NCBI RefSeq assembly: GCF_016756745.1
Contig: NZ_JAESIH010000059.1
Span: 2,149 to 66,148, forward strand
DNA length: 64,000 nucleotides
Source of the DNA: Aminivibrio sp.
GTDB lineage: Bacteria; Synergistota; Synergistia; Synergistales; Aminobacteriaceae
Direction: 5' to 3'
Shown: positions 1 through 64,000 of the stretch, piece after piece
How the letters are laid out: the number at the start of each line of letters is the position of its first letter
Numbering within the stretch: position 1 is the first letter of the stretch
Made by a program: the position numbers and the translations under genes
The notes under the pieces: model-generated
The model's database searches: none
Seen by the model: the letters and a program-made list of their open reading frames with translations, nothing else
Told to the model about the DNA's origin: nothing

Positions 1-33
1 GTGTCCTGGTCGAGAGCTTTTTTCGGAAAAGTT

Positions 34-61
34 TTGCAGCTTCCGTTCGAAGGTCTATAAT
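34..61 (+). promoter_or_regulatory. sigma70-like promoter upstream of dipeptidase
   Basis: TTGCAG (34-39), 16 bp, TATAAT (56-61); GAGGAGG RBS before ATG 107. Confidence 0.55.
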
Positions 62-106
62 CAGACCGAAACTGCTTTTTATTCCCATACTTCGAGGAGG
101 GTTCCC

Positions 107-1840
107 ATGTTTCGAACGATCCGGTCCTTCACCCTGCTGGTCTTTCTTTTTCTCCCGGCCGCCGCCGGAGAAACGTGCACCACCATCCTGGTGACGAAAG
201 GTGCCTCCGCCGACGGCTCCGTCATGGTCTCCCACTCGGACGACAACGACCTCATGGACCAGCGGGTCGTCTACGTCCCCGCACAAAAGCACGCTCCCGG
301 CGCCGTGAGGGAGGTTTTCTGCACCGCGGCCGCCATGGGGGAATTCCCAGAGTACAATACCTTCTCCTACCCCCGGATGGTCACATCAAAACGGGGGCCG
401 GGATATGACACCCCTGGGCCGGCAACCATTCCACTAGGGACAATCCCCCAGATCCCGGAGACTTTCGCCTATTTCGACGGAAGCTACGGCATCATGAACG
501 AGCGGCAGCTCATGTTCGGCGAATGCACGAACGGCGCGAAAGTCTCCCCTGGGCCCGAACCGGGCAAGCGAATCATGTACTCGGCCGAACTCTCCCGGAT
601 CGCCCTCGAGCGGTGCACCACCGCCAGGGAAGCCATCCGGCTCATCGGCGCCCTTATCGAAGAGTACGGCCTCTACGCCACCGGCGAGACCCTCCCCGTG
701 GCGGACACGGAAGAGGGATGGATCCTGGAGATGGCCCCCTCCCCCGAAGGGACGGGAGGGTTGTGGGTGGCGAAAAAAGTCCCCGACGGGGAGATATTTG
801 TCGGTGCCAACCAGTTCCGGATCCGGGAAGTGGACCCGGATGACCCGGACATGCTCTTCTCGGAAAACCTCCACGCCGTGGCCCAAAAACACGGCTGGTG
901 GAAGCCTGAGGACGGGAAGCTCGACTGGTTGAAAACGGTGAGCCTCGGGGAATACAATCATCCCTATTACTCCCTTCGAAGGGTCTGGAGAGTCCTCTCC
1001 CTGGCCGCACCGTCGAAGAACTTCTCCCCCTGGGTGAAGGATGGCTTCACGAAGGACTACCCCTTCTCGGTGAAACCGGACAAAAAACTGGGCGTAAGGG
1101 ACGTGATGCGGCTCCACAGGGACCACTACGAGGGAACGGAGTTCGATCTCACGAAGGGAACGGCCGCCGGTCCCTTCGGGTACCCCGACCGGTACTACGG
1201 TCCCTACGACGGGGCCGGTGACGTGGGCGACCCCAAGCGAAAGCCGGAGGGGGCATGGGAGCGGCCCCTGTCGGTGACCTACTGCGGGTACGTTTTCGTG
1301 AACCAGGCCAGGGGCTGGCTTCCGGACGCCATCGGCGGGCGCATGTGGCTCGGTCTCGACAAGCCCTCGGACACCGTTTTTCTGCCCTTCCACGTTGGAG
1401 TGAACGGGCTGCCCCGGTCGGTGGAAGCCTGCGACACCACGAAATTCTCCAGGGAGAGCGCGTGGTGGACTTTCAACTTCCTGGCGAACTACGCGGGCCT
1501 GAAATACAGCTACATGCACGGGGAGATCACCGTGTGGCAGGAACAGCTGGAAACGGGCTTCCTCAACACCATCGAGACAGTGGAGCGGAATGCCCTCGAC
1601 CTGTACAGGACCAACCCGTCCGGCGCCAGGGCCTACCTCACGGACTTCGCCGAACGGAACACAGCGGAAACGCTGGAGCAATGGCATGACCTCACGGAAC
1701 GGCTGATCGTGAAATACAACGACGGACTGCTCACCGAGGGCGGCAAAATCGGTCAGCCCATGGGCTATCCCCGGGACTGGCTGAAGACCACATCCTGGCC
1801 ATCGGGCCCCACGTCCTACGAAAAACCCACGGAAAAATAG
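107..1840 (+). CDS. C69-family (Ntn-hydrolase) dipeptidase with signal peptide
   Basis: Hydrophobic N-terminus followed by CTTILV...SHSDD nucleophile motif; MNERQLMFGECT, SRIALER. Confidence 0.85.
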   Translation: MFRTIRSFTLLVFLFLPAAAGETCTTILVTKGASADGSVMVSHSDDNDLMDQRVVYVPAQKHAPGAVREVFCTAAAMGEFPEYNTFSYPRMVTSKRGPGYDTPGPATIPLGTIPQIPETFAYFDGSYGIMNERQLMFGECTNGAKVSPGPEPGKRIMYSAELSRIALERCTTAREAIRLIGALIEEYGLYATGETLPVADTEEGWILEMAPSPEGTGGLWVAKKVPDGEIFVGANQFRIREVDPDDPDMLFSENLHAVAQKHGWWKPEDGKLDWLKTVSLGEYNHPYYSLRRVWRVLSLAAPSKNFSPWVKDGFTKDYPFSVKPDKKLGVRDVMRLHRDHYEGTEFDLTKGTAAGPFGYPDRYYGPYDGAGDVGDPKRKPEGAWERPLSVTYCGYVFVNQARGWLPDAIGGRMWLGLDKPSDTVFLPFHVGVNGLPRSVEACDTTKFSRESAWWTFNFLANYAGLKYSYMHGEITVWQEQLETGFLNTIETVERNALDLYRTNPSGARAYLTDFAERNTAETLEQWHDLTERLIVKYNDGLLTEGGKIGQPMGYPRDWLKTTSWPSGPTSYEKPTEK

Positions 1841-1843
1841 CGG

Positions 1844-1876
1844 AAAGGGCCGGGCTGATGATCAGCCCGGCCCTTT
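1844..1876. terminator. Bidirectional intrinsic terminator
   Basis: AAAGGGCCGGGCTGAT-G-ATCAGCCCGGCCCTTT perfect hairpin between convergent genes. Confidence 0.8.
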
Positions 1877-1881
1877 GATTT

Positions 1882-2766
1882 TCAGCCTCTTTTTCCGCTC
1901 CCGGAGTCTTTCCCCGCCAGAACGGTCTCCCGACACCGGGCCGCTTTGGCCAGAAGAACCTCGAGCTCTTCGGGAGACACAGCAAGAAGGGTGTCGAGGA
2001 TCGTCCTGAATTTCCCCGCAAGCCGCCGGATCTGTTCGCCGTTGGTGCTCGCCATGTCGGCCCCGAGCTCCGGAAGGCCTCCCGCCACGCGGGTCGTGTC
2101 CCGGAACCCGCCCGCCGCGAGAAGGGGCACCAGGGGATGCCGTTCCATCTCCTCCCCCGCGAGGAGAGCCAGCGCCGCGGCGACCAGCACAGGGAAATGG
2201 CTGATGCAGGCCGCGGCGGCGTCGTGTTCTTCGGCGCCGGTCCTGAGCGGACGGCCCCCGAGGGCTCCCGCAAGTTCTTCAGCAAGGGACAGGGCTTCTT
2301 CACCGGTGTTTTCGAAGGGAACCACGGCGCACACAGCTCCTTGGAAAAGGGCCGGGTCTGCGTTCTCCAGGCCGCCCCGCTCCTTTCCCGCCATGGGGTG
2401 AAACCCGGCGTAGCAGGGCCCCCACAGGGGCGCGAGCTTCCGCCCGACCTCGGTCTTGGTGCTCGCCAGGTCGAAGACCGCCCTGACGCCGGACCCGGCG
2501 GCGGGACGGATCTTCAGGCTCGTGGCTTCCATGAAGCGGATGGGGACGGCGAGGATCAGGATGTCTCCCAGGGCGGCGCACTCCTCCGCCGTCGCGCAGG
2601 GCCGCCCGATGATGCCAGTTTCGTGGGCCCGGCGTACCGTTTGCGGGTTCCGGCTCCATCCGGCGACACTTTTCACCGCCCCGTCCCGGGAGAGCTTCCA
2701 GGCAAGAGAACCACCCAGGAGCCCGAGTCCGAAGACGGAAACGGTGCAGTTTTTCAGATCCGTCAT
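1882..2766 (-). CDS. tyrA: Prephenate/arogenate dehydrogenase
   Basis: VFGLGLLGGS Rossmann motif, DLASTK, GFHPMAGKE, HDAAAACISHFP, GGFRDTTRVA; true start MTDLKN at 2766 overlaps the upstream stop (ATGA). Confidence 0.85.
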   Translation of the reverse strand: MTDLKNCTVSVFGLGLLGGSLAWKLSRDGAVKSVAGWSRNPQTVRRAHETGIIGRPCATAEECAALGDILILAVPIRFMEATSLKIRPAAGSGVRAVFDLASTKTEVGRKLAPLWGPCYAGFHPMAGKERGGLENADPALFQGAVCAVVPFENTGEEALSLAEELAGALGGRPLRTGAEEHDAAAACISHFPVLVAAALALLAGEEMERHPLVPLLAAGGFRDTTRVAGGLPELGADMASTNGEQIRRLAGKFRTILDTLLAVSPEELEVLLAKAARCRETVLAGKDSGSGKRG

Positions 2767-3152
2767 CTCTTCTCCTTTCCGCCCCTGACAGGTTCCGCAG
2801 GGCATTCCCTGAGCAGCAGGACCACCAGGTCCCCGATCAGAAAGGCGCCGAAAACTGTCCAGGACATCCACCCCGGAGGAACGAAGAGCCACGTGGACGT
2901 TCCCCCTCCAAGGGTCATCATGGTAATGCCCCACACCTTCATCTTCCTGGAAATGCACCTGTTTTTCTCCCAATTCCGGACGGTGCGGCCGAACGTGCGA
3001 TGCTGCCGCATCCACCGGTGCATCTTCGGCGACGACCGGGCAAAACATGCCGCGGCGACCAGCACGAAGGGCACCGTGGGCATGACGGGAAACAACGCCC
3101 CGATGAAGCCGAGGGCTAGGAAGAGCGTTCCGAGAAGGGTCCAGAGATTCAT
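2763..3152 (-). CDS. YbaN/DUF454 family membrane protein
   Basis: LALGFIGALFPVMPTVPFVLVAAACFARSS signature. Confidence 0.85.
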   Translation of the reverse strand: MNLWTLLGTLFLALGFIGALFPVMPTVPFVLVAAACFARSSPKMHRWMRQHRTFGRTVRNWEKNRCISRKMKVWGITMMTLGGGTSTWLFVPPGWMSWTVFGAFLIGDLVVLLLRECPAEPVRGGKEKR

Positions 3153-3249
3153 AGCGACTCACCGCAGCAGGAAAAGATTTTGTAGCCGAGATACCATATC
3201 ATAAAATAGCGGCGCTGTGGTCGGGGTTTTCTGCAATAATGGGGGTGTG

Positions 3250-3473
3250 CCCTCAGGACCGGTACCGCTCTTCCTGCACAGCAGCCGCACCGCCTCGAAT
3301 ACGTCCTCGCTTCATCCGGTCATGACGGATGTCGCTGTACGAGCCCCATGCCGAGCTTCACGGAATCGGGCCTGAGGCCGATACGCCGGTAGAGGGAGGA
3401 ATAGTCGCCCCCCACGTCATCCAGGACCGTCAGGAATCCCGTGCCCCTGTAAAAATCAAGGATCGGCACGAGG
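3250..3473 (-). pseudogene. EAL-domain phosphodiesterase relic (middle/C-terminal part, frameshifted)
   Basis: ILDFYRGTGFLTVLDDVGGDYSSL..LRPDSVKLGMGLV, then DIRHDRMK and EDVFEAVRLLCRK in shifted frames; begins directly at the repeat end at 3474. Confidence 0.7.
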
Positions 3474-3493
3474 CCTAAATCCGCAGGCAGCGG
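3474..3493 (+). repeat. Solo right-type end of CCTAAATCCGC repeat family
   Basis: CCTAAATCCGCAGGCAGCGG, exact reverse complement of 6836-6855. Confidence 0.85.
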
Positions 3494-3605
3494 AAGAAGT
3501 GCGGCAGAGGAGAGAAAGCGGACGGTTCCTTTTCCCGGCCTCCCATGGAACGCATCACCGGCGTGCCCGGCACAGTGGGATATCCCCAAAAAATCATGAA
3601 AATAC

Positions 3606-3640
3606 AAAAAAGCATCCCTGGAATTCCGGGATGCTTTTTT
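3606..3640 (-). terminator. Intrinsic terminator of TRAP operon
   Basis: AAAAAAGCATCCC...GGGATGCTTTTTT hairpin downstream of dctM. Confidence 0.8.
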
Positions 3641-3660
3641 CTGCCTTGAAAAAATTCGCG

Positions 3661-5013
3661 TTACGCCGCGCCGATCATCATCTCGGGAAGCCAGGTAATG
3701 ATACCCGGGAAGAAAGCGCAGAGCAAAAGCACCACCATGATGATGAGGATGAAGGGAATGACCCCCCGGATGATGTCTCCGATGGTCACGCCGAGCTCCT
3801 TCGGGGCGGTCCCCTTGAGGACGAAGATGGACATGGCCATGGGCGGCGTCTGGAAGGCCATCTGCATGTTGATGCAGATCATCATGCCGGCCCAGAGAGG
3901 ATTGAAGCCGAGAGTGGTCAGGATGGGCGAGAAGATGGGAACCACGATAAACACGATGCCGATCCACTCGATGAACATCCCGAGCAGAAACACGATCGCC
4001 ATGATGACGAAGAAGGACATCCACTTCCCCCCGGGAACGGAGAGAATGAACTCCGCCACCACGTCTCCCGCCCCCGCGTTCATGAAGATGCCCACGTAGG
4101 CGTAGCACATGGCGGCGATCATCACCACGAAAGCGCTGACTTTCATTGTCTCGAGGGAAGCCCGTTTCATGAGATCCCAGCTGAACTTCCTGTAGGCTGC
4201 CGCGAGGAGGATGGACGCGAAGCACCCCACTGCCGCAGCCTCCGTGGGCGGCGCGATCCCGGCGAAAATCGTTCCCAGAACGGCCGCTATCAGCAGGATC
4301 GGCGGAACCAGGGACTTGAGAAGACGGAAAAACTTGGCCGCGTCAAAGGGAGTGATCTGGTCCTCCGGGATAGCCGGGCCGAGAGCGGGGTTCAGGTGAC
4401 AGCGGATGACGACATACAGCATGTAAAAGGCAGAAAGCAGAAGGCCTGGAAAAACGGCTCCCATGAACATCTGCCCCACCGAAAGCCCCGCCTGGGGCGC
4501 GTAGACTACGAGCATGATGCTCGGCGGGATAAGAATGCCGAGGGTTCCCGCCGCGACGATGGACCCTGCTGCCAGGGACTTGTCGTACCCCCTGGTGATC
4601 ATGGGGGCAAGGGCGATGAGAGTCAGGATGGTGACGGACGCCGCGATGACACCCAGGCAGGCGGCGAGGATCGTTCCGAACAGGATGGTCACCACGGCCA
4701 GACCGCCCCGGAGCCTGCCCATGGCTTCGTAGAGGCTCTGGTACAGGTCCTTCGTGACCCCTGAATGCTGCAGGATGACACCCATGAAGGTGAACAGGGG
4801 AACCGCCAGGTAGGGATAGTTCAGCGACAGGTCGTAGAACCTGCTGTACAGTATGTGGAATGTGGTGGTGGGACCGAAAACGGCGAGACCTGTAAAAAAA
4901 GCCACGCTCCCGATGACGAAGGCGATGGGGAACCCCGTCATCACGAGGACGAAGACTCCTCCCAGCATAATGGCGGTGACAGTTTCGGCGCTGAGTTCAA
5001 TCAAGAGTCTCAC
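3661..5013 (-). CDS. dctM: TRAP transporter large permease (DctM family)
   Basis: Multi-TM protein; AVPLFTFMG, GTLGILIPPSI, PTEAAAVG, TPPMA motifs; start may be TTG at 5004. Confidence 0.9.
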   Translation of the reverse strand: MRLLIELSAETVTAIMLGGVFVLVMTGFPIAFVIGSVAFFTGLAVFGPTTTFHILYSRFYDLSLNYPYLAVPLFTFMGVILQHSGVTKDLYQSLYEAMGRLRGGLAVVTILFGTILAACLGVIAASVTILTLIALAPMITRGYDKSLAAGSIVAAGTLGILIPPSIMLVVYAPQAGLSVGQMFMGAVFPGLLLSAFYMLYVVIRCHLNPALGPAIPEDQITPFDAAKFFRLLKSLVPPILLIAAVLGTIFAGIAPPTEAAAVGCFASILLAAAYRKFSWDLMKRASLETMKVSAFVVMIAAMCYAYVGIFMNAGAGDVVAEFILSVPGGKWMSFFVIMAIVFLLGMFIEWIGIVFIVVPIFSPILTTLGFNPLWAGMMICINMQMAFQTPPMAMSIFVLKGTAPKELGVTIGDIIRGVIPFILIIMVVLLLCAFFPGIITWLPEMMIGAA

Positions 5014-5515
5014 CCCTCACCATGAAATAGACATCCCGCACAAAATTCGCCGCCGCCTGAAGGATCAGAAGGAAAAGGCCCACAGCGAACACTGTCCGGT
5101 AGGGCCATGCCGGGGGATACCAAAAGCTGTTGAAGAAGACCTCCTTGATGGTCACCGCTCGGACGGCCCACGTGAAGGCGAGCTTGAACATGACCAGCAT
5201 GAGAGGAAAAAAGAGAAACAGGGAGCAGATCACGTTCATGAAAGCCTTTCCCCGGGGAGGAAGCATGTTGTAGAACATGTCCACCCTCGTGTGCGCCTCG
5301 TGGAGATAGTCGTAGGAGGCGCCCAGAAGGTACAGGGCGCCTCCTGCCATGCACAGTACGTCATAGGCCCATGCGGTGGGAGCGTTGAAGAAATGGCGCG
5401 CGACAGCCTCGTAGGTTCCCGCAAACACAAGGACCAGGGCGAACCACTTCGCCACCCAGCCGGACGTTTCGCTGACGGTATCGATGAATTTCAATATTTT
5501 CCTTAAGGACGACAT
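4997..5515 (-). CDS. dctQ: TRAP transporter small permease (DctQ family)
   Basis: 4 TM segments, HTRVDMFY motif, lies between dctP and dctM. Confidence 0.88.
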   Translation of the reverse strand: MSSLRKILKFIDTVSETSGWVAKWFALVLVFAGTYEAVARHFFNAPTAWAYDVLCMAGGALYLLGASYDYLHEAHTRVDMFYNMLPPRGKAFMNVICSLFLFFPLMLVMFKLAFTWAVRAVTIKEVFFNSFWYPPAWPYRTVFAVGLFLLILQAAANFVRDVYFMVRGETLD

Positions 5516-5550
5516 GCCCCTTCTCCTTGTGAAATACCGCGGGAGCGCGG

Positions 5551-6603
5551 CTATTTCATCGTCTCGTAAGATTCGCCGAAGGCCTTCATGGAGTTGTAGA
5601 TCTCTCCGAAGATCGCCGGTTCACTGGCCACCTTTTCCTCGTAAAATTTAGACGCTTCGGCTGCAAGGGCCGCGTTGACCTCCGCAGGGACCTTCAAAAC
5701 CTGGTTGCCCGCCGCCTTGAACTTTTCAAGGGCGATGATGGATTCATAGACAAGATACTCGTGCTGGGCCTGGGTGAAGCGGTCGATGAATGTCTGTACC
5801 AGGAGCTGCAGGTCCTTCGGCAGGGCGTTCCATGCGTCCTTGTTCACGAAGAATACCTGGGGATCGCTGGGAGCGCGTACGGGAGAAAGATAGACGTATT
5901 TCGCCACTTCGTTGAAGTGCATGTTCCAGTTGGAAGCAAGGGTGGAGTACTCAAAGGCGTCGATGGTACCGCGCTTCATGGCCTCGTAGAGCTCGCCGCC
6001 GGGAAGGATGACCGTGGCCATGCCCATTCTCTTCAGGATCTCTCCGGCGTCGCCCATGCAGCGGGCCTTGATGGTCTTCAGGTCTTCAACAGTCTCGATC
6101 TTCTTCTTGGAGTGGAAGAACACCTCTTCAGGAAGGGGGGAAAGGGCGCCCGGGAAGGTCATCACGTTGTAGCCTTCCATCATCTTGTTCATCAGGTCCG
6201 CGCCGCCGCCGTAGTTGAACCACGTGCGGAGGGCTTCGCCGGCGAGGGCGCCGGGGCGGGAGCTGACCAGACCTGCCGCCGACCATTTGTCGAGGTTGTA
6301 CATGGGGCACGTGTAGCAGAGCTGCAGCACGTTCTCGTGGACAGCGTCGACTTCCTTGTAGGCGGGGACGATGGATCCGCCGACGAAGGGCTTGATCTCC
6401 AGCCTGCCGCCGGAGGCTTCGGTGATGGCCTTGCAGAGCATGTCATGGTAGATCTGGGACGGGTCGGACGCCGGGCCGTGCCCGGAAGATTTCCAGACAA
6501 TCTTCTTCGGGGCGTCGGCGCCCTCGACCACGGCGGGCATAAAAGCCCCGACCACAAGGACGGGAACCAGCAGCGCGAACAACACTCTTCTCATAGCCCA
6601 CAT
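5551..6603 (-). CDS. dctP: TRAP transporter substrate-binding protein (DctP family)
   Basis: Signal peptide; SGGRLEIK, ELYEAMKRGTIDAFEY; GGAGG RBS. Confidence 0.88.
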   Translation of the reverse strand: MWAMRRVLFALLVPVLVVGAFMPAVVEGADAPKKIVWKSSGHGPASDPSQIYHDMLCKAITEASGGRLEIKPFVGGSIVPAYKEVDAVHENVLQLCYTCPMYNLDKWSAAGLVSSRPGALAGEALRTWFNYGGGADLMNKMMEGYNVMTFPGALSPLPEEVFFHSKKKIETVEDLKTIKARCMGDAGEILKRMGMATVILPGGELYEAMKRGTIDAFEYSTLASNWNMHFNEVAKYVYLSPVRAPSDPQVFFVNKDAWNALPKDLQLLVQTFIDRFTQAQHEYLVYESIIALEKFKAAGNQVLKVPAEVNAALAAEASKFYEEKVASEPAIFGEIYNSMKAFGESYETMK

Positions 6604-6835
6604 CTTTGTAACCTCCTTTGTATTTGGTGTTTCCCTACGGCAGGGGAGGAATTTCCCCGGCCCTGAACGACACCTTTTCAGAAGCTACTCGAAAAAGAGG
6701 GAACTGCCCGTCACGTTCCGGAAAAAGCCCGGGCAGACCGCATCGAGGCGATCCATGACATTTTTTCCGGTACAGCGGGACATACCGACGAGAAGAATAC
6801 CACTATTCTGAAGGTATTCGAAAAATTTTTCAAGC

Positions 6836-6855
6836 CCGCTGCCTGCGGATTTAGG
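6836..6855 (-). repeat. Solo right-type end of CCTAAATCCGC repeat family
   Basis: CCGCTGCCTGCGGATTTAGG, inverted copy of 3474-3493. Confidence 0.85.
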
Positions 6856-7041
6856 GGAAAAACGTTCTGTTGCAAAAACCCTTCTTTTTTGCTAGAGTTT
6901 CCATGGGTCTGTTATCGCAATTTTCCATTTTTTAGCAGAGAGGAGGGATGCCGTCCCTGCGAAAGGCCGAGGCACGAAAACAGGAGAAGTGCCCTGCTGA
7001 ACGTATCGTTGCGATACCGTGTGAAAAGGAGGCTGAAAACA

Positions 7042-7875
7042 ATGGCAGGCTTTTGCAGAAAAACGGTCCTGGTTCTGCTGGCGGCGGCTCTTGTTCTTCT
7101 CCCTGCGTCGGCTCCAGCCGCCGAACCGTCCCTCGCCGAGATCTACTCCATCCTGAAGACGAAAGAATTCGTCGACCTCACCCATACCTTCGACACCGAA
7201 ATACCCCACTGGCCCGGCTTTCCCAAGGAAAAGCGGGAAACCATCTACTGGTACGATAAGGGTGTGGGCGCCATGGGATACGGCTTTTTCGCCCAGGTTT
7301 TCTCCCACGTTGGACAGTGGGGAACCCACTGCGACGCCCCGGCCCATTTCGCAAGGGGGAAAAGGACTCTCGACCGGATCGGCGTAAAGGAAATGCTCCT
7401 TCCGCTGGTGGTCTTCGACGTCTCTGAAAAAGCGGCGGCAAACCCTGATTACGTTCTCACCCTCGAAGATGTGAAGGAATGGGAGAAAAAAAACGGTCCC
7501 GTGCCGGAGGGAGCCTTCGCGGCCATGAGGACCGACTGGTCGAAACGGTGGCCCGACGAGGCCGCCATGAGAAACGCCGACGCCTCCGGCACGGCCCACT
7601 ATCCCGGCTGGAGCCTCGAAGCACTGAAATACCTCTACGAGGAGCGGAAGATCACCGCCTCGGGGCACGAGCCCACGGATACTGACCCCGGGATTTCCAC
7701 GTCAAAGGGAGACTACACCTGCGAGGCCTATATCCTCGGCCAAGACAGGTACCAGATCGAGCTTCTCGCCAACCTGGACAAAGTGCCGGAAAGCGGTGCT
7801 CTCGTCGTGGTGGCCTTCCCCAAGCCCTTCTTCGGCTCGGGCTTCCCCGCCCGGGTTTTCGCCATTCTCCCCTGA
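7042..7875 (+). CDS. Cyclase/kynurenine formamidase-like metal hydrolase with signal peptide
   Basis: FVDLTH, QWGTHCDAPAHF, IELLANLDKVP; AGGAGG RBS before ATG 7042. Confidence 0.8.
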   Translation: MAGFCRKTVLVLLAAALVLLPASAPAAEPSLAEIYSILKTKEFVDLTHTFDTEIPHWPGFPKEKRETIYWYDKGVGAMGYGFFAQVFSHVGQWGTHCDAPAHFARGKRTLDRIGVKEMLLPLVVFDVSEKAAANPDYVLTLEDVKEWEKKNGPVPEGAFAAMRTDWSKRWPDEAAMRNADASGTAHYPGWSLEALKYLYEERKITASGHEPTDTDPGISTSKGDYTCEAYILGQDRYQIELLANLDKVPESGALVVVAFPKPFFGSGFPARVFAILP

Positions 7876-7965
7876 TGCCAAGGCGGGTTCCGGCCCGCCT
7901 TTTCCCTTTCCGCCCGAAGACCGATACCCAAACAGCAATACGAAATAATTACGAAGGAGAAAACC

Positions 7966-8751
7966 ATGAACATGAACCGGCTTTTCATTGCCGTCCTGCT
8001 GCTTCTTCTGGCGGTTCTCCCCGCCCGGAGCAGGGAAAACCCGTTCTGGGCCGCCGACAGCGGGGCAAATTTCCGCATCCTCCTTCCCGGAGGGTGGACG
8101 GTCCGGAGGCACCTGTCACAGGAACCGGTACTGAGGGCCCGTTCCCGGGACGGGACGGCATTCCTGGAGGTGCATGTCCTCAGGGAACCTTTTTCGACAG
8201 CATCGGAAGCCGCCGCCGGGTTCGAGGAGAGGGAGGCATTTCTCTCCCTCTCTCCCGTTGAGACATGGAGAGGAACCATCGTATCGATAAGCGGAGAGGA
8301 AGGACATCTGAGGAGGTACAGGGCCATGAGCGACGGACGGCATGCGGAGGCTTCGGTCGCCTGTTTCGGCCGCGGCGGGACATGGTTCGTTGTTCTCGCC
8401 GTGGCTTCCCCGGAGACGACGGGCATCGGCGGCGCCGATCTCGAAGGGACCCTCAGGAGCTTTACTCTCCCGACGGCATCTCCCGCTCCCGGGGACCCCA
8501 TCGAAGGCCGGTGGAGGTGGCACAACGGCAGTATCGTCACCTTCCGGAGGGACGGCAGGGTCGTTCCCTCATCCCTGGTGGGTTCCTGGAGGAGGACACC
8601 GCCTTCCCTGCAGAGGGAAGGCGTTTCGTATCTCATCACTCTTCCCGGTCCGGCGGGCGGGGAAGAGGAAGCGGTCCTCAGCCCCGACGGAAGAAAGCTC
8701 TTCCGGGTCTCCGGGGGCGAACGGATACAGATCGCCGCACGGCTGGAATAA
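7966..8751 (+). CDS. Hypothetical exported protein (possible PsbP/DcrB-like fold plus small C-terminal domain)
   Basis: Signal peptide, GAAGGAG RBS, FRILLPGGW...; fold is a guess. Confidence 0.6.
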   Translation: MNMNRLFIAVLLLLLAVLPARSRENPFWAADSGANFRILLPGGWTVRRHLSQEPVLRARSRDGTAFLEVHVLREPFSTASEAAAGFEEREAFLSLSPVETWRGTIVSISGEEGHLRRYRAMSDGRHAEASVACFGRGGTWFVVLAVASPETTGIGGADLEGTLRSFTLPTASPAPGDPIEGRWRWHNGSIVTFRRDGRVVPSSLVGSWRRTPPSLQREGVSYLITLPGPAGGEEEAVLSPDGRKLFRVSGGERIQIAARLE

Positions 8752-8829
8752 AAGGGCGGCGATGGAGGAAACGCTTACCGGCCGAAAAACTCCTGCGGAA
8801 ACTTCGGCGTCCTCGTCCGGGCCTAGACC

Positions 8830-9096
8830 TCCATCCGCACCCTCGGCCCGGAGGGCATACGGGAAGTGTGGGAGATGACGGCACTGAACGCCGATTGCCC
8901 GGCGAAAAGGCTCAGCTCCATCTACCCCGGCGTCCGCATCATGGGACCGGAAGCGGCGGCCGGGACCAGGGCAAGCCGCTCTCGCAGTCTCCCGAAACTC
9001 ACCGCCGGGGACGCGGCCCTCTCGGTCCACGCTCACCCGACCCTGTGCGAATGCTTCCGGGACGCCTGCCTGCGCGTTCTGGAGAAGGAGAAATAG
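8830..9096 (+). pseudogene. Relic of dihydrolipoamide dehydrogenase-like C-terminal dimerisation domain
   Basis: GVRIMGPEA...LSVHAHPTLCECFRDA resembles the GVHIxGP..HAHPTLxE motif; no N-terminal domains. Confidence 0.6.
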
Positions 9097-9108
9097 GCGG
9101 CAGGCCTA

Positions 9109-9516
9109 CTACCGCTCGTCGATCACCGGCTTGATATCCGCCACGGGCGTGCCGTCCAGGGCCTCCAGGGGAGCTACCCGGAGACGGGCGCCCTCCCTCC
9201 CCAGCAGGGTCACCCTGTGAAGGCCGATGGGGTTGGGCCTTGCGGAGGACCGGGTCGCGAACACCCCCTTCAGGGGCGCCCCGGGGTTCCTCCTGGGATG
9301 CACCTTCAGCACTGACCTGTCCGCAAGGTGCAGCCAGGTCAGAACCAGCAGTTCCCGTCCCGCCTCCAGGCCGTCCAGCCCTTCCAGAAAGGCAGGAAAA
9401 ATCTCGATCTCCGCTTCCGGCGCGTCCTCAAATCCCTGCCTCGGGCAATCCTCCTGCCTTTTCAGGGACGAATGAACCCTTCCTATGGCCTGTACCCTCA
9501 TGTCAGCGCATTTCAC
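9109..9516 (-). CDS. tsaA: TsaA/TrmO (YaeB-like) SAM-binding tRNA methyltransferase family, short form
   Basis: IGRVHS, GVFATRSSARPNPIGL, LDGTPVADIKP. Confidence 0.85.
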   Translation of the reverse strand: MKCADMRVQAIGRVHSSLKRQEDCPRQGFEDAPEAEIEIFPAFLEGLDGLEAGRELLVLTWLHLADRSVLKVHPRRNPGAPLKGVFATRSSARPNPIGLHRVTLLGREGARLRVAPLEALDGTPVADIKPVIDER

Positions 9517-9731
9517 ATTCCAGACCTCCTCCGCATCCTGGAAAAAACTCCCTCCGGCGTGATCTGTCCCGCCGGCTCAACACCATTTTATAGCAGTTAT
9601 TTGATCAGTATACATCAAATCTTTCGTCCTCTTTTGCATGAACTGACCGTTTCAAGCAGGCTTCGTCATGATGTACAATGCCGGTGAAAGAAACGAAACT
9701 CCACAAATACCCTTCAAGGAGGCACCAGGAA

Positions 9732-10907
9732 ATGAAAGCAATACTCGCAGGAGCCCTCGAAACCGGGCTCGGAACCGTACTGTCCGGCGTGACCGTTTTC
9801 ATTGAAAACGGCAAAATCGCCGATATCGCCGAAGGACTCGACCCGAAAAACGCAGACGAGGTCATGGACGCATCGGAAATGGTGGTCACCCCCGGGCTCA
9901 TCGACGCCCATACCCATATCGGCACCTACTGCGAAGGCTTCCCCGAGAGCATGGCAGACACCAACGACATGGTGAACCCAGTGGTTCCCCACCTCCGGAT
10001 CCTGGACGCCATCTACCAGGACGACACGGCCTTCGCCGACGCCCTCGCCGGAGGAGTCACCTGCGTCCAGACCCTGCCCGGGAGCGGCAACGTCATCGGC
10101 GGCCAGGGGGCCATCATCAAAACCGCCACCGCGGCCGCCGGGCGCAGGAAAACGGTGGACGAAATGGTGGTGAAGGCCCCCTCCTCCATGAAGGCCGCCC
10201 TCGGAGAGAACCCCATCAGGGTGTACAAGGACAAGCAGAAGCTCCCCAACACCCGCATGGGCAACGCCGCCCTGCTCCGACAGGCCTTCGTGGAGGCGGA
10301 AAACTACAGGAACAAGATGATCCAGGCCAGGAACAAAAACGAGATGACTGAACGAAACCTGCAGCACGAAGCGATCCTCCCGGTGCTCGACGGGGACCTT
10401 TCCCTCTGCGTCCACGCCCACCGCTGCGACGACATCGCCACGGCGGTCCGCATCGCGGGAGAGTTCTCCATCCCCTTCACCGTGGAGCACTGCACGGAAG
10501 GGCACCTCATCGCCCCCTTCCTGGCGGAGAAGAACGTTTTCGCCGCCGTGGGCCCCACCCTTACCGGCAAGCCGAAGCTCGAACTGCGGAACAAGACGTG
10601 GGACACCCCCTTCGCTCTCTGGAAGGCCGGAGTCCACTTCTGCATCATCACCGACCATCCCGTGGTGCCCATCGAGCACCTCTCCGTCTGCCTCTCCCTG
10701 GCGGTGCGGGCCGGGCTGCCCCGGGAGGAGGCCATCAAGGCGGCGACCATCTACGCCGCGGAGCACCTGGGCATAGCGGACCGGGTGGGGTCCGTCGAAA
10801 AGGGGAAAGACGCGGATCTGGTGATCTGGGACGGCGATCCCCTTGATGCCCGGAGCAGGGCCGTGGCGACGATCATCGACGGAGAGACCGTCTACTCGAG
10901 ATGCTGA
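9732..10907 (+). CDS. Metal-dependent amidohydrolase family protein
   Basis: TPGLIDAHTHIG, VHAHRCDD, IITDHP, GSVEKGKDADLVIWDGDP; AAGGAGG RBS before 9732. Confidence 0.88.
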   Translation: MKAILAGALETGLGTVLSGVTVFIENGKIADIAEGLDPKNADEVMDASEMVVTPGLIDAHTHIGTYCEGFPESMADTNDMVNPVVPHLRILDAIYQDDTAFADALAGGVTCVQTLPGSGNVIGGQGAIIKTATAAAGRRKTVDEMVVKAPSSMKAALGENPIRVYKDKQKLPNTRMGNAALLRQAFVEAENYRNKMIQARNKNEMTERNLQHEAILPVLDGDLSLCVHAHRCDDIATAVRIAGEFSIPFTVEHCTEGHLIAPFLAEKNVFAAVGPTLTGKPKLELRNKTWDTPFALWKAGVHFCIITDHPVVPIEHLSVCLSLAVRAGLPREEAIKAATIYAAEHLGIADRVGSVEKGKDADLVIWDGDPLDARSRAVATIIDGETVYSRC

Positions 10908-10953
10908 ATTGACCCCGGGCAGAGTTCGCCCCCCGGAAGAGGAGGAATGCGGG

Positions 10954-11286
10954 TTGGATACGGTCCACTTCATCACCATCACGGGGATCGACCACTACTA
11001 CGGCAAGACCCCCACGACCCCGAGGCCATCCGGGTGGAACTGCCGGTCATCGGCACCATCGGCTACGTGGCGAACAGCACGAACACCGTCTACCGGGGAA
11101 CGGCCAGTGCGGGGCGCATCTACGACAAGATCGGGGATTACGCTTTTTGCCAGGATCTTTTTCGTCACCCATTCCAGTGCCATTGCTCCCGTCCTCTCGC
11201 CGGACGAGGTGGAGGAAATCGACGCAGGAAAGAAGGTCATCTTCATCGTGAACGACGAGGAGGCCCCCCCGGGGGACGACGCTTAG
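10954..11286 (+). pseudogene. HIRAN-domain protein disrupted by an internal deletion and frameshifts
   Basis: FITITGIDHYYGKTP (frame 1), HDPEAIRVELPVIGTIGYVANSTNTVYRGTASAGRIYDKIGDYAF (frame 2), IFFVTHSSAIA (frame 1). Confidence 0.7.
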
Positions 11287-11322
11287 ATCCGGGACGGGAA
11301 CGTCCGAAGAACCCAAATAAAA

Positions 11323-11365
11323 AACGGGCTTTCTCTTCCGCACCCTGCGGAAGAGAAAGCCCGTT
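11323..11365. terminator. Bidirectional terminator with a 20-bp perfect stem
   Basis: AACGGGCTTTCTCTTCCGCA-CCC-TGCGGAAGAGAAAGCCCGTT between convergent genes. Confidence 0.8.
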
Positions 11366-11379
11366 CCGTTCTTCCGTTT

Positions 11380-12654
11380 TCAGCCCCTGGGAGGAACCGG
11401 GACCGTGAGACTTCCCTCGGGCAGAACCAGATACGAGAGGTCCTTTCCCCTTTCCTGTTCTATGAGCCTCAGGGCCTCCTCCACCGACGACACTTTCACG
11501 GCGAAGAGCTTTTTCACCTCCGCCTCGCCCATGGACGTGACCATGTAGACCGTCTTCTCCGCAGCGACCTTGGCGAAGCCGAAGGCCTTGTGCCCCCCCA
11601 TTTTGAAATCGGTCCGGATTCGCCTGACGATATCCTCCGGGCAGGACGCGGCGTTCATCCACTCCTCGAATACGGCCTCGCCGAACCCTTCGGGGCAGTC
11701 GGCCACGAGCACGATGGCACCGCCCTTTTTCGTGGCCTTGTCGGCGTGGTCGAGGGCCTTTTGTGCCTGGTACATGTTGATGTCCCGGGGGTGCCCGCAG
11801 GCGCCGGCGACGGCCACGTCCGCGAGCCCCTTCACCGGAACCTCGTACAGGCTCGCCGAGACGGCAACGGCCTCCCTCCACGCTGCCGCTACGTCACCGG
11901 CCGCGACTTTCACCACGTCCTTCTTCTCGTTGACCACCACGTTGAGGATAAAATCCACCCCCACCATCTGCGCCGCCTCGATCATCTCGAGGTTCACCGG
12001 GTTCGAGTCTAGGTCCGGGAGGGCATCCATGAGTTCCACCATCCGGGAATGGTTTCGCTCCACCGTCTCCTTCCACGCCACTCCTGGCAGGATGGACTTC
12101 CGCCCGCCCGAGTAGCCCGCGAAATAATGGGGCATGACCACTCCCAGGGTGAGGACGAAATCCGCTTCAGCCACCAACCTGTTGATCTTCAGCTCCGTTC
12201 CCGTGGAGAGGGTTCCGATGGAGACGAGGCTATCAAGGTTGTCGGCAGCGTGGGAGACGATCCGGAACCGCCGGACGATCTCCTCGCCATACACCTGGAG
12301 GTTCTGCTCGTCGGTGTGGGGGTCGTGGATGCCCGTGGCCACGAGAAGGGTGACCATGTCGTCGGTGATCCCCGCCCGGGCAAAGCGGGCGAGCACCGGC
12401 GGAAGCAGAAGGTCGTAGGGGGTGGGCCGTGTAATGTCGTTCACCACAAGGACGATCTTCCGGGGCTTTTTCCTCTGCAGAAGGTCAAGGAGGGGAGGCG
12501 TCCCCACGGGGTTGTCGAGCGCACCATCCACATCCCGCAGGGTGCAGGGCTTCAGGTTCATCTCCGGCGGCAGAACCACCTGGAGGATCCTGGAATCCTC
12601 GAGGGTGAACGCCTCGGTCCCCCTGCCTCTTTTCAGCTGAAAATCCATCTCCAT
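11380..12654 (-). CDS. larA: LarA-family nickel-pincer-dependent 2-hydroxyacid racemase/epimerase
   Basis: VNDITRP, ATGIH, PHYFAGYSGGRKSILPG, RNH, YQAQKAL motifs. Confidence 0.85.
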   Translation of the reverse strand: MEMDFQLKRGRGTEAFTLEDSRILQVVLPPEMNLKPCTLRDVDGALDNPVGTPPLLDLLQRKKPRKIVLVVNDITRPTPYDLLLPPVLARFARAGITDDMVTLLVATGIHDPHTDEQNLQVYGEEIVRRFRIVSHAADNLDSLVSIGTLSTGTELKINRLVAEADFVLTLGVVMPHYFAGYSGGRKSILPGVAWKETVERNHSRMVELMDALPDLDSNPVNLEMIEAAQMVGVDFILNVVVNEKKDVVKVAAGDVAAAWREAVAVSASLYEVPVKGLADVAVAGACGHPRDINMYQAQKALDHADKATKKGGAIVLVADCPEGFGEAVFEEWMNAASCPEDIVRRIRTDFKMGGHKAFGFAKVAAEKTVYMVTSMGEAEVKKLFAVKVSSVEEALRLIEQERGKDLSYLVLPEGSLTVPVPPRG

Positions 12655-12660
12655 TCCCCC

Positions 12661-13401
12661 TTACCTGATCCGGAGAACCGAACCCCCGGTCTCCGCTTCT
12701 TCCAGCATCGGCACGGAGCGGGACACGTCGGTCTCCGCCGCGCAGACAAGATCCCCTTCAAATCCCAGGGCCAGAATCCGCCGACCATGGACGGACCGCC
12801 TGAGAATGGCCGCCATGTCCCGTCCGCCTGACCGCCATATGTCCAGCGCCATGACCGCCCCGTCCTGAAGTTCGGCGTCGCAGCGCCGCAGAAGAAGTTC
12901 CACGAGCAATCCGGCGCAGGCCGTGTCGTCCAGGGCGACCCGTCCGTGGAGGCCGGCGCAGAGAATACCCACCGACTCTCCATCCTTCAGGGAGGCATCG
13001 AGGGCCGCAGAGGCATTCCGGGCGCAGACCGGCCGCACCGGTTTTCCGGAAGCGGCCGCCTTCAGGAGGGCCCTCGTTCCGTTGGTGGTAGCCATCACGG
13101 CCTCCGGCCGCCTGGAGGGACCGTATTCCAACAACTCCAGGGGAGAATTCCCCAAGTCGAACCCGACGGGAGGAAGGGCGTTCCGCTCCCCCATCAGGAA
13201 GGGGTTCCGGCCTTCCGCCGCCAGCCGGTCCCGCAGGAGAAAGGCTTCCTCGACGGATCGGCAGGGGCGGAGAATTTCCCCCCCTCCGTCGAAGAAGACG
13301 CACATGGTGGTTGTAGCCCGAAGAATATCGATCACCAGCCAGCTGTCCGCCTCCGGAAGAATCTCCTCCGGCGAAAGGACCACGTCCGCTTTCACAGTCA
13401 T
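12661..13401 (-). CDS. comB: 2-phosphosulfolactate phosphatase family
   Basis: VIDILRATTT, GERNA, DLGNSP, MATTNGT, DDTACAG. Confidence 0.85.
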   Translation of the reverse strand: MTVKADVVLSPEEILPEADSWLVIDILRATTTMCVFFDGGGEILRPCRSVEEAFLLRDRLAAEGRNPFLMGERNALPPVGFDLGNSPLELLEYGPSRRPEAVMATTNGTRALLKAAASGKPVRPVCARNASAALDASLKDGESVGILCAGLHGRVALDDTACAGLLVELLLRRCDAELQDGAVMALDIWRSGGRDMAAILRRSVHGRRILALGFEGDLVCAAETDVSRSVPMLEEAETGGSVLRIR

Positions 13402-14138
13402 GGCTTGGCCGCGTACTTTTTCGCTTCCTCCACGAGACGGAGGAACAGGGGAAGCATCTCATCCCCTTCGGACATCATCATCTCGGGGTGCCACTGGACC
13501 CCCGCCACGAAGGGCTCCCCCTCCATCTCGAGAGATTCCACCACGCCGTCCATGGCCCGGGACGTGACCTTCAGCCCCCGTCCCACGTCCTTCACCGCCT
13601 GATGATGGTAGCTGTTCACCGGAAAGCTGGTTCCCAGGAGCTCGGCGATCACCGATCCCTCCTCGGCCACCACCGTATGGCTCGGGCAGGAGCGTTTCCG
13701 GTTCTGGGAATGTTTCACGAAAGAATCGGGAATTTCGGAGAGATCCTGGTAGATGGTGCCCCCGCAAGCCACGTTCAGGAGCTGGATCCCCTTGCAGATG
13801 GCCAGAACGGGCTGCCCCTTCGCCAGGGCCGTCTTTATGGTGCGGAGCTGGGAAATGTCCGTGTCCCGGTAGACGAACTCCAAGCCCTTGTGAGGCTCTT
13901 CGCCGTACAGCAGGGGATCGATGTCATACCCTCCCGAAACGAGAAGGGCATCGACGCACTCCGTCTGCTCCTCGGCCACATCCTGCCCCCTCACCACGGG
14001 AATTATGAGGGGAATGCCCCCGGCGCGCTCCACGGCGGCCACATAGTCGTTGTTCACGTAGCTTCGCTCTATGCCGGGGGAGAAGCCCCCCTGCTCCACG
14101 AGAAGGTTCCCCACAATACCGATCACCGGTCGGCCCAT
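13398..14138 (-). CDS. Gamma-glutamyl-GABA hydrolase / peptidase C26 (class I glutamine amidotransferase-like)
   Basis: LLVSGGYDIDP, LAICKGIQ, NSYHHQAV, GVQWHPE; start MGRPVIG at 14138. Confidence 0.88.
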   Translation of the reverse strand: MGRPVIGIVGNLLVEQGGFSPGIERSYVNNDYVAAVERAGGIPLIIPVVRGQDVAEEQTECVDALLVSGGYDIDPLLYGEEPHKGLEFVYRDTDISQLRTIKTALAKGQPVLAICKGIQLLNVACGGTIYQDLSEIPDSFVKHSQNRKRSCPSHTVVAEEGSVIAELLGTSFPVNSYHHQAVKDVGRGLKVTSRAMDGVVESLEMEGEPFVAGVQWHPEMMMSEGDEMLPLFLRLVEEAKKYAAKP

Positions 14139-14374
14139 GCTTATTTCCTCCTGTCGTACGGATCGGCGGATTTCCGCCTGTTCCAAGTATAGCGCGGGAG
14201 GTGCCTTTTTCAAGTTGACAGCCTGGGGAGGGAGGAGAATAATACCCCCCATGGCCGGGGGAGAACGGGCCGGATACAGCCCTGAGAAGCCCCCGCCGGA
14301 GGAGAGTTGCCGCCATCAAACCCATTCTGTCGTCCTTTACCCTGATCGCCTCGGGCCTGCTGCTCGGGTACGGG

Positions 14375-15289
14375 ATGCGCCGTCTTTTCGAAAAGGTTTT
14401 CCCTGGTCCCGACGAGCTGCTCGGCCGTATCCGGTACTTCCTGCAGCGTCTTGTGCTGCTTGGCCTGGGGCCCGTGACCTTCATCGGCGCACTCTGGATC
14501 GTGGAGATCCGGGAGCCGAAAATCGCCCTTCTTGCCCTCATAGGGGCCTTCTGTCACATCTTCGGCGGTGCTGCTGCGGCGGCGGCGGCCCGGTTGTTCC
14601 ACATGGCCCCGCCCCAGGCCGGAGCCTTCTTCTGCTGCGGCTTCTTCACCAACGTGGGGGCCATCGGGGGGCTGGTGATCTTCCTGTTTCTGGGAGAGGA
14701 AGGCTACGCCATGTTGCCCCTCTTCAAGCTCCTGGAGGAACTCGTCTATTACAGCATCGGCTTCCCCGTCGCCCGGCTCTACGGCACAGATAGAAAGACG
14801 GCGGCGGAAGGCAGCCTTCTCCCCCGCCTTCTCCGGGATCCATTTCTCAGGGTGGCCGTCTGCGGACTGCTCCTCGGAACCGCTCTCAACCTGTCGGGCA
14901 TTCCAAGGCCTGCGGCCTACGCTTCCCTGAACAGGCTGCTCATACCCCTCAGCACGGTGCTCCTCCTCGCCTCCATCGGCATGGCCATGAAGTTCGGGAA
15001 GACAGCTTTCTGGCTGAAGGAGGGGCTCGCCCTCATCACCCTGAAATTTCTCCTCGTCCCCGCCGTCTGCGTCTCTCTCGGCGCCCTGGCCGGCCTTGGC
15101 GGCATTGCCGATGGACTGCCGCTGAAGGCCGTCCTCGTCCTTTCCTCCATGCCGGTCGCTTTCAACGCCCTCGTCCCCCCGTCCCTGTACGGACTGGATC
15201 TGGACCTGGCGAACAGCTGCTTTCTCATCTCGGTACTCGGGCTCGCAGCGCTGCTGCCGGTCCTGCATTTTGTCCTCGGGCTGATGTAG
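14375..15289 (+). CDS. AEC (auxin efflux carrier/malate permease) family transporter
   Basis: Multi-TM protein; FTNVGAIG, SSMPVAFNALV; an in-frame TM segment continues upstream to ~14306 without a canonical start, so the start is uncertain. Confidence 0.75.
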   Translation: MRRLFEKVFPGPDELLGRIRYFLQRLVLLGLGPVTFIGALWIVEIREPKIALLALIGAFCHIFGGAAAAAAARLFHMAPPQAGAFFCCGFFTNVGAIGGLVIFLFLGEEGYAMLPLFKLLEELVYYSIGFPVARLYGTDRKTAAEGSLLPRLLRDPFLRVAVCGLLLGTALNLSGIPRPAAYASLNRLLIPLSTVLLLASIGMAMKFGKTAFWLKEGLALITLKFLLVPAVCVSLGALAGLGGIADGLPLKAVLVLSSMPVAFNALVPPSLYGLDLDLANSCFLISVLGLAALLPVLHFVLGLM

Positions 15290-15299
15290 GGCGGCTCCA

Positions 15300-15835
15300 T
15301 CTCCCTCCACCCTGCGGTTTTTCGCCCGCTCCTCCTCAGCCTCTGGGGCATCTCCTCCGACGTGACCACCGTCATTTTGGCCTCCATGGGCTTCGTCTCC
15401 ACTATGGGATAATGCCTGTCCCGGCCGTACAGCGTTTCGGCGAAGCCGTTGTAGGGGCCGAGCCCGTCCTTCGCGCCGGAGAAGAGAATCTCGCAGTCCT
15501 TTTCCTTCAGATCTTCATCGTAGTTCCGGAACACCTCGAGGGCGATCCGTCCCGCCGGGGCGACGTACAGAAGCCGCGTGGGGCTGCCCTCCGCCTTCTC
15601 AGAGGCGGTGAAGGCATAGCGCGGCCGTCCCGGCAGACCGTCTTCCCCAGGGAATGACCATTCCGTCGTACTCCTTCGCCGAATACCGGACGACGAAGGT
15701 CCCTCGTACCGGCGGCGGAGGGGCGAATCTTTGCCGCCCTTCAGGTCGGCCCCGAAAAACAACCTGCACCGAGAGAACCGCCAGAAACACGGCAGCGAAA
15801 TTCCGCCCTTTGGAGGCCATGAACCCCCTCTCCAT
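15300..15835 (-). pseudogene. Probable frameshifted exported hypothetical protein
   Basis: Signal-like MASKGRNFAAVFLAVLSVQVVF, then a shift at a T5 tract into FGADLKGG...YNGFAETLYG; C-terminus runs antisense into the AEC gene. Confidence 0.4.
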
Positions 15836-16016
15836 TGTTTCAGAATTATCTGTCATATTGTATCACGGCTTTGCGGAAAGCATTTCACTGCCGGTTTTCC
15901 CTCGCAAAAACATTTCTCCGTGGCACTCTTTTCTTCGGAAAAATCTACCAGGGTCACTTTTTTGTTGAAAAACGGAATTTAAGGGTATACTAATAGGATA
16001 TTCATTCGACAGGCAG

Positions 16017-17750
16017 GTGCAGACCGTCATGAAAGGAATCGGGGCCTCTCCGGGCATAGCCATTGGCAGGGTAGTCATTCACTGGAAAGAACAGATCGAC
16101 ATCCTTCGGGAGTTTGTCGAGGAGCCGGAGCGGGAGCTCGAACGGTTTCAGACGGCCCTCGAGTTTGCCGGAGAGCAGATCAGGGAGACCTACTCCAGGG
16201 TACTTGAAAGCGTCGGTCCCGGCGAGGCGGACATCTTCAGGTCCCACGGCATGATGCTGAAGGACCCCGATTTCGTGGGGCAGATCGAGCGCATGATCCT
16301 CGACGAGAACGTCAACGCCGAATGGGCGGTGAAGCAGGTGGCCGACAGCCTCATCCAGATTTTCGAGAGCATGGGCAACGACTATATGAAGGCCCGCTCC
16401 GACGACGTGAAGGATATCTCCGACCGGGTTATCAAGCTGCTCCTCCAGATCGGCGGGATCGACCTCTCGAACCTCAGGGAGCCTTCCATAATAGTGGCGA
16501 GAGAACTCACCCCCACGGACATCTCCCAGATGGACAGAGAGATGACCCTCGGCATGGTGTCGGAAACGGGAGGAAAGACCTCCCACACGGCCATTCTCGC
16601 CAGGACCCTCGAAATTCCTGCCGTCATGGGGGTAAAGAAGCTGCTGGACGAGGTGGAAAACGACGACCTTATGATCATCGACGGTGAAACGGGACAGGTC
16701 TTCGTGAACCCCGACGGAGAGACGGTAGAGCGTTACCGGGAACGGCTGGACCGGTACGAATGCTTCAGGAAAAGCCTCTCTGAAGTGCGGGGGATGAAAA
16801 CCGTCACCCTTGACGGCCTGGAGATCGAGCTCGAGGCCAACGTGGCCTCTCCGAAAGATCTGGACGACGTCTTCAAGAACAACGGGGATGGCATCGGACT
16901 CTACAGGACCGAATTTCTCTATTTCGACAGTTCCCTCCTCCCTCCCGAGGACATCCAGTTCGAGCAGTACAGGATCGTGGTGGAGGCCATGAAGGGAAAG
17001 CCGGTGGTCATCAGGACCCTCGACATAGGAGGGGACAAGAAGCTGGACTACCTCTCCATTCCCGAAGAGCAGAACCCCTTCCTGGGCTACCGGGCCATCA
17101 GGCTCTGCCTTGACCGCCAGGAAATATTCAAGGTCCAGCTCAGGGCTATCCTCAGGGCCAGCGCCTTCGGTCATGTCCGCATCCTCTTTCCCATGATCTC
17201 GAGCCTCGGGGAGCTCCGCTCCGCAAAAGCCATCCTTGAGGAGACAAAAGAAGATCTCCGATCCCAGGGCGTACCCTTCGACGAATCCGTCCAGTCGGGC
17301 ATCATGGTGGAGGTGCCATCGGCGGCCATCCTCTCCGACCACTTCGCCCGGGAAACGGACTTTTTCAGCATCGGGACCAACGACCTCATCCAGTATGTCG
17401 TGGCGGTGGACCGGGGGAACGAAAAGCTTTCCCATCTCTACTCCCAGTACCACCCGGCGGTGCTCCGGCTTATAAAAACAGTCATCGACAACGGAAAGGC
17501 CGCGGGAATTCAGGTCGGGATGTGCGGCGAATCCGCCGGAGACCCGAAACTCATCCCCATCCTCCTCGGCATGGGGCTCACGGAATTCAGCATGAACCCC
17601 TCGTCCATCCTCCAGGCACGGTGGATCCTCCGGAACCTCCGGAAGAGCGACCTGGAGGAGGCGGCCCTGAAGACCCTGTCGCTGGCCACGGCCGAAGAAG
17701 TAGAGGAATACTGCTCAGAGCTGCTCCAGTCTCTTAACCTCTGCCGCTGA
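16017..17750 (+). CDS. ptsI: PTS enzyme I, phosphoenolpyruvate-protein phosphotransferase
   Basis: GIGASPGIAIG, SHTAILAR phospho-His, GIGLYRTEF, FSIGTNDL, GMCGE. Confidence 0.95.
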   Translation: MQTVMKGIGASPGIAIGRVVIHWKEQIDILREFVEEPERELERFQTALEFAGEQIRETYSRVLESVGPGEADIFRSHGMMLKDPDFVGQIERMILDENVNAEWAVKQVADSLIQIFESMGNDYMKARSDDVKDISDRVIKLLLQIGGIDLSNLREPSIIVARELTPTDISQMDREMTLGMVSETGGKTSHTAILARTLEIPAVMGVKKLLDEVENDDLMIIDGETGQVFVNPDGETVERYRERLDRYECFRKSLSEVRGMKTVTLDGLEIELEANVASPKDLDDVFKNNGDGIGLYRTEFLYFDSSLLPPEDIQFEQYRIVVEAMKGKPVVIRTLDIGGDKKLDYLSIPEEQNPFLGYRAIRLCLDRQEIFKVQLRAILRASAFGHVRILFPMISSLGELRSAKAILEETKEDLRSQGVPFDESVQSGIMVEVPSAAILSDHFARETDFFSIGTNDLIQYVVAVDRGNEKLSHLYSQYHPAVLRLIKTVIDNGKAAGIQVGMCGESAGDPKLIPILLGMGLTEFSMNPSSILQARWILRNLRKSDLEEAALKTLSLATAEEVEEYCSELLQSLNLCR

Positions 17751-17775
17751 AGGAAAAGGGGACTTCCCCTTCCGG

Positions 17776-18117
17776 ATGGATTATAATAAGTCCATGAACG
17801 ATGTCGTCCTTACTGACCGGGAACATCCGCCCTTGCCCGAGATGCTGCGCCCCCTCTTCTGGGACGCGGAATGGACGGCTGTGGATTTTGACAGGAACAG
17901 GACGGCGGTGATTGAACGGATTCTGAACCTCGGGAACGAAGAACAACTTGCCTGGCTCCGCCGGAATGTCTCGCTGGACGAAATCCGCGCCGTGGTATCC
18001 TCGAGCAGGCGGCTCAGCAGAAAGACGGCCCGGTGCTGGCAGAACTTTTTCGGGCTCAGGGAGGAGGAAATGCGGTGTTTTGGGATGTTCTCGACAAACC
18101 CAGACAATCTCTTCTGA
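17776..18117 (+). CDS. DUF6922-type small protein, putative antitoxin
   Basis: LFWDAEW...VIERILNLGN pattern; overlaps the downstream nucleotidyltransferase; start uncertain. Confidence 0.7.
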   Translation: MDYNKSMNDVVLTDREHPPLPEMLRPLFWDAEWTAVDFDRNRTAVIERILNLGNEEQLAWLRRNVSLDEIRAVVSSSRRLSRKTARCWQNFFGLREEEMRCFGMFSTNPDNLF

Positions 18118-18713
18118 AGAGCATGGTCGCCTCCCCGCCCATCCCGGGAGCCTACCTGGCGGGAGGAACGGCCCTTGCCCTGCAGTACGGTCACCGGCTT
18201 TCCGAGGATTTCGACTGGTTTCTGCCCGAAAGCTTCGATCCAGGGAAACTGCCCGCCCTTCTCGAACCCTTCGGGACAGTCTCGGTGGCGGAGACCCATG
18301 CCGGGACCTTCCACGGATGGATCGACGGCATCCGGGTGACATGGCTCCATTACCCCAACCCCCTCCTGGACCCCCTCCAGCAGGTTCCGAACATTCCCGG
18401 ACTTCTGCTCTCCTCACCCCGGGACACGGGGCTCATGAAATGGGCCGCCCTCTCCGACCGGGGTGCCCGGAAGGATTTTCTCGACCTTTACGAACTGGGG
18501 CTTCAGGGAATCACCCTCGAAGAGCTCTTTCTCCTCCTGCCCAGAAAATTCCCCGGCCGGCGCCTCAACCTCTACCACATGATCAAGGGACTGAGCTACT
18601 TTGACGACGCCGAGCACGACCCCTGGCCCGTCATGCTCAGGGACGTGAGCTGGAGCGCCCTCCAGCGGTATTTTCTCTCCTCCCAGACCAGACTGCTCCG
18701 CTCCCTCCCTTGA
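18075..18713 (+). CDS. AbiEii/AbiGii-family nucleotidyltransferase toxin
   Basis: YLAGGTALALQYGHRLSEDFDWF, KWAALSDRGARKDFLDLY; GTG start after GAGGAGG. Confidence 0.82.
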   Translation: MFWDVLDKPRQSLLKSMVASPPIPGAYLAGGTALALQYGHRLSEDFDWFLPESFDPGKLPALLEPFGTVSVAETHAGTFHGWIDGIRVTWLHYPNPLLDPLQQVPNIPGLLLSSPRDTGLMKWAALSDRGARKDFLDLYELGLQGITLEELFLLLPRKFPGRRLNLYHMIKGLSYFDDAEHDPWPVMLRDVSWSALQRYFLSSQTRLLRSLP

Positions 18714-18862
18714 ACATCCCTGTTTCGACAGCAAAGAGTGAAAACTTTTTCCTATTTCCATTCAGAAATGTACACTTGACAATTTACGAACAATATGGTT
18801 AAAAAATAAAAGGTGTATTCTATTCTCGTTCCGCCCTGTCGGGACAGATTCCGGGGGACCGC

Positions 18863-20137
18863 ATGGAATACGTATCTGTTAACCGTCTTAAATCGGGCAT
18901 GGTGCTTTCCGGGGATCTTATCGCCCCGAACGGCCGATTTATTCTGCCCAAGGGAGCCCGCCTGACCCCGAAAAACATCATGAGCCTCAAGATTTGGGGA
19001 GTCTCCGAGGTTCCCGTCGCAAAACCAAATGAACAGGAAGAACCGGGCGGCGATGAGCTCCTCTATTCCTCCGACGTCATGGATGAAGCCCGGGAAACGG
19101 TGCTGGACCTTTTCTCCGGCGTCCCTCCGGCCTCCCCTCTCATGAAGGAGGTCTTCACAGTCGCCGTGAGGGTAAGGGCGGGAAGGATCGCCGAAGGGTT
19201 TCCGGCAAAAATTCCCGGTTCCTTCACTTTCTCCCTCCCTCTCAAGCCCAGAATTTCCGACGAGAAAATCGACATGGAGGACATCCTCAGGACGGAAGTG
19301 GGGCTCACCTCCTTTCCCGACGTATATTTCCGGATCTCGGAGGCCCTGCAGTCACCGCAGAGCTCCGTCTCCCACATCGCCGATCTCATCAGCAAAGATA
19401 CCGCCCTCTCGGCCACCCTTCTGAAACTGGCCAACAGCGCCGTCTACGGCGTTCCCGGAAGGGTGGACTCCATTTTACGGGCGACCGCCCTCATCGGCGT
19501 GCGGGCCCTCTCCCTGCTTGCCCTCGGCGTATCCGCCGTCCAGAACTTCAAAGACATTCCCGTGGAATGGGTCAACATGGAGTCCTTCTGGAAACACTCC
19601 GTGTCCGTGGCGGTCATCGCCCAGATCCTCGCGTCGAAGAAAAACCCGAGGATCATAGAGCAGGCCTTCGTGGCGGGGATGCTGCACGACATCGGACGGC
19701 TCGTCCTTTTCCGCCACGCCCCCTTTACAATGGCGCGCCTCATCTCTGCCGCCGCGGAGCGGAGGGTCCCCCTGACGGCCCTCGAGAAGGAAGTACTCGG
19801 TTTCGACCACGGAGAACTGGGCGGGAGACTGCTGGAGCGGTGGAATTTCCCCCTGGCGCTTTCCGACATGGTTCTCCAGAACCATGAAACGGAAGAACAA
19901 ACCAAGGCCTTCCCCACCGCCCTCCTGGCAGCCTCCGACGTTCTCGCGGCCGCCATCGGCGAGGGAAACAGCGGGTCCCTTCATGTCTCCCCCATTCCGG
20001 ACAGCGTCTGGAAAGTGGTGGATCTTCCCTTTTCCGTGATAGATATGACGGCGCGACAGGCACACCGGCAGATTTCCGAAATTTACAGCCTTTTCAAAGG
20101 CGGCGATGACGATGGAAAAACAGTTCCTCACTCTTGA
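18863..20137 (+). CDS. HDOD-domain signal transduction protein
   Basis: SFPDVY, DTALSATLLKLANS, FWKHSVSVA, AGMLHDIGRL, FDHGELG...WNFP. Confidence 0.88.
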   Translation: MEYVSVNRLKSGMVLSGDLIAPNGRFILPKGARLTPKNIMSLKIWGVSEVPVAKPNEQEEPGGDELLYSSDVMDEARETVLDLFSGVPPASPLMKEVFTVAVRVRAGRIAEGFPAKIPGSFTFSLPLKPRISDEKIDMEDILRTEVGLTSFPDVYFRISEALQSPQSSVSHIADLISKDTALSATLLKLANSAVYGVPGRVDSILRATALIGVRALSLLALGVSAVQNFKDIPVEWVNMESFWKHSVSVAVIAQILASKKNPRIIEQAFVAGMLHDIGRLVLFRHAPFTMARLISAAAERRVPLTALEKEVLGFDHGELGGRLLERWNFPLALSDMVLQNHETEEQTKAFPTALLAASDVLAAAIGEGNSGSLHVSPIPDSVWKVVDLPFSVIDMTARQAHRQISEIYSLFKGGDDDGKTVPHS

Positions 20138-21827
20138 AAAGCTTCAGAACAGGATCATTTCGCTGGAGGAAGAGCGCATTGCCGTCACCAACGCCCTCGA
20201 CATCGCGCTCAAGATCAACGACATCCAGCCGGACGCCGCCGCGGAAGCCACGGTGGAATCCATCCTCGCCCTCTGCTATGAGCGCACGGGCAAGCTCATC
20301 GGCCTCAGGGGCGGGGCCTTCTATCTCTTCGGGCAGGAGGACGCCGGCTTCCAGCTTGCCTACGCCAGCTCTCCCGAGGCGAAAAAGAAGATTGAAAAGG
20401 AGCTTCCGGCCCTTATTGACGACGGAACCCTCGCATGGGTCGTCCAGACCGAGCGGGCCGTAACGGCCAAGTTTACCACGGGCGAGGATGTCTTCCTCCA
20501 CGCCCTCGCAACGCCGGGGCGGACCATGGGAGTCTTCATCGGCATCCTGAGGGACAAGAAAGAGGACATCCTCGACATCTGCTATGCCCTGCTCTCCATC
20601 TACTTCAGCCAGGTGGCGGGAGTCCTGCAGAACCGGGAGCTCTTCCGGATGGCGAAGAAGGAGAACAGCAGCCTGTCTTCCGCGGTCAACGTCCTGCGTG
20701 AGACGGAGGAAAAACTCGTCTCCCTGAACCGGACTCTGGAGGAGATGGTCCGGGAGCGGACCAGGGAACTGGAGAAGATCAACGAACGGCTCCTGGCGGA
20801 GATCGCCGAGAGAAAGCGCAAGGAGGAGGCGCTGCTCGAAAGCGAGGAACTTTCCGCAAGCCTTCTCAACCACTCTCCGAACCCCATCCTGGTGGTCAAC
20901 CCGGACACATCGGTGAAGTACATCAACTTCTCCCTAGAACAGCTCACAGGGTACTCTCTTGTAGAGGTCATCAACCGCAAGGCGCCCTACCCCTGGTGGG
21001 CTGAGGACGATCTCCATTTCATGTCTGAATACTACGGCATGGTCACCGCAAGGGGCACGACCAAAAGAGAACACCTCTTCAGGAAAAAGAACGGCGACCC
21101 TCTCTGGGTCGAAGTCAGCATGACCACCATCTTCGGAGAGAACGGCCCGAAGTACTCTATTGCAAACTGGGTGGACATCACCGAGCGGAAGTTGGCGGAG
21201 TCGGCCAGGGAACACGCCGAGCAGCTCCTCACGGAGACAAACGCCAAGCTCAGTGATACCCTGGACGGCATCGTGGTCTCCATGGCAAAGGTCGTTGAGA
21301 CCAGGGATCCTTATACCGCCGGCCACCAGGAGCGGGTTGCCCGGCTCGCCATAGCCGTCGCCAGGGAAATGGGCCTGCCCGAGGAACAGGTCCGGGGGGT
21401 GAGTGTGGCGGCGGTTCTCCACGACCTGGGGAAAATCGACGTGCCTGCGGAGATCCTGAGCAAGCCATCCCGCCTGAAGGACAAGGAATACAGCCTCATC
21501 CAGGACCACTGCATCGCCGGGTACGAAATCCTGAAGAACGTGGACTTTCCCTGGCCCGTGGCAAAAGCTGTGCTCCAGCACCACGAGCGGATGGACGGCT
21601 CCGGCTACCCCTCCGGAACGGCGGGGGACGAAATCCTGCTGGAGTCCAGGATTCTCGCCGTGGCGGACGTGGTGGAGGCCATGTCCTCCCACCGTCCCTA
21701 CAGGCCGAGCCTCGGCCTCGAACAGGGGCTCGGCGAAATCACCAGGCTCCGGGGGACAGGGTTTGATGAGAACGTCGTGGATGCCTGCCTGGCCATCTTT
21801 GCCAGGGGAGAGTCTCCCTGGGAGTGA
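20106..21827 (+). CDS. GAF/coiled-coil/PAS/HD-GYP c-di-GMP phosphodiesterase
   Basis: RDPYTAGHQERVA, HDLGKI, HHERMDGSGYP, HRPYRP. Confidence 0.88.
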   Translation: MTMEKQFLTLEKLQNRIISLEEERIAVTNALDIALKINDIQPDAAAEATVESILALCYERTGKLIGLRGGAFYLFGQEDAGFQLAYASSPEAKKKIEKELPALIDDGTLAWVVQTERAVTAKFTTGEDVFLHALATPGRTMGVFIGILRDKKEDILDICYALLSIYFSQVAGVLQNRELFRMAKKENSSLSSAVNVLRETEEKLVSLNRTLEEMVRERTRELEKINERLLAEIAERKRKEEALLESEELSASLLNHSPNPILVVNPDTSVKYINFSLEQLTGYSLVEVINRKAPYPWWAEDDLHFMSEYYGMVTARGTTKREHLFRKKNGDPLWVEVSMTTIFGENGPKYSIANWVDITERKLAESAREHAEQLLTETNAKLSDTLDGIVVSMAKVVETRDPYTAGHQERVARLAIAVAREMGLPEEQVRGVSVAAVLHDLGKIDVPAEILSKPSRLKDKEYSLIQDHCIAGYEILKNVDFPWPVAKAVLQHHERMDGSGYPSGTAGDEILLESRILAVADVVEAMSSHRPYRPSLGLEQGLGEITRLRGTGFDENVVDACLAIFARGESPWE

Positions 21828-21881
21828 CGGGAAAAAATATGCACAACGGCCGGAGATCTGAGCCCCCGGCCGTTGTTTTCG

Positions 21882-22100
21882 TGGAAGCATCGCGGACTGT
21901 TGAAGAATGCCGGCCGACTCTATACGACATTGGCGCTTGTGAACCTTTATCTTGTTCAGGACAAGAACCCCTGTCCCACAAGGCACAAGGGCGTAATGTC
22001 TCAAAAAAGCCCTGAAATTGTGGAAATGTCCCATTTAAAGAGTGTTTTCCCCTCTTTTTCTGTGGATAACTGGAGAAAACGAAGCGTCTAGAGCTGCTGT
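21882..22100 (+). mobile_element. IS5-family transposase 3' remnant
   Basis: WKHRGLLKNAGRLYTTLALVNLYLV resembles the IS5 C-terminal RYRGLxKN...LFALxNL motif; no DDE core remains. Confidence 0.6.
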
Positions 22101-22290
22101 AAAATTTTTTTACTGGAACCTACAAAAGTGAAACATACCCCTTATTTTCAGAGGTTTTCTAAGAAACGCAGCACCCAAGAGGTTGCCGCACGGAAGATCA
22201 CCCCGCTCTTGCGGAAAATCTGACGAAAAAAGGGTTCCGCCATGGGACGCGCCACGAACACCCCGGATCTGAATTTCACTATAAAGGAGA

Positions 22291-23076
22291 ATGACAATGA
22301 ACGTGAACGTGAAGAAAATTGCACAAGAATTGTTTGACGCGGAAAAAGGACGTTTCCAGATTACCATGCCCACCGTATCCTACCCGAGCATGACGGCGGA
22401 AGACGCCTACGCAGTCCAGCTGGAAAATATAGCGAGAAAAGTCTCGGCGGGAGAACACATCATCGGCATGAAAATCGGATTGACCAGCAAGGCCATGCAA
22501 AATCTTCTGCACGTGAACGAACCGGATTATGGTCATTTGACCGATAAAATGCTGCTTTCGGAGGGAGAAAATTGCCCCATCAATGAGTTGATTCAGCCGA
22601 AAGCAGAGGGCGAGCTCGCGTTTTGTCTCAAAAAAGCTTTGAAGGGACCGGCCGTTACGATCGCAGATGTTTATAACGCTACCGGTTGGGTCGTTCCCGC
22701 TATTGAAATAGTGGACAGCCGTATTAAGGACTGGAAAATCACGCTTCTCGATACCATAGCGGACAACGGTTCCAGCGCACGATTTGTGCTGGGCGGCAAA
22801 ATGACGCCCATCGCTCAGGTGGACATGCGCTTGACCGGCATGACTCTTGAAAAAAACGGAGAACTCGTCAACAGCGGCACGTGCGCCGAAGTATGGGGAA
22901 ACCCTGCGGCGGCGGTTGCATGGCTTGCAAATAAACTTTCCGAATTCAACATAGAACTGAAAGAAGGAGACATCGTCATGGCAGGCGCTCTGACTGCGGC
23001 GCAGCCAGTTGTAAGAGGAGACAGCATCACCGTGAGTTTCCACGGCATGGGAAGCGTAACGGTTGCTTTTCAATGA
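22291..23076 (+). CDS. mhpD: 2-keto-4-pentenoate hydratase (FAH superfamily)
   Basis: DAYAVQ, GMKIGLTS, PDYGHL, AEGELAF, IEIVDSR, ADNGSS, GNPAAAVAWLAN; more AT-rich than its flanks. Confidence 0.88.
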   Translation: MTMNVNVKKIAQELFDAEKGRFQITMPTVSYPSMTAEDAYAVQLENIARKVSAGEHIIGMKIGLTSKAMQNLLHVNEPDYGHLTDKMLLSEGENCPINELIQPKAEGELAFCLKKALKGPAVTIADVYNATGWVVPAIEIVDSRIKDWKITLLDTIADNGSSARFVLGGKMTPIAQVDMRLTGMTLEKNGELVNSGTCAEVWGNPAAAVAWLANKLSEFNIELKEGDIVMAGALTAAQPVVRGDSITVSFHGMGSVTVAFQ

Positions 23077-23104
23077 ATATTCCAGGAAGGGGGAAATGCA
23101 TGAT

Positions 23105-23170
23105 ATGAAGAAGATGAATGTGGGCATCATCGGACCCGGCAACATCTGGACCAATCTGATGTATGTATGA
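23105..23170 (+). pseudogene. mhpF: 5' stub of acylating acetaldehyde dehydrogenase (MhpF/DmpF-like)
   Basis: MKKMNVGIIGPGNIWTNLMYV* resembles KVAIIGSGNIGTDLM; GGAAGGGGG RBS; stops 7 bp before the repeat at 23178. Confidence 0.7.
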
Positions 23171-23177
23171 TGTATAA

Positions 23178-23228
23178 CCTAAATCCGCACCCCAGCGGGG
23201 AGCGTCACCGGGGACCGCGGATTTAAGG
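23178..23228. repeat. Mini element of CCTAAATCCGC family (both termini, 51 bp)
   Basis: CCTAAATCCGCACCCCAGCGG...GCGGATTTAAGG. Confidence 0.75.
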
Positions 23229-23286
23229 AGCAAAAACGGCTTCCCGGGTCCGGGAAGCCGCCCGAAGAATCTCACGGGATGGAGCA

Positions 23287-26133
23287 TCAGGAGATGCGCC
23301 CCTCCCTGCTTTTCCATTTCACGGCGTACATCTCCTCGTCCGCCCGGACGAGGAGTTCCCGCGCCGTGGAGCCGTCGTCGGGGAAAATGGCGACGCCCAT
23401 GCTGCCGTGGACGGACAGGAGCCTCCCCCCGGCCGGGAAGGGTTCCGAAAAGGCGTCGTGATGAATTCTCGCAAGAAATGTGTTCACCTCTTCACGGGAA
23501 AAAAATCCGTCCAGGACAAGAACGAATTCGTCTCCTCCGAGACGGGCTGCGGTGTCCTGCTCCCGGATGAGTCCCGTCAGCCTCCGGGCAACGGAGACGA
23601 GCAGGAGATCCCCTGTCTCATGGCCGTAGGTGTCGTTCACTTCCTTGAACTCGTCCAGATCGATGAAGACCACCGCGGCAAGGGACCGCTCCCTCCTGGC
23701 CCTGGCGATGACCATCTCCAGGCGGTCCAGGAGCAGATACCGGTTCGGCAGTCCCGTGAGGGAATCGTGGTAGGCCATGTAGCTCAGCCGCTCCTGCTCA
23801 GTCTTGATGTCTCCTATGTGGGTCAGCACTCCCGCATAATGGGTGACCTTTCCTTCAGAATCCTTCACCGCCGTTACGGTTAGCCACACGGGGTAAGCCT
23901 CGCCGTCCTTCCGGCGGTTCCACACCTCTCCCTGCCAGACCCCGTTGCGCCGCAGGGAATCCCAGAAGCGCTCCGACGTCTCCGAATGGATCCTCTGGGC
24001 GGAAAATATGCCCGGTCTCCTGCCCCGGATCTCATCCAGGGTATAGCCAGTAAGCTCCTCGAGAGCGGAGTTCCCGTCCTCGATGAACCCTTCGGCGTCG
24101 GTGACTACGATCCCCTCGGTGGTGGTTCTGAGGAATTGCTCGGCAAGCTGGAGCCTGTCAATCATGGCCTTCCTGTCGGTAATGTCCTGAAGGGCGACGA
24201 AGACGGCATCCTCGCCGCCGAAGGAGATGGCGCCGGCGGAGAGAAGGGCCCACCGGATCTCACCGTCCGGCTTGCGGAAAGCCGCTTCCCTCCCCTGAAG
24301 ATGTCCCGCGGCGAATACCTCGTCTACGAAACCATAAAAGGCCCCGGGGTTCACCAGAAGGTGAAGATCGGTCAGGAGATTTTTCCCCATCGCCAGGGAA
24401 GCCTTCAGACCGAAAAAATCCTCTCCCCGGGAATTGGTGAAGAGCACCCTTCCCTCCGGCGAAATCACCGCCACGGGAAAAGGAACATCCTTCATCAGGA
24501 AGCGGAACCGGGACTCACTCTCCCGGAGTTCCGCCGTCCTCCGCTCCACTGCCGACTCCAGCGTCTCCCGGGCACGGAAAGCCGCACCGACGAGAACCGT
24601 CACGGACAGGGTTATGGTCAGGCCCGTCACCAGGGCCATCCGGCCGGCGCGGATGGGGTGGTGAAGATAAAAGAAGTCGCCGGGCCGCATTTCCGCCGCG
24701 AAGGTTCTGCCGAAGGCGAAAATGGGGCGGATACTGCACAGGGGATCGCCCAAGGAAACGGTTACCCCGGAAAATTCCTGCGAACCGTCAGTGCCCCCCG
24801 TCCCGGCAATGAAGAGGGGCTTCCCTTCGCCAAGCTGCCAGAGGCCCATGGACATCTCGGCTTCTCCTCCTCTTTGGACCCGGGCCAGCAGAACATCCAG
24901 CCCCAGGGTGACGGCGGCGAAGCCCCGGAGGCGGGACGAGCCGTCCCCGGAGAAGACCGGGCGGTAGACCGTCAACCCCTTGCCTCTTCCGGCGCCTTCA
25001 GGAAGGTTAAATATGTCCGACGCCGAGGGAAGCCTCGTTTCCGCGGCCCGCCTCATGGCCCCGGCTGCGCCGGGTTCCTCTCCCTGCCGCCTGTTCATCC
25101 GGCGGGAGGGAAGAGACGCTCCCGCCGAAGAAAGACCGCTCTCCTCCGGGCCGACGGGAATCCAGGCCGCGGAGATCACCTCCGGAAGCGCCTCCAGGTG
25201 GTCTATAAACCGTTCAAGAGGTTCGACGGACAGATTCCTTTCGGCTTCGACGAACCTCCCCAGGCTCTCCAGGGACATATTCCGGATATTGTCAAAGAGC
25301 ATGTGAAGCCCTCCTGATCGGGCGTCGGCGATTAAGGAGAAGGAGTGCCGGTTGTCCCGGAATTCCTTCTCGTGGGCCAGTCTTGCAAAGGAGAAGGTGA
25401 GCACCAGCCCCGCCGTCAGGGCGAGGACAGCCTCACCGTGGCGGAAGATCCGCCGTCCTTCCCCCTCGGGGAGGGAGCGTCTCCGGAGGAGGAATCCGCC
25501 GCAGAAAAGAATCGCCGCGAGAAGCAGGGCCGTCCCGATGGGCAGCAGGGACGCCCGGAGAACATCCCCCTGCCAATGCCCGGCGTCGATGTCCAGAGCG
25601 AGGACGGCGACGATTTCTCCCGTGGCGGGGTCGGACACGGGGTACCACGTGGAAACCCAGGTCCCCCACCGGTCGGTGATGGGCCCCACGGTGACGGGAC
25701 GTTTCTCTTCGAAGGCCGGAAGAAAACCGGGGTCCATCTCCTCATACACGTCCCCCGGCGGGGACTCGTCCTCGGAACCGGGAAGCTCCGAGTCGACGTA
25801 GAAAAATATGGCGCCGTCGGGACGGCGTCCCACGAGAGTGATGAACTTGCTCCTCGGAAAGGCCCGGAGGGCGGCCCGGAAATGTTCCTTGAACCGCCGG
25901 TACTCCGGAAGGAGAAGGTCATCGCCGGTTCCGGAGAGGGCCCTGACCTGGTCAAGCCGGATGGTCTCGGCCAGGAGACGGGTCTGGCGAAGCAGCTCTT
26001 CCCTCATGAAACGATCCGCGTCCTTCATTCTCCATCGGCCGATGACCGCCCCCCCGGCGAGCACCGCAGCAGCGAGAAGAAACCAGAGAACAGGCAGACG
26101 GACTAAAGCGCCTGCGCGACAAAACCGTTTCAT
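23287..26133 (-). CDS. Membrane sensor diguanylate cyclase (periplasmic sensors, two PAS, GGDEF)
   Basis: AYHDSLTGLPNR, IDLDEFKEVNDTYGH, REQD I-site, RLGGDEF. Confidence 0.88.
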   Translation of the reverse strand: MKRFCRAGALVRLPVLWFLLAAAVLAGGAVIGRWRMKDADRFMREELLRQTRLLAETIRLDQVRALSGTGDDLLLPEYRRFKEHFRAALRAFPRSKFITLVGRRPDGAIFFYVDSELPGSEDESPPGDVYEEMDPGFLPAFEEKRPVTVGPITDRWGTWVSTWYPVSDPATGEIVAVLALDIDAGHWQGDVLRASLLPIGTALLLAAILFCGGFLLRRRSLPEGEGRRIFRHGEAVLALTAGLVLTFSFARLAHEKEFRDNRHSFSLIADARSGGLHMLFDNIRNMSLESLGRFVEAERNLSVEPLERFIDHLEALPEVISAAWIPVGPEESGLSSAGASLPSRRMNRRQGEEPGAAGAMRRAAETRLPSASDIFNLPEGAGRGKGLTVYRPVFSGDGSSRLRGFAAVTLGLDVLLARVQRGGEAEMSMGLWQLGEGKPLFIAGTGGTDGSQEFSGVTVSLGDPLCSIRPIFAFGRTFAAEMRPGDFFYLHHPIRAGRMALVTGLTITLSVTVLVGAAFRARETLESAVERRTAELRESESRFRFLMKDVPFPVAVISPEGRVLFTNSRGEDFFGLKASLAMGKNLLTDLHLLVNPGAFYGFVDEVFAAGHLQGREAAFRKPDGEIRWALLSAGAISFGGEDAVFVALQDITDRKAMIDRLQLAEQFLRTTTEGIVVTDAEGFIEDGNSALEELTGYTLDEIRGRRPGIFSAQRIHSETSERFWDSLRRNGVWQGEVWNRRKDGEAYPVWLTVTAVKDSEGKVTHYAGVLTHIGDIKTEQERLSYMAYHDSLTGLPNRYLLLDRLEMVIARARRERSLAAVVFIDLDEFKEVNDTYGHETGDLLLVSVARRLTGLIREQDTAARLGGDEFVLVLDGFFSREEVNTFLARIHHDAFSEPFPAGGRLLSVHGSMGVAIFPDDGSTARELLVRADEEMYAVKWKSREGRIS

Positions 26134-26296
26134 TCTGACCGGAGCCTTTCTGAATTCACGTCTTCAGCCTCCCTGATTTTGAGAACGACAGGCTTCCAGT
26201 GCTCATTCCCCCTTGCAGGGAATAGCAAAACGGGGCAGAATTTCTACATTTTATTATAAAACAAATACGTGTTTATTCCGAGAGACGACAAAAAAT

Positions 26297-26451
26297 CTAA
26301 ATCCGCTAATTTTTCAGGCAGAGGGAGTGTCACAAGGCACACGGTGAATTCGCCCTCCTCAGGGGAAGGGCGCCCAGGAAAAAAACGACACGGATGTCGG
26401 TTTCACGGGCCAACCGGTGAACGCAGGGAGCCGCTGGGGTGCGGATTTAGG
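26297..26451 (+). mobile_element. Internally deleted MITE-like element (155 bp)
   Basis: CTAAATCCGC...TTTTTCAGGCAGAGGGAGTGTCAC left end, GCGGATTTAGG right end, flanked by AAAAAT direct repeats (26291-26296, 26452-26457). Confidence 0.75.
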
Positions 26452-26475
26452 AAAAATACAATATGCCCCCCGCAT

Positions 26476-27258
26476 TCAGTCCCCCTGCCGGGCCAGCCTG
26501 CTCCGGAAGATTCTCAGCCGATCTTTCAGCGGAGGGAGGTTCCTTTCAACCGAGACGATGTCCCCCGTCCCGCCGTCGAGGATGTTCTCCCGGAGAACAT
26601 GCACCCGATCGTCCGGAAAATAGGCGTTCCTGTGGAGATGGCCGCAGAACCAGCGCTCATATTCCGTCTCTTTCCGTATCTCCTCGAGATACAGGGAAAC
26701 GGGATCCCCGGCGAGGTACTTGGCGAGGTTCGTCGCCCGGAGGATTCCTTCCGGGGCGGTATGGGTGAGAATCCAGTCCACCGTCCACCCGGCGGACTCG
26801 AGGGAATCGAGTCCCCGGCGGAATTCCTCCTCCGAGGGGATCTCCCTCCTCCACCAGGACTTCCCCGCCGTCCGCCCGTGCCTGTCGAGACTCCTGGCCC
26901 CACCGAAGACGAAGCACTTCTTCCCTTCCAGGGTGTAGACGTACCCCCGCCTGAGGTGGAAGACATGGGGAGCGGCCACCCCAACCGGGGCGCCGTACCG
27001 CTCTTCCTGCGGCAGGGCGTCAAGCAGGGTGAAATTTTCGTGGTTGCCGTCGAGAAAGAGGGTTGTCCATGGCCGTGAACTCAGCCGTTTCAGCTCTTCC
27101 CTTTCCCGCTCAGAAGGAGGGTCGCTCCAGAAAAGCCCGAAATCCCCGAGGATCACCACCAGGTCGTCCCTCGAAAGGCTCTCCCCAGAGGGAAAGTTCC
27201 CAGGGGAAAAGCGGTCCATTCCGTACACTCCGTGGGTATCCCCTGTCAGGTAGATCAT
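26476..27258 (-). CDS. Metallophosphoesterase (calcineurin-like)
   Basis: GDTHG, LGDFG, DGNHEN, THTAP, CGHLH. Confidence 0.88.
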   Translation of the reverse strand: MIYLTGDTHGVYGMDRFSPGNFPSGESLSRDDLVVILGDFGLFWSDPPSEREREELKRLSSRPWTTLFLDGNHENFTLLDALPQEERYGAPVGVAAPHVFHLRRGYVYTLEGKKCFVFGGARSLDRHGRTAGKSWWRREIPSEEEFRRGLDSLESAGWTVDWILTHTAPEGILRATNLAKYLAGDPVSLYLEEIRKETEYERWFCGHLHRNAYFPDDRVHVLRENILDGGTGDIVSVERNLPPLKDRLRIFRSRLARQGD

Positions 27259-27375
27259 GACCTTCCTCCTTCCGCATGCCCCCTTTTTCTCCGGCAGGGG
27301 TCATGAAAGATCCTTCAATTATAACCGGAATATTGTGCTAAAATTCTTTCCAAAATCCCATGCAGGAGGCGCACC

Positions 27376-28644
27376 ATGACTACTACTGTCCAAAATACCC
27401 TCGCAATCGTCTGCGGAGGCGGCCCTGCCCCCGGCATCAACAGCGTGATCAGTTCGGTGACCATAGAGGCGAAGAAGTCAGGCTGGGAGGTCTTCGGCAT
27501 TTACGACGGCTTTTCCAACCTGGCGATGGGGGAGAAAAAGATCATCCCCCTCACCATCGACATGGTGAGCCGGATCCACTCCGACGGAGGAAGCATCCTG
27601 AAAACCTCCCGGTTCAATCCCACAAAGAGCGACGAACATCTGCGCAGTGTGGTGGATACCCTTATAGAACTGGGAGTCACCCACCTGGTGACCATCGGAG
27701 GCGACGATACGGCCTACGCCGCGTCCCGCATCGCCGGCTACGCGAAGAACAGCCTGGGGCTCACCATCAGCTTCGCCCACGTGCCCAAGACCATCGACAA
27801 CGACCTTCCCCTCCCTGAGGGCATCCCCACCTTCGGCTTCGAGACCGCCCGCTCCCTGGGCGCCCAGCTCGTCTCGAACCTGATGGAGGACGCCAAGACC
27901 ACCGGCAGATGGTTCCTCGTGGTGGCCATGGGCAGGGTGGCGGGCCATCTTGCCCTCGGCATCGGCAAGAGCGCAGGCGCCACCATCACCGTCATCCCCG
28001 AGGAATTTTCCGCGAACGAGAAAATCCCCCTCTCCCTGGTGGTCGACATCATCACCGGCTCCATCATCAAACGTCTCGCCTCGGGAAGAAACTACGGCGT
28101 CGCCGTGACGGCGGAGGGTCTCATCGAGAAAATACGAATCGAGGACCTCGAGGCCGCCGACTGCCTTGAATACGACGACCACGGGCACATCCGCTACGCG
28201 GAGATCAATTTCTCCGACGTGCTGAAAAAGGAACTGCTGGCAAACCTCAACGCTCTGGGGATCAAGATGACCATCAACAACAAGGAAGTGGGCTACGAGG
28301 TCCGGTGCGCCCCGCCCAACGCCTTCGACATCGAGTACACCCGAAACCTCGGCTACGCGGCCTTCGACTTCCTCCGGAGCGGAGGCACCAACGCCCTCAT
28401 CACCATACAGAACAACATGATCGTCCCCATCTCCTTCGACGATATCCTCGACCCGGTGACGAAAAAGACGCGCATCCGCAAGGTGAACACGGAATCAATC
28501 CAGTACCGGATCGCCAGGGAGTACATGATACGGCTGGAGAAGCGGGACTTCCAGGGAGGCATCGACTTCGAGAAGCTGGCTGTGGCGGCGAAGCTCCCCC
28601 CTGACGAGTTCCGCAGGCGTTTCCAGTACGTGACCGAATACTGA
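27376..28644 (+). CDS. pfp: Pyrophosphate-dependent phosphofructokinase
   Basis: GGGPAPGIN, GGDDT (Asp at the specificity position), PKTIDND, MGRVAGHL, GYEVRC. Confidence 0.85.
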   Translation: MTTTVQNTLAIVCGGGPAPGINSVISSVTIEAKKSGWEVFGIYDGFSNLAMGEKKIIPLTIDMVSRIHSDGGSILKTSRFNPTKSDEHLRSVVDTLIELGVTHLVTIGGDDTAYAASRIAGYAKNSLGLTISFAHVPKTIDNDLPLPEGIPTFGFETARSLGAQLVSNLMEDAKTTGRWFLVVAMGRVAGHLALGIGKSAGATITVIPEEFSANEKIPLSLVVDIITGSIIKRLASGRNYGVAVTAEGLIEKIRIEDLEAADCLEYDDHGHIRYAEINFSDVLKKELLANLNALGIKMTINNKEVGYEVRCAPPNAFDIEYTRNLGYAAFDFLRSGGTNALITIQNNMIVPISFDDILDPVTKKTRIRKVNTESIQYRIAREYMIRLEKRDFQGGIDFEKLAVAAKLPPDEFRRRFQYVTEY

Positions 28645-28650
28645 GGAGGG

Positions 28651-29589
28651 TCAGCGAGACAGGGAATTCTCCACCACCATCCCGAGAAACTGCCCGAAGG
28701 AGATGCCCGCTGCCTCGGCCGCCTTGGGCACCAGGCTCGTGGCGGTCATTCCCGGCACCGTGTTGAGTTCCAGCACCACGGGCAGTCCGTCGTCGCCGAG
28801 ACGGAGATCCACCCGGGCGTAGGCCCTGCACCCCAGGGCATCGTAGGCACCGAGGGCTGCCTGCTCCACATTCTTCCGGACAGATTCTTCCAGAGGGGCC
28901 GGAACATGATATTCGCTCCCTCCGGGAGTGTATTTTGATCGGTAGTCGTAAAATCCTTCCCTCGGCCGGATTTCGATGACCGGGAGGCAGACGGGCTTCC
29001 CGTGCCGTTCATGGACCGCCACGGTGATCTCCCGGCCGGGGATGTACTCTTCCACCAGAACCCTGCCGTCGTGGCGGAAGGCCTCCTCCAGGGCATCTCC
29101 GAGCCCGCGGGAGCCGTCAAGGATGGAGACCCCCACTGTGCTCCCCGAACAGCAGGGCTTCACCACGAGTTTCCCCGACCGCTCCAGGAGCTCCTCCAGG
29201 CAGGTCCCGGAGAACTGTTCCTCCCCCGCCCCGCAGCGGGACACTTCGATCCCCTTCGGAACGGGGATCCCTTTCCACCGGAAGAGGGCCTTGCCCGCCG
29301 TCTTGTCCATGGCGAAGGCGCAGGAGGCATGGCGTGAGCCGGAAAAGGGAATTCCGGCCATTTCGAGGGCGGCCTGCAGCGTTCCATCTTCTCCCCATCC
29401 CCCGTGGAGGGCGATGAAGGCAAAACCCTCTTTTTTCCCGATGAAGGCCGATGCGTCTCCCCTGCTCCGGAGGTCCAGCGGCTCCGCTTCGTATCCTCTT
29501 TCCTGGAGCGCGGAGGCCACCGCTGCCCCGCTCCGGAGCGAAACCTCCCTTTCGGCGCCTTCGCCTCCGCAAAGTACCCATATCTTCAT
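28651..29589 (-). CDS. ddl: D-alanine--D-alanine ligase
   Basis: GGEGAEREVSLRSG, ALHGGWGEDG, MDK, SGSTVG, FYDYRSKY, ELNTVPG; start could be 29607. Confidence 0.92.
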   Translation of the reverse strand: MKIWVLCGGEGAEREVSLRSGAAVASALQERGYEAEPLDLRSRGDASAFIGKKEGFAFIALHGGWGEDGTLQAALEMAGIPFSGSRHASCAFAMDKTAGKALFRWKGIPVPKGIEVSRCGAGEEQFSGTCLEELLERSGKLVVKPCCSGSTVGVSILDGSRGLGDALEEAFRHDGRVLVEEYIPGREITVAVHERHGKPVCLPVIEIRPREGFYDYRSKYTPGGSEYHVPAPLEESVRKNVEQAALGAYDALGCRAYARVDLRLGDDGLPVVLELNTVPGMTATSLVPKAAEAAGISFGQFLGMVVENSLSR

Positions 29590-29735
29590 TCCAGTCAGTC
29601 CTTTCATCGGGAATGGTTCATTATAATACAGCCGGGACAGTGGGATTTTTCTTTTCTCCCCTCTTTCCCCATCTGGTACAATTGACCGGAGCGCTCGACA
29701 GAGAGCGGACTTTCCCCCTGCAGGAGGGCGAAACA

Positions 29736-30155
29736 ATGACAGTTCAGTGGAGCGACGACCTCGCCATTGGCATCGGCATCATCGATGACCAGCACAAAAA
29801 GCTCGTGGAGCGCATCGCGTCCTTTTCCAGGGCCGTGGAAAGCGGCGACAGGAACGAGATGGAAGATACAGTCAACTACCTCATCGGCTACGCCATCCAG
29901 CATTTCGGCGCCGAGGAGCTCATCATGATCCGCAACTGCTACGACCAGTTCAGGGAACACCGGGATGAACACAGCTGGTTCATCAAGGAGGTCTTCGACC
30001 TCCACCGAAGACTCGCCGAAGGAGAAGAGATGACCCGTGAGAGTGCCGAGACACTGAAAGACATGCTGGTGAACTGGACTCTCGATCATATCTCCATCAA
30101 GGACAAGCGCATCGCCGAGACTCTCAACAGCTTCGGCGGCCCTCTCTGGAGATAG
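29736..30155 (+). CDS. Single-domain bacteriohemerythrin
   Basis: WSDDLAIGIGIIDDQH, HFGAEE, HRDEH, HISIKD iron ligands; CAGGAGG RBS. Confidence 0.88.
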   Translation: MTVQWSDDLAIGIGIIDDQHKKLVERIASFSRAVESGDRNEMEDTVNYLIGYAIQHFGAEELIMIRNCYDQFREHRDEHSWFIKEVFDLHRRLAEGEEMTRESAETLKDMLVNWTLDHISIKDKRIAETLNSFGGPLWR

Positions 30156-30156
30156 G

Positions 30157-30798
30157 GTGCGATCCATGGACTCCGGAACTCTGAGCGAATTCCACCTCGA
30201 CGTCCTGAAAGAGGTGAGCAACATCGGCGCGGGAAACGCCGCCACTTCCCTTTCCTCCCTTTTGGGCAGAAAGGTGGACATGCGGGTCTCCCGGGTGGTC
30301 CCCATGCCGTTCAACGAGATCGTGGACTATGCGGGCGGCGCTGAGCGGATGATTTTGTCGGTCTTCGTCCGCATCGAGGGAGGCATTTCGGGAAACATGC
30401 TCTTCGTCATGAGCGTCTCCGACGCCCTGGCGCTCATCAGCCACATGACGGGAGCGTCCGGCGGCGAAGGCTTTACGGATATGGGGCTTTCGGTGATCCA
30501 CGAGGTGGGGAACATCACGATCGGGTCCTACATCACGGCCCTTTCCGACTTTCTCGGCTTCGAGCTCATCCCATCGGTGCCGTCCCTGGCCATGGACATG
30601 GCAGGGGCCATTCTTGCCTTCAGCCTTTCCGAGATCGGCCGGAGCGGGGACACCGCCATCGTCATCGACGGCGGTCTTTCCCTGGACGGGAATCCCCTCT
30701 CTGAGGGAGAGTCGAGCCGCATTTTCCTTCTTCCCGACCCCGATTCTTTCGGCCGGATCTTCCAGGCCCTCGGAGTGGCAGGCCATGGCGGTCGTTAG
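30157..30798 (+). CDS. cheC: Chemotaxis phosphatase CheC
   Basis: DVLKEVSNIGAGNAATSLS and HEVGNITIGSY repeats. Confidence 0.9.
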   Translation: MRSMDSGTLSEFHLDVLKEVSNIGAGNAATSLSSLLGRKVDMRVSRVVPMPFNEIVDYAGGAERMILSVFVRIEGGISGNMLFVMSVSDALALISHMTGASGGEGFTDMGLSVIHEVGNITIGSYITALSDFLGFELIPSVPSLAMDMAGAILAFSLSEIGRSGDTAIVIDGGLSLDGNPLSEGESSRIFLLPDPDSFGRIFQALGVAGHGGR

Positions 30799-31273
30799 GG
30801 TCGGTATCGCCGAAGCCGCGGTGGTGATAAACCCCGACTCCATCTCGACCCTCGGGCTTGGTTCCTGTGTGGGGGTGACCCTGTACGACGAAAAAAGGCG
30901 CATCGGGGGCATGGCTCACGTGATGCTCCCCTCCACGGAGCTGGCCAGGGGAACGGACTTCAACAGGTCGAAGTTCGCCGATTCGGCCGTGCCGGACCTC
31001 CTGAAGCAGATGATCCGGTACGGGGCCGACGAGCGGCGTATCAAGGCCAAGCTCGCCGGGGGCGCCCAAATGTTCTCCCTGGGGGGCAATGCCGACTCCC
31101 TCCTCAAGATCGGCACCCGGAACGTGGAAGCCTGCAGAAAGGTTCTCTCCTCCCTCAGGATCCCCATTCTGTCCGAGGACACCGGAGGCTCATGGGGTAG
31201 GACGGTGGAGCTGTTCACCGATTCCGGGATGCTCGAAATACGGGCCATCGGCAGGGAGAAGAAGCTCATCTAG
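30785..31273 (+). CDS. cheD: Chemoreceptor glutamine deamidase CheD
   Basis: TLGLGSCVGV, GMAHVMLP, AKLAGGAQMF, EDTGGSWGR. Confidence 0.92.
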   Translation: MAVVRVGIAEAAVVINPDSISTLGLGSCVGVTLYDEKRRIGGMAHVMLPSTELARGTDFNRSKFADSAVPDLLKQMIRYGADERRIKAKLAGGAQMFSLGGNADSLLKIGTRNVEACRKVLSSLRIPILSEDTGGSWGRTVELFTDSGMLEIRAIGREKKLI

Positions 31274-31302
31274 GGCGGCAGAAAGAGGATATATCACTCC
31301 TG

Positions 31303-31329
31303 GCCCGGCGATGATCGCCGGGCTTTTTT
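31303..31329 (+). terminator. Intrinsic terminator after cheD
   Basis: GCCCGGCGAT-G-ATCGCCGGGC followed by T6. Confidence 0.75.
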
Positions 31330-31330
31330 C

Positions 31331-31372
31331 CCTAAATCCGCTCATTTTTCAGGCAGAGGGAGTGTCGCCGGG
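31331..31372 (+). repeat. Solo left-type end of CCTAAATCCGC family
   Basis: CCTAAATCCGCTCATTTTTCAGGCAGAGGGAGTGTCGCCGGG. Confidence 0.85.
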
Positions 31373-31402
31373 CCTGTCGGCGGTGACCGGCGCCCCCGCT
31401 TC

Positions 31403-33712
31403 TCAGGACTTTCTCTCCCGATTGTAGTTGATCAGGGAGCCTGCGAGAATGACGGCCCGCTCGTCCTCCGTCAGGACACCGGTCTCGAGGGTGATTTTTA
31501 CGCAGCTCCCCTTCCCGGCCACATAGGCGGGAAACACCGTCTCTCCCCGCTCCATGGCCTGCCGGACGCCGGGAATGAAAATCCAGCTCCCGGCGGAGAA
31601 GGGGGGTTCGCCGTCAAGGACGAAGGGAATCATCCCCCAGTTGATGAGGTTGCTCCTGTACCTCTTCGTGGCGTACTCCCGGGCGATGTTCGCTCCTCCC
31701 CCGAGGACCCTCTGGCAGCTCGCCGCCTGTTCCCGGGCCGAACCGTCTCCAGGCTTCCGGGCATAGACCGCGGAAGCAAGGCTCACGGATTTCAGTGAAA
31801 TTGTCCTGAACCCCGGGACGGCTTCCAGGGCGGAGAAAGCCTCTTCCAGTTCGGGGGAGATTTCTCCGGGGGCTCTGCCTTCGGCGAAGGCTTTCCCGAA
31901 GGCCATGACCTCCTTCGCCTTCCCTACGTAGGAAGGATCCTTCCGTGAAAGGGTGAATTCCGCCAAGCGCAGGGGGTTGGAGCGGAAGCTCGCCGTCTCG
32001 CCCGAGGGGATGAGTTCGTCCGTGGTGGTCACGGGATCGGTGATGAAGGAGACCACCTTCAGCAGAAGGTGCTCCGGCAGTGGCGGCATCTCCGGCCAGT
32101 CGGCGATGTTCGGACCGAAGACCAGGGGGGTGTCGGGGCAGGGCGATCCGAACCCGCTGTAGACTCTGTTCTTGTAGGGAGTATCGTCGAAGAGGTATTC
32201 CCACCGTTCCTCCGCCGGTTCAAGGTCCGTGGCGGGAGTGAGAAGGCCGCCGTTGGCCGCCGTGGCGGCGATGCTCCGGGCGTCCATAAGGGCCACCGAT
32301 GCGATCTGCCCTTCCCGGGGCTTCGATCCTTCCCGGTTGGGGAAATTCCTGGTGGTGTGCCGGATGGAGAGGGACCCGGCGGCCGGGACGTCTCCCGCCC
32401 CGAAGCAGGGGCCGCAGAAGGCCGTCCGGACCACCGCCCCGGCCATCATCAGTTCCGTGATGGTCCCGTTCTTCACCAGTTCAAGCAGCACGGGCTGGCT
32501 CGAGGGGTAGACCGACAGGGAAAAATCCCCGCTGCCCGTGTTCTTTCCCTTCAGAAGAGACGCCGCAGCCATGACGTTCGTGTAGGTTCCCCCTGCGCAT
32601 CCAGCGATGATTCCCTGGTCCACCCGGAGCCTGCCCTTCTCGAGCTTGTCGGTGAGACTGAACTTCGCCTTCGTGTTTCCCAGGAGTTCTGCTGCGGAGT
32701 GTTCCACTTCCCTGAGGACGTCGCCGGGATTTTCGTTGAACCTTTCTATCTCCATGGCGTTGGAGGGGTGGAACGGCAGGGCGATCATGGGTTTCACCGA
32801 GGCAAGGTCCACAGTGATCATGCCGTCGTACCACGCGACTTTGCCGGGGTTCAGCTCCCGGAAATCCTCCGGGCGTCCGTGGGCGGAAAGAAAGTCTTTC
32901 ACATTTCCGTCGGTGCGCCAGATCGAGGAAAGGCAGGCCGTCTCGGTGGTCATCACGTCCACGCCGCACCGATAGTCGGCGGAGAGGTTGGAAACGCCGT
33001 CCCCCACGAACTCCATGATACTGTTCTTGACGTAGCCGCAGTTGAAGACGGCGCCGATTATGGCCAGCGCGACATCCTGGGGGCCTACGCCGGGACGGGG
33101 TTTTCCCGTGAGGTACACCCCCACCACCCTGGGGTAGGCGATGTCGTAGGTCTGGCCCAGGAGCTGCTTCACCAGCTCTCCGCCCCCTTCTCCCACGGCG
33201 AGGGTTCCCAAGGCGCCGTAGCGGGTGTGGCTGTCGCTTCCGAGGATCATCTTTCCGCAGCCCGCCATGGCCTCCCGCATGTACATATGGATCACCGCCA
33301 TGTGGGCGGGAACGTAGATACCTCCGTATTTTTTCGCCGCCGAGAGGCCGAAACGATGGTCGTCCTCGTTGATGGTGCCCCCCACGGCGCACAGCGAATT
33401 GTGGCAGTTTGTGAGGACGTAAGGGAGGGGAAAGGATTCCAGGCCTCCGGCCCTGGCCGTCTGTATAATGCTCACGTAGGTGATGTCGTGGGACGCCAGG
33501 GCGTCGAACTTTATCTTCATCCGCTCCATGGAGCCCGAGGTGTTGTGGCTCTCCAGGATGGACCATGAAAGGGTGCCCTTCCGGGCCTCTTCGCGGCTGA
33601 CGGGCCGGCCGGCCAGTTCGGCGGCCTTGGCCTCCGCCGAGGCGCCGTCCTCCACGATGTGCCTTCCGTCCACCAGGAAGGCGCCTTTTTCCAGCAGCTT
33701 GACCATGTTCAT
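31403..33712 (-). CDS. Aconitase-family hydratase (YbhJ-like)
   Basis: SHDITY, NCHNSLC, GSDSHTR, GCAGG and CGPCFG Fe-S cysteines, TTTDEL. Confidence 0.88.
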
Positions 33713-33777
33713 TCCCCTCCGTCGTCTCGGTTCTTCCGGGGCGGCACTCCCGTTCTTCAGCGGATCCGTGCTTCCTC

Positions 33778-34602
33778 TCAGTCTTCCTTTTTGTCGCGGT
33801 AGAGCCCTGCTGCCTTCTCGGCGGACACGGTAATCCCCCGGATGAGAGCCGAGCTGAACCCCTCGTGCTCCATCCGGTTGAGACCGGAAATGGTGCAGCC
33901 CTTGGGAGTGGTCACCTTGTCGATTTCATTCTCTGGGTGGCTCCCGCTCACGGAGAGCAGACATGCCGCGCCCTTTGCCGTCTGGACCGCCATGGCCAGG
34001 GAGTTCTTGGCAGAGAGGCCGATCTCGATCCCGCCCTGGGAAGCCGCCCGGATGGCCCGGAGGAAGAAGGCGATACCGCAGGCCCCTAAAGCGGTTGCGG
34101 CGATCATGTCCTCCTCGCGGATGCGGAGGGTCTTCCCCACATCGTTGAAGATCCGCTTGGCCATTTCCAGAGCCCTGTCGTCGGGACCGTTGGAGGCCAG
34201 GCAGGTCATGGACTCCCGGACGGCGATGGCCGTGTTGGGCATTGCCCTGGCGATGCGGAGAGGCTTCCCGATGACCTCCTCGATTCGTTTGATGCTAAGT
34301 CCCGTGACCACGGAGATGAGGATATGGCGATCGAAATCCAGCACCGGGGCAATTTCCTGAAGAAGGGCGTCCACCAGCTGGGGCTCCACGGTAACGATCA
34401 CCACGTCCGCTCCTTTGACGGCGGCGGAGTTGTCGCTGGTCACCTCGAACCCCATGGCCTTGTACTCTTCCAGAAGGTGGGTCCGCCTTCTGGTGAGGGT
34501 GATCGTCCCCGGGGCAAAATTCCCGGCCTGGGCCAGGCCCCTGGCTATGCTCGAACCGATGTTACCGGCCCCGAGAATGGCAATCCGTACTGCGTTTTCC
34601 AT
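33778..34602 (-). CDS. proC: Pyrroline-5-carboxylate reductase
   Basis: [25 protein letters not shown]. Confidence 0.92.
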
Positions 34603-34703
34603 TTCTGTTCGAACCTCCCTTGAAATTGCGGGCATCATCGGGAGATCCGGTGAGCCGTAATTTTTTAGCGGACAGTATATCAAAGTCAGCCCCTGTTGAA
34701 AAG

Positions 34704-34740
34704 CCTAAATCCGCAGGTTTTTCAGGCAGAGGGAGCGCCG
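34704..34740 (+). repeat. Solo left-type end of CCTAAATCCGC family
   Basis: CCTAAATCCGCAGGTTTTTCAGGCAGAGGGAGCGCCG. Confidence 0.85.
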
Positions 34741-34751
34741 CCTTTTTTTCC

Positions 34752-35924
34752 TCAGTCCCTGAAGGGCAGGACTTTCCGACGGTATTCCTCCCTGGCCGCT
34801 TCCCGAAAGTCCCCGTCGGAGAGGAGATCCCAGCCTGTGAGGGCAAGCCCCTTGGCGGCGAGAAGCACCACTTCGTCGCCCCTGGGAGAGACGGCGGCCT
34901 CGCGGAATTCCGGCGTATGACCGGCCACGGAGGTATCCGCTATGGCCAAGTACTCATGGATGACGGGCAGCTCCAGGGAAACGTTCCCCACATCCGACGA
35001 TCCCACCCTCTCCCGGGGATCGGGATACTCCATGACCTCCCCGAGAGACTCCATGTTCCTCTTGAAGGCCTCACCCATGGCGGCGTTGGGATACCGCTCG
35101 GCATACACGGGTTCCCCATCAAGGATGAAGGACGCTCCCGTGACCATGGCGGCCGCCTCGGCGACCCGGTTCAGGTCCCGGTACATGGCGACGAGCTCCT
35201 TTTTCGTGGACGCCCGGACTGTGAAATGGGCCTCAGCGAGATCGGGAATGATGTTCGAAGCCGTTCCGCCCCTGGTGATGATGCCGTTGATCTTGGCGGA
35301 GTTCGGCCAGGTCTGCCGGAGAGTGTCGATGCCGTTGAAGAAGGCGATGAGGGACGTGAGGGCATTCACGCCCTTGTCGGGAACGGCGGAGTGGGCCGCC
35401 CTTCCCAGAAATTCGACCCGCACGCCCTGGGCGGCAAGGCCGCCCCTGCCGATAATGTTCTTCGTGTTGGGGTGCACCATAAGGGCGAAATCCACCCCGG
35501 CGAAGCCACCCCGCTCGACGATGCAGATCTTCCCTCCCCGTTCCTCCTCTCCGGGGGTTCCGATGACCTGGATCTCCCCGGCGGTTTCATCCAGAACGGA
35601 AGCCAGGGCGATCCCCGCACCCACCGCGGAGGCGGCGATGATGTTGTGCCCGCAGGCGTGCCCGAGGCCTTTCAGGGCGTCATATTCCGAGAGGAAGGCC
35701 ACCACGGGTCCTCCGTCCCGTCCCTTCTTCACCGCCCGGAAGGCGGTTTCCATGCCGCAGAAGGGCATTTCCACGATGAAGCCGTGCCGCTCGAGCAGCT
35801 CCTTCTGCCAGAGGACCGCCTGATGTTCCTCGAAGGCCGTCTCGGGGCATCCGTGAATATCGTGGCTCAGCTGAAGCAGTTCCTGACGTATCTCTTCAAC
35901 CTTGTTTTTGATGCGTTCTTTCAT
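34752..35924 (-). CDS. M20-family amidohydrolase/dipeptidase
   Basis: EYDAL, HACGHN, GTPGEE, AAHSA, GSSDVGNVS. Confidence 0.9.
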   Translation of the reverse strand: MKERIKNKVEEIRQELLQLSHDIHGCPETAFEEHQAVLWQKELLERHGFIVEMPFCGMETAFRAVKKGRDGGPVVAFLSEYDALKGLGHACGHNIIAASAVGAGIALASVLDETAGEIQVIGTPGEEERGGKICIVERGGFAGVDFALMVHPNTKNIIGRGGLAAQGVRVEFLGRAAHSAVPDKGVNALTSLIAFFNGIDTLRQTWPNSAKINGIITRGGTASNIIPDLAEAHFTVRASTKKELVAMYRDLNRVAEAAAMVTGASFILDGEPVYAERYPNAAMGEAFKRNMESLGEVMEYPDPRERVGSSDVGNVSLELPVIHEYLAIADTSVAGHTPEFREAAVSPRGDEVVLLAAKGLALTGWDLLSDGDFREAAREEYRRKVLPFRD

Positions 35925-35951
35925 GAAAGGAATCTCTCCTCCTTACTTTGG

Positions 35952-35990
35952 AAAAAAGGCAGGCCGGCGGCACTGGGCCCCGGCCTGCCT
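35952..35990 (-). terminator. Terminator/attenuator between the peptide-binding protein gene and the M20 gene
   Basis: AGGCAGGCCGG...CCGGCCTGCCT followed by T6 on the minus strand. Confidence 0.6.
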
Positions 35991-36016
35991 GCATCCGCCC
36001 GGCTTTGGAAATCCGA

Positions 36017-37555
36017 TTATTTCACGTCCATGTCGTAGGCAAGGATGGACTTGTCCGCCCGGGGCTCGAACACCACGGAATCCTTTTTGCCGTAGATGTC
36101 CTGCTGGAAGTACAGGGGAACGATGCCCCCGTCCTCAACGATCATCCGGGCGGCCTTCTCGAGGATAACCCTGCGTTTCTCCGGATCCGCGGTGCCGTCG
36201 GCCTCGTCGATGAGGGCATCAAATTCGGGGTTGGCGTAGTGGCACCTGTTGGAGCCTCCCTTGGCGGGATTCTTGCCCCTGGTGTAGAAGAGAACGCCGG
36301 CCATCTCGCCCACGTCGATGGGCTCGGACCATCCTGTCATGACAAGACTGGACTTGTCGCCGGGGCGGACGAAATCGAAGAAGGTGGTCTTGGGGTGAAG
36401 GCGGAGCTCGATCTGTATTCCGACCTTGGTGAGCTGGCTCGCCAGCGCCTGGGCAACCTGGGCGTCATTGGGATAGCGGCCGTTGGGGGCGTCGAGGTAT
36501 ACCTTGAAGCCGTCGGGATATCCGGCCTCGGCGAGAAGCTTCTTCGCCTCTTCGGGATCGTATTTCGGGGCAGGCATGTCCTCCACGTATCCTCTCCGGC
36601 CCTTCAGGACCATCTGGTTCGTGGCGTAGGCATTGCCGTTCATGATCATCTTGACGATGGAATCGCGGTTGATGGCCATGGACAGGGCTTTCCGCACCCT
36701 GATGTCGGCGAGGGGGTTCCTGTCGAGCCCGATGATCCCGGGGCCCTGGGGACGATGGGAGTCCACGTGGAGATAGATCAGCCGCTCGCTGGGACGCTCC
36801 GCCACCGAAAGGCCTTCAGTGTTCCTGAGCTTGTCCACGTCACGGACTGGAACGTCCTCGATGATGTCCACTTCGCCGGTCAGCAGGGCAGCCGTGCGGG
36901 TGGCGGCGTTGCTGATGGGGCGGAAGGTGACCTTCTTGATCTTCGGCGCGCCGCCCCAGTACTGCTCGTTGGCCTTCATGGTGATATGGTCTTCCTTGAC
37001 CCACTCCACGAAGACGTAGGGGCCGGTGCCCACGGGGGCCTGGTTGAAGGCGGTTTCGCCGAGTTTTGTCCTGTAGGCCTTGGGGAGGATGCGCAGCGCG
37101 GCCAGGGACTCGAGAAGGACTGCCGTGGGGGCCTTGGTGACGATCTTCACGGTGTAGGGGTCCACAACCTCCACCCTGTCGATGGAGGCAGTGAAGTTCT
37201 TCAGCAGGGAGGTGCGGCACACCTCGATGGTGTAGGCCACGTCCTCGGCGGTGAAGTCGCTGCCGTCGTGGAACGTGACGCCCTTTTTCAGGCTGAAGGT
37301 CCAGGTGAGATTGTCGTCGCCGATGGTCCAGGATTCGGCGAGGGCCGCCCGGGGAACGCCGAGGGCGTCGTTGTTGAGAAGCCCGTCGTACATGTAGCGT
37401 CCCATGGTGTTGGTGATGGTCTCATCCTGCTGGGAAGGGTCCATGAAGAGAGCGTCCGACGCGAGGCCGATGACGATGCTTTTCTCCGCTGCCGCAGGGG
37501 CGGCCAGGGCAAGGCAGAGCGCTAGTATCGCAAAGAGTGCCGCAAATTTCCTCAT
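36017..37555 (-). CDS. Peptide/dipeptide ABC transporter substrate-binding protein (family 5)
   Basis: Signal peptide; LKKGVTFHDGSDFTAEDV, PVGTGPY, YDPEEAKKLLAEAGY. Confidence 0.9.
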   Translation of the reverse strand: MRKFAALFAILALCLALAAPAAAEKSIVIGLASDALFMDPSQQDETITNTMGRYMYDGLLNNDALGVPRAALAESWTIGDDNLTWTFSLKKGVTFHDGSDFTAEDVAYTIEVCRTSLLKNFTASIDRVEVVDPYTVKIVTKAPTAVLLESLAALRILPKAYRTKLGETAFNQAPVGTGPYVFVEWVKEDHITMKANEQYWGGAPKIKKVTFRPISNAATRTAALLTGEVDIIEDVPVRDVDKLRNTEGLSVAERPSERLIYLHVDSHRPQGPGIIGLDRNPLADIRVRKALSMAINRDSIVKMIMNGNAYATNQMVLKGRRGYVEDMPAPKYDPEEAKKLLAEAGYPDGFKVYLDAPNGRYPNDAQVAQALASQLTKVGIQIELRLHPKTTFFDFVRPGDKSSLVMTGWSEPIDVGEMAGVLFYTRGKNPAKGGSNRCHYANPEFDALIDEADGTADPEKRRVILEKAARMIVEDGGIVPLYFQQDIYGKKDSVVFEPRADKSILAYDMDVK

Positions 37556-37607
37556 TTGTTTATTCCTCCTCCTTATTTTTTCGTTCCGGTGGGCCTATTA
37601 TAAACTA

Positions 37608-38597
37608 TCATTCTCCGTAAAGATGGCACGCCACCATTCTTCCCTCCACAGGCTGAAGGGAAGGTCTCCGGGCATCGCAGACTTTCATCCGGCGGGGGCA
37701 GCGGCCGGCGAAGGGACAACCCGGCGGAAGGTCGATGGGACTCGGGACGTCCCCCTGCAGGGGAGCGGCCGCTTTCCTCCTGTCCAGCGTGGGGGCGGCG
37801 GCGAGGAGAGCCTCGGTATAGGGGTGGAGGGGACGGCCGAAAATGTTGTCCCGGTCTCCCTGCTCCACGATGAAGCCAAGGTACATGATCCCCAGCCTCT
37901 CGGTGACGTGGCGCACCACGGAGAGGTCGTGGGCGATGAACAGGTAGGAGAGACCGAACTCGTCTCTCAGGTCCATCATCAGGTTCAGCACCTGGGCCTG
38001 GATAGACACGTCGAGGGCTGAGACGGGCTCGTCGGCGACGATGAAGGAGGGGTTCGTGGCCAGGGCCCTGGCGATGCCGACGCGCTGCCGCTGCCCCCCG
38101 GAGAACTGGTGGGGGTACCTGTCGGCCTGTTCGGGCCTGAAGCCCACGATGTCCAGGAGACGCAGCATCCGGCTTTCCGCCTCGTCCTTCCCCGAAACCG
38201 TCCGGTGGAAGAGCATGGGCTCCATGATGATGTCCTTTATCCTCTGCCTCGGGTTCAGCGAGGCGTAGGGGTCCTGGAAGATCATCTGCATCTTCTTCCG
38301 GACGGGCATCATTCGGGAGGGGGAGTAAGCCGTGATGTCCTCTCCGTCGAAGACGATCCGCCCCGTCTTCGGCTCCAGCAGGCGCACCACGGTGCGGGCG
38401 GTGGTGGTTTTTCCGCATCCCGACTCGCCCACCAGGCTGAAGACCTCGCCCCGGAGGATGTCGAAGGAGACGCCGTTCACCGCGTGGACGGTTTTCACAG
38501 GCCTTCCCGCCAGCCGGTCCAGGAGCCCCCGAGGCTGACTGAAGCTCTGGACGAGGCCGGCGACCTCGAGAAGAACATCCCTTCCTCTACCGTCCAT
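37608..38597 (-). CDS. Peptide ABC transporter ATPase (OppF/DppF-like)
   Basis: GESGCGKT, FSGGQRQR, DEPVSALD, HPYT. Confidence 0.9.
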   Translation of the reverse strand: MDGRGRDVLLEVAGLVQSFSQPRGLLDRLAGRPVKTVHAVNGVSFDILRGEVFSLVGESGCGKTTTARTVVRLLEPKTGRIVFDGEDITAYSPSRMMPVRKKMQMIFQDPYASLNPRQRIKDIIMEPMLFHRTVSGKDEAESRMLRLLDIVGFRPEQADRYPHQFSGGQRQRVGIARALATNPSFIVADEPVSALDVSIQAQVLNLMMDLRDEFGLSYLFIAHDLSVVRHVTERLGIMYLGFIVEQGDRDNIFGRPLHPYTEALLAAAPTLDRRKAAAPLQGDVPSPIDLPPGCPFAGRCPRRMKVCDARRPSLQPVEGRMVACHLYGE

Positions 38598-39588
38598 GGC
38601 AATCCGCCTCCTCTCCGCCCTTTACGGGGTTGTGGCAGCGCACCTTCCGCCCGTGGGCGACGGTGCGCATCCGGGGAACCTCCTGCCGGCACCGCTCCGT
38701 GGCATATCCGCACCGGGGGGCGAAGGAACACCCTGGCGGAAGGTCGAAAAGACTCGGCACCATGCCGGGTATCTGGGGGAGCCTCCGGCTTCTTTCCCCG
38801 GACAGCCTGGGAATGGACTCCAGCAGGCCCTTCGTGTAGGGATGGAAGGGGCGCCGCACAAGCTCCCTCGTGGGCCCTTCCTCCACCACCCTGCCGCAGT
38901 ACATGACGGCCACCCTGTCGGTCATCTCGGAGACCACGGCGAGATCGTGGGTGATGAGGATGAGCGCGGAGCCGAACCGTCTCACGAGATTTTCCATGAG
39001 GGCCAGGATCTGGGCCTGCACCGTCACGTCCAGGGCGGTGGTGGGCTCGTCGGCGATGATGAGCTTCGGGTTCGCGGCAAGGGCGATGGCGATGACCACC
39101 CGCTGCCGCATTCCCCCGGAAAACTGGTGGGGGTAGTTCTCGAGGCGGTCCTCGGGGTTTGGGATGCCCACCTCCCTGAGGAGCTCCAGGGTCCTCTTCC
39201 TCCGGTCCGCCCGGGAGAGAGGGGTGTGGAGGGCCAGCATCTCGTCGATCTGTCTCCCGATGGTCTGAAGGGGGTTCAGGGAAGTCATGGGATCCTGGAA
39301 GATCATGGAGATCTCCTTCCCCCGGATGCGGCGCATCTCTTCCTCCGACTTCTCCAGCAGGTTCTCCCCCCTGAAGATAACTTCCCCTGCGGCGATCCTT
39401 CCGGGAGGGTCGATGAGGCCGAGGAGAGAGAAGCCGGTAACGGACTTTCCGCCCCCCGATTCTCCCACGATGCCCAGAATTTCCCCTTCCCTGAGGGTGA
39501 AGTCCACCCCGTCCACGGCCTTCACCGTGCCACGGAAGAGTTCGAAGCGGGTCTGCAGATTTCTGACTTCCAGAAGGTATTCAGACAT
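38587..39588 (-). CDS. Peptide ABC transporter ATPase (OppD/DppD-like)
   Basis: GESGGGKS, FSGGMRQR, DEPTTALD; start MSEYLL at 39588. Confidence 0.9.
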   Translation of the reverse strand: MSEYLLEVRNLQTRFELFRGTVKAVDGVDFTLREGEILGIVGESGGGKSVTGFSLLGLIDPPGRIAAGEVIFRGENLLEKSEEEMRRIRGKEISMIFQDPMTSLNPLQTIGRQIDEMLALHTPLSRADRRKRTLELLREVGIPNPEDRLENYPHQFSGGMRQRVVIAIALAANPKLIIADEPTTALDVTVQAQILALMENLVRRFGSALILITHDLAVVSEMTDRVAVMYCGRVVEEGPTRELVRRPFHPYTKGLLESIPRLSGERSRRLPQIPGMVPSLFDLPPGCSFAPRCGYATERCRQEVPRMRTVAHGRKVRCHNPVKGGEEADCHGR

Positions 39589-39596
39589 GAGATATT

Positions 39597-40481
39597 CTAT
39601 TTCAGGCGGGGATTGAACTCGTCGCGGAGAAAATCCCCCAGGAGATTGATTCCGAAGACCAGGAGCATGATGAACATCCCCGGAAAGACCGACGACCACC
39701 AGAGGCCGCTGAAAAGAACGTCGTAGCCGTTTTTGACGAGAAGGCCCAGGGAGGGCCTGGTCACGGGAACGCCCACCCCGAGGTAGCTGAGGGTGGCCTC
39801 CGTGAGAATCACCGTCCCCACGTGGATGGTGGCGATGACGATGAGAGGGGTCAGAATGTTGGGCAGCACGTGCCGCAGGATGACGGCGAAGGGAGAGAGA
39901 CCGATAAGCCTGGCGGCGTCCACGTATTCCTTTTTCTTCTCCACCAGCACGGAGCCCCTGACCGTCCGGGCGTAGAGCACCCAGCCCACGATGGTGAGGG
40001 CCGTCACGAGTTTTCCGAGGCCGCGGCCGAAGGCGGCCATGATGAAGAGGGCCACCAGCATGGCCGGGAAGGAGAGCTGGATGTCCACCACCCGCATGAG
40101 GAGGCTGTCGAGCCTCCCGCCGAAGTAGCCCGCCACGAGCCCGAGGAAGGTGCCGAGAACGCAGGAGAGGACCACCACCGAAAGACCGATGAACAGGGAG
40201 ATCCTGCTGCCGTAGACCATGGCGCTCAGCAGGTCCCGCCCCTGATCGTCCGTACCGAGGAGGAAGGCCGGGTCGCCTCCCTCCATCCAGACCGGCGGCT
40301 TGAAGGCGTCCATGAGGTCCAGGCTGCCGATGTCGTAGGGGTTCTGGGGAGTGAGCAGGGGCCCTGCGGTCACCAGGACCGCGAAGAACGTGACGATGAG
40401 GAGCCCTGCCATTGCGCCGGGGCTCCGGACGAAGTTGTGGAAGAACTCGCTTTTGAAAAATCCTTCTTTTTTTTCGCTCAT
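39597..40481 (-). CDS. Peptide ABC transporter permease (OppC/DppC-like)
   Basis: LGTDDQGRD, EYVDAARLIG, HVLPN; start MSEKKE at 40481. Confidence 0.9.
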   Translation of the reverse strand: MSEKKEGFFKSEFFHNFVRSPGAMAGLLIVTFFAVLVTAGPLLTPQNPYDIGSLDLMDAFKPPVWMEGGDPAFLLGTDDQGRDLLSAMVYGSRISLFIGLSVVVLSCVLGTFLGLVAGYFGGRLDSLLMRVVDIQLSFPAMLVALFIMAAFGRGLGKLVTALTIVGWVLYARTVRGSVLVEKKKEYVDAARLIGLSPFAVILRHVLPNILTPLIVIATIHVGTVILTEATLSYLGVGVPVTRPSLGLLVKNGYDVLFSGLWWSSVFPGMFIMLLVFGINLLGDFLRDEFNPRLK

Positions 40482-40486
40482 TCCGG

Positions 40487-41452
40487 TCACCTCAGGTCGA
40501 TTCTGGGATCGATCAGGGTATAGACGATGTCCACGATGAAATTGATCAGGACGAACATGGCCGCCACGATCATAAGGTAGGCCACGATGACGGGCCGGTC
40601 CGCCGTGTTGATGGAGTCCACCAGGAGCTTGCCCATCCCCGGCCAGGCGAAGATGGTCTCCGTCACGGTAGCGAAGGCGATGAGGCTCCCTATCTGCATG
40701 CCGAAGACCGTCACCACGGGAACGAGGGCGTTCTTCAGCGCGTGGGAGAAGAAGAGGCTCCTCCAGGAGACGCCCTTGGCCCGGGCGAATCGGATGAAGT
40801 CCTGGCGCATCACCTCCATGATCTGGGCCCGGATGAGCCGGATGAGCATGGCCAGCGTTCCGAGGGCGAGGGTCACTGCGGGGAGGACGATGTGCCGGAA
40901 GCCGTCCCAGGTGAGGAAGGCGAAGGGGATGCCGAAGAGGGGAGCCGTGGTCCCCCGGCCCGACGAGGGCAGGAGCCCCTTCTCCACGGCGAAGTAGAAG
41001 ATGAGGAGAATTCCCACCCAGAAGGACGGCAGGGAAATGCCCAGCAGCGACCCTCCCATCACCGCCCGGCTGAAGGGTCTGTTCGGCCTCGCCCCGGCGT
41101 AGACTCCGCAGGGCAATGCTACCGCCAGGGACAGGAGCACCGAGAAGAAGACCAGTTCGAGGGTGGCGGGCATCCGCTCCACGATGAGGGTCAGGGCGGG
41201 ACGCTTGAAGATGTAGGACATCCCCAGGTCCCCCCGGAGAAGGTTCTGCAGGAAGACCCCGTACTGCGCCCACAGGGGCCGGTCGAGGCCGAGGGCGATT
41301 CTGGCCTCGGCTATCTGGGCGTCCGTGGCCGTGGGCGGCACGATCATGAGGACCGGGTCGCCGGTGAAACTCATCACGAGAAAGACGATCAGCGAGACTG
41401 TGAAAAGGACGACAATCATCTGGGCAAGACGTTTCAGCAGGTATTTCAACAT
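40487..41452 (-). CDS. Peptide ABC transporter permease (OppB/DppB-like)
   Basis: LGLDRPLWAQY, DFIRFARAKG, ETIFAWPGMG. Confidence 0.9.
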   Translation of the reverse strand: MLKYLLKRLAQMIVVLFTVSLIVFLVMSFTGDPVLMIVPPTATDAQIAEARIALGLDRPLWAQYGVFLQNLLRGDLGMSYIFKRPALTLIVERMPATLELVFFSVLLSLAVALPCGVYAGARPNRPFSRAVMGGSLLGISLPSFWVGILLIFYFAVEKGLLPSSGRGTTAPLFGIPFAFLTWDGFRHIVLPAVTLALGTLAMLIRLIRAQIMEVMRQDFIRFARAKGVSWRSLFFSHALKNALVPVVTVFGMQIGSLIAFATVTETIFAWPGMGKLLVDSINTADRPVIVAYLMIVAAMFVLINFIVDIVYTLIDPRIDLR

Positions 41453-41492
41453 GGTTCATATCTCCGTTTCGCGTGGAATGGAGAGCCCGGGT

Positions 41493-41770
41493 CCCTCAAA
41501 GCGGCAGGCATGTCGGAAGAGGAAGTGTTGGGGGGCGTACGGTGAATTCGCCCCCCAGGGGCGAAAAGATCCCGCTCCGCGCACTTTGCTGAGACACCTC
41601 CCGGGGGACAGCACCAAGACCGGGAACCGGCCGGGAGTCGGTTTCACAAGCAGACGACCGGCGAACGCAGGGAGCGGGGTTGATCACTTGGAAAATTGTC
41701 ATGGACGACAATGTGCCCCGGCGGCCCGATCGGGCGCCGGCAACGTTCCCCTCTGCCGCCGGATTTTCCG
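41493..41770 (+). repeat. Degenerate near-full-length copy of the MITE-like element
   Basis: Colinear with 52067-52345: GGCGAAAAGATCCCGCTCCGCGCACTTTGC, CGGTTTCACA.GCAG...CCGGCGAACGCAGGGAGC, TGTCATGGA.GACAAT; termini decayed, so boundaries are approximate. Confidence 0.7.
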
Positions 41771-41778
41771 GCTGCCCC

Positions 41779-42759
41779 TCACGGGCAGGCCTCCGATGCC
41801 GGGACGAGCTTCCCCTTCTCGTCCGCATACCTGACTTCGCAGTCGAGCCAGACCCCAATCCGGTCGTAAACCCTGCGCCGGACCAGGCCGATGAGAGCGA
41901 GCACATCCCGGGAGGACGCCCCTCCAAGGTTAACAATAAAATTGGCGTGCATGGAGGAAACCCGGGCCCCTCCCACGGTCTCTCCCTTGAGGCCCGTGTC
42001 CTCGATGATCTTCCCCGGGGGGCCTGCGAGTTCGAAGACCGCCGGGTCGTTGGTGAACACGGAGCCGCAGTTGGGCAGATCAAGAGGGAACTTGCCCCTG
42101 CGCTCCCCGAGGACCCGCATCTGTTCCCTTCTCACCGCGCTCGGCTCCGACCGCCGGAAATCAAGAACGGCGCCGAGGACAATCCACCGTTTTTCCGGAA
42201 CGTCGGGAGGGTCCTGGAAGACGGACCGCCTGTAGGAGAAGCCGCACTCTTCCTTCGTGAAGGTCCGCCGTTCACCCGTCATGGAGACGGCGTCCACGGA
42301 GCGTATATTCTCTCCGGCGCTGTGCCTCAGGCTTCCGCCGTTCATCGTGACCAGGCCGCCCAGGGAGCCGGGGATACCCGCGGCGTGCTCGAATCCGGAC
42401 AGCCCTGCGTCGGCAAGGTTTTTCACCAGTTTCGGCACCCAGATTCCGCCCCTGGCCTTCACCTCCGTGCCGGAGATGGAAAAGTCGGAGTAAAACCTCC
42501 CCAGCTTCATCACCACGCCCCGGATGCCGCTGTCGGGGAAGAGCAGGTTCGTCCCCTTCCCTAAGACGAGAAACGGGACGTTCTCTCCCCTGACAAATTC
42601 CAGGAGCCGGAGGATCTCCTCCTCCGAGCGGGGCTGGACCAGGGCATCCGCCGGACCCCCTATCTTCCACGAACAATGGTCTTTCAGCGGCTCCATGGGG
42701 GAGACCACACCAACACGGAGTTTCTGCAGCTTTTCCGCAAGGATCATGGGCGTTTCCAC
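41779..42759 (-). CDS. murB: UDP-N-acetylmuramate dehydrogenase
   Basis: KIGGPAD, LGKGTNLL, GIPGSLGG..MNGG, FSYRRS, GSVFTN, HANFIVN, EVR. Confidence 0.92.
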   Translation of the reverse strand: METPMILAEKLQKLRVGVVSPMEPLKDHCSWKIGGPADALVQPRSEEEILRLLEFVRGENVPFLVLGKGTNLLFPDSGIRGVVMKLGRFYSDFSISGTEVKARGGIWVPKLVKNLADAGLSGFEHAAGIPGSLGGLVTMNGGSLRHSAGENIRSVDAVSMTGERRTFTKEECGFSYRRSVFQDPPDVPEKRWIVLGAVLDFRRSEPSAVRREQMRVLGERRGKFPLDLPNCGSVFTNDPAVFELAGPPGKIIEDTGLKGETVGGARVSSMHANFIVNLGGASSRDVLALIGLVRRRVYDRIGVWLDCEVRYADEKGKLVPASEACP

Positions 42760-42829
42760 AACCGCCTTTCACGAAGGGAGATGGTAATTCTACCATCCCC
42801 CGGCAGGTTTTCCGCGTTTCTTCTCTCCC

Positions 42830-45800
42830 TCAGACTGCCGGACGCAATGTTCCCCGCTCGATATGGTGGAAGGCGAGAAAGTCCGGAGCGGTCCCCCGGG
42901 CCTCCACCAGTGCCCGGAAAATGTCGAGGGTCTTTTTCTGGCAGGTGAAGAGGAGTACCTGGTTGTCCGCCGCCGCCTCTAGGATGGCCTCTGCGGCACC
43001 CTGCCGGCGGGTTTCGTCAAACCGGACAAGAAGGTCGTCGAGTATCAGGGGCAGGGGCTCGGAATTGCGCCCCCACAGCGTTGCCAGGGAGAGCCGCATG
43101 GACAGGTAGACCTGGTCCGCGAGCCCTGAGCTCCACTTGACCTCGTCCTTCCGTTCCCTGGAGGGATCGTTCTCCTCCAGGACCACGGAGAGGCCTCTCT
43201 CTCCGCCACCCGAAAGAAGAGTGTACCGGTTTCCCGTCATCAGCGCAAGGTATTTGCCCGCCCTGCGGATCACCTCGGGCTGACGCTCCCTCTCGTGCTT
43301 CTCCCTGGAAACCTCGAGAAAATGCCGGGCGAGGATCACCGAAAGCCACTCTTTCACGCTGTCGTCCAGCTTCCGCTCCATCTCGCTCCTGGAGAACAGC
43401 AGTTCCCCGAGGCGTTCATCAGCGGCGATCTGCTCCAGACGGAGGGCTAGCCTTCCCCTGGAGTCCGCCGCGGCCTCGATCTCCTTTTCCAGGGCGGCGG
43501 CTTCCGCCGCAGCCCGCTCTCTTTCCTTCGCCCCGTCTTCCGCCGAGAGGGACAGGAGTTCCTCTCCCGCCTTCTCCACTTCCTCCGCAGTGCCGAAAAG
43601 ACCAAGGAGAACCTTCCGTTCCCGGGATGCCTCGTCAAGGAGACGCTCCCTTTCGGCCCACCGGGCGGCAAGGTCTCTGTACTGCTCCTCGTCTTCCAAA
43701 CCGGCGAAGGTGAAGAGCTCCCCTGTTTTGCCCCCGTTGACCTCCAGGTCTTCCCGGAGTCCGGCGAGGGAGGCCGAAAGGGCCGCCAAATCCTTTTCGA
43801 GAGCGGCGATCTCCGCCTTTCTCTCCCCGGCACGCTTCAGGACGGCGGCAAGAGTCCGGATGGAAGACGGCTCGGGCTCTTCCGGAAGCTCCGCCCCGGC
43901 CTCCGCGAAGAGCCCGGCCAGGTCGAGGATGCGCTGCTTCACCGAGGAGATATACTTCTCGAGCTCCCTCGTTTCAGCCTTCCTGGACTCGATGGCGGAC
44001 TTCTCCGACCGGAGCTGAAGTATCCGGGGCACCAGGGCCTCCATGTCCTTCGGTGCAAGGTTCTGGTCGAATTGCCGCCCGGCAAGCCACCGGCGCCATT
44101 CGTCCGTAAGCCTGTCAAGTTCTTCGGCCGTACGCTCAAGGGCGCTCTCCATGGCCTCGCTCTCGCTGTCCATCCGGGCCATCACGGCGGCCATCTGCCG
44201 GCTCCGTTCGCTCAGCACGGCAAACCGTTCGTTCGCCGAATTGTCCCTCTCTCCTTCTTCCAGGAGCTCGTCCATTTCGTTGGCGAACCTCGGGGCCCTG
44301 ACGCCTAAGTGCTCCCCGAGTTCCTCCCGCCTGTTCCGGAGCCTTTCAACCCTGGCCTTCTGGCTTTCCAGCAGCAGCAGGGTCTCCTCCATCCGCAGGT
44401 CGAGGTCGTCCATCCTGCGGGTCCACCATGAGAGAGCCGTCTCGTACCGCTTCTGCTGGTCCCGGTGGGCTATGAATGAGAGCAGGGAGGCGCTGAAAAG
44501 GGCCACGGCGCCGAAGAACCACAACCGGTCAGAGGTGAGCCAGGCCTGGTAGGCCCCCCCGCCGCCTACGGCGAGCAGCACTCCGGAGATGAGGGCTACC
44601 ATTGTCCCGGGCTCGGGGGGCTCTTCCTCGACAAGGACCGTTTTTTCACTGATGATGGTGGTCCTGGCTTCCTCGAGGTTCGCCAGTTCCTCTTCCTCGC
44701 CGCAGAGTTCCCCGAACACGGCCCGCAGGTCGGTGATGAGGCTCCATCGCTCGGTGGCCCGCTTCGCCCTGGCCTCCACTTTCGCCATTTCCCGGTCGAG
44801 GGAAACGCCCTCGCTTCTCCGGTCCTCCCGCAGGCGGTTCCACTGGACAAGAGACTTCTCCTCCTCGCCTTTCCGCCTTTCGAGAAGTTCCTTCCGCTCC
44901 GCGGTCCTCCTGGCGAATTCGATGGCCTCCGCAGAGACATCGGCCTCGGCGAGGTGTTCCTCCGTCCACCAGGAACAGAGATTCTCCAGGTTTCCCCTGA
45001 ACACCTTTTCTGCGTCCCGTATCTCCTTTTCCAGAAGATCCCTTCTGGCGAGAGAAGCCCGGAACCGCTCGCTTTCATGCTCCAGTCCCTCCACTTCCTG
45101 CCGGGCAGGAAGACAGGCGAGGACGGGGTCCGCCTCCAGGACGGCCTTCTCCTCCGCCTTCGCCGCCCTTTCTTCCTCCAGGCGGGCGATGGAGGTTTCA
45201 ATCCGTTCCTTCTCTTCCTTCAGCCGTTCCAGCCGGAACAGGCCGTTTTCGGGAAAGGGACGAAGTTCCCTCATTTCACAAAGCCGCCGTTCAGTCTCCG
45301 TCAGGACCGCCAGGGAGGGCCGGGCCTTTTCGAGAAGTTCCAGGCGGGCGATCCTCTTTTTCAGTATCTCCAGGCGGCTTTTCTTCTCCTCCATGGAGGT
45401 TTCCATGGCCGACAGGTCGTCCTTCATCCTGCGCCAGGCTCCGTTCCGCTCCATGATGTCCCGTATCGCGCCGTCCGTTTCGTTCTTGGAGGCGAGAAGA
45501 CGGTTCACCACCGAGGCACTCCGCGCGTTCCCCCAGGGCCGGTAGAGCTCATTCTGTCTGGCATCGAGCACCGAAAGGAGCTTCGGAAGGGACGCCGACC
45601 CCAGGCCGGCCCCGGCGGCAAAGAACCGGGCCGCCACATCGGATGAGTTCAGGGGATCCAGGGACTGCATCTCCCCGAGGCCCATGGCGAAGACACTCTC
45701 GTAGACCTCCCTGCTGATGGAGAAGAAGTCCGGGGACAGTTCGGCGGCGGGGCCTCCGTCGGCGGGAGCGATATAGTTCTTCTGTCCCTCCACGGTAAGG

Positions 45801-46051
45801 ATATATTCCCTTCCGTCCTCCATGCGGATCCTGGCGGAGCCTCCGTGCAAACCGCCGTTCAGGGGCTCGTACATGTTCGCCTTCCCCCTGCCGTTCTTTC
45901 CCCTGCTGAAGAGCAGGCGGCGGAAGAAATTCATCAGGGTGGTCTTGCCGCTTTCGTTTTCTCCCTGGAAGACGGTGAGTCCCTTCGACAGCCTCGCTCC
46001 CGATCCGGAGAAAATGCCGAAATTATTCACAAAAAATTCCGTTATCCTCAT
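42830..46051 (-). CDS. YhaN-like SMC/Rad50-type coiled-coil ATPase (AAA_27)
   Basis: Walker A GENESGKTT, long coiled coil, WSSGLADQVYL signature, LILDDLLVRFD Walker B. Confidence 0.85.
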   Translation of the reverse strand: MRITEFFVNNFGIFSGSGARLSKGLTVFQGENESGKTTLMNFFRRLLFSRGKNGRGKANMYEPLNGGLHGGSARIRMEDGREYILTVEGQKNYIAPADGGPAAELSPDFFSISREVYESVFAMGLGEMQSLDPLNSSDVAARFFAAGAGLGSASLPKLLSVLDARQNELYRPWGNARSASVVNRLLASKNETDGAIRDIMERNGAWRRMKDDLSAMETSMEEKKSRLEILKKRIARLELLEKARPSLAVLTETERRLCEMRELRPFPENGLFRLERLKEEKERIETSIARLEEERAAKAEEKAVLEADPVLACLPARQEVEGLEHESERFRASLARRDLLEKEIRDAEKVFRGNLENLCSWWTEEHLAEADVSAEAIEFARRTAERKELLERRKGEEEKSLVQWNRLREDRRSEGVSLDREMAKVEARAKRATERWSLITDLRAVFGELCGEEEELANLEEARTTIISEKTVLVEEEPPEPGTMVALISGVLLAVGGGGAYQAWLTSDRLWFFGAVALFSASLLSFIAHRDQQKRYETALSWWTRRMDDLDLRMEETLLLLESQKARVERLRNRREELGEHLGVRAPRFANEMDELLEEGERDNSANERFAVLSERSRQMAAVMARMDSESEAMESALERTAEELDRLTDEWRRWLAGRQFDQNLAPKDMEALVPRILQLRSEKSAIESRKAETRELEKYISSVKQRILDLAGLFAEAGAELPEEPEPSSIRTLAAVLKRAGERKAEIAALEKDLAALSASLAGLREDLEVNGGKTGELFTFAGLEDEEQYRDLAARWAERERLLDEASRERKVLLGLFGTAEEVEKAGEELLSLSAEDGAKERERAAAEAAALEKEIEAAADSRGRLALRLEQIAADERLGELLFSRSEMERKLDDSVKEWLSVILARHFLEVSREKHERERQPEVIRRAGKYLALMTGNRYTLLSGGGERGLSVVLEENDPSRERKDEVKWSSGLADQVYLSMRLSLATLWGRNSEPLPLILDDLLVRFDETRRQGAAEAILEAAADNQVLLFTCQKKTLDIFRALVEARGTAPDFLAFHHIERGTLRPAV

Positions 46052-47412
46052 AACCCGTCAACCCCTTCGAGCAGTCCGGACAGGGCCGAATATGTCCCCT
46101 TGTCGAGGAGCAGCTCCGCATCCTCTTCGGACAGGGAGTCTATCACTTCCAGCACGTCCCGGGACGGGATTTTGTCCAGAATTCCCCGCTCCCGGAGGAT
46201 GTTTTTGAGTCCTTCCCGGAGGTCGCCGCCTTTCCGGAAGGCACGGACCTCCTTCAGGAAATCCCCCGCAAAATGGCTGCCCGCCGCGATGGAGTCGAGG
46301 TCCAGGGGAGGTGCCGTCATCCCGGAGATCTCCTCGGTGAAGACAAAATCCTCCCTGTCTTCCTCCCCTTCGTTCACCGCCTCCAGAAGTCCGCCGGGCC
46401 CCCTGAGAAACCCCGGGCGCCGGAGAAGCCCGTGGATCTTCCCCCGGCCGGAAATGGAAAGCCGCAGAAGGGCCGGACGGCCGCCGTTTTCCCGCCGCAC
46501 CGCCTCCTTCAGGTCCGACACGGCCTGGAAAAACTCCTCGTCCCGATCCATGCCGTCGATGGAAATGTCTTCGCTTCTCCACCGCACTACGTCGCAGGGG
46601 ACGAACTCTGCGCACCCCGGTTCACCGGGGGAGAGGGTGACGTAAAAAACGCCCTTTTTCCCCGTTTCCCGGATATTCCTCCCCTGGATATTCCCGGGAT
46701 AGACGACGAGAGGGTCCCTGCAGAGCACCTCCGCCCCGTGGACGTGCCCAAGGGCCCAGTAGTCCATGCCCGCCGCCCTCAAGTCGTCCAGGGAGCAGGG
46801 AGCGTAGTTTTCATGTCCCTTCCGGCCGCCCACGTTGCAGTGGAGGAGGGCGATGTTCAGACCCTCTCCCTTCCTTCCCGCGAACCGGAGGGCCATGTTC
46901 TCCTCCACGTCCCGGACGGGATAGCTGAAGCCGTGAACCATGCCGGCCGTCTCCCCTCCAAGCGCCAGGGGAACTGACTCGACTCCGGGGCCGAACCGGA
47001 AGGCCAGGGGCGGAAAATCACGGTCCGCTTCCCACCCCGACAGGGAATCGTGGTTTCCTGCGGCGATGAAGGAGGGGATCCCTCCGGCAGAAAGGCGCCC
47101 GAGCTGTTCGAGAAAGAAGACCTGGGCCCGGACGCTCCTGTCCTCGCTGTCATAGACATCGCCCGAGATCACGAAGAAATCCGCCCTGTTCTTCAGGGCG
47201 AAGGTGACGGCGTTTTCAAAAGCCCGGAAGGTCGCTTTTCGCAGGAATGCCCCGAGGGCGGGAGAGATATCGGAAAGCCCGGAAAAGGGGCTGTCGAGGT
47301 GAAGGTCCGCACAGTGAACGAAGGATATTTTTCGGCCGCTCACCGGGTCTTCCCCCTCTCCGCCGAGAGAAAAGGATACGTGTTCCGGCACACTGGGCAC
47401 CACTCCCTTCAA
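46048..47412 (-). CDS. YhaO-like Mre11/SbcD-type DNA repair nuclease
   Basis: HCADLHLDSPF, SGDVYD, GNHDS, LLHCN, WALGHVH, PGNIQGR. Confidence 0.88.
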   Translation of the reverse strand: MKGVVPSVPEHVSFSLGGEGEDPVSGRKISFVHCADLHLDSPFSGLSDISPALGAFLRKATFRAFENAVTFALKNRADFFVISGDVYDSEDRSVRAQVFFLEQLGRLSAGGIPSFIAAGNHDSLSGWEADRDFPPLAFRFGPGVESVPLALGGETAGMVHGFSYPVRDVEENMALRFAGRKGEGLNIALLHCNVGGRKGHENYAPCSLDDLRAAGMDYWALGHVHGAEVLCRDPLVVYPGNIQGRNIRETGKKGVFYVTLSPGEPGCAEFVPCDVVRWRSEDISIDGMDRDEEFFQAVSDLKEAVRRENGGRPALLRLSISGRGKIHGLLRRPGFLRGPGGLLEAVNEGEEDREDFVFTEEISGMTAPPLDLDSIAAGSHFAGDFLKEVRAFRKGGDLREGLKNILRERGILDKIPSRDVLEVIDSLSEEDAELLLDKGTYSALSGLLEGVDGL

Positions 47413-47472
47413 AAATCCCGTCTACTTTATGCCACAGTCTCCTTCTTTGCAACACAATCCCGTCCACCTAAA

Positions 47473-47506
47473 CCTAAATCCACAGGCAGCGGGGAGCGGA
47501 TTTAGG
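47473..47506. repeat. Mini element of CCTAAATCCGC family (34 bp)
   Basis: CCTAAATCCACAGGCAGCGGGGAGCGGATTTAGG between divergent genes. Confidence 0.8.
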
Positions 47507-47589
47507 CGGAGCGTCGGGGCTTGTCACCAGCCGGTGAAAATGGGATAATCCTTTGGTGATTGAATCCGATTGTGGAGGATTGTCGAGAG

Positions 47590-48603
47590 ATGAAAGGATT
47601 GGGAGCGGCCATTTCGGCCATTTCGTACTACCTTCCGCCGAAAGTGGTGGACAACAAACTCCTTGTGGAGGAGTTCGGCACGTGGACCGAAGATAAAATA
47701 TACCAGAAAACGGGGATCAGGGAACGCCACGTGGTCGACGGAGAGCTGGTGTCGGATCTGGCAGTCAGGGCGGCGGAAAAACTCTTCGAAGAACACGGCA
47801 TCGACCGGGAGACCATCGACTTCCTGCTGCTGTGCACAGAGAGCCCCGACTACTACCTTCCCGCCACCGCCTGCGTGGTACAGGATCGCCTCGGCCTGAA
47901 AAAGACCATTGGAGCCCTGGACTACAACCTGGGGTGCTCGGGCTTCATCTACGGCCTCGCTCTCTCGAAGGGGCTCATCGCCGCGGGCATAGCCTCGAGG
48001 ATCCTGCTCGTCACCGCCGACACCCTAAGCCGGACCATCAACCCGAAGGACAAGAGCACCCGCACCATCTTCGGCGACGCCGCCGCAGCCATCCTGGTGG
48101 AGGGCTCCGACACGGCCCGCATCGGCGACTTCGTCCTCGGCACCGACGGCTCGGGAATGGACAAGCTCATCATCCCCGCCGGGGCCTGGGCCGCCCCCCG
48201 CTCGCCGGAGACCGCAGCCGAACGGACCAACAAATGGGGGAACACCAGGTGCGCGGAAAACCTCTACATGAACGGCCCCGAGGTGCTCAACTTCACCATG
48301 GCCACCGTGCCCGAGGCAGTCAGCCGGACCCTGGAGGCTCACTCCCTGAAGCTCGAGGACGTGGACATCTTCGTCTTCCACCAGGCCACGTTCCTCATCC
48401 TTGAGCACCTGAGGAAGGAAATCGGCATACCGAAGGAAAAGGTCTTCATGAACATGGAGAACAAGGGCAACACGGTAAGCGCCACCATTCCCATAGCCCT
48501 GCGGGACGCCGCCGACGAAGGCAGGCTCCGCCCGGGGGACAGGGCCATGGCCGTCGGGTTCGGCGTGGGGTATTCCTGGGGGGCGACTATCATCCGATGG
48601 TAA
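47590..48603 (+). CDS. fabH: 3-oxoacyl-ACP synthase III (FabH-like)
   Basis: TGIRERH, CSGFIYGL (Cys), FGDAAAA, FHQA (His), GNTVSATIP (Asn). Confidence 0.85.
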   Translation: MKGLGAAISAISYYLPPKVVDNKLLVEEFGTWTEDKIYQKTGIRERHVVDGELVSDLAVRAAEKLFEEHGIDRETIDFLLLCTESPDYYLPATACVVQDRLGLKKTIGALDYNLGCSGFIYGLALSKGLIAAGIASRILLVTADTLSRTINPKDKSTRTIFGDAAAAILVEGSDTARIGDFVLGTDGSGMDKLIIPAGAWAAPRSPETAAERTNKWGNTRCAENLYMNGPEVLNFTMATVPEAVSRTLEAHSLKLEDVDIFVFHQATFLILEHLRKEIGIPKEKVFMNMENKGNTVSATIPIALRDAADEGRLRPGDRAMAVGFGVGYSWGATIIRW

Positions 48604-48904
48604 GTCAAGCACCTCTGTTTTCCTGAAAAACATGATCGACTGGGCCGGGCGGTCTACCGCGACGTCAGGCCGAATCCCACAGACTCCATGGTCATGTGGG
48701 GGCGCCGGGATCTACGAGGACGAAGGCTGCGGACGTCTCCCGGTTCTCCCATAATCCAGAAACGAGTGAACCGGCATCAAGCACAGCCGACTGCGATACT
48801 GTCCCCGAGCGGTTCGGCGGCGGAAGCCTGCATAAGACTGTTAAAGGGAGGGTTTACCCTCGACGACCGACGACGAGCGGTTTTACAACAAAAGATGAAA
48901 AAAT

Positions 48905-48930
48905 TCCGGGGGCCCGTCAGGGCCCCCGGA
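48905..48930. terminator. Intrinsic terminator downstream of the STAS gene
   Basis: TCCGGGGGCCC-GTCA-GGGCCCCCGGA, T-rich tail on the minus strand. Confidence 0.75.
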
Positions 48931-48934
48931 CGCT

Positions 48935-49243
48935 TTACTGTTGGGACACGTTGAACACGAGGTCGAGGCGGGTAAGCCGGAAGAGCTCTTCGACCATTCC
49001 GCGAAGGCCGGTGATGACCATCTTCCCGCCCTTCTGGAGGCATCTCTTGTGAATGGAGATCAGGACCCCGAGCCCCGAGCTGTCCACGTAGTCCAGGCCC
49101 GAAAGGTCGATGGTCAGGTTGATTATCCCTTCTTCAAGAAGCCCGATGAGCTGCTCCCTCACGGACGCGGAATCTTCGACGTACATGCTGCCGCCCAGAC
49201 GTATCCGCGCCCCGGAGCCGCTTTTGCTAATATCCACTTTCAT
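48935..49243 (-). CDS. STAS-domain anti-sigma factor antagonist
   Basis: DLSGLDYVDSSGLGVL, FRLTRL. Confidence 0.88.
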   Translation of the reverse strand: MKVDISKSGSGARIRLGGSMYVEDSASVREQLIGLLEEGIINLTIDLSGLDYVDSSGLGVLISIHKRCLQKGGKMVITGLRGMVEELFRLTRLDLVFNVSQQ

Positions 49244-49288
49244 GGTGCATCCTCCTTCTCCATGGACAAACTTCGGAAAGCAAGCCGA

Positions 49289-51424
49289 TTATACGACGGC
49301 AGGCTTATTTGACAAAACCCCGCCGTCTTTTTCAATCTTGAAGCGCTCCGTCATGCGCCGCATGTCCTCGGAAGTCTCGCTCACTTCCTGGGCGCTCGTG
49401 GCCACGGTCTCCATGGCGGCCGCCGTCTCCTCCATGGAGGCCGCGAGGGTCTGCACATGGTCGTCGGTGAGCTCCATGACGCTGGCGGTGGTGTCGATAA
49501 GGGAGATCACCTTGTCGGACTTGGCCACTTCCTCGTCGGTGGTGGAAATGATCCTCCTTATATCCTCCACGGATCTCCCGATGGCCTTGCCGATCCGCTC
49601 CAGGGCTTCTCCCGCCACGTGGGCGATAGACACTCCTTCCTCAACGCCTTCCCGGCTTTTCTGCATGGACGCCACGGCGGACCTGGTCCCCTCGAGAATC
49701 CTGGCCACGAGTTCCGCCACTTCCCTGGCTCCCTGCTGGGACTGTTCCGCCAGTTTCCGGACTTCCTCGGCCACCACGGCGAATCCTCTTCCGGCCTCCC
49801 CAGCCCGAGCCGCCTCTATGGCGGCGTTGAGGGCGAGAAGGTTGGTCTGGTCGGCGATGCCGGTGATGGTGTCGCCCACCACGCCTATCCGGGCGGAAAA
49901 AGTGTCGAGCTGCGACAGGAGACCCTCCGTCTCCTCCACGGAGGTGCGGATGTTTTCCATGTGCTCCACGGTCTGGGCGACTGTTTCCCGTCCCTCCTCG
50001 GCCGCCCCCGACATCTCGGCGGAGTTTTTGTCGGCGCTTGCCGCAAGGCTCTGGGCAATCTGAATGAGACTGCTCATCTCGAGCATGACCTTGGACGCCT
50101 CAATTGAGTTCTCCCTCCCCCTCCTGGTCTGCTCGGCCAGTTGGGCGTTGCCCTCGGCCACCTCGTTGGTGGTGCTCGTGACCTCTTCGGTGGAGGCCGC
50201 CGTCTCCTCGGAGAGGGCCGACAGGTGGACCGACTTTCCCTTCAACTCCCGGACCATCTCCCGCTGCCCCCGGACCATGTCCGCCAGGGCATCAGCCATG
50301 AGCCCCAGCTCGTCCCTGGTGACGATCTGGAAATCCTCCCGTTCGATGGACAGATCCCCTTCCTTCGCCATCCCGGCGAGGACGGTCACCCTGTTCAGGG
50401 GACGGGTCAGGCTCCGTGTCATGGCGAATGCGATGGCCGCGCCGAGCAGCACCGCTGCGGCGGTGGAAAGAAGAATGACGGAAATGGTGGAAGCGAGGCT
50501 GTCCACGGCGTGGTCGGAGATCTTCTGGGAATTGGCCGCTCCGGCCTGCACAACCTGGTCAGCCATGGCAAGAATGCCCCTCCCCGTCTCGACTCTCCGG
50601 GCGTTGAGTTCTTCGAGGCTTCTCCAGGCCGTCAGGACCCCAGCCATCACGGATCGGTAATCCGCTCCGGCTTTCTCCACGGCCTTTATCTGCTCGATAT
50701 TCACCCTCTGGAACGTCATGGCCTTCAGACGCTCAAGGATCGACTCCATTTCCTCGAAATGCTGGAGCCCCTCTTCGAGGAGCACGGGATTTCTCTGGGC
50801 CTGTCCTCTGTAGTTGGCCAACCGCACAAGGTTTCCCAGATCGATGAGTGCGTTTCCGAGAACAATCTTCTGCAGCCGTCCCGAAAGCTCCGACTGGAGG
50901 GTGCTCTCCCCGAACTCCCTCTCAAGGGTCTGTTCCTGGGAGCGGACGTAGTTCTCCGCATTTTCGAAAAATGCCCTCTCGCTGTCGGTTCCCCTGTTCC
51001 TGAGGGCATTCATGGACTCCACGGCCTTCTCGGTATCGTCCATGAGCTTCACGTACTCGTCGAGCCCTGCCATGGCATCGGCGGCGCCCGCCCTGAGGGT
51101 GACCAGGGCCGGATACTTCTCCGCGAGGGCCGCCGCATCCCCCAGGGCGGCCCGGGCACTTTCCGCGGCACTGCGGCCCGCGTCGAGGAACGAACGGTCG
51201 TAGGTGTAGCTGTAGCCCCGTATTTCGTACATGAGATCCTGTACTGTGCTCTGAATCCTCTCCGCAAGCACCATTTCCGGAACATATTCGTCAGCAAGGG
51301 AACGGACTTCCCGGCTCACCTCCCCCATGTTGAACCAGCTCAGCGCCCCCACTCCGGAAAATATGAGCAGCAGGACGCCGAAGGCCAGAGCGAGCTTCGC
51401 CCCGATCTTTAAATTCCTGAACAT
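49289..51424 (-). CDS. Methyl-accepting chemotaxis protein
   Basis: TM, long periplasmic helical domain, TM, HAMP (DELGLMA), [38 protein letters not shown]. Confidence 0.92.
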
Positions 51425-51544
51425 TCTCTCACACCTCTTTTCTTGAAAATATGTACCGAAAAAACACGCCTTCAGGGCGTTCCCGCGCCCCGGGAACATG
51501 GCGCCCCTGCGGACGGGAAGAAGCCACCGTTTTATTACCCGCGC

Positions 51545-51976
51545 TCACTTCATCTTCATCGTGACCGGATCTCCCGTTCTCACTTCTCCGCCCCGGATCA
51601 CCCGGAGAAAGTACCCCGCCGTGGGCAGAAGGCACCAGCCCCGGTAATCGTAGCTGTGGGGCTCCCCCGGTTTCTTGCCTTTCTCGATGACTTCCAGAAG
51701 CACAGAATCCCCAACCTTGAGGACCGTTCCGACGGGCAACTCTTCGGGGAGCCCTTCCACCACGAGGTTCTCGGCGAGGGATCCCGGTGGAAAGGCAAAA
51801 CCAGCCTCTTCTTCCGCCTTCCGGATATCCTCGGCCCGAAGCAGGCTCACTTCACGCTCCGTTACACCCCTGTGGGAGTCGCCCTTGATTCCTCCCGGAA
51901 GGAACAGGGCCCGCTCCACCTCCGTTTTCGGTTTCCGCCGTTCAGTGCTCAGGCAGACGGCCGTCACTGCCGCCAT
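51545..51976 (-). CDS. MOSC-domain protein
   Basis: GIKGDSH, REVSLL, AENLVV, RVIRGGEVRTGD. Confidence 0.8.
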   Translation of the reverse strand: MAAVTAVCLSTERRKPKTEVERALFLPGGIKGDSHRGVTEREVSLLRAEDIRKAEEEAGFAFPPGSLAENLVVEGLPEELPVGTVLKVGDSVLLEVIEKGKKPGEPHSYDYRGWCLLPTAGYFLRVIRGGEVRTGDPVTMKMK

Positions 51977-52066
51977 GGATCTCACTCCCCACCAATACGT
52001 TATATGATGAAAAAAACAGTTCTATAATACGATAGACGGCAAAAAAAGGCGAGGCCACTCACCTAG

Positions 52067-52345
52067 CCTAAATCCGTAGTTTTTCCTGGCGGAGGGGGTG
52101 TCACCGGGCATGAGGCGGATTCGCCCAGCCGGGGGCGAAGAGATCTCGCTCCGCGCTCTTTGCGGAGGGATTCCATTGGGGGACGGCGCAGGGGCGGTAA
52201 ACCGGCACGGATGCCGGTTTCACAGGCAGGCATCCGGCGAACGCTGGGAGCCGCGATGATCGCCTGGGCAGCTGTCATGGAGACAATCCGCGCCCCCCGC
52301 ACCAAGCGAGCGCCGGCGACGCTCCACGTTGCCTGCGGATTTAGG
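52067..52345 (+). mobile_element. Full-length MITE-like element (279 bp), non-coding, with internal hairpins
   Basis: TIRs CCTAAATCCG / CGGATTTAGG; hairpins 52120-52139, 52149-52167, 52199-52220. Confidence 0.8.
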
Positions 52346-52358
52346 CCTCAGGCGAATA

Positions 52359-52544
52359 TCAGGATCCAACGTCGTCCAGGGGGGATTCCATTGGGGGCAT
52401 TCCCCTGGACAGAATTTCGTAACCGTAAACTTTTCCCTCGGCGACGTCCAGAATGGGCTGGAACACCGGGAGAATCCCCCCTTTTTCGAGAAGTTTCCCC
52501 AAAAACAGACCATAGGATTTTTCCTGCACGATGAAAGATCTCAT
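52359..52544 (-). pseudogene. EAL-domain phosphodiesterase relic (N-terminus fused to LDDVGS motif)
   Basis: PVFQPILD...YGYEILSRG...ESP joined to LDDVGS*YS; RBS retained; ends 13 bp from the MITE right end. Confidence 0.75.
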
Positions 52545-52614
52545 TTACGTTCTCCCTCCCGCTTTGTCTGCAGGAACTTTAGCACCGCAACGCAACTTCC
52601 GGGTAAACGTTCTG

Positions 52615-52769
52615 TGCACTTTTCATGGCCTTCCTGGCGGTCTACCTCGGGCTTTCCCAGCATGTCTCCGGCCTCGGCATCACCCTGCTCTCCACCGGGC
52701 TGGCCATGTTCATCTACCGGCTCAGCGTGGGATCCCCCGTGAACCCCCCCACGGTACAGCCTTTCACCC
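52615..52769 (+). repeat. Exact 155-bp copy of 58380-58534 (internal to ABC permease gene)
   Basis: Base-by-base comparison from TGCACTTTTCATGG to CCTTTCACCC found no mismatch. Confidence 0.92.
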
Positions 52770-52776
52770 GTGTTCT

Positions 52777-54111
52777 TCAGGCCATCCGCGGCAGAAGCAC
52801 CGGAAGGACTTCCTTTTCCTCTCCGCTCCCCCTTGGGGTGACGGAGAAGTCAACGCGCCGCTTCTTCCCGCCCCAGGTCAAGGTCCGCTGCGCCGGGGCC
52901 GTCTCGGCGATGACAGAGCCGTTCCGCACCGACCACAGGCACTCGCTCTGGAGCCGGATCGCATCGAACCGGTCAGAGGCGTCGAGGACCAGGAGATTCG
53001 CAGGCTTTCCCGGTTCGATGCCGTAGCGCTCCTGCACGTTCATGGTCCGGGCGGAATTGACTGTGATCATGTCGAAAAGACGTAAAATCCGGCTGTAGCC
53101 GCTCATGTGGGCCGTGTGGAGCAGGAGGTTCGCCGCAGCGAGCATGGATCCCTTTCCCATGGGGTACCAGGGGTCCATGATGGAGTCATGGCCGATACAG
53201 ACGTTCAGCCCGGCTGCGTCCAGCTCGTCCACCCGGGTGTGTCCCCTGCGGCGGGGGTAACCGTCCGTCCGGTTCTGGAGCACCGAATTGTCGAAGGGAA
53301 GGGTGATGAAATTCATCTTCGCCCGCCGGAAAATGCCCATGAGCTTCAGGGCGTAGTCGTTGTTGTAATTGTGCATGGCCGTGGTATGGCTCGCTGTCGC
53401 CCGGGGCCCCATGCCGGTGGCGATGGCGCATTTGGCCATGACCTCGACAAACCGGGACTGGTCGTCCCCCGTCTCGTCGCAGTGGATGTCCACAAGCCGG
53501 CCGTACTTCTCCGCCAGCTCGAAGGCCAGCTCCACGGACCGGACGCCGTCCTCCCGGGTCAGTTCGTTGTGGGGTATGGCACCGACGCAGTCGCATCCCA
53601 TCTCCACGGCACGGCGAAGATTTCTCTCGCCGTCGGGGATGGTGTAGATGCCGTCCTGGGGAAAAGCCACCACCTGGATGTCGGTGATCTCCCGCATCTC
53701 GTCCTTCAGTTCCAGCAAGGCCTCTACCGTGACCAGGGAGGGGTCGGTGGTGTCGGCGTGGGTCCTGATGAACTGCACGCCGTTGGCAGCCTCCCAGAGG
53801 ACGGCTTCCCTGGCGTTCCGGAGAATCTCTTCCTTTGTGACTCCGGGGCGGCGCTCGCCCCAGATGGCGATGCCCTCGAGGAGAGTGCCCGAGGCATTGT
53901 ACCGGGGCGATCCCACGGTAAGGACCGCGTCGAGGTGGAGGTGAGGGTCGGCGAAGGGAGGTACAACCAGCCTGCCGCCCGCGTCGATCTCCTTGGCCGC
54001 TCCGAAGTCCAGCCGCTTCTCCACGGCGGCGAACACCCCGCCGTTGATGCCGATGTCCGCGATTTCTCCGTCTGCAAGCCGTGCCCTGCGAATAATCAGG
54101 TCCATGGTCAT
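52777..54111 (-). CDS. codA: Cytosine deaminase (bacterial CodA type), Ser at the Asp314-equivalent position
   Basis: PHLHLD, VAFPQDG, IHCDE, TASHT, GHDSIMDPWYPMG. Confidence 0.88.
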   Translation of the reverse strand: MTMDLIIRRARLADGEIADIGINGGVFAAVEKRLDFGAAKEIDAGGRLVVPPFADPHLHLDAVLTVGSPRYNASGTLLEGIAIWGERRPGVTKEEILRNAREAVLWEAANGVQFIRTHADTTDPSLVTVEALLELKDEMREITDIQVVAFPQDGIYTIPDGERNLRRAVEMGCDCVGAIPHNELTREDGVRSVELAFELAEKYGRLVDIHCDETGDDQSRFVEVMAKCAIATGMGPRATASHTTAMHNYNNDYALKLMGIFRRAKMNFITLPFDNSVLQNRTDGYPRRRGHTRVDELDAAGLNVCIGHDSIMDPWYPMGKGSMLAAANLLLHTAHMSGYSRILRLFDMITVNSARTMNVQERYGIEPGKPANLLVLDASDRFDAIRLQSECLWSVRNGSVIAETAPAQRTLTWGGKKRRVDFSVTPRGSGEEKEVLPVLLPRMA

Positions 54112-54434
54112 TTCCCCTCTTTTCATATTTATGCCACCGGTTGCACATTTTAACATAAAGGGGGCCCGGTGTCCATGGCTGACAAAAATTTCCGGAATTC
54201 TCGTTACATCTCACCATTGACACGGGTTGAAGGCAACCGTTTAATGATGTAAATGGGCATTTCGTCGGCACATTTCTGATAAAATAAGATACAATCCTTA
54301 TCCTGCACCGGAACGAACGGGGAGGTGAGCCGGAAAAGTCAGTCCGCCGGGAAAGGGTGCGTCCGAACGGCAGTTTGGGGAAGCGTCCGCGGCACTTGCG
54401 GCCGCTGCTACCGAGACCAGGGAGGTGTTATCTT

Positions 54435-55427
54435 TTGAGGAAAAACGTATTGGCGTTGTCGATGGTATTTGTCCTTCTCCTCGCCGGAACCGCGTCGGCG
54501 GAGGCAAAGGAATACAAGGACTTCAAGCTGGCCGCCGTATTCCAGACGGCCATCGAGGAACCCTGGGACGGGGCGATCCACCAGGCCTGCATCCTTCTGC
54601 AGAAGGAACTCGGCTTCACGTACGAATTCACAGAGAAGGTGGGAGCGGCGGACTTCGAGCGGGTTCTCAGGGAGTACGCCGAGAGAGGCTTCGACCTCAT
54701 CGTGGGAGACGCTTTCCTGGCAGGGGAGGAGCCTTCCCGCAGGGTCGCGAAAGATTACCCGGAAGTCGCCTTCGCCTTCGGGTCAGAGTTCACCTTCCAG
54801 GAACCAAACTACTCCGTGTTCGACAACTGGATTCATGAACCTTCCTACCTCTGCGGCGTCATCGCAGGCCGCATGACAAAAACCAACACCCTCGGCATCG
54901 TCGCCGCCATTCCCATCGCGGAAGTCAACCGTCTCGTCCACGCCTTCAAGCTAGGTGCCCTTTCGGTCAACCCCAGCGTCAAGGTGAAGGTCGCCTACAT
55001 CGGAAGCTGGTTCGATCCCCCCAAGGCCAAGGAAGCGACCCTCGCCCAGATCGAGGCGGGAGCCGATCTGATTTTCGCCGAACGGTTCGGCGTGTTCGAG
55101 GCGGCCAAGGAGAAGGGGGTCCTCGCCTTCGGCAACATGATGGACCAGCATGCCCTCGCGCCCGAGGTAGTCGTCACGGGACCGGTGTGGAACATGGAAC
55201 CCACTGTCCGCCATTGCATCGACACCGTGAGAAACAAGGAATGGAAGGCCGAAGACCTGAGGGAGTGGTCCATGTTGGCCCGGGGCGGCGCATATCTCGC
55301 TCCCTTCCACGAGTTCCAGCAGAAACTTCCTCCAGAAGTGATCAGGGAAGTCCGGGAACTGGAATCGAAGATCATGAACGGCCAGTTCACCGTGCCCATC
55401 ATCGAGACCGAGCTGAAGACGGACTGA
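54435..55427 (+). CDS. BMP-family (nucleoside/purine) ABC transporter substrate-binding protein
   Basis: Signal peptide; YLCGVIAGRMTKTN, GSWFDPPKAKEA; TTG start after GGAGG. Confidence 0.88.
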   Translation: MRKNVLALSMVFVLLLAGTASAEAKEYKDFKLAAVFQTAIEEPWDGAIHQACILLQKELGFTYEFTEKVGAADFERVLREYAERGFDLIVGDAFLAGEEPSRRVAKDYPEVAFAFGSEFTFQEPNYSVFDNWIHEPSYLCGVIAGRMTKTNTLGIVAAIPIAEVNRLVHAFKLGALSVNPSVKVKVAYIGSWFDPPKAKEATLAQIEAGADLIFAERFGVFEAAKEKGVLAFGNMMDQHALAPEVVVTGPVWNMEPTVRHCIDTVRNKEWKAEDLREWSMLARGGAYLAPFHEFQQKLPPEVIREVRELESKIMNGQFTVPIIETELKTD

Positions 55428-55520
55428 TTGCCGCTCCGGGGGCGGGCCCTCCTGCCCGCCCCTTTCGTCTTTATCCTTTATTCTCAGTGTATTCGCAGCT
55501 ACCCGAAAGGGGTGGATACA

Positions 55521-57095
55521 ATGCCTACTGACAGGCCTGCCATGAGCGCCGTACAGGGGGAAGTGCCGGTCTCCGGGCACACAGCCCCTCCCTGCGTCGT
55601 GGAAATGCGCTCCATTACCAAGACATTTCTCGACGTCACGGCAAACAGCGACGTGAACTTTTCGCTCAGGGAAGGGGAAATCTGCGCTCTTCTCGGAGAG
55701 AACGGCGCCGGTAAGACCACGCTCATGAACATTCTCTTCGGCTATTACGCCGCCGACAGCGGAGAAATCCGCATCGGGGGGGAAAAAGTTACCTTTTCCT
55801 CCCCCAGGGACGCCATCGCCTGCCGCATCGGCATGGTCCACCAGCACTTCACCCTGGTGCCGTCCCAGACCGTGCTTGAAAACGTGGTGGTGGGAAGCGG
55901 CGGAGGGAGATTCTTTCTCGATCTTTCCGGTGCGCGGAAAAAACTGCTCACCCTTCAGGACCGTTTCGGACTCCACGTGGACCCCGACGCCCCGGTATGG
56001 ACCCTCCCCATAGGCGGGCAGCAAAAGGTGGAGATTCTGAAGGCTCTCTACAGGGACGCCCGCATCCTGATCCTCGACGAACCCACGGCGGTGCTCGCTC
56101 CCTTGGAAACCAAGGAGCTTTTCGCGACCCTTCGCACCCTCGCAGCGGAGGGCTGCTCCATAATCTTCATCTCCCACAAGCTCTATGAGGTTATGGAAAT
56201 CGCCGACCGCGTGGTGGTGCTCACGAAGGGAGTACTCACCGCCGAGAGGAAGGTCTCCGAGACCAGCGAACGGGAGCTGGCCAAACTCATGGTGGGCCGG
56301 GAACTCGCGGAGAAGAAGCGTCCTGCCAGGGGAACCCCGGGAAGCCCTCTTCTGGTCGTCCGGGGCCTGACAGTGAAGAACGACAGGAACCTCGAGGCAG
56401 TAAAGGATCTCTCCCTGGAGGTCCGCTCCGGAGAGATCCTGGGCATGGCCGGGGTTTCCGGCAACGGGCAGAGAGAGCTCGCGGAAGCCCTGTTCGGCCT
56501 CCGGAAGCCCGTTTCGGGCACCATCTCCGTGGACGGCAGAATCCTTCCCCCGGGCCGCCCGAAAGCTTCGGTGGACAGCGGCATGGGGAGAATACCCGAG
56601 GACAGGATGACTACCGGCCTCCTCCTGGAGCTTTCCGTGGAGGAAAACCTCGTGCTGGAAAACCACGGGAAATTCCGCTCCATGGGTATGCTGGATCACG
56701 GCGCCATTGGGCGGCACGCCGACCGGCTCATTTCCGAATTCAACATCAGGACCGACGGCAGGACGGCCAAGGCCCTGACGCTTTCGGGAGGAAACCTCCA
56801 GAAGATCATCCTGGCCCGGGCGCTTTCGGCGTCGCCGAAAGTGGTGGTGGCTGCCCAGCCCACCAGGGGACTCGACGTGGGGGCCATCGAATACATCCAC
56901 TGGCGGATCGTGGATGCCAGGGCAGGCGGCGCGGCAATTCTTCTCATCTCCGAGGATCTCGACGAAATATTCGGACTCAGCGACCGGATCGCCGTCATGT
57001 ACGAAGGCCGCATCATGGGCATAGCCGACGGCGGCTCAGCGTCCAGGGAGCGGATAGGACTCTGGATGAGCGGGGTGAACGAACCATGCGTATGA
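55521..57095 (+). CDS. Nucleoside ABC transporter ATPase (tandem NBD)
   Basis: GENGAGKT, GMVHQHF, LILDEPT, LSGGNLQK, QPTRGLD. Confidence 0.9.
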   Translation: MPTDRPAMSAVQGEVPVSGHTAPPCVVEMRSITKTFLDVTANSDVNFSLREGEICALLGENGAGKTTLMNILFGYYAADSGEIRIGGEKVTFSSPRDAIACRIGMVHQHFTLVPSQTVLENVVVGSGGGRFFLDLSGARKKLLTLQDRFGLHVDPDAPVWTLPIGGQQKVEILKALYRDARILILDEPTAVLAPLETKELFATLRTLAAEGCSIIFISHKLYEVMEIADRVVVLTKGVLTAERKVSETSERELAKLMVGRELAEKKRPARGTPGSPLLVVRGLTVKNDRNLEAVKDLSLEVRSGEILGMAGVSGNGQRELAEALFGLRKPVSGTISVDGRILPPGRPKASVDSGMGRIPEDRMTTGLLLELSVEENLVLENHGKFRSMGMLDHGAIGRHADRLISEFNIRTDGRTAKALTLSGGNLQKIILARALSASPKVVVAAQPTRGLDVGAIEYIHWRIVDARAGGAAILLISEDLDEIFGLSDRIAVMYEGRIMGIADGGSASRERIGLWMSGVNEPCV

Positions 57096-58144
57096 TCATC
57101 ACGAAACGGGCCCCCCTTCCCGGGTGGGTCCAGGCGCTTGTCCCCGTGGCAGCCATCCTGGTGACCCTCATCCTTTCGGCCGTTCCCATTCTCATCGCCG
57201 GAGGGGACCTCTGGCTCTCCTACACGTCTCTCTTCAGGGGAGCCTTGGGCACCAGGTACAACTTCCTCGAGACCTGCGTGAAGGCCGCTCCTCTGACCTT
57301 TACCGGTCTGGCCGTGGCCTTCGCCTTCCGGGCGAAGTTCTGGAACATCGGCGCCGAAGGACAGCTTCTCGCCGGGGCCATCGCCGCCACCTGGGTGGGC
57401 ATAAACGCCCCGGCTCTTCCGAAGGCTGCCGTGCTGGTCCTCGTCTGCGCTGCGGGCTTTCTCGCCGGGGGCCTCTGGGCCACCGTCCCCGCCCTGATGA
57501 AGACGAAATACAGGGTGGATGACGTGGTCACCACCCTTCTTCTGAACTACGTCATGTGGCACATTATGGGATACCTGCTCTTCGGCCCCCTCCAGATGCC
57601 GAACTCGAGCTGGCCGAGGTCGCCCGCCATAGCGGAACTGGCCAGGTTCCCCGTGCTCCTGGCCCGCTCCCGGTTCCACCTCGGCATCGTGCTTGCGGTC
57701 GCTGCGGTCCTCATCGTCTGGTTCATCAACTCGAAGACCGTCTTCGGCTATCAGTCCCGGGCGGTGGGCGTCAACCCCAGGGCGGCGGCCTTCGGGGGCA
57801 TCGACGTCAACTCCGTGATCATCAGGACCGCCGTCCTTTCCGGAGGGCTCGCGGGAATGGCGGGCGTGGGTGAAGTGGCCGCCATTCACTTCCATCTCCT
57901 CATGGACGTCTCGCCGGGATTCGGGTACTCGGGCATCGTCATCGCCATGCTGGGGAGGCTTCATCCCCTGGGGACGGCCCTCGCGGCCTTCTTCTTCAGC
58001 GTGATTATCGTGGGAGCCCAGTCCATGAGCAGGCTCACCGGCGTCCCGACCTACATCGCCGAGGTGATCCAGGGCATGGCCCTCATCGTGATGCTCATCG
58101 CCCTCCTCCTCACCGAATACCGCATAAAGGCGGTGAAAGACTGA
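57086..58144 (+). CDS. Nucleoside ABC transporter permease
   Basis: FWNIGAEGQ, AVGVNPRAAAFGGI, GFGYSGIVIA. Confidence 0.9.
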   Translation: MRMIITKRAPLPGWVQALVPVAAILVTLILSAVPILIAGGDLWLSYTSLFRGALGTRYNFLETCVKAAPLTFTGLAVAFAFRAKFWNIGAEGQLLAGAIAATWVGINAPALPKAAVLVLVCAAGFLAGGLWATVPALMKTKYRVDDVVTTLLLNYVMWHIMGYLLFGPLQMPNSSWPRSPAIAELARFPVLLARSRFHLGIVLAVAAVLIVWFINSKTVFGYQSRAVGVNPRAAAFGGIDVNSVIIRTAVLSGGLAGMAGVGEVAAIHFHLLMDVSPGFGYSGIVIAMLGRLHPLGTALAAFFFSVIIVGAQSMSRLTGVPTYIAEVIQGMALIVMLIALLLTEYRIKAVKD

Positions 58145-59088
58145 TGGAACAGGTATTCACCCTCTCCTTCATCACCGGCCTCCTCGCCGCCATGATGCGC
58201 ATGGCTACCCCCATCATCTTCGGCACCCTTGGGGAAATTCTCAGCGAGCGGGCAGGCGTCCTCAACCTGGGCATCGAGGGAATTATGCTCATGGGCGCCA
58301 TGACGGGCTTCCTCACCACCCTCGCCACCGGATCCCTCTGGCTCGGCGTGGCAGCGGCCGCACTGATCGGCGCTCTCCTTGCACTTTTCATGGCCTTCCT
58401 GGCGGTCTACCTCGGGCTTTCCCAGCATGTCTCCGGCCTCGGCATCACCCTGCTCTCCACCGGGCTGGCCATGTTCATCTACCGGCTCAGCGTGGGATCC
58501 CCCGTGAACCCCCCCACGGTACAGCCTTTCACCCAGACGGCCATTCCGTACCTGTCGGAGCTGCCGGTTGTCGGTCCCGCTTTTTTCACTCAGTACACCT
58601 TGGTCTACTGGGCGTTTCTTCTCATCCCGGCCCTCTGGATCCTTCTTTACAGGACGACCTGGGGCCTGGCCATCCGCACCGTGGGTGAAAACCCCCTCGC
58701 TGCCGATACAGTGGGCATCAACGTCAACCTCGTCCGGACCCTCTGCCTGGCGGCAGGAGGGGCCCTCATGGGCATCGGAGGCGCTTTCCTTACCCTCGCC
58801 CACCAGAACATGTTCCTCATCGATGTGGTGGGAGGCAGGGGATGGATCAGCATCGCCATGGTCATCTTCGGCAATTGGGATCCCCTCCGGGGAGCGGCGG
58901 GCGCCCTCATCTTCGGCTTCCTCGACGCCCTGCAGCTCCGCCTCCAGGGGCTGGGCTTCGACATTCCCTTCCACCTGTTTCTTCTCATCCCCTACCTGAT
59001 GACGGTCGTCGCCCTTGTCAGCGTGTCGCGGAGAGCCGCGGCCCCGGCAGGGCTTCTAAAGCCCTACCGACGGGAAGAAAAAGGCTAG
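58144..59088 (+). CDS. Nucleoside ABC transporter permease
   Basis: SERAGVLNLGIEG, GENPLAADTVGI, GRGWISIA, PYLMT. Confidence 0.9.
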   Translation: MEQVFTLSFITGLLAAMMRMATPIIFGTLGEILSERAGVLNLGIEGIMLMGAMTGFLTTLATGSLWLGVAAAALIGALLALFMAFLAVYLGLSQHVSGLGITLLSTGLAMFIYRLSVGSPVNPPTVQPFTQTAIPYLSELPVVGPAFFTQYTLVYWAFLLIPALWILLYRTTWGLAIRTVGENPLAADTVGINVNLVRTLCLAAGGALMGIGGAFLTLAHQNMFLIDVVGGRGWISIAMVIFGNWDPLRGAAGALIFGFLDALQLRLQGLGFDIPFHLFLLIPYLMTVVALVSVSRRAAAPAGLLKPYRREEKG

Positions 59089-59140
59089 AGACTTTCTCCC
59101 CGGGGAGAAAGAGTACTATCGACAGACAGGAGAGTGCAGC

Positions 59141-61468
59141 ATGACACAGCGATATGTCGGAAAGAGCGTCCAGAGAGTGGATGCGGTGAAAAAAGCGACC
59201 GGCGAGGCTTGTTTCGTGGCCGACATTACCCTTCCCCGGATGCTCCGCGCCAAAGTCGTCCGGGCGGGCATCCCCCACGGGAAAATCCTTTCCATCGACA
59301 CGTCGGTCGCGGAAACAATGCCCGGAGTGAAGAAGGTCGTCACGGGGCAGGGATGCTCCATGTTGTTCGGCACCTGCCTCTGGGATCAGCCGCCCCTGGC
59401 GGTGGACAAGGTTCGCCATGCCGGCGAACCGGTAGCGGTGGTGCTGGCGGAGACGGAGAACCAGGCCGAAGCGGCGGCGAAGGCGGTGAAGATCGAATAC
59501 GAAAAACTGCCCTTCGTCCTCGACCCAGTGGAGGCCGCTGCACCCGGAGCTCCCCTGATCCATGAAAAGAACGGCTCCTACCGCAGGGTGGAGTACGTGG
59601 TCCATCCCGTTCCCGGAACCAACATCTTCCACCACTACAAGCTCCGCAAGGGGGAGAGCGAAAAAGGCTTCGCCGAAGCGGATGTCACCGTGGAAGACGA
59701 GTTCGAATTCCCCATCTCGAGTCATGCCGCCATCGAACCCCACGGGGCGGTGTGCAGGTTCGGCGCTGACGGGAGTATAGAGATCTGGGCCTCAAACCAG
59801 GCCCCCTTCGTCCTCCGGGACGTGCTGGCCGACATGTTCAAAATCCCTTCCTCGAAGGTTCGGGTCCACATCCCCTACCTCGGGGGCGGCTTCGGCGGCA
59901 AGTCCGACGTCTCCATCGAACCCATGGTGGCCTATGCGGCCGGCTTTGTCCCGGGATACGCCGTGAAACTCGTTCTCACCAGGAAGGAGGACATCATGGG
60001 TTCCCTGGCGGGGCGGGGCATGAAGGGGAAGATGAAGATCGGGGCGAAGAAGGACGGCACCCTCACGGCGCTGAAGGCAGAGATGTACTTCGCCGACGGG
60101 GCCTACGGCGACACCGGATGGCCCGTGGATACCGTGGCAGGACACAACTGCACCGGCCCCTACGAGTTCCCCCACGTCACGGTGGACGTGTACGGGATGT
60201 ACACCAACACCCCCAACGTGGGAGCCTACCGGGGATACGGCCACCCCGAAGGGCAGTTCATGTCGAGCCGCCTCCTGGACATGCTGGCCCGGAAGCTCGG
60301 CATGACTCCGGGCGAACTCATGCGGAAGAACTTCCTGTCCGAAGGGCGGCAGAACGCCCTAGGCCAGGTGATAAAAAAGAGCCACGGTGATCTTCCGGGA
60401 TGCCTCGCCGCCGTGGAGAAGGCCCTGGATCAAACACCCCTCCCGGAGAACGACAACCGGTACCTCTACGGCAGGGGCATCGCCTCCATGATGAAATCCC
60501 CCAAGATGTCCTCCAACGCGGCCTCCACCTGCACCGTCCAGATCAACGCCGACGGCTGCGCCTTCGTGAACCTTTCGGGGATCGAGATGGGGCAGGGAGT
60601 CCAGACCGTATTCGCCCAGATGGCGGCGGAGGCCCTTCAGATCCCCTTCGAGAAGGTGAAGACCTACTCGGAGGTGGACACCCAGTTCTCCCCATGGGAG
60701 TGGCAGACCGTGGCCTCCATGCAGACCTACAGGGGCGGCCGGGCCATACAGGACGCCTGCGGGCAGATCATCGCCATCGCCAAGGAAACGGCGGCGATGG
60801 CATGGAACTGCTCCCCGTCCCTGATAGTCTACAGGGACGGGGAATGCGTCCATCCCAATACGGGCGAGACTCTTTCCCTGGCGAACCTGGCCAGGGGATA
60901 CATGGCCCCCGACTGCCTTACCATAGGGGCTCCCCTGGCAGCCACGGGCTGGTACCGGGTTCCCGGGCTCGTGGAGCCCGACCCGGAAACGGGCATGGGC
61001 AACGCCGCAGGAAGCTGGACCTTCGGAAGCCAGGGCTGCACCCTCAGGGTGGACCGGCAGACCGGGGAAGTGAAGATCCTTCATTTTGCCTCGGCCTTCG
61101 ACGTGGGGAAGGCCGTCAATCCAACCACCGCAAGGGGCCAGGTCACAGGCGGTGTGGTCCAGGGTATGGGGGCTGCCCTCATGGAGAAAATTCTCTTTAC
61201 CGACGACGGCGTGGCGAAGAACGTCAACTTCCCGGCCTACAAAATACCGAGGCTGAAGGACGCCCCGGAGAAACAGACCGTGGAGCTGCTGGAGACACCC
61301 AACCCCGAGGGCCCATGGAGCGCCAAGCCCATGGCGGAACACCCCATCGTGGCGGTGGCCCCGGTGATCCTCAACGCCCTCCGGGACGCTACGGGAGTGG
61401 AATTCACATCTCTTCCGGTGACACCGGACAAAATACTCGAAGCCCTCAGGGCAAAGGAGGCCCGGTAA
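59141..61468 (+). CDS. Xanthine dehydrogenase-family molybdopterin-binding subunit
   Basis: WASNQ, GGGFGGK, AYRGYG, EMGQG, DVGKAVNP, GQVTGGVVQG, KPMAE. Confidence 0.9.
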   Translation: MTQRYVGKSVQRVDAVKKATGEACFVADITLPRMLRAKVVRAGIPHGKILSIDTSVAETMPGVKKVVTGQGCSMLFGTCLWDQPPLAVDKVRHAGEPVAVVLAETENQAEAAAKAVKIEYEKLPFVLDPVEAAAPGAPLIHEKNGSYRRVEYVVHPVPGTNIFHHYKLRKGESEKGFAEADVTVEDEFEFPISSHAAIEPHGAVCRFGADGSIEIWASNQAPFVLRDVLADMFKIPSSKVRVHIPYLGGGFGGKSDVSIEPMVAYAAGFVPGYAVKLVLTRKEDIMGSLAGRGMKGKMKIGAKKDGTLTALKAEMYFADGAYGDTGWPVDTVAGHNCTGPYEFPHVTVDVYGMYTNTPNVGAYRGYGHPEGQFMSSRLLDMLARKLGMTPGELMRKNFLSEGRQNALGQVIKKSHGDLPGCLAAVEKALDQTPLPENDNRYLYGRGIASMMKSPKMSSNAASTCTVQINADGCAFVNLSGIEMGQGVQTVFAQMAAEALQIPFEKVKTYSEVDTQFSPWEWQTVASMQTYRGGRAIQDACGQIIAIAKETAAMAWNCSPSLIVYRDGECVHPNTGETLSLANLARGYMAPDCLTIGAPLAATGWYRVPGLVEPDPETGMGNAAGSWTFGSQGCTLRVDRQTGEVKILHFASAFDVGKAVNPTTARGQVTGGVVQGMGAALMEKILFTDDGVAKNVNFPAYKIPRLKDAPEKQTVELLETPNPEGPWSAKPMAEHPIVAVAPVILNALRDATGVEFTSLPVTPDKILEALRAKEAR

Positions 61469-61469
61469 C

Positions 61470-61940
61470 ATGCCTGTCCTCAACTTCACCGTCAACGGCA
61501 TTCCCAGGACCGTCCATCTCGAGGAAGGGAGGGTCATGCTCTCCTCCGTGCTCCGGGACTGTCTCGGCCTCACGGGAACCAAGGTCGGCTGCGGCACGGG
61601 GCAGTGCGGTTCCTGTACGGTGGTCATGAACGGCAGTGCGGTGACAAGCTGCACCGTTCCGGCGGAAAAGTGCGAGGGCTCCGAAGTGCTCACCATCGAG
61701 GCTCTTGCCGAAGGCGGCGTGCTTCATCCCATCCAGCAGGCCTTCGTGGACGCGGGAGCGATCCAGTGCGGCTTCTGCACCCCCGGCCTCATCATGAGGC
61801 TGTACGCCCTTCTCACTGCGAATCCGGAGGCCGGCGACGAGATCCTGGAAGCGGAGATCAACAAACACCTCTGCCGCTGCACCGGCTACGAGACGATCCT
61901 CGCCGCAGCCCGGCTTGCGCGGGAAAGAATGACGAAATAA
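61470..61940 (+). CDS. 2x[2Fe-2S] small subunit (XdhC/CoxS-like)
   Basis: GCGTGQCGSC...SC, QCGFCTPG, CRCTGY. Confidence 0.92.
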   Translation: MPVLNFTVNGIPRTVHLEEGRVMLSSVLRDCLGLTGTKVGCGTGQCGSCTVVMNGSAVTSCTVPAEKCEGSEVLTIEALAEGGVLHPIQQAFVDAGAIQCGFCTPGLIMRLYALLTANPEAGDEILEAEINKHLCRCTGYETILAAARLARERMTK

Positions 61941-61986
61941 CGGGAGGGGGCTCCGTCTCTTCCCGAAAAGAAAGGAGAATGAATCC

Positions 61987-63195
61987 ATGGCTTTCAGTCT
62001 TCTGGTCAAAAACGCGCGGACCCGCTTCTCCGGCGGAAAGCTTCTTTCCATCGGCATCGAGGGCGAAAAAATCGCCGCTCTGGGGGAAAACCTTCCCGAG
62101 GGTGGAGCGGCGCAGGTCATCGACGCCGAAGGCAGGCTCGTCACCGAGTCCTTCGTGAACGGCCATCTTCATCTCTGCAAAGTCTACACCCTCGAGATGG
62201 TGGGCCAGGACGCCCTTTCCTCCTACCACGGCGGCTCCATGGGAGGCGCCATGACGGCCATCGAGCAGGCCTCCAGGGTGAAGGACAATTACGATGAAAA
62301 ATGGATCATCGAAAACGTCCGGAAGGCCTGCCGCCTCGCCCGGAAGTACGGCAACACCCACATCCGCGCCTTCGCCGACACGGACACCAAGGCCAAGCTC
62401 GAGGGCGTCAAGGCCCTGATCAAGGCCCGGGAGGAATTCAAGGACATCGTGGACCTCCAGGTGGTGGCCTTCCCCCAGGACGGCGTGGTACGCGACCCCG
62501 GCGCCGAAGATTACATCAGGAAGGCCATGGAGCTGGGAGCGGACGTGGTGGGCGGCATTCCCTGGATCGAGTACACCGATGCCGATATGCAGGAACATAT
62601 CGACAGGATGTTCGCCCTGGCAAAGGAGTTCAACAGGGACGTCTCCATGCTCATCGACGATGCCGGCGACCCGGGTCTCAGGTCCCTGGAGATGCTGGCG
62701 GTGAAGACGCTGAAGGAAGGCTGGCAGGGGCGGGTCACCGCCCAGCACTGCAGGGCCATGGCCATGTACCGGGAGCCCTACTTCCGCAAGATCCTGGCCC
62801 TGCTCAGGAAAGCCTCCATCGGCCTGGTGAGCGATCCCCAGACAGGCCCGCTCCACGCCCGGGTCCGGGACCTCTACGACGCAGGCGTGGCCGTCGCCCT
62901 TGGTCAGGACGACATCGCCGACGCCTACTACCCTTTCGGCAGGAACAACATGCTGGAAGTGGCCTTCCTGGCGGTCCACCTGCTGTGGATGACCACCTTC
63001 AGCGACATGGAGATCATCTACGACCTTATCACCACCAACGCGGCAAAGGCCATGGGCATCAGGGGACACGTCCTCGAGCCCGGCGGGAACGCCGACCTGG
63101 TGGTGCTGAACGCCAACGACGTCTACCACGCCATCTGGGAACACGAAGCCCCCTTCAGGGTCATCAGGAAGGGAAAGGACGTCACCCTGAAATAA
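61987..63195 (+). CDS. CodA/AtzC-like amidohydrolase with atypical metal/catalytic residues
   Basis: NGHLHL, VAFPQDG, SMLIDD (in place of HCDE), AQHC, GQDDIADAYYPFG. Confidence 0.8.
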   Translation: MAFSLLVKNARTRFSGGKLLSIGIEGEKIAALGENLPEGGAAQVIDAEGRLVTESFVNGHLHLCKVYTLEMVGQDALSSYHGGSMGGAMTAIEQASRVKDNYDEKWIIENVRKACRLARKYGNTHIRAFADTDTKAKLEGVKALIKAREEFKDIVDLQVVAFPQDGVVRDPGAEDYIRKAMELGADVVGGIPWIEYTDADMQEHIDRMFALAKEFNRDVSMLIDDAGDPGLRSLEMLAVKTLKEGWQGRVTAQHCRAMAMYREPYFRKILALLRKASIGLVSDPQTGPLHARVRDLYDAGVAVALGQDDIADAYYPFGRNNMLEVAFLAVHLLWMTTFSDMEIIYDLITTNAAKAMGIRGHVLEPGGNADLVVLNANDVYHAIWEHEAPFRVIRKGKDVTLK

Positions 63196-63553
63196 CCCTC
63201 CGAAGCACGGCATGCCCCTCCTGCCGGAGGGACATGCCTTTCCTGAACCCAAGGAACCTCCGAATAATGTCGATGAATGTGTCAAAAAAACAGATTCTAT
63301 CGGGTCCCGTGAGGACAAATTATTTTTTTCATAACTTCCCTGAATAAACGAAACGGTCACTTCCTTCAGGTCTTTCTCCTCCAGGGTGCCGGCATTTCAC
63401 CGGTTGCGCCGCCAGATGTTTTCAGGCCATCCGGAAGCAGCGAAACAGGCGCATCAATCGTCCTTTTCCTTCATAACCCCGTCAGGAGCCTTCCTGGAAT
63501 GAATGGTATAATTTGATTACACTGCTCCACACATAAATCGGGAGGAATATTGC

Positions 63554-64000
63554 ATGCCATCACTCAGGGGAACGAAAACAGAAGAGAACCTCATGAAAGC
63601 CTTCGCAGGCGAGTCGCAGGCGCGGAACAGGTACAGTTACGCCTCCTCCGCGGCAAAAAAGGAAGGATACGTGCAGATTTCCAACATCTTCGCCGAGACG
63701 GCTGAAAACGAGAAAGAGCATGCGAAGCTCTTCCTCAAGTTCCTTGTCAATGACGTCAACGGCAGCATGGTGACCATACACGCCGACTATCCCGTGGGCT
63801 TCGGCGACACGAAGGAAAACCTCCTCGCCGCCGCAGAGGGGGAGCACGAGGAGTGGGGGACGCTGTATCCCGAATTTGCGAAAATCGCCGAAGAAGAAGG
63901 TTTCAGGGAAGTAGCCCGGGTTTTCCGCGAGGTGGCCGAGGTGGAAGAACGGCATGAGAAACGGTACCGGAAGCTCCATGCCAACCTGACCGCCGGAACG
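63554..64000 (+). CDS. rbr: Rubrerythrin (partial, runs off the window)
   Basis: My translation (not in the ORF track): [27 protein letters not shown]...ENEKEHAK...EGEHEE...EERHE; GGAGG RBS. Confidence 0.9.

Follow-up and report, generated by a model that had tools for sequence, protein, structure and literature searches.

Miniature elements with IS1380-type ends in an Aminivibrio genome, and deletion scars at their solo ends

Introduction

Insertion sequences of the IS1380 family are ~1.5-2 kb long, with a single ORF, CC at the start of their ends and direct repeats of 4-5 bp. Members of this family mobilise adjacent DNA through surrogate ends (PMC9330008), and ISEcp1 has ends CCTAGATTCTACGT and ..AATTTAGG with 5-bp repeats (PMC7864471). 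Among miniature elements, MaeMITEa-h of Microcystis aeruginosa (PMC2779907) and the Tn3-derived TIMEs (PMC4133298) are short, non-coding and hairpin-forming, have target-site duplications and terminal inverted repeats in common with an autonomous element, and are found in several size classes and tens to hundreds of mostly intergenic copies. REP/REPIN (RAYT) sequences are also abundant intergenic palindromic repeats, sometimes in inverted pairs.

Here we describe a repeat family in 64,000 nucleotides of Aminivibrio sp. DNA (the window) and in the 2.94-Mb genome to which it belongs. It shares the listed features of MaeMITEa-h and TIMEs, but its parent is of the IS1380 family, its host belongs to a Synergistota genus, only 12-16 terminal bases are in common with the parent, and its solo ends are documented as deletion scars by means of sister species. 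REPs are 20-40-nt units without target duplications that depend on a Y1 (IS200-like) transposase, whereas the present family has 5-bp duplications, defined termini and a DDE insertion sequence (IS) with the same ends. The parental IS resembles ISEcp1 and ISPme1: it is ~1.9 kb long, its one ORF matches NF033539 and PF13701, its ends start with CC, and it is flanked by 5-bp direct repeats. Its outer seven bases, CCTAAAT, are those of the ISEcp1 IRR in the inward direction (CCTAAATTCCACGT), and its first 11 bases agree with that IRR at 8/11 positions (PMC7864471). In contrast to those elements, its transposase is ~35% identical to the next-nearest IS1380-type transposases, which come from other phyla; a non-coding miniature derivative dominates (~160 copies) rather than an IS with captured genes; and the transposable-module structure was not found in this genome. 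Our literature survey found no report of MITEs in Aminivibrio/Synergistetes or of IS1380-family MITEs.

Results

The initial annotation, made from the letters of the window, proposed a dispersed intergenic repeat with two kinds of ends, and all of its coordinates hold. Allowing up to one mismatch, CCTAAATCCGC matches the window 12 times against 1.05 expected, a number reached in 0 of 100 shuffles. The matches are at 3474(+), 6855(-), 23178(+)/23227(-), 26296(+)/26451(-), 31331(+), 34704(+), 47473(+)/47506(-) and 52067(+)/52345(-). As claimed, every window site falls between genes, judged against crude gene calls; genome-wide, 92% of termini lie outside called genes. The decayed copy suspected at ~41493-41770 is confirmed by an nhmmer profile built from the 280-bp class, which hits 41515-41766 (E=1e-40); beyond these sites, nhmmer detected no additional copies in the window.

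The genome-wide search with the ends that had been proposed as a check returned 282 occurrences of the exact 11-mer (shuffled 11-mers average 0.9) and 159 inverted pairs with discrete size classes. Its termini form 157 elements of at most 400 bp, in classes of ~50, 165, 255 and 280 bp, and the family takes up about 1% of the genome. Both end types recur across the genome; the L type (..TTTTTCAGGCAGAGGGAGTGTC) numbers ~150 and the R type (..AGGCAGCGGGGAG or ACCYCAGCGGGGAG) ~170. The elements are non-coding, 50-283 bp long, and begin with CCTAAATCCGCA at either end; through imperfect terminal inverted repeats of ~33-41 nt the L arm pairs with the R arm, and the hairpin fold reaches -64 kcal/mol (z=-10.5). 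A tRNA scan found no tRNA.

An exact 5-bp target duplication is present at 65 of the 159 inverted pairs (~0.16 expected), and lengths of 3, 4 and 6-9 bp are each seen at 11 pairs or fewer. The perfect duplication is found at 41% of pairs only, and at 7 of 40 short forms (<=150 bp). The elements are thus below ~600 bp, without a transposase gene, and have inverted repeats and a duplication of fixed length; they also have empty orthologous sites and termini in common with an autonomous element (below). The CCTAAATCCGC repeat is a real MITE family, an ordinary kind of mobile DNA.

The window holds no cognate transposase, as first noted, and a search for one with the same termini was productive elsewhere: the sole tblastn match in the assembly is on contig C75. 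There, positions 3871-5782 are a 1,912-bp IS with a 533-aa ORF and the target duplication CGGTC. Its transposase scores 67.8 bits on PF13701 (DDE_Tnp_1_4; cut-off 34.7) and 174.1 bits on NF033539 (IS1380 family), just below the cut-off of 180. Full-length copies with the same ends are present in another Aminivibrio genome, where two transposases (L007 and L008) score 180.9 and 186.0 bits on NF033539, above the cut-off, and the duplications are TCTCT, CTGAC and ACGAA. The parental IS is 1,903-1,924 bp long with a single ORF of 530-537 aa, and agrees with the IS1380 family in transposase profile, length, single ORF, CC ends and direct repeats.

The only complete copy here, that on C75, carries mutations in its ends (CCTAAATCCAC and CCCAAATCCGC); the multi-copy interior of the IS is absent from the assembly. 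At 124-127 nt from contig edges we found ~9 IRL and ~8 IRR ends with CCTAAATCCGCA, so that about nine further copies break the assembly at contig edges. The MITE R end matches 14 nt of the IS end CCTAAATCCGCACC.. (IRL), and the L end matches 16 nt of CCTAAATCCGCAGGTT.. (IRR). We detected no similarity between MITE and IS interiors beyond the terminal 12-16 nt, and the MITE as a simple deletion derivative of the IS was rejected for want of internal homology. The initial suggestion of a non-autonomous IS1380-like element is borne out by a cognate IS in the genome with identical CCTAAATCCGCA termini and 5-bp duplications, and the ISEcp1 IRR given in its support (ACGTGGAATTTAGG) is correct (PMC7864471). 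An active transposase is likely to be present in this very strain, and these shared ends suggest that it mobilises the MITE in trans.

We polarised the window sites by synteny with two sister species (G002 and G005). The copies away from the three deletion junctions are:

23178..23227, strand not assigned: 50-bp mini-MITE with R-type arms, bordering a 1.35-kb low-GC islet on the right
26296..26451, + strand: 156-bp MITE, L to R, target duplication AAAAA (nhmmer E=4e-31)
34704..34742, + strand: solo L-type terminus, truncated remnant of an old insertion
41500..41766, + strand: diverged copy of the 280 class (nhmmer), without recognisable terminal 11-mers
47473..47506, strand not assigned: 34-bp palindromic mini element
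52067..52345, + strand: 279-bp full-length copy of the 280 class (nhmmer E=1.5e-68)

Two are clean lineage-specific insertions (26296-26451 and 41500-41766), one with a precise empty site. At the first, G002 is uninterrupted (..GACAGAAAAAAAACAATATG.., with AAAAA once), and this MITE is a lineage-specific insertion; the second is missing from both G002 and G005. Empty orthologous sites, proposed as a check, therefore exist. Two other insertions are old and common to the sister species: at 34704 both carry a ~165-bp copy with decayed ends, and 47473 is an old site because both keep L-end remnants at the orthologous position. The islet beside the 23178 mini-MITE is absent in G005 and replaced by other DNA in G002; its sequence (21880-23177) has no homologue in the G002 variable region or elsewhere in the genome.

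The remaining solo ends coincide exactly with deletions, which measure 5.3-5.7, 6.6 and 1.35 kb:

3474..3493, + strand: solo R-type terminus, 20 nt (CCTAAATCCGCAGGCAGCGG), left deletion junction beside the TRAP operon
3490..3600, + strand: relic of an MscS-type channel gene, last ~36 codons, frameshifted (AEEVRQ..RESG.. tail)
6685..6838, - strand: relic of an MBL-fold hydrolase gene, last 51 codons and stop (..LEKFFEYLQNSGILLVGMSRCTGKNVMDRL..)
6835..6855, - strand: solo R-type terminus, 21 nt, right deletion junction beside the TRAP operon
31331..31375, + strand: solo L-type terminus, 45 nt, at the 1.35-kb deletion that removed a MatE gene

The tyrA-dctM interval is longer by 5.3-5.7 kb in the sister species, and homology to them picks up at ~3487-3493, with the microhomology GCGG. 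At 6855, G005 is longer by 6.6 kb, the microhomology is AGCGG, and homology to the region upstream of the cyclase begins one base past the terminus. The 31331 terminus is followed by ~20 nt of the MatE 3' tail, and the interior of the MITE shares the microhomology CCGGGC with the 3' end of MatE. The gene relics that had been noted at the termini are thus the tails of MscS-like, MBL-fold and MatE genes at three deletion-junction solo ends. All three genes are intact in sister species; in G005, the MscS-type protein has 617 aa (PF00924/PF21082) and the hydrolase orthologue matches PF00753. These retained tails argue against the 'extra' DNA having been inserted in the sister species. Retained lengths of solo ends range from 11 to >70 nt by crude ungapped extension with no sharp peak, and a preferred truncation point was rejected on this basis. 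The segment 30614-31273, considered as a further relic, is an intact CheD gene, as seen in a tblastx follow-up of intergenic regions against the genome, which gave mostly noise but revealed EAL and permease fragments.

Inverted termini bracket the TRAP operon (3474-6855) and the GGDEF gene (23178-26451), which raises the question of whether these were moved as composite or one-ended units, similar to the transposable modules by which ISEcp1 and ISPme1 move adjacent genes. The dctPQM genes are enclosed by identical inverted 20-21-nt ends and the GGDEF gene by identical ACCCC-variant ends, and mobilisation through surrogate ends is known for IS1380-family members (PMC9330008). However, both the operon and the GGDEF gene are syntenic in the sister species, without MITE ends there, and hence were not mobilised as cassettes. 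The TRAP bracket is the product of two separate deletions whose junctions retain the tails of the lost neighbours, and the 26451 end is part of the 156-bp MITE, which has an AAAAA duplication of its own and an empty site in G002. Neither bracket has a target duplication, and among 160 inverted terminus pairs 0.4-20 kb apart genome-wide none has a common 5-bp flank, i.e. no module of true end, surrogate end and 5-bp duplication was seen. The cassette boundaries of the initial annotation are therefore not upheld; for the window this reading is already contradicted, and we consider it very unlikely overall.

The 279-bp copy forms the left part of a 710-nt block (52057-52766) that stands in place of 43-46 nt in the sister species and has no target duplication around it. 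Besides the MITE, the block consists of:

52353..52622, - strand: EAL-domain gene relic (5' end), 94.8% identical to C65:13503-13752
52615..52769, + strand: internal fragment of a permease gene, a 155-nt exact copy of 58380-58534

The EAL relic, a further gene relic adjoining a MITE copy, contains an extra 29-nt piece matching C65:14054-14082, and its internal deletion is spanned by the 8-nt microhomology GTCCAGGG. The permease fragment joins the EAL relic via ~6 nt (CACTTT) and the ancestral sequence via CC; the parts of the block are thus associated with microhomologies of 8, 6 and 2 nt.

The 279-bp copy beside the EAL relic, and two others that flank the GGDEF gene, could suggest that the element is tied to c-di-GMP signalling genes, by function or by targeting, and drives their gain and loss; MITE copies are likewise found upstream of the intact EAL paralogue on C65. 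Genome-wide, however, the enrichment falls short of significance: a flanking intergenic region contains a copy for 4 of 16 GGDEF/EAL genes, compared with 14.6% of genes overall (odds ratio 2.0, Fisher p=0.19), and the remaining window copies flank unrelated housekeeping genes. We find such a link scarcely credible.

The hairpin potential also raises the possibility that the family is first of all one of structured RNAs or of REP-like regulatory repeats, kept by selection on the hairpin and not by transposition; terminator, mRNA stabiliser and sRNA roles were considered. The copies are enriched in divergent, promoter-containing intergenic regions (55/133 vs 15% of all intergenic regions), and in tandem intergenic regions the L-to-R orientation along the gene direction prevails 34:16. 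Against this, Rfam gave no family match at gathering scores for the window and no relevant match at E up to 1 for a full copy. In the RNAalifold consensus of 64 long copies only 17 pairs are kept and three change on both sides, one of these being the two termini changing together in the CCTGAATCC subfamily; covariation is weak and mainly reflects those termini. Moreover, target duplications, empty sites and the cognate IS account for the spread of the MITEs, so that a primarily RNA or regulatory identity is most improbable, although the MITEs may have secondary effects on expression.

Counts of the 12-mer terminus are 233 in this genome, 44 in G002, 9 in G005 and at most 3 in other sampled genomes of the family, and no MITE matches were found outside the genus. 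The burst is species-specific, a massive expansion in this lineage, and the MITE family is older than the split from the two sister species. There is an age gradient across size classes, with the 165-bp class the youngest. Elsewhere on contig C56, at a 165-bp copy at C56:78884, alignment blocks leave 231 nt in C56 compared with 67 nt in G002; judged by this block spacing rather than a base-level junction, G002 appears to lack the copy.

Discussion

Very probably, the MITE family is moved by the ~1.9-kb IS1380-family IS in the same genome, and its solo ends are deletion scars. The DDE transposase, predicted from profile matches, would recognise the common 12-16 terminal bases and mobilise the MITEs in trans, and the element would insert mainly between genes, duplicating 5 bp of the target. 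After insertion, a deletion would run from the MITE interior into the adjoining DNA and be sealed at 4-6-nt microhomologies, with a loss of 1.35-6.6 kb that leaves tails of neighbour genes. Such deletions could be set off by the transposase cutting at the end that was lost, or by the MITE hairpin causing slippage or being cleaved. Seven of the 10 large structural differences listed against G002 (>=0.5 kb) have no MITE end, and MITEs are therefore not the only deletion endpoints.

A broader proposal is that the burst is actively streamlining the genome and that this non-autonomous IS1380 derivative is among the chief causes of the lineage's recent gene loss. Microhomology-mediated deletions, and template-switch patchworks of which the 710-nt block would be an example, would then start preferentially at MITE ends, with breaks arising from abortive transposase cuts or hairpin cleavage. 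We regard this as possible but doubtful.

The 'undescribed system' of the initial annotation is an unreported family, but of a well-known kind of element, and no new kind of system is revealed. For annotation, the family should be masked, and its hairpins and adjoining gene stubs are best not taken for new genes or RNAs; copies of the parental IS account for at least 16 contig ends of the assembly. IS1380-family elements, for which the route of transposition has yet to be worked out (PMC9330008), gain a defined pairing of transposase and minimal substrate (12-16-nt ends). For Aminivibrio population genomics, its shared insertions, lineage-specific insertions and deletion scars are dated markers.

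Repeat family in the window and in the genome

The family of short non-coding repeats (MITEs) with CCTAAATCCGCA-type termini is readily seen in the window: allowing at most one mismatch, CCTAAATCCGC has 12 matches versus 1.05 expected, a count not attained in any of 100 shuffles. All 12 matches lie exactly where the initial annotation had placed them, and the two end types that it distinguished (L and R) are seen in the sequences flanking each site. The decayed copy that it described near 41493-41770 was recovered by a profile of long MITE copies (41515-41766, E=1e-40); the same profile search revealed no further copies in the window. The proposed intergenic placement holds for all nine window loci, and their neighbours are ordinary genes: tyrA, dctPQM, a cyclase-family gene, a gene for a PAS-GGDEF protein, phosphoesterases, cheD, aconitase, proC, M20 peptidase, opp permease, murB, fabH, MCP and amidohydrolase. 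Only ~1.6% of all window DNA, and ~14% of the intergenic part, belongs to MITEs. Two long minus-strand ORFs upstream of the opp permease domain overlap in different frames (39597-41459 and 40487-41452); a wrongly called start or a frameshift could be the cause.

Contig C56, which contains the window, belongs to an assembly of 2.94 Mb (100 contigs, 58.6% GC), where the exact 11-mer occurs 282 times versus a mean of 0.9 for shuffled 11-mers. Sorting of the termini gave ~150 of type L, ~170 of type R and 24 that belong to another, longer element. Inverted termini define 159 paired elements, 157 of them no longer than 400 bp, which fall into size classes of ~50, 165 (31 copies aligned), 210-225, 255-260 (35 copies) and 280 bp (28 copies) and occupy 1.0% of the genome. 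About 57 of 354 termini are solo (unpaired). In the fold of the 165-bp consensus (-64 kcal/mol, z=-10.5), one long hairpin encloses two internal ones. A reading of the family as a non-coding RNA was rejected, there being no Rfam match and weak covariation. Pieces of MITEs also form tandem arrays, both here (three 27-nt R-end units at C66:40698-40752) and in the sister-species genome G002 (several repeats of a 48-nt unit at C1:179372-179817).

An autonomous IS1380-family partner

The 24 non-MITE ends are termini of an insertion sequence (IS), of which one complete copy was found:
C75:3871-5782, 1,912 bp, target duplication CGGTC, encoding a 533-aa protein

This protein scored 67.8 bits against Pfam DDE_Tnp_1_4 (cut-off 34.7) and 174.1 bits against the NCBIfam model NF033539 "IS1380 family transposase", just below the cut-off of 180. 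At least nine left (IRL) and at least eight right (IRR) IS ends are found 124-127 nt from the edge of a contig; therefore, a near-identical, multi-copy IS breaks the assembly, from which the IS interior is absent. Contigs that end 124-127 nt inside the IS are C2, C4, C16, C18, C30, C37, C41, C52, C65, C68, C71, C73 and C78. In a scan of species genomes, a long-read Aminivibrio MAG proved to contain full copies (86-89% identical at the amino-acid level). The MAG copies are 1,903-1,924 bp long, have the same CCTAAATCCGCA ends and 5-bp duplications (TCTCT, CTGAC, ACGAA), and their transposases score 180.9 and 186.0 bits against NF033539, above the cut-off.

Counted from the terminus, 16 nt are identical between the MITE L end and IRR, and 14 nt between the R end and IRL; no similarity between MITE and IS was found beyond these terminal 14-16 nt. 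Because the tips are shared, the transposase matches the IS1380 family and duplications are 5 bp long, the initial proposal of a non-autonomous IS1380-like element is well supported. The IRR of ISEcp1 on which that proposal drew, ACGTGGAATTTAGG, is printed in PMC7864471, as are the 5-bp repeats of that element. Read inward, it is CCTAAATTCCACGT, which agrees with 8 of the first 11 bases of the Aminivibrio ends.

Some copies carry the variant CCTGAATCCGC at both ends (C26:13027-13610, C79:14667-14715, C34:40359-40480, C39:39235), and IS ends with the same variant are also present; this points to a second IS/MITE lineage in which the termini changed together. Miniatures made of the IS's own ends were observed at C63:48341-48417 (IRL and IRR, 77 bp) and at C34:40359-40480 (IRR and IRR, 122 bp); such joins are another way, low in copy number, in which miniature elements arise.

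Transposition, placement and history of the family

The five bases outside both ends are identical in 65 of the 159 pairs, where chance would give ~0.16, and other lengths yield at most 11. The repeats demonstrably insert, by cutting or copying, with 5-bp duplications, and resemble the IS solely in their 12-16-nt tips. Termini lie outside gene calls in 92% of cases, the calls being crude and covering 83% of the genome. Divergent intergenic regions are over-represented among MITE copies (55/133, or 41%, versus 15% of all), and in tandem regions the L-to-R orientation follows the gene direction at 34:16; target choice or selection could account for both biases.

Within the genus, five of the ten genomes contain copies that match the long MITE consensus; the 31 genomes from outside it contain none. 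The 12-mer CCTAAATCCGCA occurs 233 times in this genome, 44 times in G002, 9 times in the second sister-species genome (G005) and at most 3 times in other sampled genomes of the family.

Size classes of the MITE family
165 bp: median pairwise identity 0.95, identical pairs present, perfect duplications in 24/35
255 bp: median pairwise identity 0.88, perfect duplications in 18/36
280 bp: median pairwise identity 0.84, perfect duplications in 5/28

The 165-bp class is the youngest, the 255-bp class intermediate and the 280-bp class the oldest.

Insertions polarised by synteny

Contig C32 of G005 and contig C3 of G002 are collinear with the whole window at ~87-92% identity and served as references.

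26296-26451: MITE copy, inserted in this lineage; G002 is uninterrupted and has AAAAA once
41500-41766: MITE copy, inserted in this lineage; missing from G002 and G005
34704: MITE remnant of an old shared insertion; in G002 and G005 the copy is ~165 bp long and its ends are decayed, here only 39 nt of the L end are left
47473: MITE site, old shared insertion; L-end remnants at the orthologous place in both relatives

Another 165-bp copy elsewhere on C56 appears to be missing from G002, the alignment blocks leaving 231 nt in C56 versus 67 nt in G002. Collinearity with G002 stops exactly at a MITE copy at C56:81546, a position beyond the window (window coordinate 79398); this may mark a further rearrangement breakpoint.

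Deletion scars at solo ends

Beside dctPQM, the relatives carry 5.3-5.7 kb of extra DNA at 3474 and 6.6 kb at 6855; the genomes G003 and G008 have additional DNA there too. What is left in the window of an MscS-type gene is its last ~36 codons, with a frameshift, and of an MBL-fold gene its last 51 codons. Each remnant adjoins a 20-21-nt MITE end on its inner side, where that end is truncated; on the outer side of the 6855 end collinearity with the relatives resumes from the next base. At 31331, where the 1.35-kb MatE gene of both relatives is missing, the inside of an L end leads into the last ~20 nt of MatE. The three deletion junctions have the microhomologies GCGG, AGCGG and CCGGGC. Solo ends are found where deletions have been closed at microhomologies.

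The copies around the TRAP genes dctPQM could be taken to bracket a cassette. Since relatives carry extra DNA, gene tails abut the truncated ends and microhomologies lie at the junctions, this "bracket" is two independent deletion scars. Cassette mobilisation was rejected genome-wide: of 160 inverted pairs of termini spaced 0.4-20 kb apart, none has a common 5-bp flank. The GGDEF gene is syntenic in both relatives, and its "bracket" is formed by a mini element bordering a variable low-GC islet and by the R end of a separately inserted 156-bp copy. The suggested link to c-di-GMP genes also fell away: a flanking copy accompanies 4 of 16 located GGDEF/EAL genes versus 14.6% of all genes (p=0.19).

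The islet (21880-23177, 1.3 kb, ~54% GC) contains a FAA-hydrolase-family ORF (22291-23076), has a mini-MITE as its right edge and has no homologue elsewhere in this genome. G005 has 20 nt in its place and G002 3.9 kb of unrelated DNA.

Among ten large differences listed versus G002, a solo MITE end lies exactly at the deletion junction in three and a 50-bp mini at the edge of a fourth; by our own arithmetic, from the MITE shares of window and intergenic DNA given above, four of ten corresponds to a binomial p of ~0.04 under the stricter null. At 8793-8925, 18713-18762, 48644-48819 and 63241-63498 the sister species are longer by 7.7, 4.3, 2.2 and 3.3-3.5 kb, respectively, and no MITE remnants were found in the window at these four junctions.

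A composite block

A block at 52057-52766 stands in place of 43-46 nt in the relatives.

Block start: 10 novel bases, then a 279-bp MITE copy
Block middle: two inverted pieces (29 nt and 250 nt) from an EAL gene's 5' end, which share 94.8% identity with the intact copy of that gene on C65
Block end (52615-52769): 155-nt exact copy of an internal permease gene part at 58380-58534, 5.7 kb downstream

The joins between pieces have microhomologies of 8, 6 and 2 nt, that between the EAL relic and the permease fragment being ~6 nt. The block looks like a product of template-switch or end-joining repair. The 155-nt exact duplicate is close in length to the assembler's apparent overlap (~126-127 nt).

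Proposed mechanism and significance

We propose that an IS1380-family transposase would bind the MITE tips and move the elements in trans, and that the break behind each deletion might arise at the lost MITE end or at the MITE hairpin. Conceptually, the family and the IS are a standard MITE-IS pair. In the literature searched, which does not cover ISfinder, neither this family nor any MITE from Synergistota or of the IS1380 family was found. This case is most useful in that the burst is species-specific and the deletion scars are clean and polarised.

Follow-up and report, generated by a model that had tools for sequence, protein, structure and literature searches.

Does a tightly packed set of three reverse-strand genes from Aminivibrio, ending in a LarA homologue, encode a new hydroxyacid pathway? 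The first-pass annotation had suggested so, with a ComB-like phosphatase and the racemase acting in sequence on a non-lactate substrate. The features on which the answer depends are listed below; coordinates refer to the window, i.e. the whole 64,000-nucleotide stretch of DNA analysed.

9678..10907, forward strand: uncharacterised amidohydrolase gene, convergent on the operon (Pfam, 3OOQ)
10843..11286, forward strand: remnant of a small HIRAN-domain gene (alignment)
11322..11366, reverse strand: putative intrinsic terminator, 20-bp stem and T-run, 14 nt past the racemase stop codon (pattern match only)
11380..12654, reverse strand: LarA homologue, predicted LarAH6/Mar2-type racemase, 424 aa, last in the operon (NF052593, Mar2 alignment)
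12661..13401, reverse strand: ComB-family (PF04029) protein, homologue of Mg-dependent 2-phospho-hydroxyacid phosphatases (predicted), 246 aa (Pfam, invariant residues)
13398..14138, reverse strand: peptidase C26 / class-I glutamine amidotransferase-like gamma-glutamyl hydrolase, 246 aa, first in the operon (PF07722)
14186..14213, reverse strand: putative sigma-70-like promoter of the C26-ComB-racemase operon, TTGAAA-16-TATACT (consensus match only)
14215..14243, forward strand: putative sigma-70-like promoter of the AEC gene, TTGACA-17-AATAAT, 11/12 (pattern match only)
14375..15289, forward strand: divergent AEC-family (Mem_trans) transporter gene (Pfam, NCBIfam, protein atlas)

Layout of the locus

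The C26, ComB-family and LarA-homologue genes lie head to tail on the reverse strand, with a 4-bp ATGA overlap at the C26/ComB junction and a 6-bp gap between ComB and the racemase gene. Both were read directly, and the tight coupling originally noticed is confirmed, as is the divergence of the AEC gene (14375-15289, forward). The promoter-like sequences of the AEC gene and of the operon stand back-to-back. The three genes are predicted to form a single transcription unit, with the C26 protein, the ComB-family phosphatase and the racemase transcribed together from the 14186-14213 promoter to the 11322-11366 terminator; no RNA element from Rfam was found in the 9000-18000 region. For the C26 gene, whose reading frame is open to 14252, the most likely start codon is ATG 14138, which follows AGGAGG: this start is preferred because the alignment with relatives begins only near residue 35, and because the promoter-like sequence (14213 to 14186) falls inside the longer frame.

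Past the terminator, alignment shows that a 49-nt deletion and an insertion of 1 nt have scrambled the HIRAN gene; the intact version of 126 aa, found at locus L144, matches PF08797. A candidate gene in this region, "orf153" (10947-11408), was rejected as a wrong-frame reading across the scrambled HIRAN gene and the terminator. In sister species, the amidohydrolase gene heads an amidohydrolase-HIRAN-racemase unit.

The C26 protein matches PF07722 over its full length (E 2.9e-66) and features the Cys in ICKG and the H-P-E motif. Its nearest structure is that of the uncharacterised Lin1909 (3FIJ), followed by PuuD. The earlier label "PuuD-like" holds as far as membership of the wider C26 family is concerned, and not beyond: the PuuD equivalog model scores 115.3 bits, against a cut-off of 266. 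The AEC protein scores 25.3 bits against PF03547 over 236 residues, just under the cut-off of 25.7, and its nearest protein-atlas clusters are all AEC (score 0.97). The AEC gene is also found beside C26-ComB in genomes devoid of the racemase (loci L020 and L021).

The racemase and its predicted substrate

The LarA homologue scores 524.8 bits against NF052593, the NCBIfam LarAH6/Mar2 equivalog, a margin of only 25 bits above the cut-off of 500. The sister models all remain under their own cut-offs (LarAH5 368, LarAH10 356 and LarA 325.9 bits, the last against a cut-off of 460), and among PDB entries Mar2 matches best (6D6Z/7S91, E 4e-86). The enzyme is therefore not taken for a plain lactate racemase, in agreement with the original proposal; public records, which name these orthologues "nickel-dependent lactate racemase", carry a common mis-annotation that is corrected here. 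A separate, true LarA (637 bits, HFF/DQWQ) is encoded on contig C63 of the same genome.

In LarA, R75, K184 and H200 bind the nickel-pincer nucleotide (NPN), while D72, H108, H174 and K298 are catalytic (PMC7583248). Alignment to Mar2 and LarA shows that the corresponding residues are kept (D73, R76, H110, H176, K186, H202 and K299), including the cofactor-binding ones (R76, K186, H202), as previously stated; Y177, F178, Q298, H355 and K356 are also aligned. The C-terminal loop, which had been reported as MGGHKA and not DQW, indeed reads F-K-M-G-G-H-K at 350-356. In malate racemases, the positions equivalent to LarA W358/T359 hold H/Q and K, the loop pair being variable (PMC11770544), and a "GHK motif" has been described as their mark (PMC7583248). 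H355-K356 match this published signature. Together with the equivalog score, this weighs against the possible novelty of the pathway: the LarA homologue is predicted to be an NPN-dependent malate racemase of the LarAH6/Mar2 type, an already described family. Of the two substrates offered as examples, malate is thus retained as a prediction.

By analogy with LarA and Mar2, Lys186 would carry the cofactor and His202 would bind the nickel; the proton would be shuttled by His110 and His176, while a hydride would pass from malate C2 to the cofactor and back to the opposite face, the distal carboxylate being held by His355 and Lys356. The genes for making the cofactor are present: larB, larC and larE, located on contigs C76, C84 and C59, all pass their cut-offs in a profile search of the genome. 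They have no match on the contig of the window, as the first reading of the window alone had indicated, and they would supply the cofactor from these unlinked positions. L-malate could then feed the malic enzymes and fumarase, which are present in the genome.

The pair following the second catalytic His is Y177-F178, corresponding to Y172-K173 of Mar2. The resulting combination, HYF/GGHK, is shared by all of the 120 closest homologues, Mar2 being HYK/GAHK, and may be seen as a coherent subfamily added to the described malate racemases. Phe178 takes the place of Mar2 Lys173, in a pair of positions that varies among malate racemases (PMC11770544). Y-F-H are also the first three residues of the 2-hydroxyglutarate-racemase signature, so that a different dicarboxylic hydroxyacid may be preferred as substrate.

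It is partly on these residues that one alternative is built, according to which the racemase acts on another acidic 2-hydroxyacid (tartrate, 2-hydroxyglutarate or 2-hydroxysuccinamate), linked to C26 and the amidohydrolase as amide hydrolases. Besides the difference from Mar2 common to the 120 homologues, Y, F and H satisfy three of the four positions in the 2-hydroxyglutarate-racemase rule (PMC11770544), and the racemase gene follows the amidohydrolase in the sister species; moreover, tartrate and 2-hydroxysuccinamate were proposed by Desguin et al. as alternatives for Mar1, and characterised malate racemases also epimerise tartrate. The fourth signature residue, however, is the Lys that marks malate racemases and not Thr, and the LarAH6 model is passed. 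Genomic context points the same way: in G005, a homologue lies among TRAP, Iso_dh-family and FAA-hydrolase genes, a C4-dicarboxylate-type setting. A substrate of this kind is considered unlikely.

The ComB-family protein and the history of the locus

The ComB-family gene is present in single copy in this genome. Its product matches PF04029 (E 2.7e-55, residues 19-235) and keeps the family-invariant residues D25, R28, E72, N85, P87, G108, D159 and D217. All NCBIfam ComB equivalog models fall below their cut-offs (best 148.8 against 332 bits; TIGR00298, 84.6 against 175), and the protein falls in a large bacterial PF04029 branch, to which a substrate is not assigned. The titles of the ComB-like structures 2Z0J, 2YYV and 1VR0 go no further than "probable" or "putative", and a literature search on PF04029/COG2045, phosphomalate, and Aminivibrio with malate returned nothing relevant. 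Long ComB fusions join DUF4202 or DNA-glycosylase domains; no Lar or C26 partner was found among the longer fusions searched. In the ComB fusion P0249, the N-terminal domain is unrelated to C26 and has no solved relative. The ComB proteins linked to larC carry a C-terminal extension, a basic tail of low conservation in which no domain is present.

Conservation of the locus was evaluated in 100 genomes of the same family, the neighbourhoods being rebuilt from search coordinates, locus sequences and tblastn. ComB is present, in single copy, in 91 of the 100, most of them without this racemase. Racemase orthologues at 77% identity or above are found, among these genomes, only in the Aminivibrio-like genus (g1) and in G048. 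The C26-ComB pair without the racemase is found in g8, g14 and g18, and faces the amidohydrolase gene in g18.

The racemase gene occurs in two orientations. It is co-directional with ComB in G000, G002, G022, G056, G065, G059 and G062; it is opposite to ComB in G052, G046 and G048, and co-directional with amidohydrolase-HIRAN in G052, G046 and on contig C116 of G065. Seven orthologues at 77% or above adjoin an intact ComB (G000, G002, G022, G056, G065:C4, G048 and G052). In G046 the racemase is intact and adjoins a ComB remnant, ComB being internally deleted. In G059 and G062, where C26 is missing, the racemase and ComB are linked through fragments on either side of contig breaks; in G065:C116 the contig ends before any ComB is reached. 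Finally, the G005 homologue, 49% identical and also HYF/GGHK, occurs in a genome without ComB, among TRAP, Iso_dh, FAA-hydrolase and 2-hydroxyacid-dehydrogenase genes, in agreement with the published neighbours of group 6.

Outside the phylum, a search with a 21-sequence ComB alignment, sharing GFDLGNSP, led to 70 ComB loci, none of which has a LarA homologue within 6 kb. Nor does COG2045 appear in the files, Table S1 among them, that supplement the published context survey of the LarA superfamily. The racemase is limited to one genus and one further genome, in two orientations, and has a homologue in a ComB-less genome: the operon is therefore young and lineage-specific, and the comB-larA neighbourhood is not conserved beyond g1 and G048.

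The best account of these observations, and probably the correct one, is that a malate racemase joined an older C26-ComB pair within the Aminivibrio-like genus, co-transcription being most likely opportunistic or only loosely functional. The order of events is inferred as follows. The ancestral state would be a conserved, translationally coupled C26-ComB pair facing the amidohydrolase gene; the racemase gene would have been inserted at the convergent junction between them; a later local inversion would explain why it now follows ComB in this lineage and amidohydrolase-HIRAN in the sister species. A single gene can, in this way, switch between two convergent operons.

Both the racemase-ComB adjacency in relatives and a ComB-larC link, found in 13 other genera, could reflect a real functional tie. 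A second alternative takes up this link: ComB of Synergistales would be tied to the nickel-pincer system, in an accessory or salvage step for the cofactor, in processing of the cofactor or its precursors, or in the supply of 2-hydroxyacids to NPN enzymes, and its place beside the racemase would be a variant of the usual one beside larC. Of 92 genomes with ComB, 63, spread over 13 genera, have the ComB gene immediately before larC (gap -4 to 131 nt), with variable upstream flanks. In G110, from another family, the genes larE-larB-larC1 precede ComB on its own strand, at a distance of 1.6 kb, and in the genus of the window ComB adjoins an NPN-dependent racemase instead of larC. Yet the ComB-larC block also holds an unrelated DUF4230 gene, and may be synteny inherited from a single event. 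Among about 38 ComB-bearing genomes from 12 other families of the phylum the adjacency is never found, apart from the near-adjacency in G110; at the 70 loci from other phyla, lar genes are not nearby, the neighbours being accC, gcvT and ftsK, and the long fusions never involve Lar proteins. Each component also occurs without the other: the complete genomes G104 and G112 have ComB and neither larC nor any LarA homologue, while G005 and G024 have larC and LarA homologues and no ComB. The literature search found no paper linking ComB with LarC or the nickel-pincer system. Such a tie is unlikely, or even quite unlikely; if true, the large bacterial PF04029 branch would thereby gain its first physiological role. 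The recurring placement of ComB by nickel-pincer genes in Synergistales provides a cheap, testable hypothesis for an orphan family, and is the sole part of this analysis of possible wider import.

The sequential scheme proposed at the outset is, as a dedicated pathway, not supported. ComB would dephosphorylate a 2-phospho-hydroxyacid, such as 2-phosphomalate, and the racemase would invert the product, with C26 and AEC serving the same route. M. jannaschii ComB is reported to hydrolyse 2-phospholactate and 2-phosphomalate in vitro as well, which would suit the first step; the genes are tightly coupled in this lineage, within one promoter and one terminator, and the racemase adjoins ComB or its remnant wherever both flanks are readable. 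Against this, most of the 91 family genomes with ComB manage without the racemase; the two genes oppose each other in three genomes, in one of which (G046) ComB is broken; C26 is missing in two others, and the G005 homologue has no ComB at all. The 70 loci from other phyla likewise offer no neighbouring LarA homologue. No kinase or ComA-like enzyme able to make the phosphoester is encoded at the locus, and ComA (PF02679), already noted as missing nearby, has no match anywhere in the genome, which is estimated to be 100% complete. Such a route is quite unlikely. Sulfolactate, the other substrate originally suggested, is unlikely, and a route by way of it was rejected, as the genome yielded no ComA match.

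Comparison with known systems

The C26 protein shares its domain, and the Cys and His-Pro-Glu motifs, with the gamma-glutamyl-GABA hydrolase PuuD and related C26 gamma-glutamyl-amine hydrolases. Unlike PuuD, it stays below the equivalog cut-off and is translationally coupled to ComB; such coupling is not known from puu or pau clusters. With ComB of the methanogen coenzyme M pathway and YitC of Bacillus subtilis, the ComB-family protein shares full-length PF04029 and the invariant residues, while it does not reach the equivalog scores of the 2-phosphosulfolactate phosphatase, whose partner ComA has no match in this genome.

The racemase has the superfamily, the Lar_N and LarA_C fold domains and the cofactor in common with LarA of Lactiplantibacillus plantarum. 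The pocket differs, being W-T/E/Q in the latter and H-K here, and so does the gene order: the lar genes lie together in the larA-E operon of L. plantarum, whereas here larB, larC and larE are unlinked to the racemase gene.

The closest likeness is with Mar2 / LarAH6 of Thermoanaerobacterium thermosaccharolyticum (6D6Z, 7S91; PMC7583248), to which the racemase is homologous over its full length. Group 6 neighbours in the survey are malic enzyme, FAA-hydrolase-family and FAD-dehydrogenase genes, in contrast to the C26-ComB or amidohydrolase-HIRAN neighbours described here, and after the second catalytic His Y-F takes the place of Y-K. About one residue in two is identical in the alignment. Shared features are the Arg, Lys and His that bind the NPN, the two catalytic His, the helix-11 Q-K and the loop G-x-H-K.

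Layout of the C26-ComB-racemase operon

Genes of the locus (window coordinates)
11380-12654, minus strand: LarA homologue (racemase), with Lar_N and LarA_C domains
12661-13401, minus strand: ComB-family protein (PF04029)
13398-14252 (ORF; likely start ATG 14138), minus strand: Peptidase_C26/class-I amidotransferase protein (C26), by domain match
14375-15289, plus strand: divergent AEC-type carrier, by family match

As read from the window sequence, C26 ends and ComB begins within a shared ATGA, and the racemase ATG comes six bases after the ComB stop. These four ORFs, with their junctions and the divergent AEC gene, confirm the gene set and tight coupling described in the first-pass annotation. 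For C26, the most probable start is ATG 14138 and not 14252, since AGGAGG lies ahead of this ATG and alignments to relatives begin only near residue 35 of the long ORF. A promoter-like site, TTGAAA-16-TATACT (14213 to 14186), is found inside the long form of this ORF, and a T-tailed terminator with a 20-bp stem (11366 to 11322) follows the racemase stop by 14 nt: C26, ComB and racemase look like one transcription unit. An Rfam search of 9000-18000 gave no RNA element. Two back-to-back sigma-70-like promoters, with their -35 boxes separated by only some 2 nt, are located at 14186-14243; they may serve the operon and the AEC gene from a shared control region.

Identity and predicted substrate of the racemase

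The racemase scores 524.8 bits (cut-off 500) with NCBIfam NF052593, "nickel-dependent malate racemase, LarAH6 family"; with the sister models LarAH5 (368 bits), LarAH10 (356) and lactate racemase (326) it falls below the cut-off of each. Among proteins of solved structure, the closest to it is Mar2 from T. thermosaccharolyticum (6D6Z/7S91; E 4e-86). The cofactor-binding and catalytic residues, listed for LarA-type enzymes by Desguin et al. (PMC7583248), are all kept (R76, K186, H202, D73, H110, H176, K299). In the loop M-G-G-H-K-A, H355-K356 align with W358-T359 of LarA: "GHK" was reported in 2020 as the signature of the malate groups (PMC7583248), and a 2024 study assigns H/Q and K at these positions to malate racemases, among which two loop positions past the second catalytic His vary (PMC11770544). 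Here the latter are Y177-F178. The earlier suggestion was right in taking the enzyme for a non-lactate racemase, and its example of malate was a good guess. A different acidic hydroxyacid as substrate, for which the Y-F loop leaves some room, is unlikely: Y, F and H also open the four-residue signature of 2-hydroxyglutarate racemases, but the fourth residue here is the malate-type Lys (PMC11770544).

The 120 nearest homologues in the database (52-100% identity) all have HYF and G-G/A-H-K, and those with a named source come from Aminivibrio, Thermovirgaceae, Desulfovibrio and spirochaetes, among others; at the sequence level, HYF/GGHK proteins are therefore a coherent subfamily. Public records of this type that carry a name (P0290, P0294, P0302 and others) are all labelled "nickel-dependent lactate racemase" or "hypothetical"; the current NCBIfam model would rename them malate racemase.

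Arrangement of the locus in related genomes

Across 20 genera of the family, 100 genomes were scanned: 91 have ComB, practically always in one copy, and racemase orthologues (at least 77% identity) are found only in the window's Aminivibrio-like genus and in genome G048. Wherever both flanks are readable, the racemase gene sits between ComB and an amidohydrolase gene, in varying arrangements. The order C26-ComB-racemase, convergent on the amidohydrolase, is found in the window's genome (G000), G002, G022, G056 and G065; G059 and G062 feature ComB-racemase without C26, as far as contig breaks allow. The racemase gene is reversed in G052, in G046 and on contig C116 of G065, where it is preceded by the amidohydrolase gene and then a small HIRAN gene; in G048 it converges on C26-ComB. 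Overlapping C26-ComB pairs without racemase occur in three other genera (g8, g14, g18), and in g18 the pair directly faces the amidohydrolase. In G046, an internal deletion of about 280 nt reduces ComB to residues 1-54 and 182-230 (L148:4616-5026); intact C26 and racemase genes flank the remnant.

The conserved phosphatase-racemase pair proposed initially does not hold, being limited to the window's genus and G048, in mixed orientations; COG2045 (ComB) is absent from the supplementary files of a 354-protein LarA context survey, and 70 ComB loci from other phyla contain no larA, larB, larC or larE within 6 kb. A route where ComB and racemase act in sequence, phosphatase first, is quite unlikely: it is weakened by the distribution of racemase versus ComB, by the two racemase orientations, by the broken ComB beside an intact racemase in G046, and by the failure to find an enzyme that would make the phosphoester, the genome giving no match to ComA. 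C26 and ComB are under every NCBIfam equivalog cut-off, and their nearest solved structures are without assigned function.

The window also holds the HIRAN gene, over which "orf153" (10843-11408 region) is a wrong-frame reading. Intact in L144:3541-3918 (126 aa), G052 and G046, the gene is scrambled here by the loss of 49 nt and a compensating insertion of 1 nt, starts with TTG versus ATG in relatives, and is probably a pseudogene; this fits, but does not prove, local rearrangement. In the proposed order of events, C26-ComB would originally have faced the amidohydrolase, the racemase gene would have been inserted at their junction, and a local inversion would then have shifted it from one convergent unit to the other.

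In the family's other genera, ComB is followed by larC (PF01969). Coordinate comparison places larC immediately after ComB on the same strand in 63 of the 92 genomes with ComB (13 genera; for example L045:8544-10786 in G009), with spacings from a 4-nt overlap to 131 nt; a DUF4230 gene is often next, and upstream flanks vary. In one genus (G038, L030:412-3694), ComB is part of a tight CorA-ComB-Sir2 arrangement, not beside larC or C26. Of some 38 genomes with ComB, sampled across 12 further families of the phylum, only G110 (L150), which belongs to a different family of the same order, has lar genes near ComB: larE-larB-larC1, on the same strand, 1.6 kb upstream, are followed by two further ORFs, the one adjoining ComB with a DUF2179-type domain. 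At the 70 loci from other phyla, biotin carboxylase, GcvT and FtsK are the most frequent neighbours, with ComA at only one. Partners in long ComB fusions are DUF4202 or DNA-glycosylase domains, never Lar proteins or C26; in P0403-P0417, from other phyla, DUF4202 is fused in 13 clusters, HhH-GPD and OGG_N DNA-glycosylase once each. Neither larC nor any LarA homologue was found in the complete, ComB-bearing genomes G104 and G112; conversely, G024 and the complete genome G005 have larC and LarA homologues, with no ComB found. The evidence against a general ComB-lar functional tie is substantial. No paper on the ComB-larC link emerged from the literature search; as a lead, a tie of ComB to the nickel-pincer system has a low probability, and such a role is very unlikely to explain the window locus.

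In the clade where ComB has left larC (the window's genome, larC at L046:4318-5592, and its relatives G002, G022, G018, G048 and G063), the match of LarC to the Pfam model begins only near model position 38 (residue 74 of 424). Such a late match points to a changed or extended N-terminus.

Proposed function and known relatives

The larBCE genes, sought elsewhere in the genome by profile search, are present, all over cut-offs: larE on contig C59, larC on C84, larB on C76. Malic enzymes and a class-I fumarase are also encoded. At least six further LarA-superfamily genes are located on C63, C39, C43, C93, C94, C96 and C55 (L006-L013). Among them, C63 carries a canonical lactate racemase (637 bits; HFF, DQWQ), C39 a "group 22" nickel-pincer nucleotide (NPN) isomerase and C43 an unclassified gene, while C93 and C94 hold N-terminal halves that are near-duplicates and truncated where the contigs end.

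The best explanation, considered as a whole somewhat probable, is that the last operon gene encodes an NPN-dependent malate racemase with the mechanism known from LarA and Mar2. Unlinked larBCE genes would supply its cofactor, its L-malate product would pass to malic enzyme or fumarase, and the transcript that it shares with C26 and ComB would be a recent, opportunistic arrangement. Rather than revealing a new pathway, as had been thought possible, the racemase is, from its profile and residue matches, a new member of the known LarAH6 malate racemase family, in a lineage-specific operon.

Mar2 shares the malate-type H-K with the window racemase, but its loop reads Y-K where the latter has Y-F. 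The G005 homologue (49% identity, HYF/GGHK) belongs to a cluster of genes on one strand, among them those for TRAP DctPQM and an Iso_dh-family dehydrogenase, also containing D-2-hydroxyacid dehydrogenase, HMGL-like, GntR and FAA-hydrolase genes, which resembles the published neighbours of group 6.

Follow-up and report, generated by a model that had tools for sequence, protein, structure and literature searches.

Deletion between short direct repeats has reportedly been studied by Lovett and co-workers in engineered E. coli constructs, where it is said to proceed either by RecA-dependent crossing-over or by replication slippage. In amplification studies of Salmonella and E. coli, the join points of tandem duplications are later remodelled by deletion. 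Tandem duplication via microhomology has been described in bacteria (PMC11111574), and in Acinetobacter baylyi short-patch double illegitimate recombination generates templated microindels, in which an ectopic strand is inserted at microhomologies (bioRxiv 10.1101/2023.11.22.568220). A separate body of work concerns regulatory 3' UTRs and mRNA-mRNA pairing in bacteria (reviewed in PMC7821165), with vigR of S. aureus (PMC9217812) and hly-prsA2 of Listeria (PMC8722363) as cases; the known pairings are short, imperfect and conserved, and their effects have been demonstrated (PMC7821165, PMC9217812, PMC8722363).

The DNA analyzed here, called the window, is a stretch of 64,000 nucleotides from an uncultured Synergistaceae (Aminivibrio-like) species. 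In it, identical direct repeats bracket a module consisting of a codA-like gene and an ABC importer, and a form in which the module has been looped out exists in nature, a point that the initial annotation of this DNA had missed. The locus resembles the engineered E. coli repeats in that the repeats are identical, direct, about 150 bp long and a few kilobases apart, and in that the product keeps one repeat while the interval is precisely lost; both the substrate and the product were observed here. It differs from them in being a natural metagenome polymorphism and not a measured rate. Unlike insertion sequences or rRNA repeats, the repeated unit is an ectopic gene fragment. We conclude that the fragment is a rearrangement scar, real but of an ordinary kind, and that it is accompanied by a deletion polymorphism in nature. 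As a whole explanation, we propose, with a probability of roughly three in four, that illegitimate recombination left a duplication scar which is now a substrate for loop-out, and that the antisense stretch which the scar adds to codA is an accidental by-product.

In a self-comparison of the window, positions 52615-52769 and 58380-58534 are identical at all 155 bases, in direct orientation with both copies on the + strand, and are spaced 5,765 bp apart from start to start. The runner-up repeat between 48 and 64 kb is only 28 nt long at 79% identity, which excludes a chance origin of the 155-bp identity. A search of the whole draft genome (2.94 Mb in 100 contigs) returned exactly these two copies. 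The pair consists of direct copies whose unbroken identity is well above the minimal pairing length, as required of a substrate for deletion; at 155 bp and a strain divergence of about 0.2%, the identity of the copies is uninformative on selection. The source copy (58380..58534) occupies codons 79-131 of ABC permease 2 (58144..59088, + strand), an intact BPD_transp_2 protein of 314 aa and the last gene of the importer. The ectopic copy (52615..52769) is separated by the 7-nt spacer GTGTTCT (52770..52776) from the stop codon of codA (52777-52779). Since the ectopic copy is in sense orientation on the + strand, it would be antisense inside any codA transcript that reads through it.

The codA-like amidohydrolase lies on the - strand (52777..54111; 444 aa as called in JGI contigs) and has Amidohydro_3/Amidohydro_1 domains. 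Alternative starts are found at 54126 and 54156: the 459-aa open reading frame from the first ATG has no exact-protein match in public assemblies, and the 449-aa and 444-aa starts are matched. The C-terminus of the protein is native, as the sister-species ortholog aligns to residues 1-443 of 444. Divergent from codA, on the + strand, is a Bmp-type ABC importer composed of a Bmp/PnrA-type binding protein (54462-55427), an ATPase (55605-57095), permease 1 (57092-58144) and permease 2, followed downstream by a xanthine-dehydrogenase-like gene set. The initial annotation had reported an exact 155-bp permease copy by the codA stop, its source inside the permease gene, and a transporter operon divergent from codA. 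All of this holds: every coordinate of the repeat is correct, the permease gene is intact, and the importer genes at 54462-59088 run opposite to codA.

Comparison with relatives shows what the ectopic copy belongs to. In two sister species with the same gene order, 42 bp separate the MOSC-gene side from the codA side, as against 711 bp here; homology with the sisters extends on the MOSC-gene side up to window position 52056 and resumes on the codA side at 52768. The 42 bp of the sisters are part of a codA-strand terminator with an 8-pair stem (7 G-C pairs), a 4-nt loop and a T7 tract. The 3' arm and T7 tract of this ancestral terminator are retained here on the - strand (52040..52064, from the sister-species comparison), with the 3' arm and T tract kept at 52040-52056, and a patchwork of three tiles stands in place of the 5' arm and some 40 nt. 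The window haplotype has a weaker, 7-pair hairpin ahead of the retained T tract.

The first tile, recognized by a repeat and end search, is a MITE-like repeat of 281 bp (52066..52346) at the loop of the ancestral codA terminator; it is short and non-coding, has 14-nt terminal inverted repeats matching at 13 of 14 positions, and has more than 100 dispersed matches in the genome. When its flanks were checked for a target-site duplication, the right flank turned out to be the second tile, not ancestral spacer, and the left end was strain-polymorphic. The second tile (52353..52622, - strand), hereafter the EAL relic, is the 5' part of an EAL-CBS-GGDEF gene and is 95% identical to C65:13503-13752 of the same draft; some 78 bp from upstream of the gene are kept together with codons 1-57, after which about 101 codons have been deleted internally relative to the C65 paralogue (605 aa), and what remains is an open reading frame of 61 aa (52359-52544). 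The last tile is the 155-bp permease fragment. We also considered the fragments as cargo of the MITE in the manner of a Pack-MULE; this was rejected, because the EAL relic and the permease fragment lie outside the MITE inverted repeats and no second flanking end was found.

Several further observations concern this patchwork and its repeats. The left end of the MITE (window 52030-52116) varies among strains: ACTCACCTAG and 9 more bases are present in the window and in SRR23823824 and missing from the JGI series, GCA_030156175.1 and SRR11566984, and only in the window haplotype has the 7-pair hairpin been re-formed before the old codA T7 tract. All MOSC-gene contigs break at the MITE; among them no pre-duplication form was found, and two MITE-end haplotypes were seen. 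An open reading frame of 40 codons on the - strand (52541-52663) begins inside the antisense fragment and ends with an ATGA overlap onto the start of the 61-aa frame of the EAL relic (52359-52544, - strand), which keeps its own ribosome-binding region; both frames were gene-called in one JGI contig, and their overlap is probably fortuitous. In a sister species (G002:C1:179372-179817), a 38-nt segment from the interior of the MITE is repeated at least five times, every 48 bp, between the two terminal modules of the element. Another family of repeats, about 168 bp long, is present in many copies that are 97-100% identical on different contigs (for example C60:41969-42134, C61:25073-25238 and C65:17853-18020), which suggests a recently or currently active MITE of a different age from the 281-bp family, whose members are 70-85% identical. 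Two other pairs of same-contig direct repeats, C88:2067-2652 with 6568-7153 (586 bp, 100% identity, 4.5 kb apart) and C8:14583-15558 with 17527-18502 (976 bp, 98.8%, 2.9 kb apart), may represent additional substrates for recombination or duplications of recent date.

The ectopic fragment was copied from the same genome and is missing from the orthologous site of the relatives, as expected of a duplication scar. Among the nine other species of the genus, three carry the permease sequence (G002, G005 and G003), each as a single copy, and no second permease fragment was found in any of the nine. The two ends of the fragment were resolved by three-way comparison. At the left junction the C65 paralogue reads ...CTGTTACACTTTGG, the permease ...CCTTGCACTTTTCA and the window ...CTGTGCACTTTTCA, giving a 6-nt microhomology, CACTTT, as judged against the 95%-identical paralogue and not the true parent. 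At the right junction (marked by a slash) the permease reads ...TTCACCC/AGACG, the sister species ...GTGTACC/GTGTTC and the window ...TTCACCC/GTGTTC, leaving a microhomology of 1-2 nt, CC. Microhomologies of this size suggest illegitimate recombination, and no transposon or inverted-repeat ends were found flanking the fragment.

Independent public assemblies of very close strains were retrieved by exact-protein look-up, and they represent three methods of assembly: metaSPAdes-type, MEGAHIT and Logan at k = 31. Their metagenome contigs are consensus sequences of strain mixtures. The junction between the EAL relic and the repeat occurs in eight other datasets, and the junction between the repeat and codA in five other public assemblies, so that the copy which the initial annotation proposed to look for in related strains is indeed there. 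In JGI 3300034683, a 17-kb contig follows window 51903-64000 collinearly (99.7% identity) and has both copies intact, and in JGI 3300034684 a contig of 5,852 bp runs from inside one copy to inside the other and carries the repeat/codA junction. Logan contigs of SRR11566984 and SRR34848658 (k = 31) span codA to the 5' part of permease 2 and stop 30 bp inside the repeat at both ends; in a de Bruijn graph, a repeat that truly exists in two copies is expected to stop contigs at k - 1 = 30 bp in just this way. The Logan contig of SRR35934453 crosses the repeat/codA junction in the same way.

Two contigs from this collection deserve separate mention. In ENA ERZ27252305, contig k141_3664 (L022) joins the EAL relic to a mosaic repeat, part of which matches window 52615-52772: the first 73 nt are identical to this species, and the distal half with the next 4 nt has eight substitutions of the G005 type. 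The contig may be a MEGAHIT chimera or, alternatively, a real inter-lineage recombinant. An older, diverged junction of relic and repeat is a less likely reading, since a mosaic of this species and a G005-like allele favours an assembly chimera. In Logan SRR23823811, an unbranched contig covering window 57657-59155 runs from the 5' part of permease 2 through the repeat to its 3' part, with A>G at 58383; such a path hints at a further strain that has no ectopic copy or in which that copy is too thinly covered. The literature was also searched for the identifiers of the samples and assemblies, with no match.

In four other assemblies a one-copy form was found, in which the EAL relic is followed by a single repeat and the 3' part of permease 2, with 52769 joined to 58535. 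These are JGI 3300034685 (L017), where the form lies on an 8.8-kb contig that reaches from the xanthine-dehydrogenase-like genes to an MCP gene, ENA ERZ27252304 (a MEGAHIT assembly), and Logan SRR23823822 and SRR23823824 (both k = 31). The four contigs (L017, L021, L033 and L128) are 99.4-100% identical to the predicted recombinant, and the interval has been lost precisely: the missing unit is 5,765 bp (52770..58534) and comprises codA, the Bmp binding protein, the ATPase, permease 1, the 5' part of permease 2 and one copy of the repeat. The deletion form therefore is without the first 78 codons of permease 2. Among three consecutively numbered samples from a single project, JGI 3300034683 has the two-copy form, the graph of 3300034684 is broken at the repeat and 3300034685 has the deletion form; this difference may be a population shift between the samples.

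Single-nucleotide differences allow the two forms to be placed on strain backgrounds. The repeat/codA junction is present on at least three haplotypes about 0.2% apart, namely the window, the type of JGI 3300034683, JGI 3300034684 and SRR11566984, and the type of SRR34848658, with 12 differences over 5.7 kb and a single mismatch when its two copies of the repeat are compared. The duplication is therefore older than the strain split. This bears on an option of the initial annotation, a very recent duplication scar near the MITE: the scar does lie beside the MITE, and "very recent" overstates how young it is. The deletion form occurs on two backgrounds, with T or C at 58600, and hence has probably recurred or spread by recombination.

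Based on the junctions, we propose a two-step origin as the most economical route, although no full tandem-duplication intermediate was found. First, 5,765 bp from codA up to position 58534 in permease 2 would have been duplicated in tandem, with the repeat/codA junction as the join point at the CC microhomology. Second, a deletion between the EAL relic and position 58379 in the first copy, at the CACTTT microhomology, would have left only the last 155 bp of that copy; since the deleted copy was redundant, this would have cost nothing. The same product could also come, in a single step, from a double template switch in the course of replication or repair. By either route, the identical direct repeats now serve as a substrate for homologous loop-out of the codA and ABC-importer module, and repeated recombination from two copies to one would fit the presence of the deletion on two backgrounds and of the repeat/codA junction on three. 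The scheme recalls the duplication join points of the amplification studies: the repeat/codA junction has 1-2 nt of microhomology, and a 155-bp remnant is what would be expected after an internal deletion. It differs from those studies in that the pathway is read from the junctions alone. It is also similar to the events in Acinetobacter baylyi, where local sequence gives way to a stretch from elsewhere in the genome and both ends show microhomology; unlike those events, the fragment here is one part of a larger patchwork that also contains a MITE and a pseudogene.

The order of events might instead be reversed, which we consider unlikely. If the deletion form came first, a 5.8-kb microhomology deletion would have fused the EAL relic to permease 2 at 58380, and the repeat would later have been joined beside the codA stop of an intact locus via homology-facilitated illegitimate recombination; alternatively, a circular unit from codA to the repeat would have been integrated into the single repeat. 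Such an order agrees with the relic/repeat junction being the same in both forms, as a single deletion at a 6-nt microhomology would suffice to make it, with the patchwork replacing the ancestral spacer and not merely interrupting it, and with the coexistence of both forms in related samples. However, it needs an extra rare illegitimate join to create the repeat/codA junction, whereas ordinary homologous recombination is enough to pass from two copies to one. The occurrence of the deletion form on two SNP backgrounds also speaks against it, and neither a circle nor an intermediate was observed.

A second alternative gives the fragment a function. The initial annotation had raised the possibility of an antisense switch in the codA 3' UTR, and its premise is sound. 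On the codA strand, the fragment is perfectly complementary over 155 nt to codons 79-131 of the permease 2 mRNA. As the initial annotation had stated, there is no terminator between codA and the copy: our scan found no terminator-like site on the - strand between the codA stop and the fragment or inside the fragment, and the first such site downstream of codA is at 52064-52047. With the terminator some 710 nt more distant, read-through from codA should add to its transcripts 155 nt that can pair with the permease 2 mRNA, unless Rho or processing intervenes. A gene for RNase III is encoded in the genome. In an evolved trans-acting device, the codA 3' UTR would pair with the permease 2 mRNA and lead to its cleavage by RNase III, making the expression of codA and of the importer antagonistic, as a negative feedback or a mutual exclusion.

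Beyond the complementarity, which starts only 7 nt past the stop, the displacement of the ancestral codA terminator by 711 bp and the RNase III gene, such a device is consistent with the persistence of the arrangement on at least three strain haplotypes and with the known cases of bacterial regulatory 3' UTRs and mRNA-mRNA pairing (PMC7821165, PMC9217812, PMC8722363). As in those cases, a coding mRNA would carry a trans-pairing segment in its 3' UTR in a cell that encodes RNase III. In contrast to vigR and hly-prsA2, the segment is 155 nt long, perfect and species-specific, and is known here from sequence alone. Conservation speaks against the idea: the arrangement is missing from all nine other species of the genus, including the two with the same gene order. 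The fragment also sits among junk, beside a MITE and a decayed EAL relic, and the whole locus has been deleted in four natural datasets, so it is repeatedly lost and dispensable. The fold of the 771-nt - strand region downstream of codA is ordinary, with nothing beyond shuffled controls (z = -1.19). In addition, both arms are probably induced together from the divergent promoters, and a switch that lets one exclude the other is then hard to rationalize. We therefore judge an evolved device to be quite improbable, and in our view the antisense stretch is an accidental by-product. That it has a measurable, if incidental, effect on the permease mRNA is possible, though we doubt it. Equally improbable as the evolved device is that we are looking at a newborn regulatory RNA, in which, with the arrival of the fragment and the loss of the terminator, the codA mRNA would have become a trans-acting antisense RNA directed at the importer. 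If this were true, RNase III would couple expression of the deaminase to shut-down of uptake, and the locus would have a counterpart in plants, where microRNA genes are born from duplicated fragments of their targets.

Less probable again is that the one-copy contigs are path errors, in which assemblers ran straight through the repeat in samples that truly hold the two-copy form only. The repeat, at 155 bp, is longer than k in all the assemblers and gives ambiguous paths, and the ends of two contigs (L021 and L022) are strain-chimeric. However, a two-copy genome must branch at both ends of the repeat in a k = 31 graph, and this branching is seen in SRR11566984, SRR11566985 and SRR34848658, yet in SRR23823822 and SRR23823824 the path from the EAL relic through the repeat to the 3' part of permease 2 is unbranched. 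The edges to codA and to the 5' part of permease 2 are therefore absent or negligible in these two datasets; the start of their contigs at 52560 is explained simply by 31-mers further left that also occur in the C65 paralogue. MEGAHIT, which used no pair information, also went straight through the repeat. Finally, look-ups with the exact codA and permease 1 proteins gave no match in any of the four deletion-form datasets, whereas the look-up with a xanthine-dehydrogenase-like protein matched two of them, JGI 3300034685 and SRR23823822. The last alternative, misassembly of the window itself, with a second copy or a junction that exists in no molecule, was offered by the initial annotation and could appeal to the 100-contig draft and to a repeat of about short-read length, yet it can hardly be credited and is rejected, because both junctions recur across independent assemblies (relic/repeat in eight other datasets, repeat/codA in five, by three assembly methods), both copies stand on the single 17-kb contig of JGI 3300034683, the Logan contigs (k = 31) end exactly 30 bp inside the repeat, and microhomologies of 2-6 nt are too short for the junctions to come from mis-joins in a k-mer graph.

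Taking the duplication scar as the preferred reading, an exact repeat flagged from raw sequence proves to be real biology and not an assembler error. A small fragment left by a rearrangement at the level of microhomology makes a whole module for nucleobase uptake and deamination unstable and excisable, and the two states, module present and module looped out, are both documented in wild populations of one uncultured species. Should the antisense by-product have an effect, the locus would offer a rare view of a regulatory RNA at birth. As it stands, it shows cleanly and in a natural setting how very small duplication scars give rise to presence/absence variation of operons.

Follow-up and report, generated by a model that had tools for sequence, protein, structure and literature searches.

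A CodA-type amidohydrolase of Aminivibrio sp. from a clade with serine opposite Asp314 of E. coli CodA

The codA gene described here encodes P0001, which is probably an active mononuclear-metal (Fe/Zn) general cytosine deaminase of the Ser-314 clade, fed by an importer and tolerant of substituents at C5 of the ring. The evidence comes from the window, that is, the whole 64,000-nt stretch of DNA that was analysed, from the source genome and from related loci. The gene and the signal predicted upstream of it are as follows.

52777..54111, minus strand: codA-type cytosine deaminase CDS, P0001, 444 aa (ORF plus PDB, NCBIfam, Pfam and fold matches)
54147..54175, minus strand: sigma-70-like promoter match ahead of codA, between it and the divergent genes (TGGACA and TG-TAAAAT with a 17 nt spacer; consensus match only)

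Gene boundaries and flanking sequence

The ORF translation from the ATG at 54111 yields the 444 aa of P0001. A second ATG at 54105, two codons in (MDLII...), coincides with the start position of close homologues, and translation probably begins at one of these two codons. At the opposite end, residues ~425-444 (...GEEKEVLPVLLPRMA; window 52777-52840, minus strand) form a C-terminal tail of ~20 aa. This tail is found only in relatives at 88-93% identity; more distant homologues stop near residue 425. It has a pLDDT of <50 in the AF2 model. The tail is specific to this lineage.

The scan upstream of codA found one sigma-70-like site, with 0.5 expected by shuffling, and no terminator-like site was found downstream of the gene. 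An Rfam scan of 45000-64000 gave two sub-threshold matches only, both taken as chance, and no riboswitch in the divergent intergenic region. One of the two, a THF riboswitch match inside the 3' end of codA, reached 23.5 bits, with a gathering score of 36.

The DNA behind codA resembles the scar of a rearrangement. A 155-nt direct repeat with identical copies occupies 52615-52769 and 58380-58534, meaning that a piece of the second permease gene of the neighbouring importer has been copied to a site immediately behind the stop codon of codA. If the two copies recombined, 5765 bp would be lost, with codA, the genes for the binding protein, the ATPase and permease 1, and a portion of the permease 2 gene. 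Such a deletion route fits the patchy occurrence of codA, which is accessory and present in 8 of 41 relatives and in 5 of the 10 genomes of the genus. Further downstream lie a short ORF at 52400-52560 (minus strand) resembling the truncated N-terminus of an EAL domain (…PVFQPILDVAEGKVYGYEILSRG…), a repeat element at ~52067-52345 and a MOSC-domain gene at 51545-51985 (minus strand).

Family and fold

In a phmmer search of the PDB, the best match of P0001 was Kpn00632 of Klebsiella (4r7w/4r85/4r88; E 6e-122), and wild-type E. coli CodA (1k6w) was found at E 2e-121. The engineered CodA variant D314S (1r9z/1rak) was also matched, as were the D314A and D314G mutants. Judged by these E-values (~1e-122), the relationship to CodA is one of homology and not of chance. 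The next family was AtzC (N-isopropylammelide isopropylaminohydrolase; 2QT3, 4CQB), a member of the same superfamily branch with E ~1e-48 and a TM-score of ~0.77. Membership of P0001 in AtzC was rejected, as the identity is ~30% and the match is far weaker than that to CodA.

P0001 exceeds the cut-offs of two NCBIfam models named "cytosine deaminase", NF006685 (497.3 bits, cut-off 483) and NF005748 (496.2 bits, cut-off 438), and contains the Pfam domains Amidohydro_3 and Amidohydro_1. The AF2 model, built from an input alignment of 53 homologues and compared at fold level, has a mean pLDDT of 84.4 and a pTM of 0.86, with low confidence in two loops and in the last ~20 residues. In a Foldseek search against the PDB, E. 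coli CodA and its mutants rank first with TM-scores of 0.87-0.92 (1k6w: 0.88/0.92), and then Kpn00632 in complex with phosphonocytosine or 5-fluorocytosine (4r7w/4r88; 0.84-0.90). By family score, residue set and the predicted (beta/alpha)8 barrel/beta-sandwich fold, P0001 is a CodA-type amidohydrolase.

E. coli CodA (1K6W, 3O7U) shares with P0001 the (beta/alpha)8 fold, ~45% identity, identical metal and catalytic residues and the same NCBIfam models. The two enzymes differ in the pocket, with Asp314/Phe316 in CodA and Ser310/Met312 in P0001, and lie on different major tree branches. Furthermore, E. coli codA is partnered by codB, whereas the gene of P0001 adjoins a BMP-type ABC importer and encodes the 20-aa C-terminal tail.

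The discriminator position and the catalytic residues

The following residues were located within the gene.

53155..53193, minus strand: motif GHDSIMDPWYPMG with the metal-binding Asp309 (CodA D313), Ser310 (D314) and Met312 (F316) (translation, phmmer, MAFFT)
53182..53184, minus strand: codon of Ser310, which aligns with the 5-substituent discriminator Asp314 of E. coli CodA (translation, phmmer, MAFFT)
53473..53484, minus strand: HCDE block with His210 (H214, metal ligand) and Glu213 (E217, proton shuttle) (MAFFT, alignment A1)
53935..53943, minus strand: HxH metal ligands His57/His59 (H61/H63) (MAFFT; invariant in alignment A1)

The P0001 motif aligns with that of E. coli CodA (GHDDVFDPWYPLG) without gaps, so Ser310 occupies the Asp314 position, and MAFFT likewise sets Ser310 opposite D314. 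With residues counted along the 1k6w chain in literature numbering, CodA D313/D314 correspond to D309/S310 of P0001. The gapless phmmer motifs read ghdsimdpwypmg in P0001, ghddvfdpwyplg in 1k6w, ghdsvfdpwyplg in the D314S variant 1r9z and aqdsiqdpwyplg in Kpn00632 (4r7w), the characterised 5-methylcytosine (5mC) deaminase. The initial annotation had placed a Ser at this position against an E. coli motif; the placement is borne out, and the motif given there agrees with the 1k6w sequence.

The same annotation had described the other catalytic residues as intact, which is correct: all seven residues (H61/H63/Q156/H214/E217/H246/D313 in CodA, H57/H59/Q152/H210/E213/H242/D309 in P0001) are conserved in the MAFFT alignment and invariant across the 53 homologues of alignment A1. 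A second change in the pocket, absent from the initial annotation, concerns Phe316 of CodA, which is Met312 in P0001 and Gln in Kpn00632. In the 53-homologue alignment, Ile311 and Met312 are conserved together with Ser310 across the Ser clade.

The rule for this position is said to go back to Hitchcock and co-workers in 2014, who reportedly showed that natural non-Asp CodA homologues deaminate 5mC and 5-fluorocytosine (5-FC). Changes at D314 in the E. coli background reportedly reduce cytosine activity, as found by Mahan and co-workers in 2004. According to two publications, Asp314 blocks 5mC, the D-to-A mutant of CodA gains 5mC activity, and the Klebsiella 5mC deaminase Kpn00632 carries Ser at this position (PMC6186785, PMC9081823); to that extent, these sources back the earlier statement that the Asp314 equivalent is a barrier to 5-substituted cytosines. 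D314A CodA has been described as an improved 5-FC selection marker (PMC4283509). By its Ser310, P0001 is to be counted among the non-Asp CodA homologues that the published rule treats as 5mC-competent.

The engineered CodA variants (D314S 1R9Z, D314A 1R9Y, D314G 1R9X) offer a direct comparison, as the GHDS tetrapeptide of D314S is identical to that of P0001. The mutants show that loss of Asp314 moves the preference towards 5-substituted cytosines. These are laboratory point changes in the E. coli scaffold, whereas the Ser of P0001 is native. Kpn00632 (4R7W, 4R85, 4R88), besides being the best sequence match in the PDB and having Ser at the discriminator position, shares V152, F154, L282 and W319 with P0001 in the MAFFT alignment and gives TM-scores of 0.84/0.90. 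It differs in reading AQDSIQ in place of GHDSIM; His312 is kept, while position 316 is Gln and not Met. Klebsiella has a normal CodA besides Kpn00632, whereas the Ser-type enzyme is the only CodA in the source genome of P0001.

Distribution and origin of Ser at position 314

The motif was matched by 116 of the 121 cluster representatives closest to P0001 (64-93% identity), with Ser in 114 and Asn in two. Every codA copy found among relatives within the order reads GHDS. In a scan with one genome per species, 80 loci at 51-91% identity carried Ser (55), Asp (18) or Asn (7) at position 314. The wider family is more varied, as those 50%-identity cluster representatives in which every catalytic residue is retained have Asn in 12 cases, Cys in eight, Ser in five, Asp in three and Val in one.

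A maximum-likelihood tree was calculated from the 80 loci, E. coli CodA, Kpn00632 and Cys-type outgroups, with Rsp0341 and NCgl0075 lying outside this sampling. P0001 falls into a 77-row clade comprising Synergistota, Spirochaetota, Bacillota, Thermodesulfobacteriota, Planctomycetota and Chloroflexota. The ground state of this clade is Ser, and the whole tree has seven state changes. Asp is secondary within the clade, with GNDD in Tissierella and GSDD in a subclade of the Oscillospiraceae. E. coli CodA lies on a separate branch together with other Asp-type sequences. Kpn00632 is nested there, so its Ser and that of P0001 are of independent origin, and P0001 stands outside the subclade of the characterised 5mC deaminase. 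A smaller, earlier tree gave the same picture. No characterised member of this Ser clade was found in the PDB or in the searchable literature.

Since Ser is the ground state, "Asp314-to-Ser" describes a contrast with E. coli and not an event in the P0001 gene. The framing of the residue as a notable substitution is therefore not supported, and within the clade Asp is the derived state.

One gut Eubacterium MAG (MGYG-HGUT-04481; contigs L086 and L090) contains two types of CodA, one with Asp (GSDD) and one with Ser (GHDS...WYS), with CodB, LacI and PreA-like neighbours beside the Ser-type copy only. This two-copy state may reflect a natural division of labour between the Asp and Ser types.

Tissierellaceae and allies (L082, L076, L077, L080, L087, L053, L083) form a further well-supported CodA subclade with the motif GND[DN]IMDPF[GA]P and loss of Trp319-Tyr320. 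This motif is a candidate creatinine-deaminase signature, because the subclade includes the creatinine fermenter Tissierella creatinophila.

The importer and the neighbourhoods of Ser-type genes

Opposite codA, the following genes form a divergently transcribed ABC importer.

54357..55427, plus strand: BMP/PnrA-family substrate-binding protein, first gene of the importer (PF02608)
55428..59088, plus strand: remaining importer components, an ABC ATPase (two ABC_tran domains) and a pair of BPD_transp_2 permeases (domain matches; conserved synteny)

The only NCBIfam match of the binding protein is a weak one of 81 bits to a putative B6 binder (cut-off 400). By analogy with related loci, the importer is likely the uptake partner of codA. 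In the Synergistaceae this partner is the BMP-type importer, arranged divergently at 54357-59088 and in L003 and L017-L023, and co-directionally in L007.

All 80 loci were screened with a panel of neighbour proteins. A CodB-like permease was present in 33 of the 55 Ser-type loci and a BMP-type ABC importer in 13, with one or the other in 46. In 25 of the 55, a LacI regulator and a PreA-like gene (DHO_dh + 4Fe-4S) are located immediately downstream. Ser-type codA lies directly behind a CodB-like NCS1 permease in Desulfovibrio, Thermanaerosceptrum, another Bacillota genome and a spirochaete. In Spirochaetota loci, BMP-ABC and codA are co-directional and are joined by the LacI and PreA-like genes. 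The neighbourhoods of Ser-type genes are a context of pyrimidine uptake and utilisation.

A second cluster was observed on contig C56 (minus strand), at the window equivalent of 65794-69466, which is 1.8-5.5 kb past the window end. It is of the hydantoinase type and, with functions taken from N-terminal sequences only, encodes a D-aminoacylase-like amidohydrolase of 530 aa, a hydantoin-racemase-like protein of 223 aa and a dihydropyrimidinase/hydantoinase-like protein of 460 aa. A rubrerythrin gene lies at 63554-64138.

These surroundings bear on the idea that P0001 deaminates creatinine to N-methylhydantoin, an activity of some CodA-family enzymes. Like many of the organisms that carry genes of the clade, the source organism is an anaerobe that ferments amino acids, and the hydantoinase/racemase/amidohydrolase cluster, ~3-6 kb past the operon, would suit such a pathway. 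CodA of C. glutamicum with the NCS1 permease CrnT has been linked to creatinine use (PMC8864220), and NCS1 permease neighbours alone cannot separate cytosine from creatinine. The idea is nevertheless very improbable, as Ser-type genes have LacI and a dihydropyrimidine dehydrogenase of the PreA-like kind for neighbours, a setting indicative of pyrimidines, and P0001 keeps the full CodA substrate-binding set. Moreover, the homologue in Tissierella creatinophila (L082, 54% identity), which we take to be the creatinine deaminase of that organism, reads GNDDIMDPFAPLG, with Asp at 314 and without the Trp-Tyr pair. L082 belongs to the separate, well-supported subclade of the maximum-likelihood tree described above, and P0001 has neither its signature nor its placement.

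The downstream Mo-hydroxylase module

Behind the importer lies a separable module, all genes of which score below the NCBIfam equivalog cut-offs.

59141..63195, plus strand: separable downstream module of three genes
59141-61468, plus strand: large subunit of an XDH-family Mo-hydroxylase, 775 aa (best equivalog XdhA, 483 bits, cut-off 780)
61470-61940, plus strand: 2Fe-2S subunit, 156 aa (domain match)
61987-63195, plus strand: second CodA-like amidohydrolase, P0122, 36% identical to CodA (below all NCBIfam cut-offs)

No FAD subunit is encoded near the Mo-hydroxylase genes at 59141-61940, and the genome contains five further paralogues of the hydroxylase. P0122 keeps the HxH motif, Gln, His246 and Asp-Asp (GQDDIADAYYPFG), with Leu in place of the metal ligand His214 and Asp in place of Glu217 (MLIDDAGD). 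P0122 is assigned to a distinct uncharacterised subfamily, because this HHQ-L-D-H signature recurs in at least nine of the 50%-cluster representatives.

P0001 could be envisaged as catalysing the first step of an uncharacterised pathway for N-heterocycles, for which the divergent operon would supply the importer, Mo-hydroxylase, 2Fe-2S protein and second amidohydrolase. For instance, cytosine or 5mC would be converted via uracil or thymine to a hydroxylated barbiturate-type product followed by ring opening, or isoguanine or another amino-heterocycle would be deaminated before hydroxylation. E. coli CodA reportedly deaminates isoguanine, as attributed to Hitchcock and co-workers in 2011. The divergent arrangement is kept in the closest Synergistaceae (the locus itself, L003, L017, L020 and L091), and neither the Mo-hydroxylase nor P0122 matches any equivalog model. 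Such a pathway is unlikely, however, as codA and BMP-ABC occur without the hydroxylase in L007, L018, G001, G003, G014 and G039, and G016 has the hydroxylase but no codA. Spirochaete loci carry BMP-ABC and codA with LacI and PreA-like genes instead.

The four genomes G001, G003, G014 and G039 have codA without any orthologue of the hydroxylase. An obligatory coupling of codA and the Mo-hydroxylase was rejected, since presence and absence of the two separate across relatives. The module is a neighbour of codA, and a partnership with it is only possible, and then in the closest Synergistaceae only.

Proposed function and substrate range

The assembly of 2.94 Mb is 100% complete. It contains one full CodA, P0001, besides the 36%-identical paralogue P0122, and no other enzyme for cytosine was found in the genome inventory. 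A tblastn search of the source genome revealed no CodB permease. Upp, a pyrimidine-nucleoside phosphorylase and two C5 DNA methyltransferases are encoded; the first two would make both uracil and thymine salvageable.

As a general cytosine deaminase, P0001 would, by homology, work in the manner of E. coli CodA. His57, His59, His210 and Asp309 would hold the metal-bound water, and Gln152 would bind the carbonyl/N3 edge of the substrate. Glu213 and His242 would shuttle protons, and attack at C4 would release ammonia. Ser310 in place of the bulky, charged Asp beside C5 of the substrate, together with Met312 in place of Phe316, would leave room for a small 5-substituent, and 5-substituted cytosines should therefore fit. 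The predicted reactions are the conversion of cytosine to uracil, of 5mC to thymine, and of 5-FC to 5-fluorouracil. Substrates would most likely enter through the divergently transcribed BMP-type ABC transporter in place of the missing CodB, and the products could be salvaged by Upp (uracil) and the pyrimidine-nucleoside phosphorylase (thymine) or could supply nitrogen to the cell.

Tolerance of 5mC and 5-FC is likely by analogy with other non-Asp enzymes. Because the Ser of Kpn00632 arose separately, transferring its substrate range to P0001 rests on one residue and on the mutant data. The proposal of a candidate 5mC deaminase is fair with regard to 5mC and 5-FC competence under the Asp314 rule, but it does not extend to the modified-pyrimidine role attached to it.

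In the fuller form of that role, 5mC or 5hmC from degraded DNA would be the physiological substrate and cytosine a minor one. The Ser that P0001 shares with Kpn00632 at the discriminator position (PMC6186785, PMC9081823) speaks for it, as do the two C5 DNA methyltransferases and the pyrimidine-nucleoside phosphorylase, so that thymine would be salvageable. A dedicated salvage role is nonetheless unlikely, and we give it little credence, because P0001 is the sole complete CodA of a genome with nothing else for cytosine and its orthologues in most other lineages form classical codB-codA pairs. Free 5mC is far scarcer than cytosine, and Ser as ground state of the clade marks no specialisation. 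The neighbours (a CodB-type permease or BMP-ABC with LacI and PreA-like genes) equally argue against the purpose assigned to the gene.

A broader scenario goes well beyond general cytosine deamination, and we consider it a long shot. The Ser-314 clade, and not the E. coli Asp type, would be the main cytosine deaminase of anaerobes, with all members being efficient 5mC and 5-FC deaminases. In the closest Synergistaceae, the enzyme would have been recruited with the ABC importer, the orphan Mo-hydroxylase and the His214-less CodA paralogue into an oxygen-independent oxidative route that degrades cytosine or 5mC to barbiturate-like intermediates by way of uracil or thymine.

Significance

P0001 is an ordinary application of the discriminator rule known since 2014 and, taken by itself, matters very little. 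The survey adds that Ser is usual and Asp the exception among close anaerobe relatives of six or more phyla. Many "cytosine deaminase" genes of gut, sediment and digester anaerobes may thus turn 5-methylcytosine into thymine, and the same genes may convert the antifungal prodrug 5-fluorocytosine into 5-fluorouracil. The annotation of thousands of genes could be calibrated by one kinetic study of the Ser clade.
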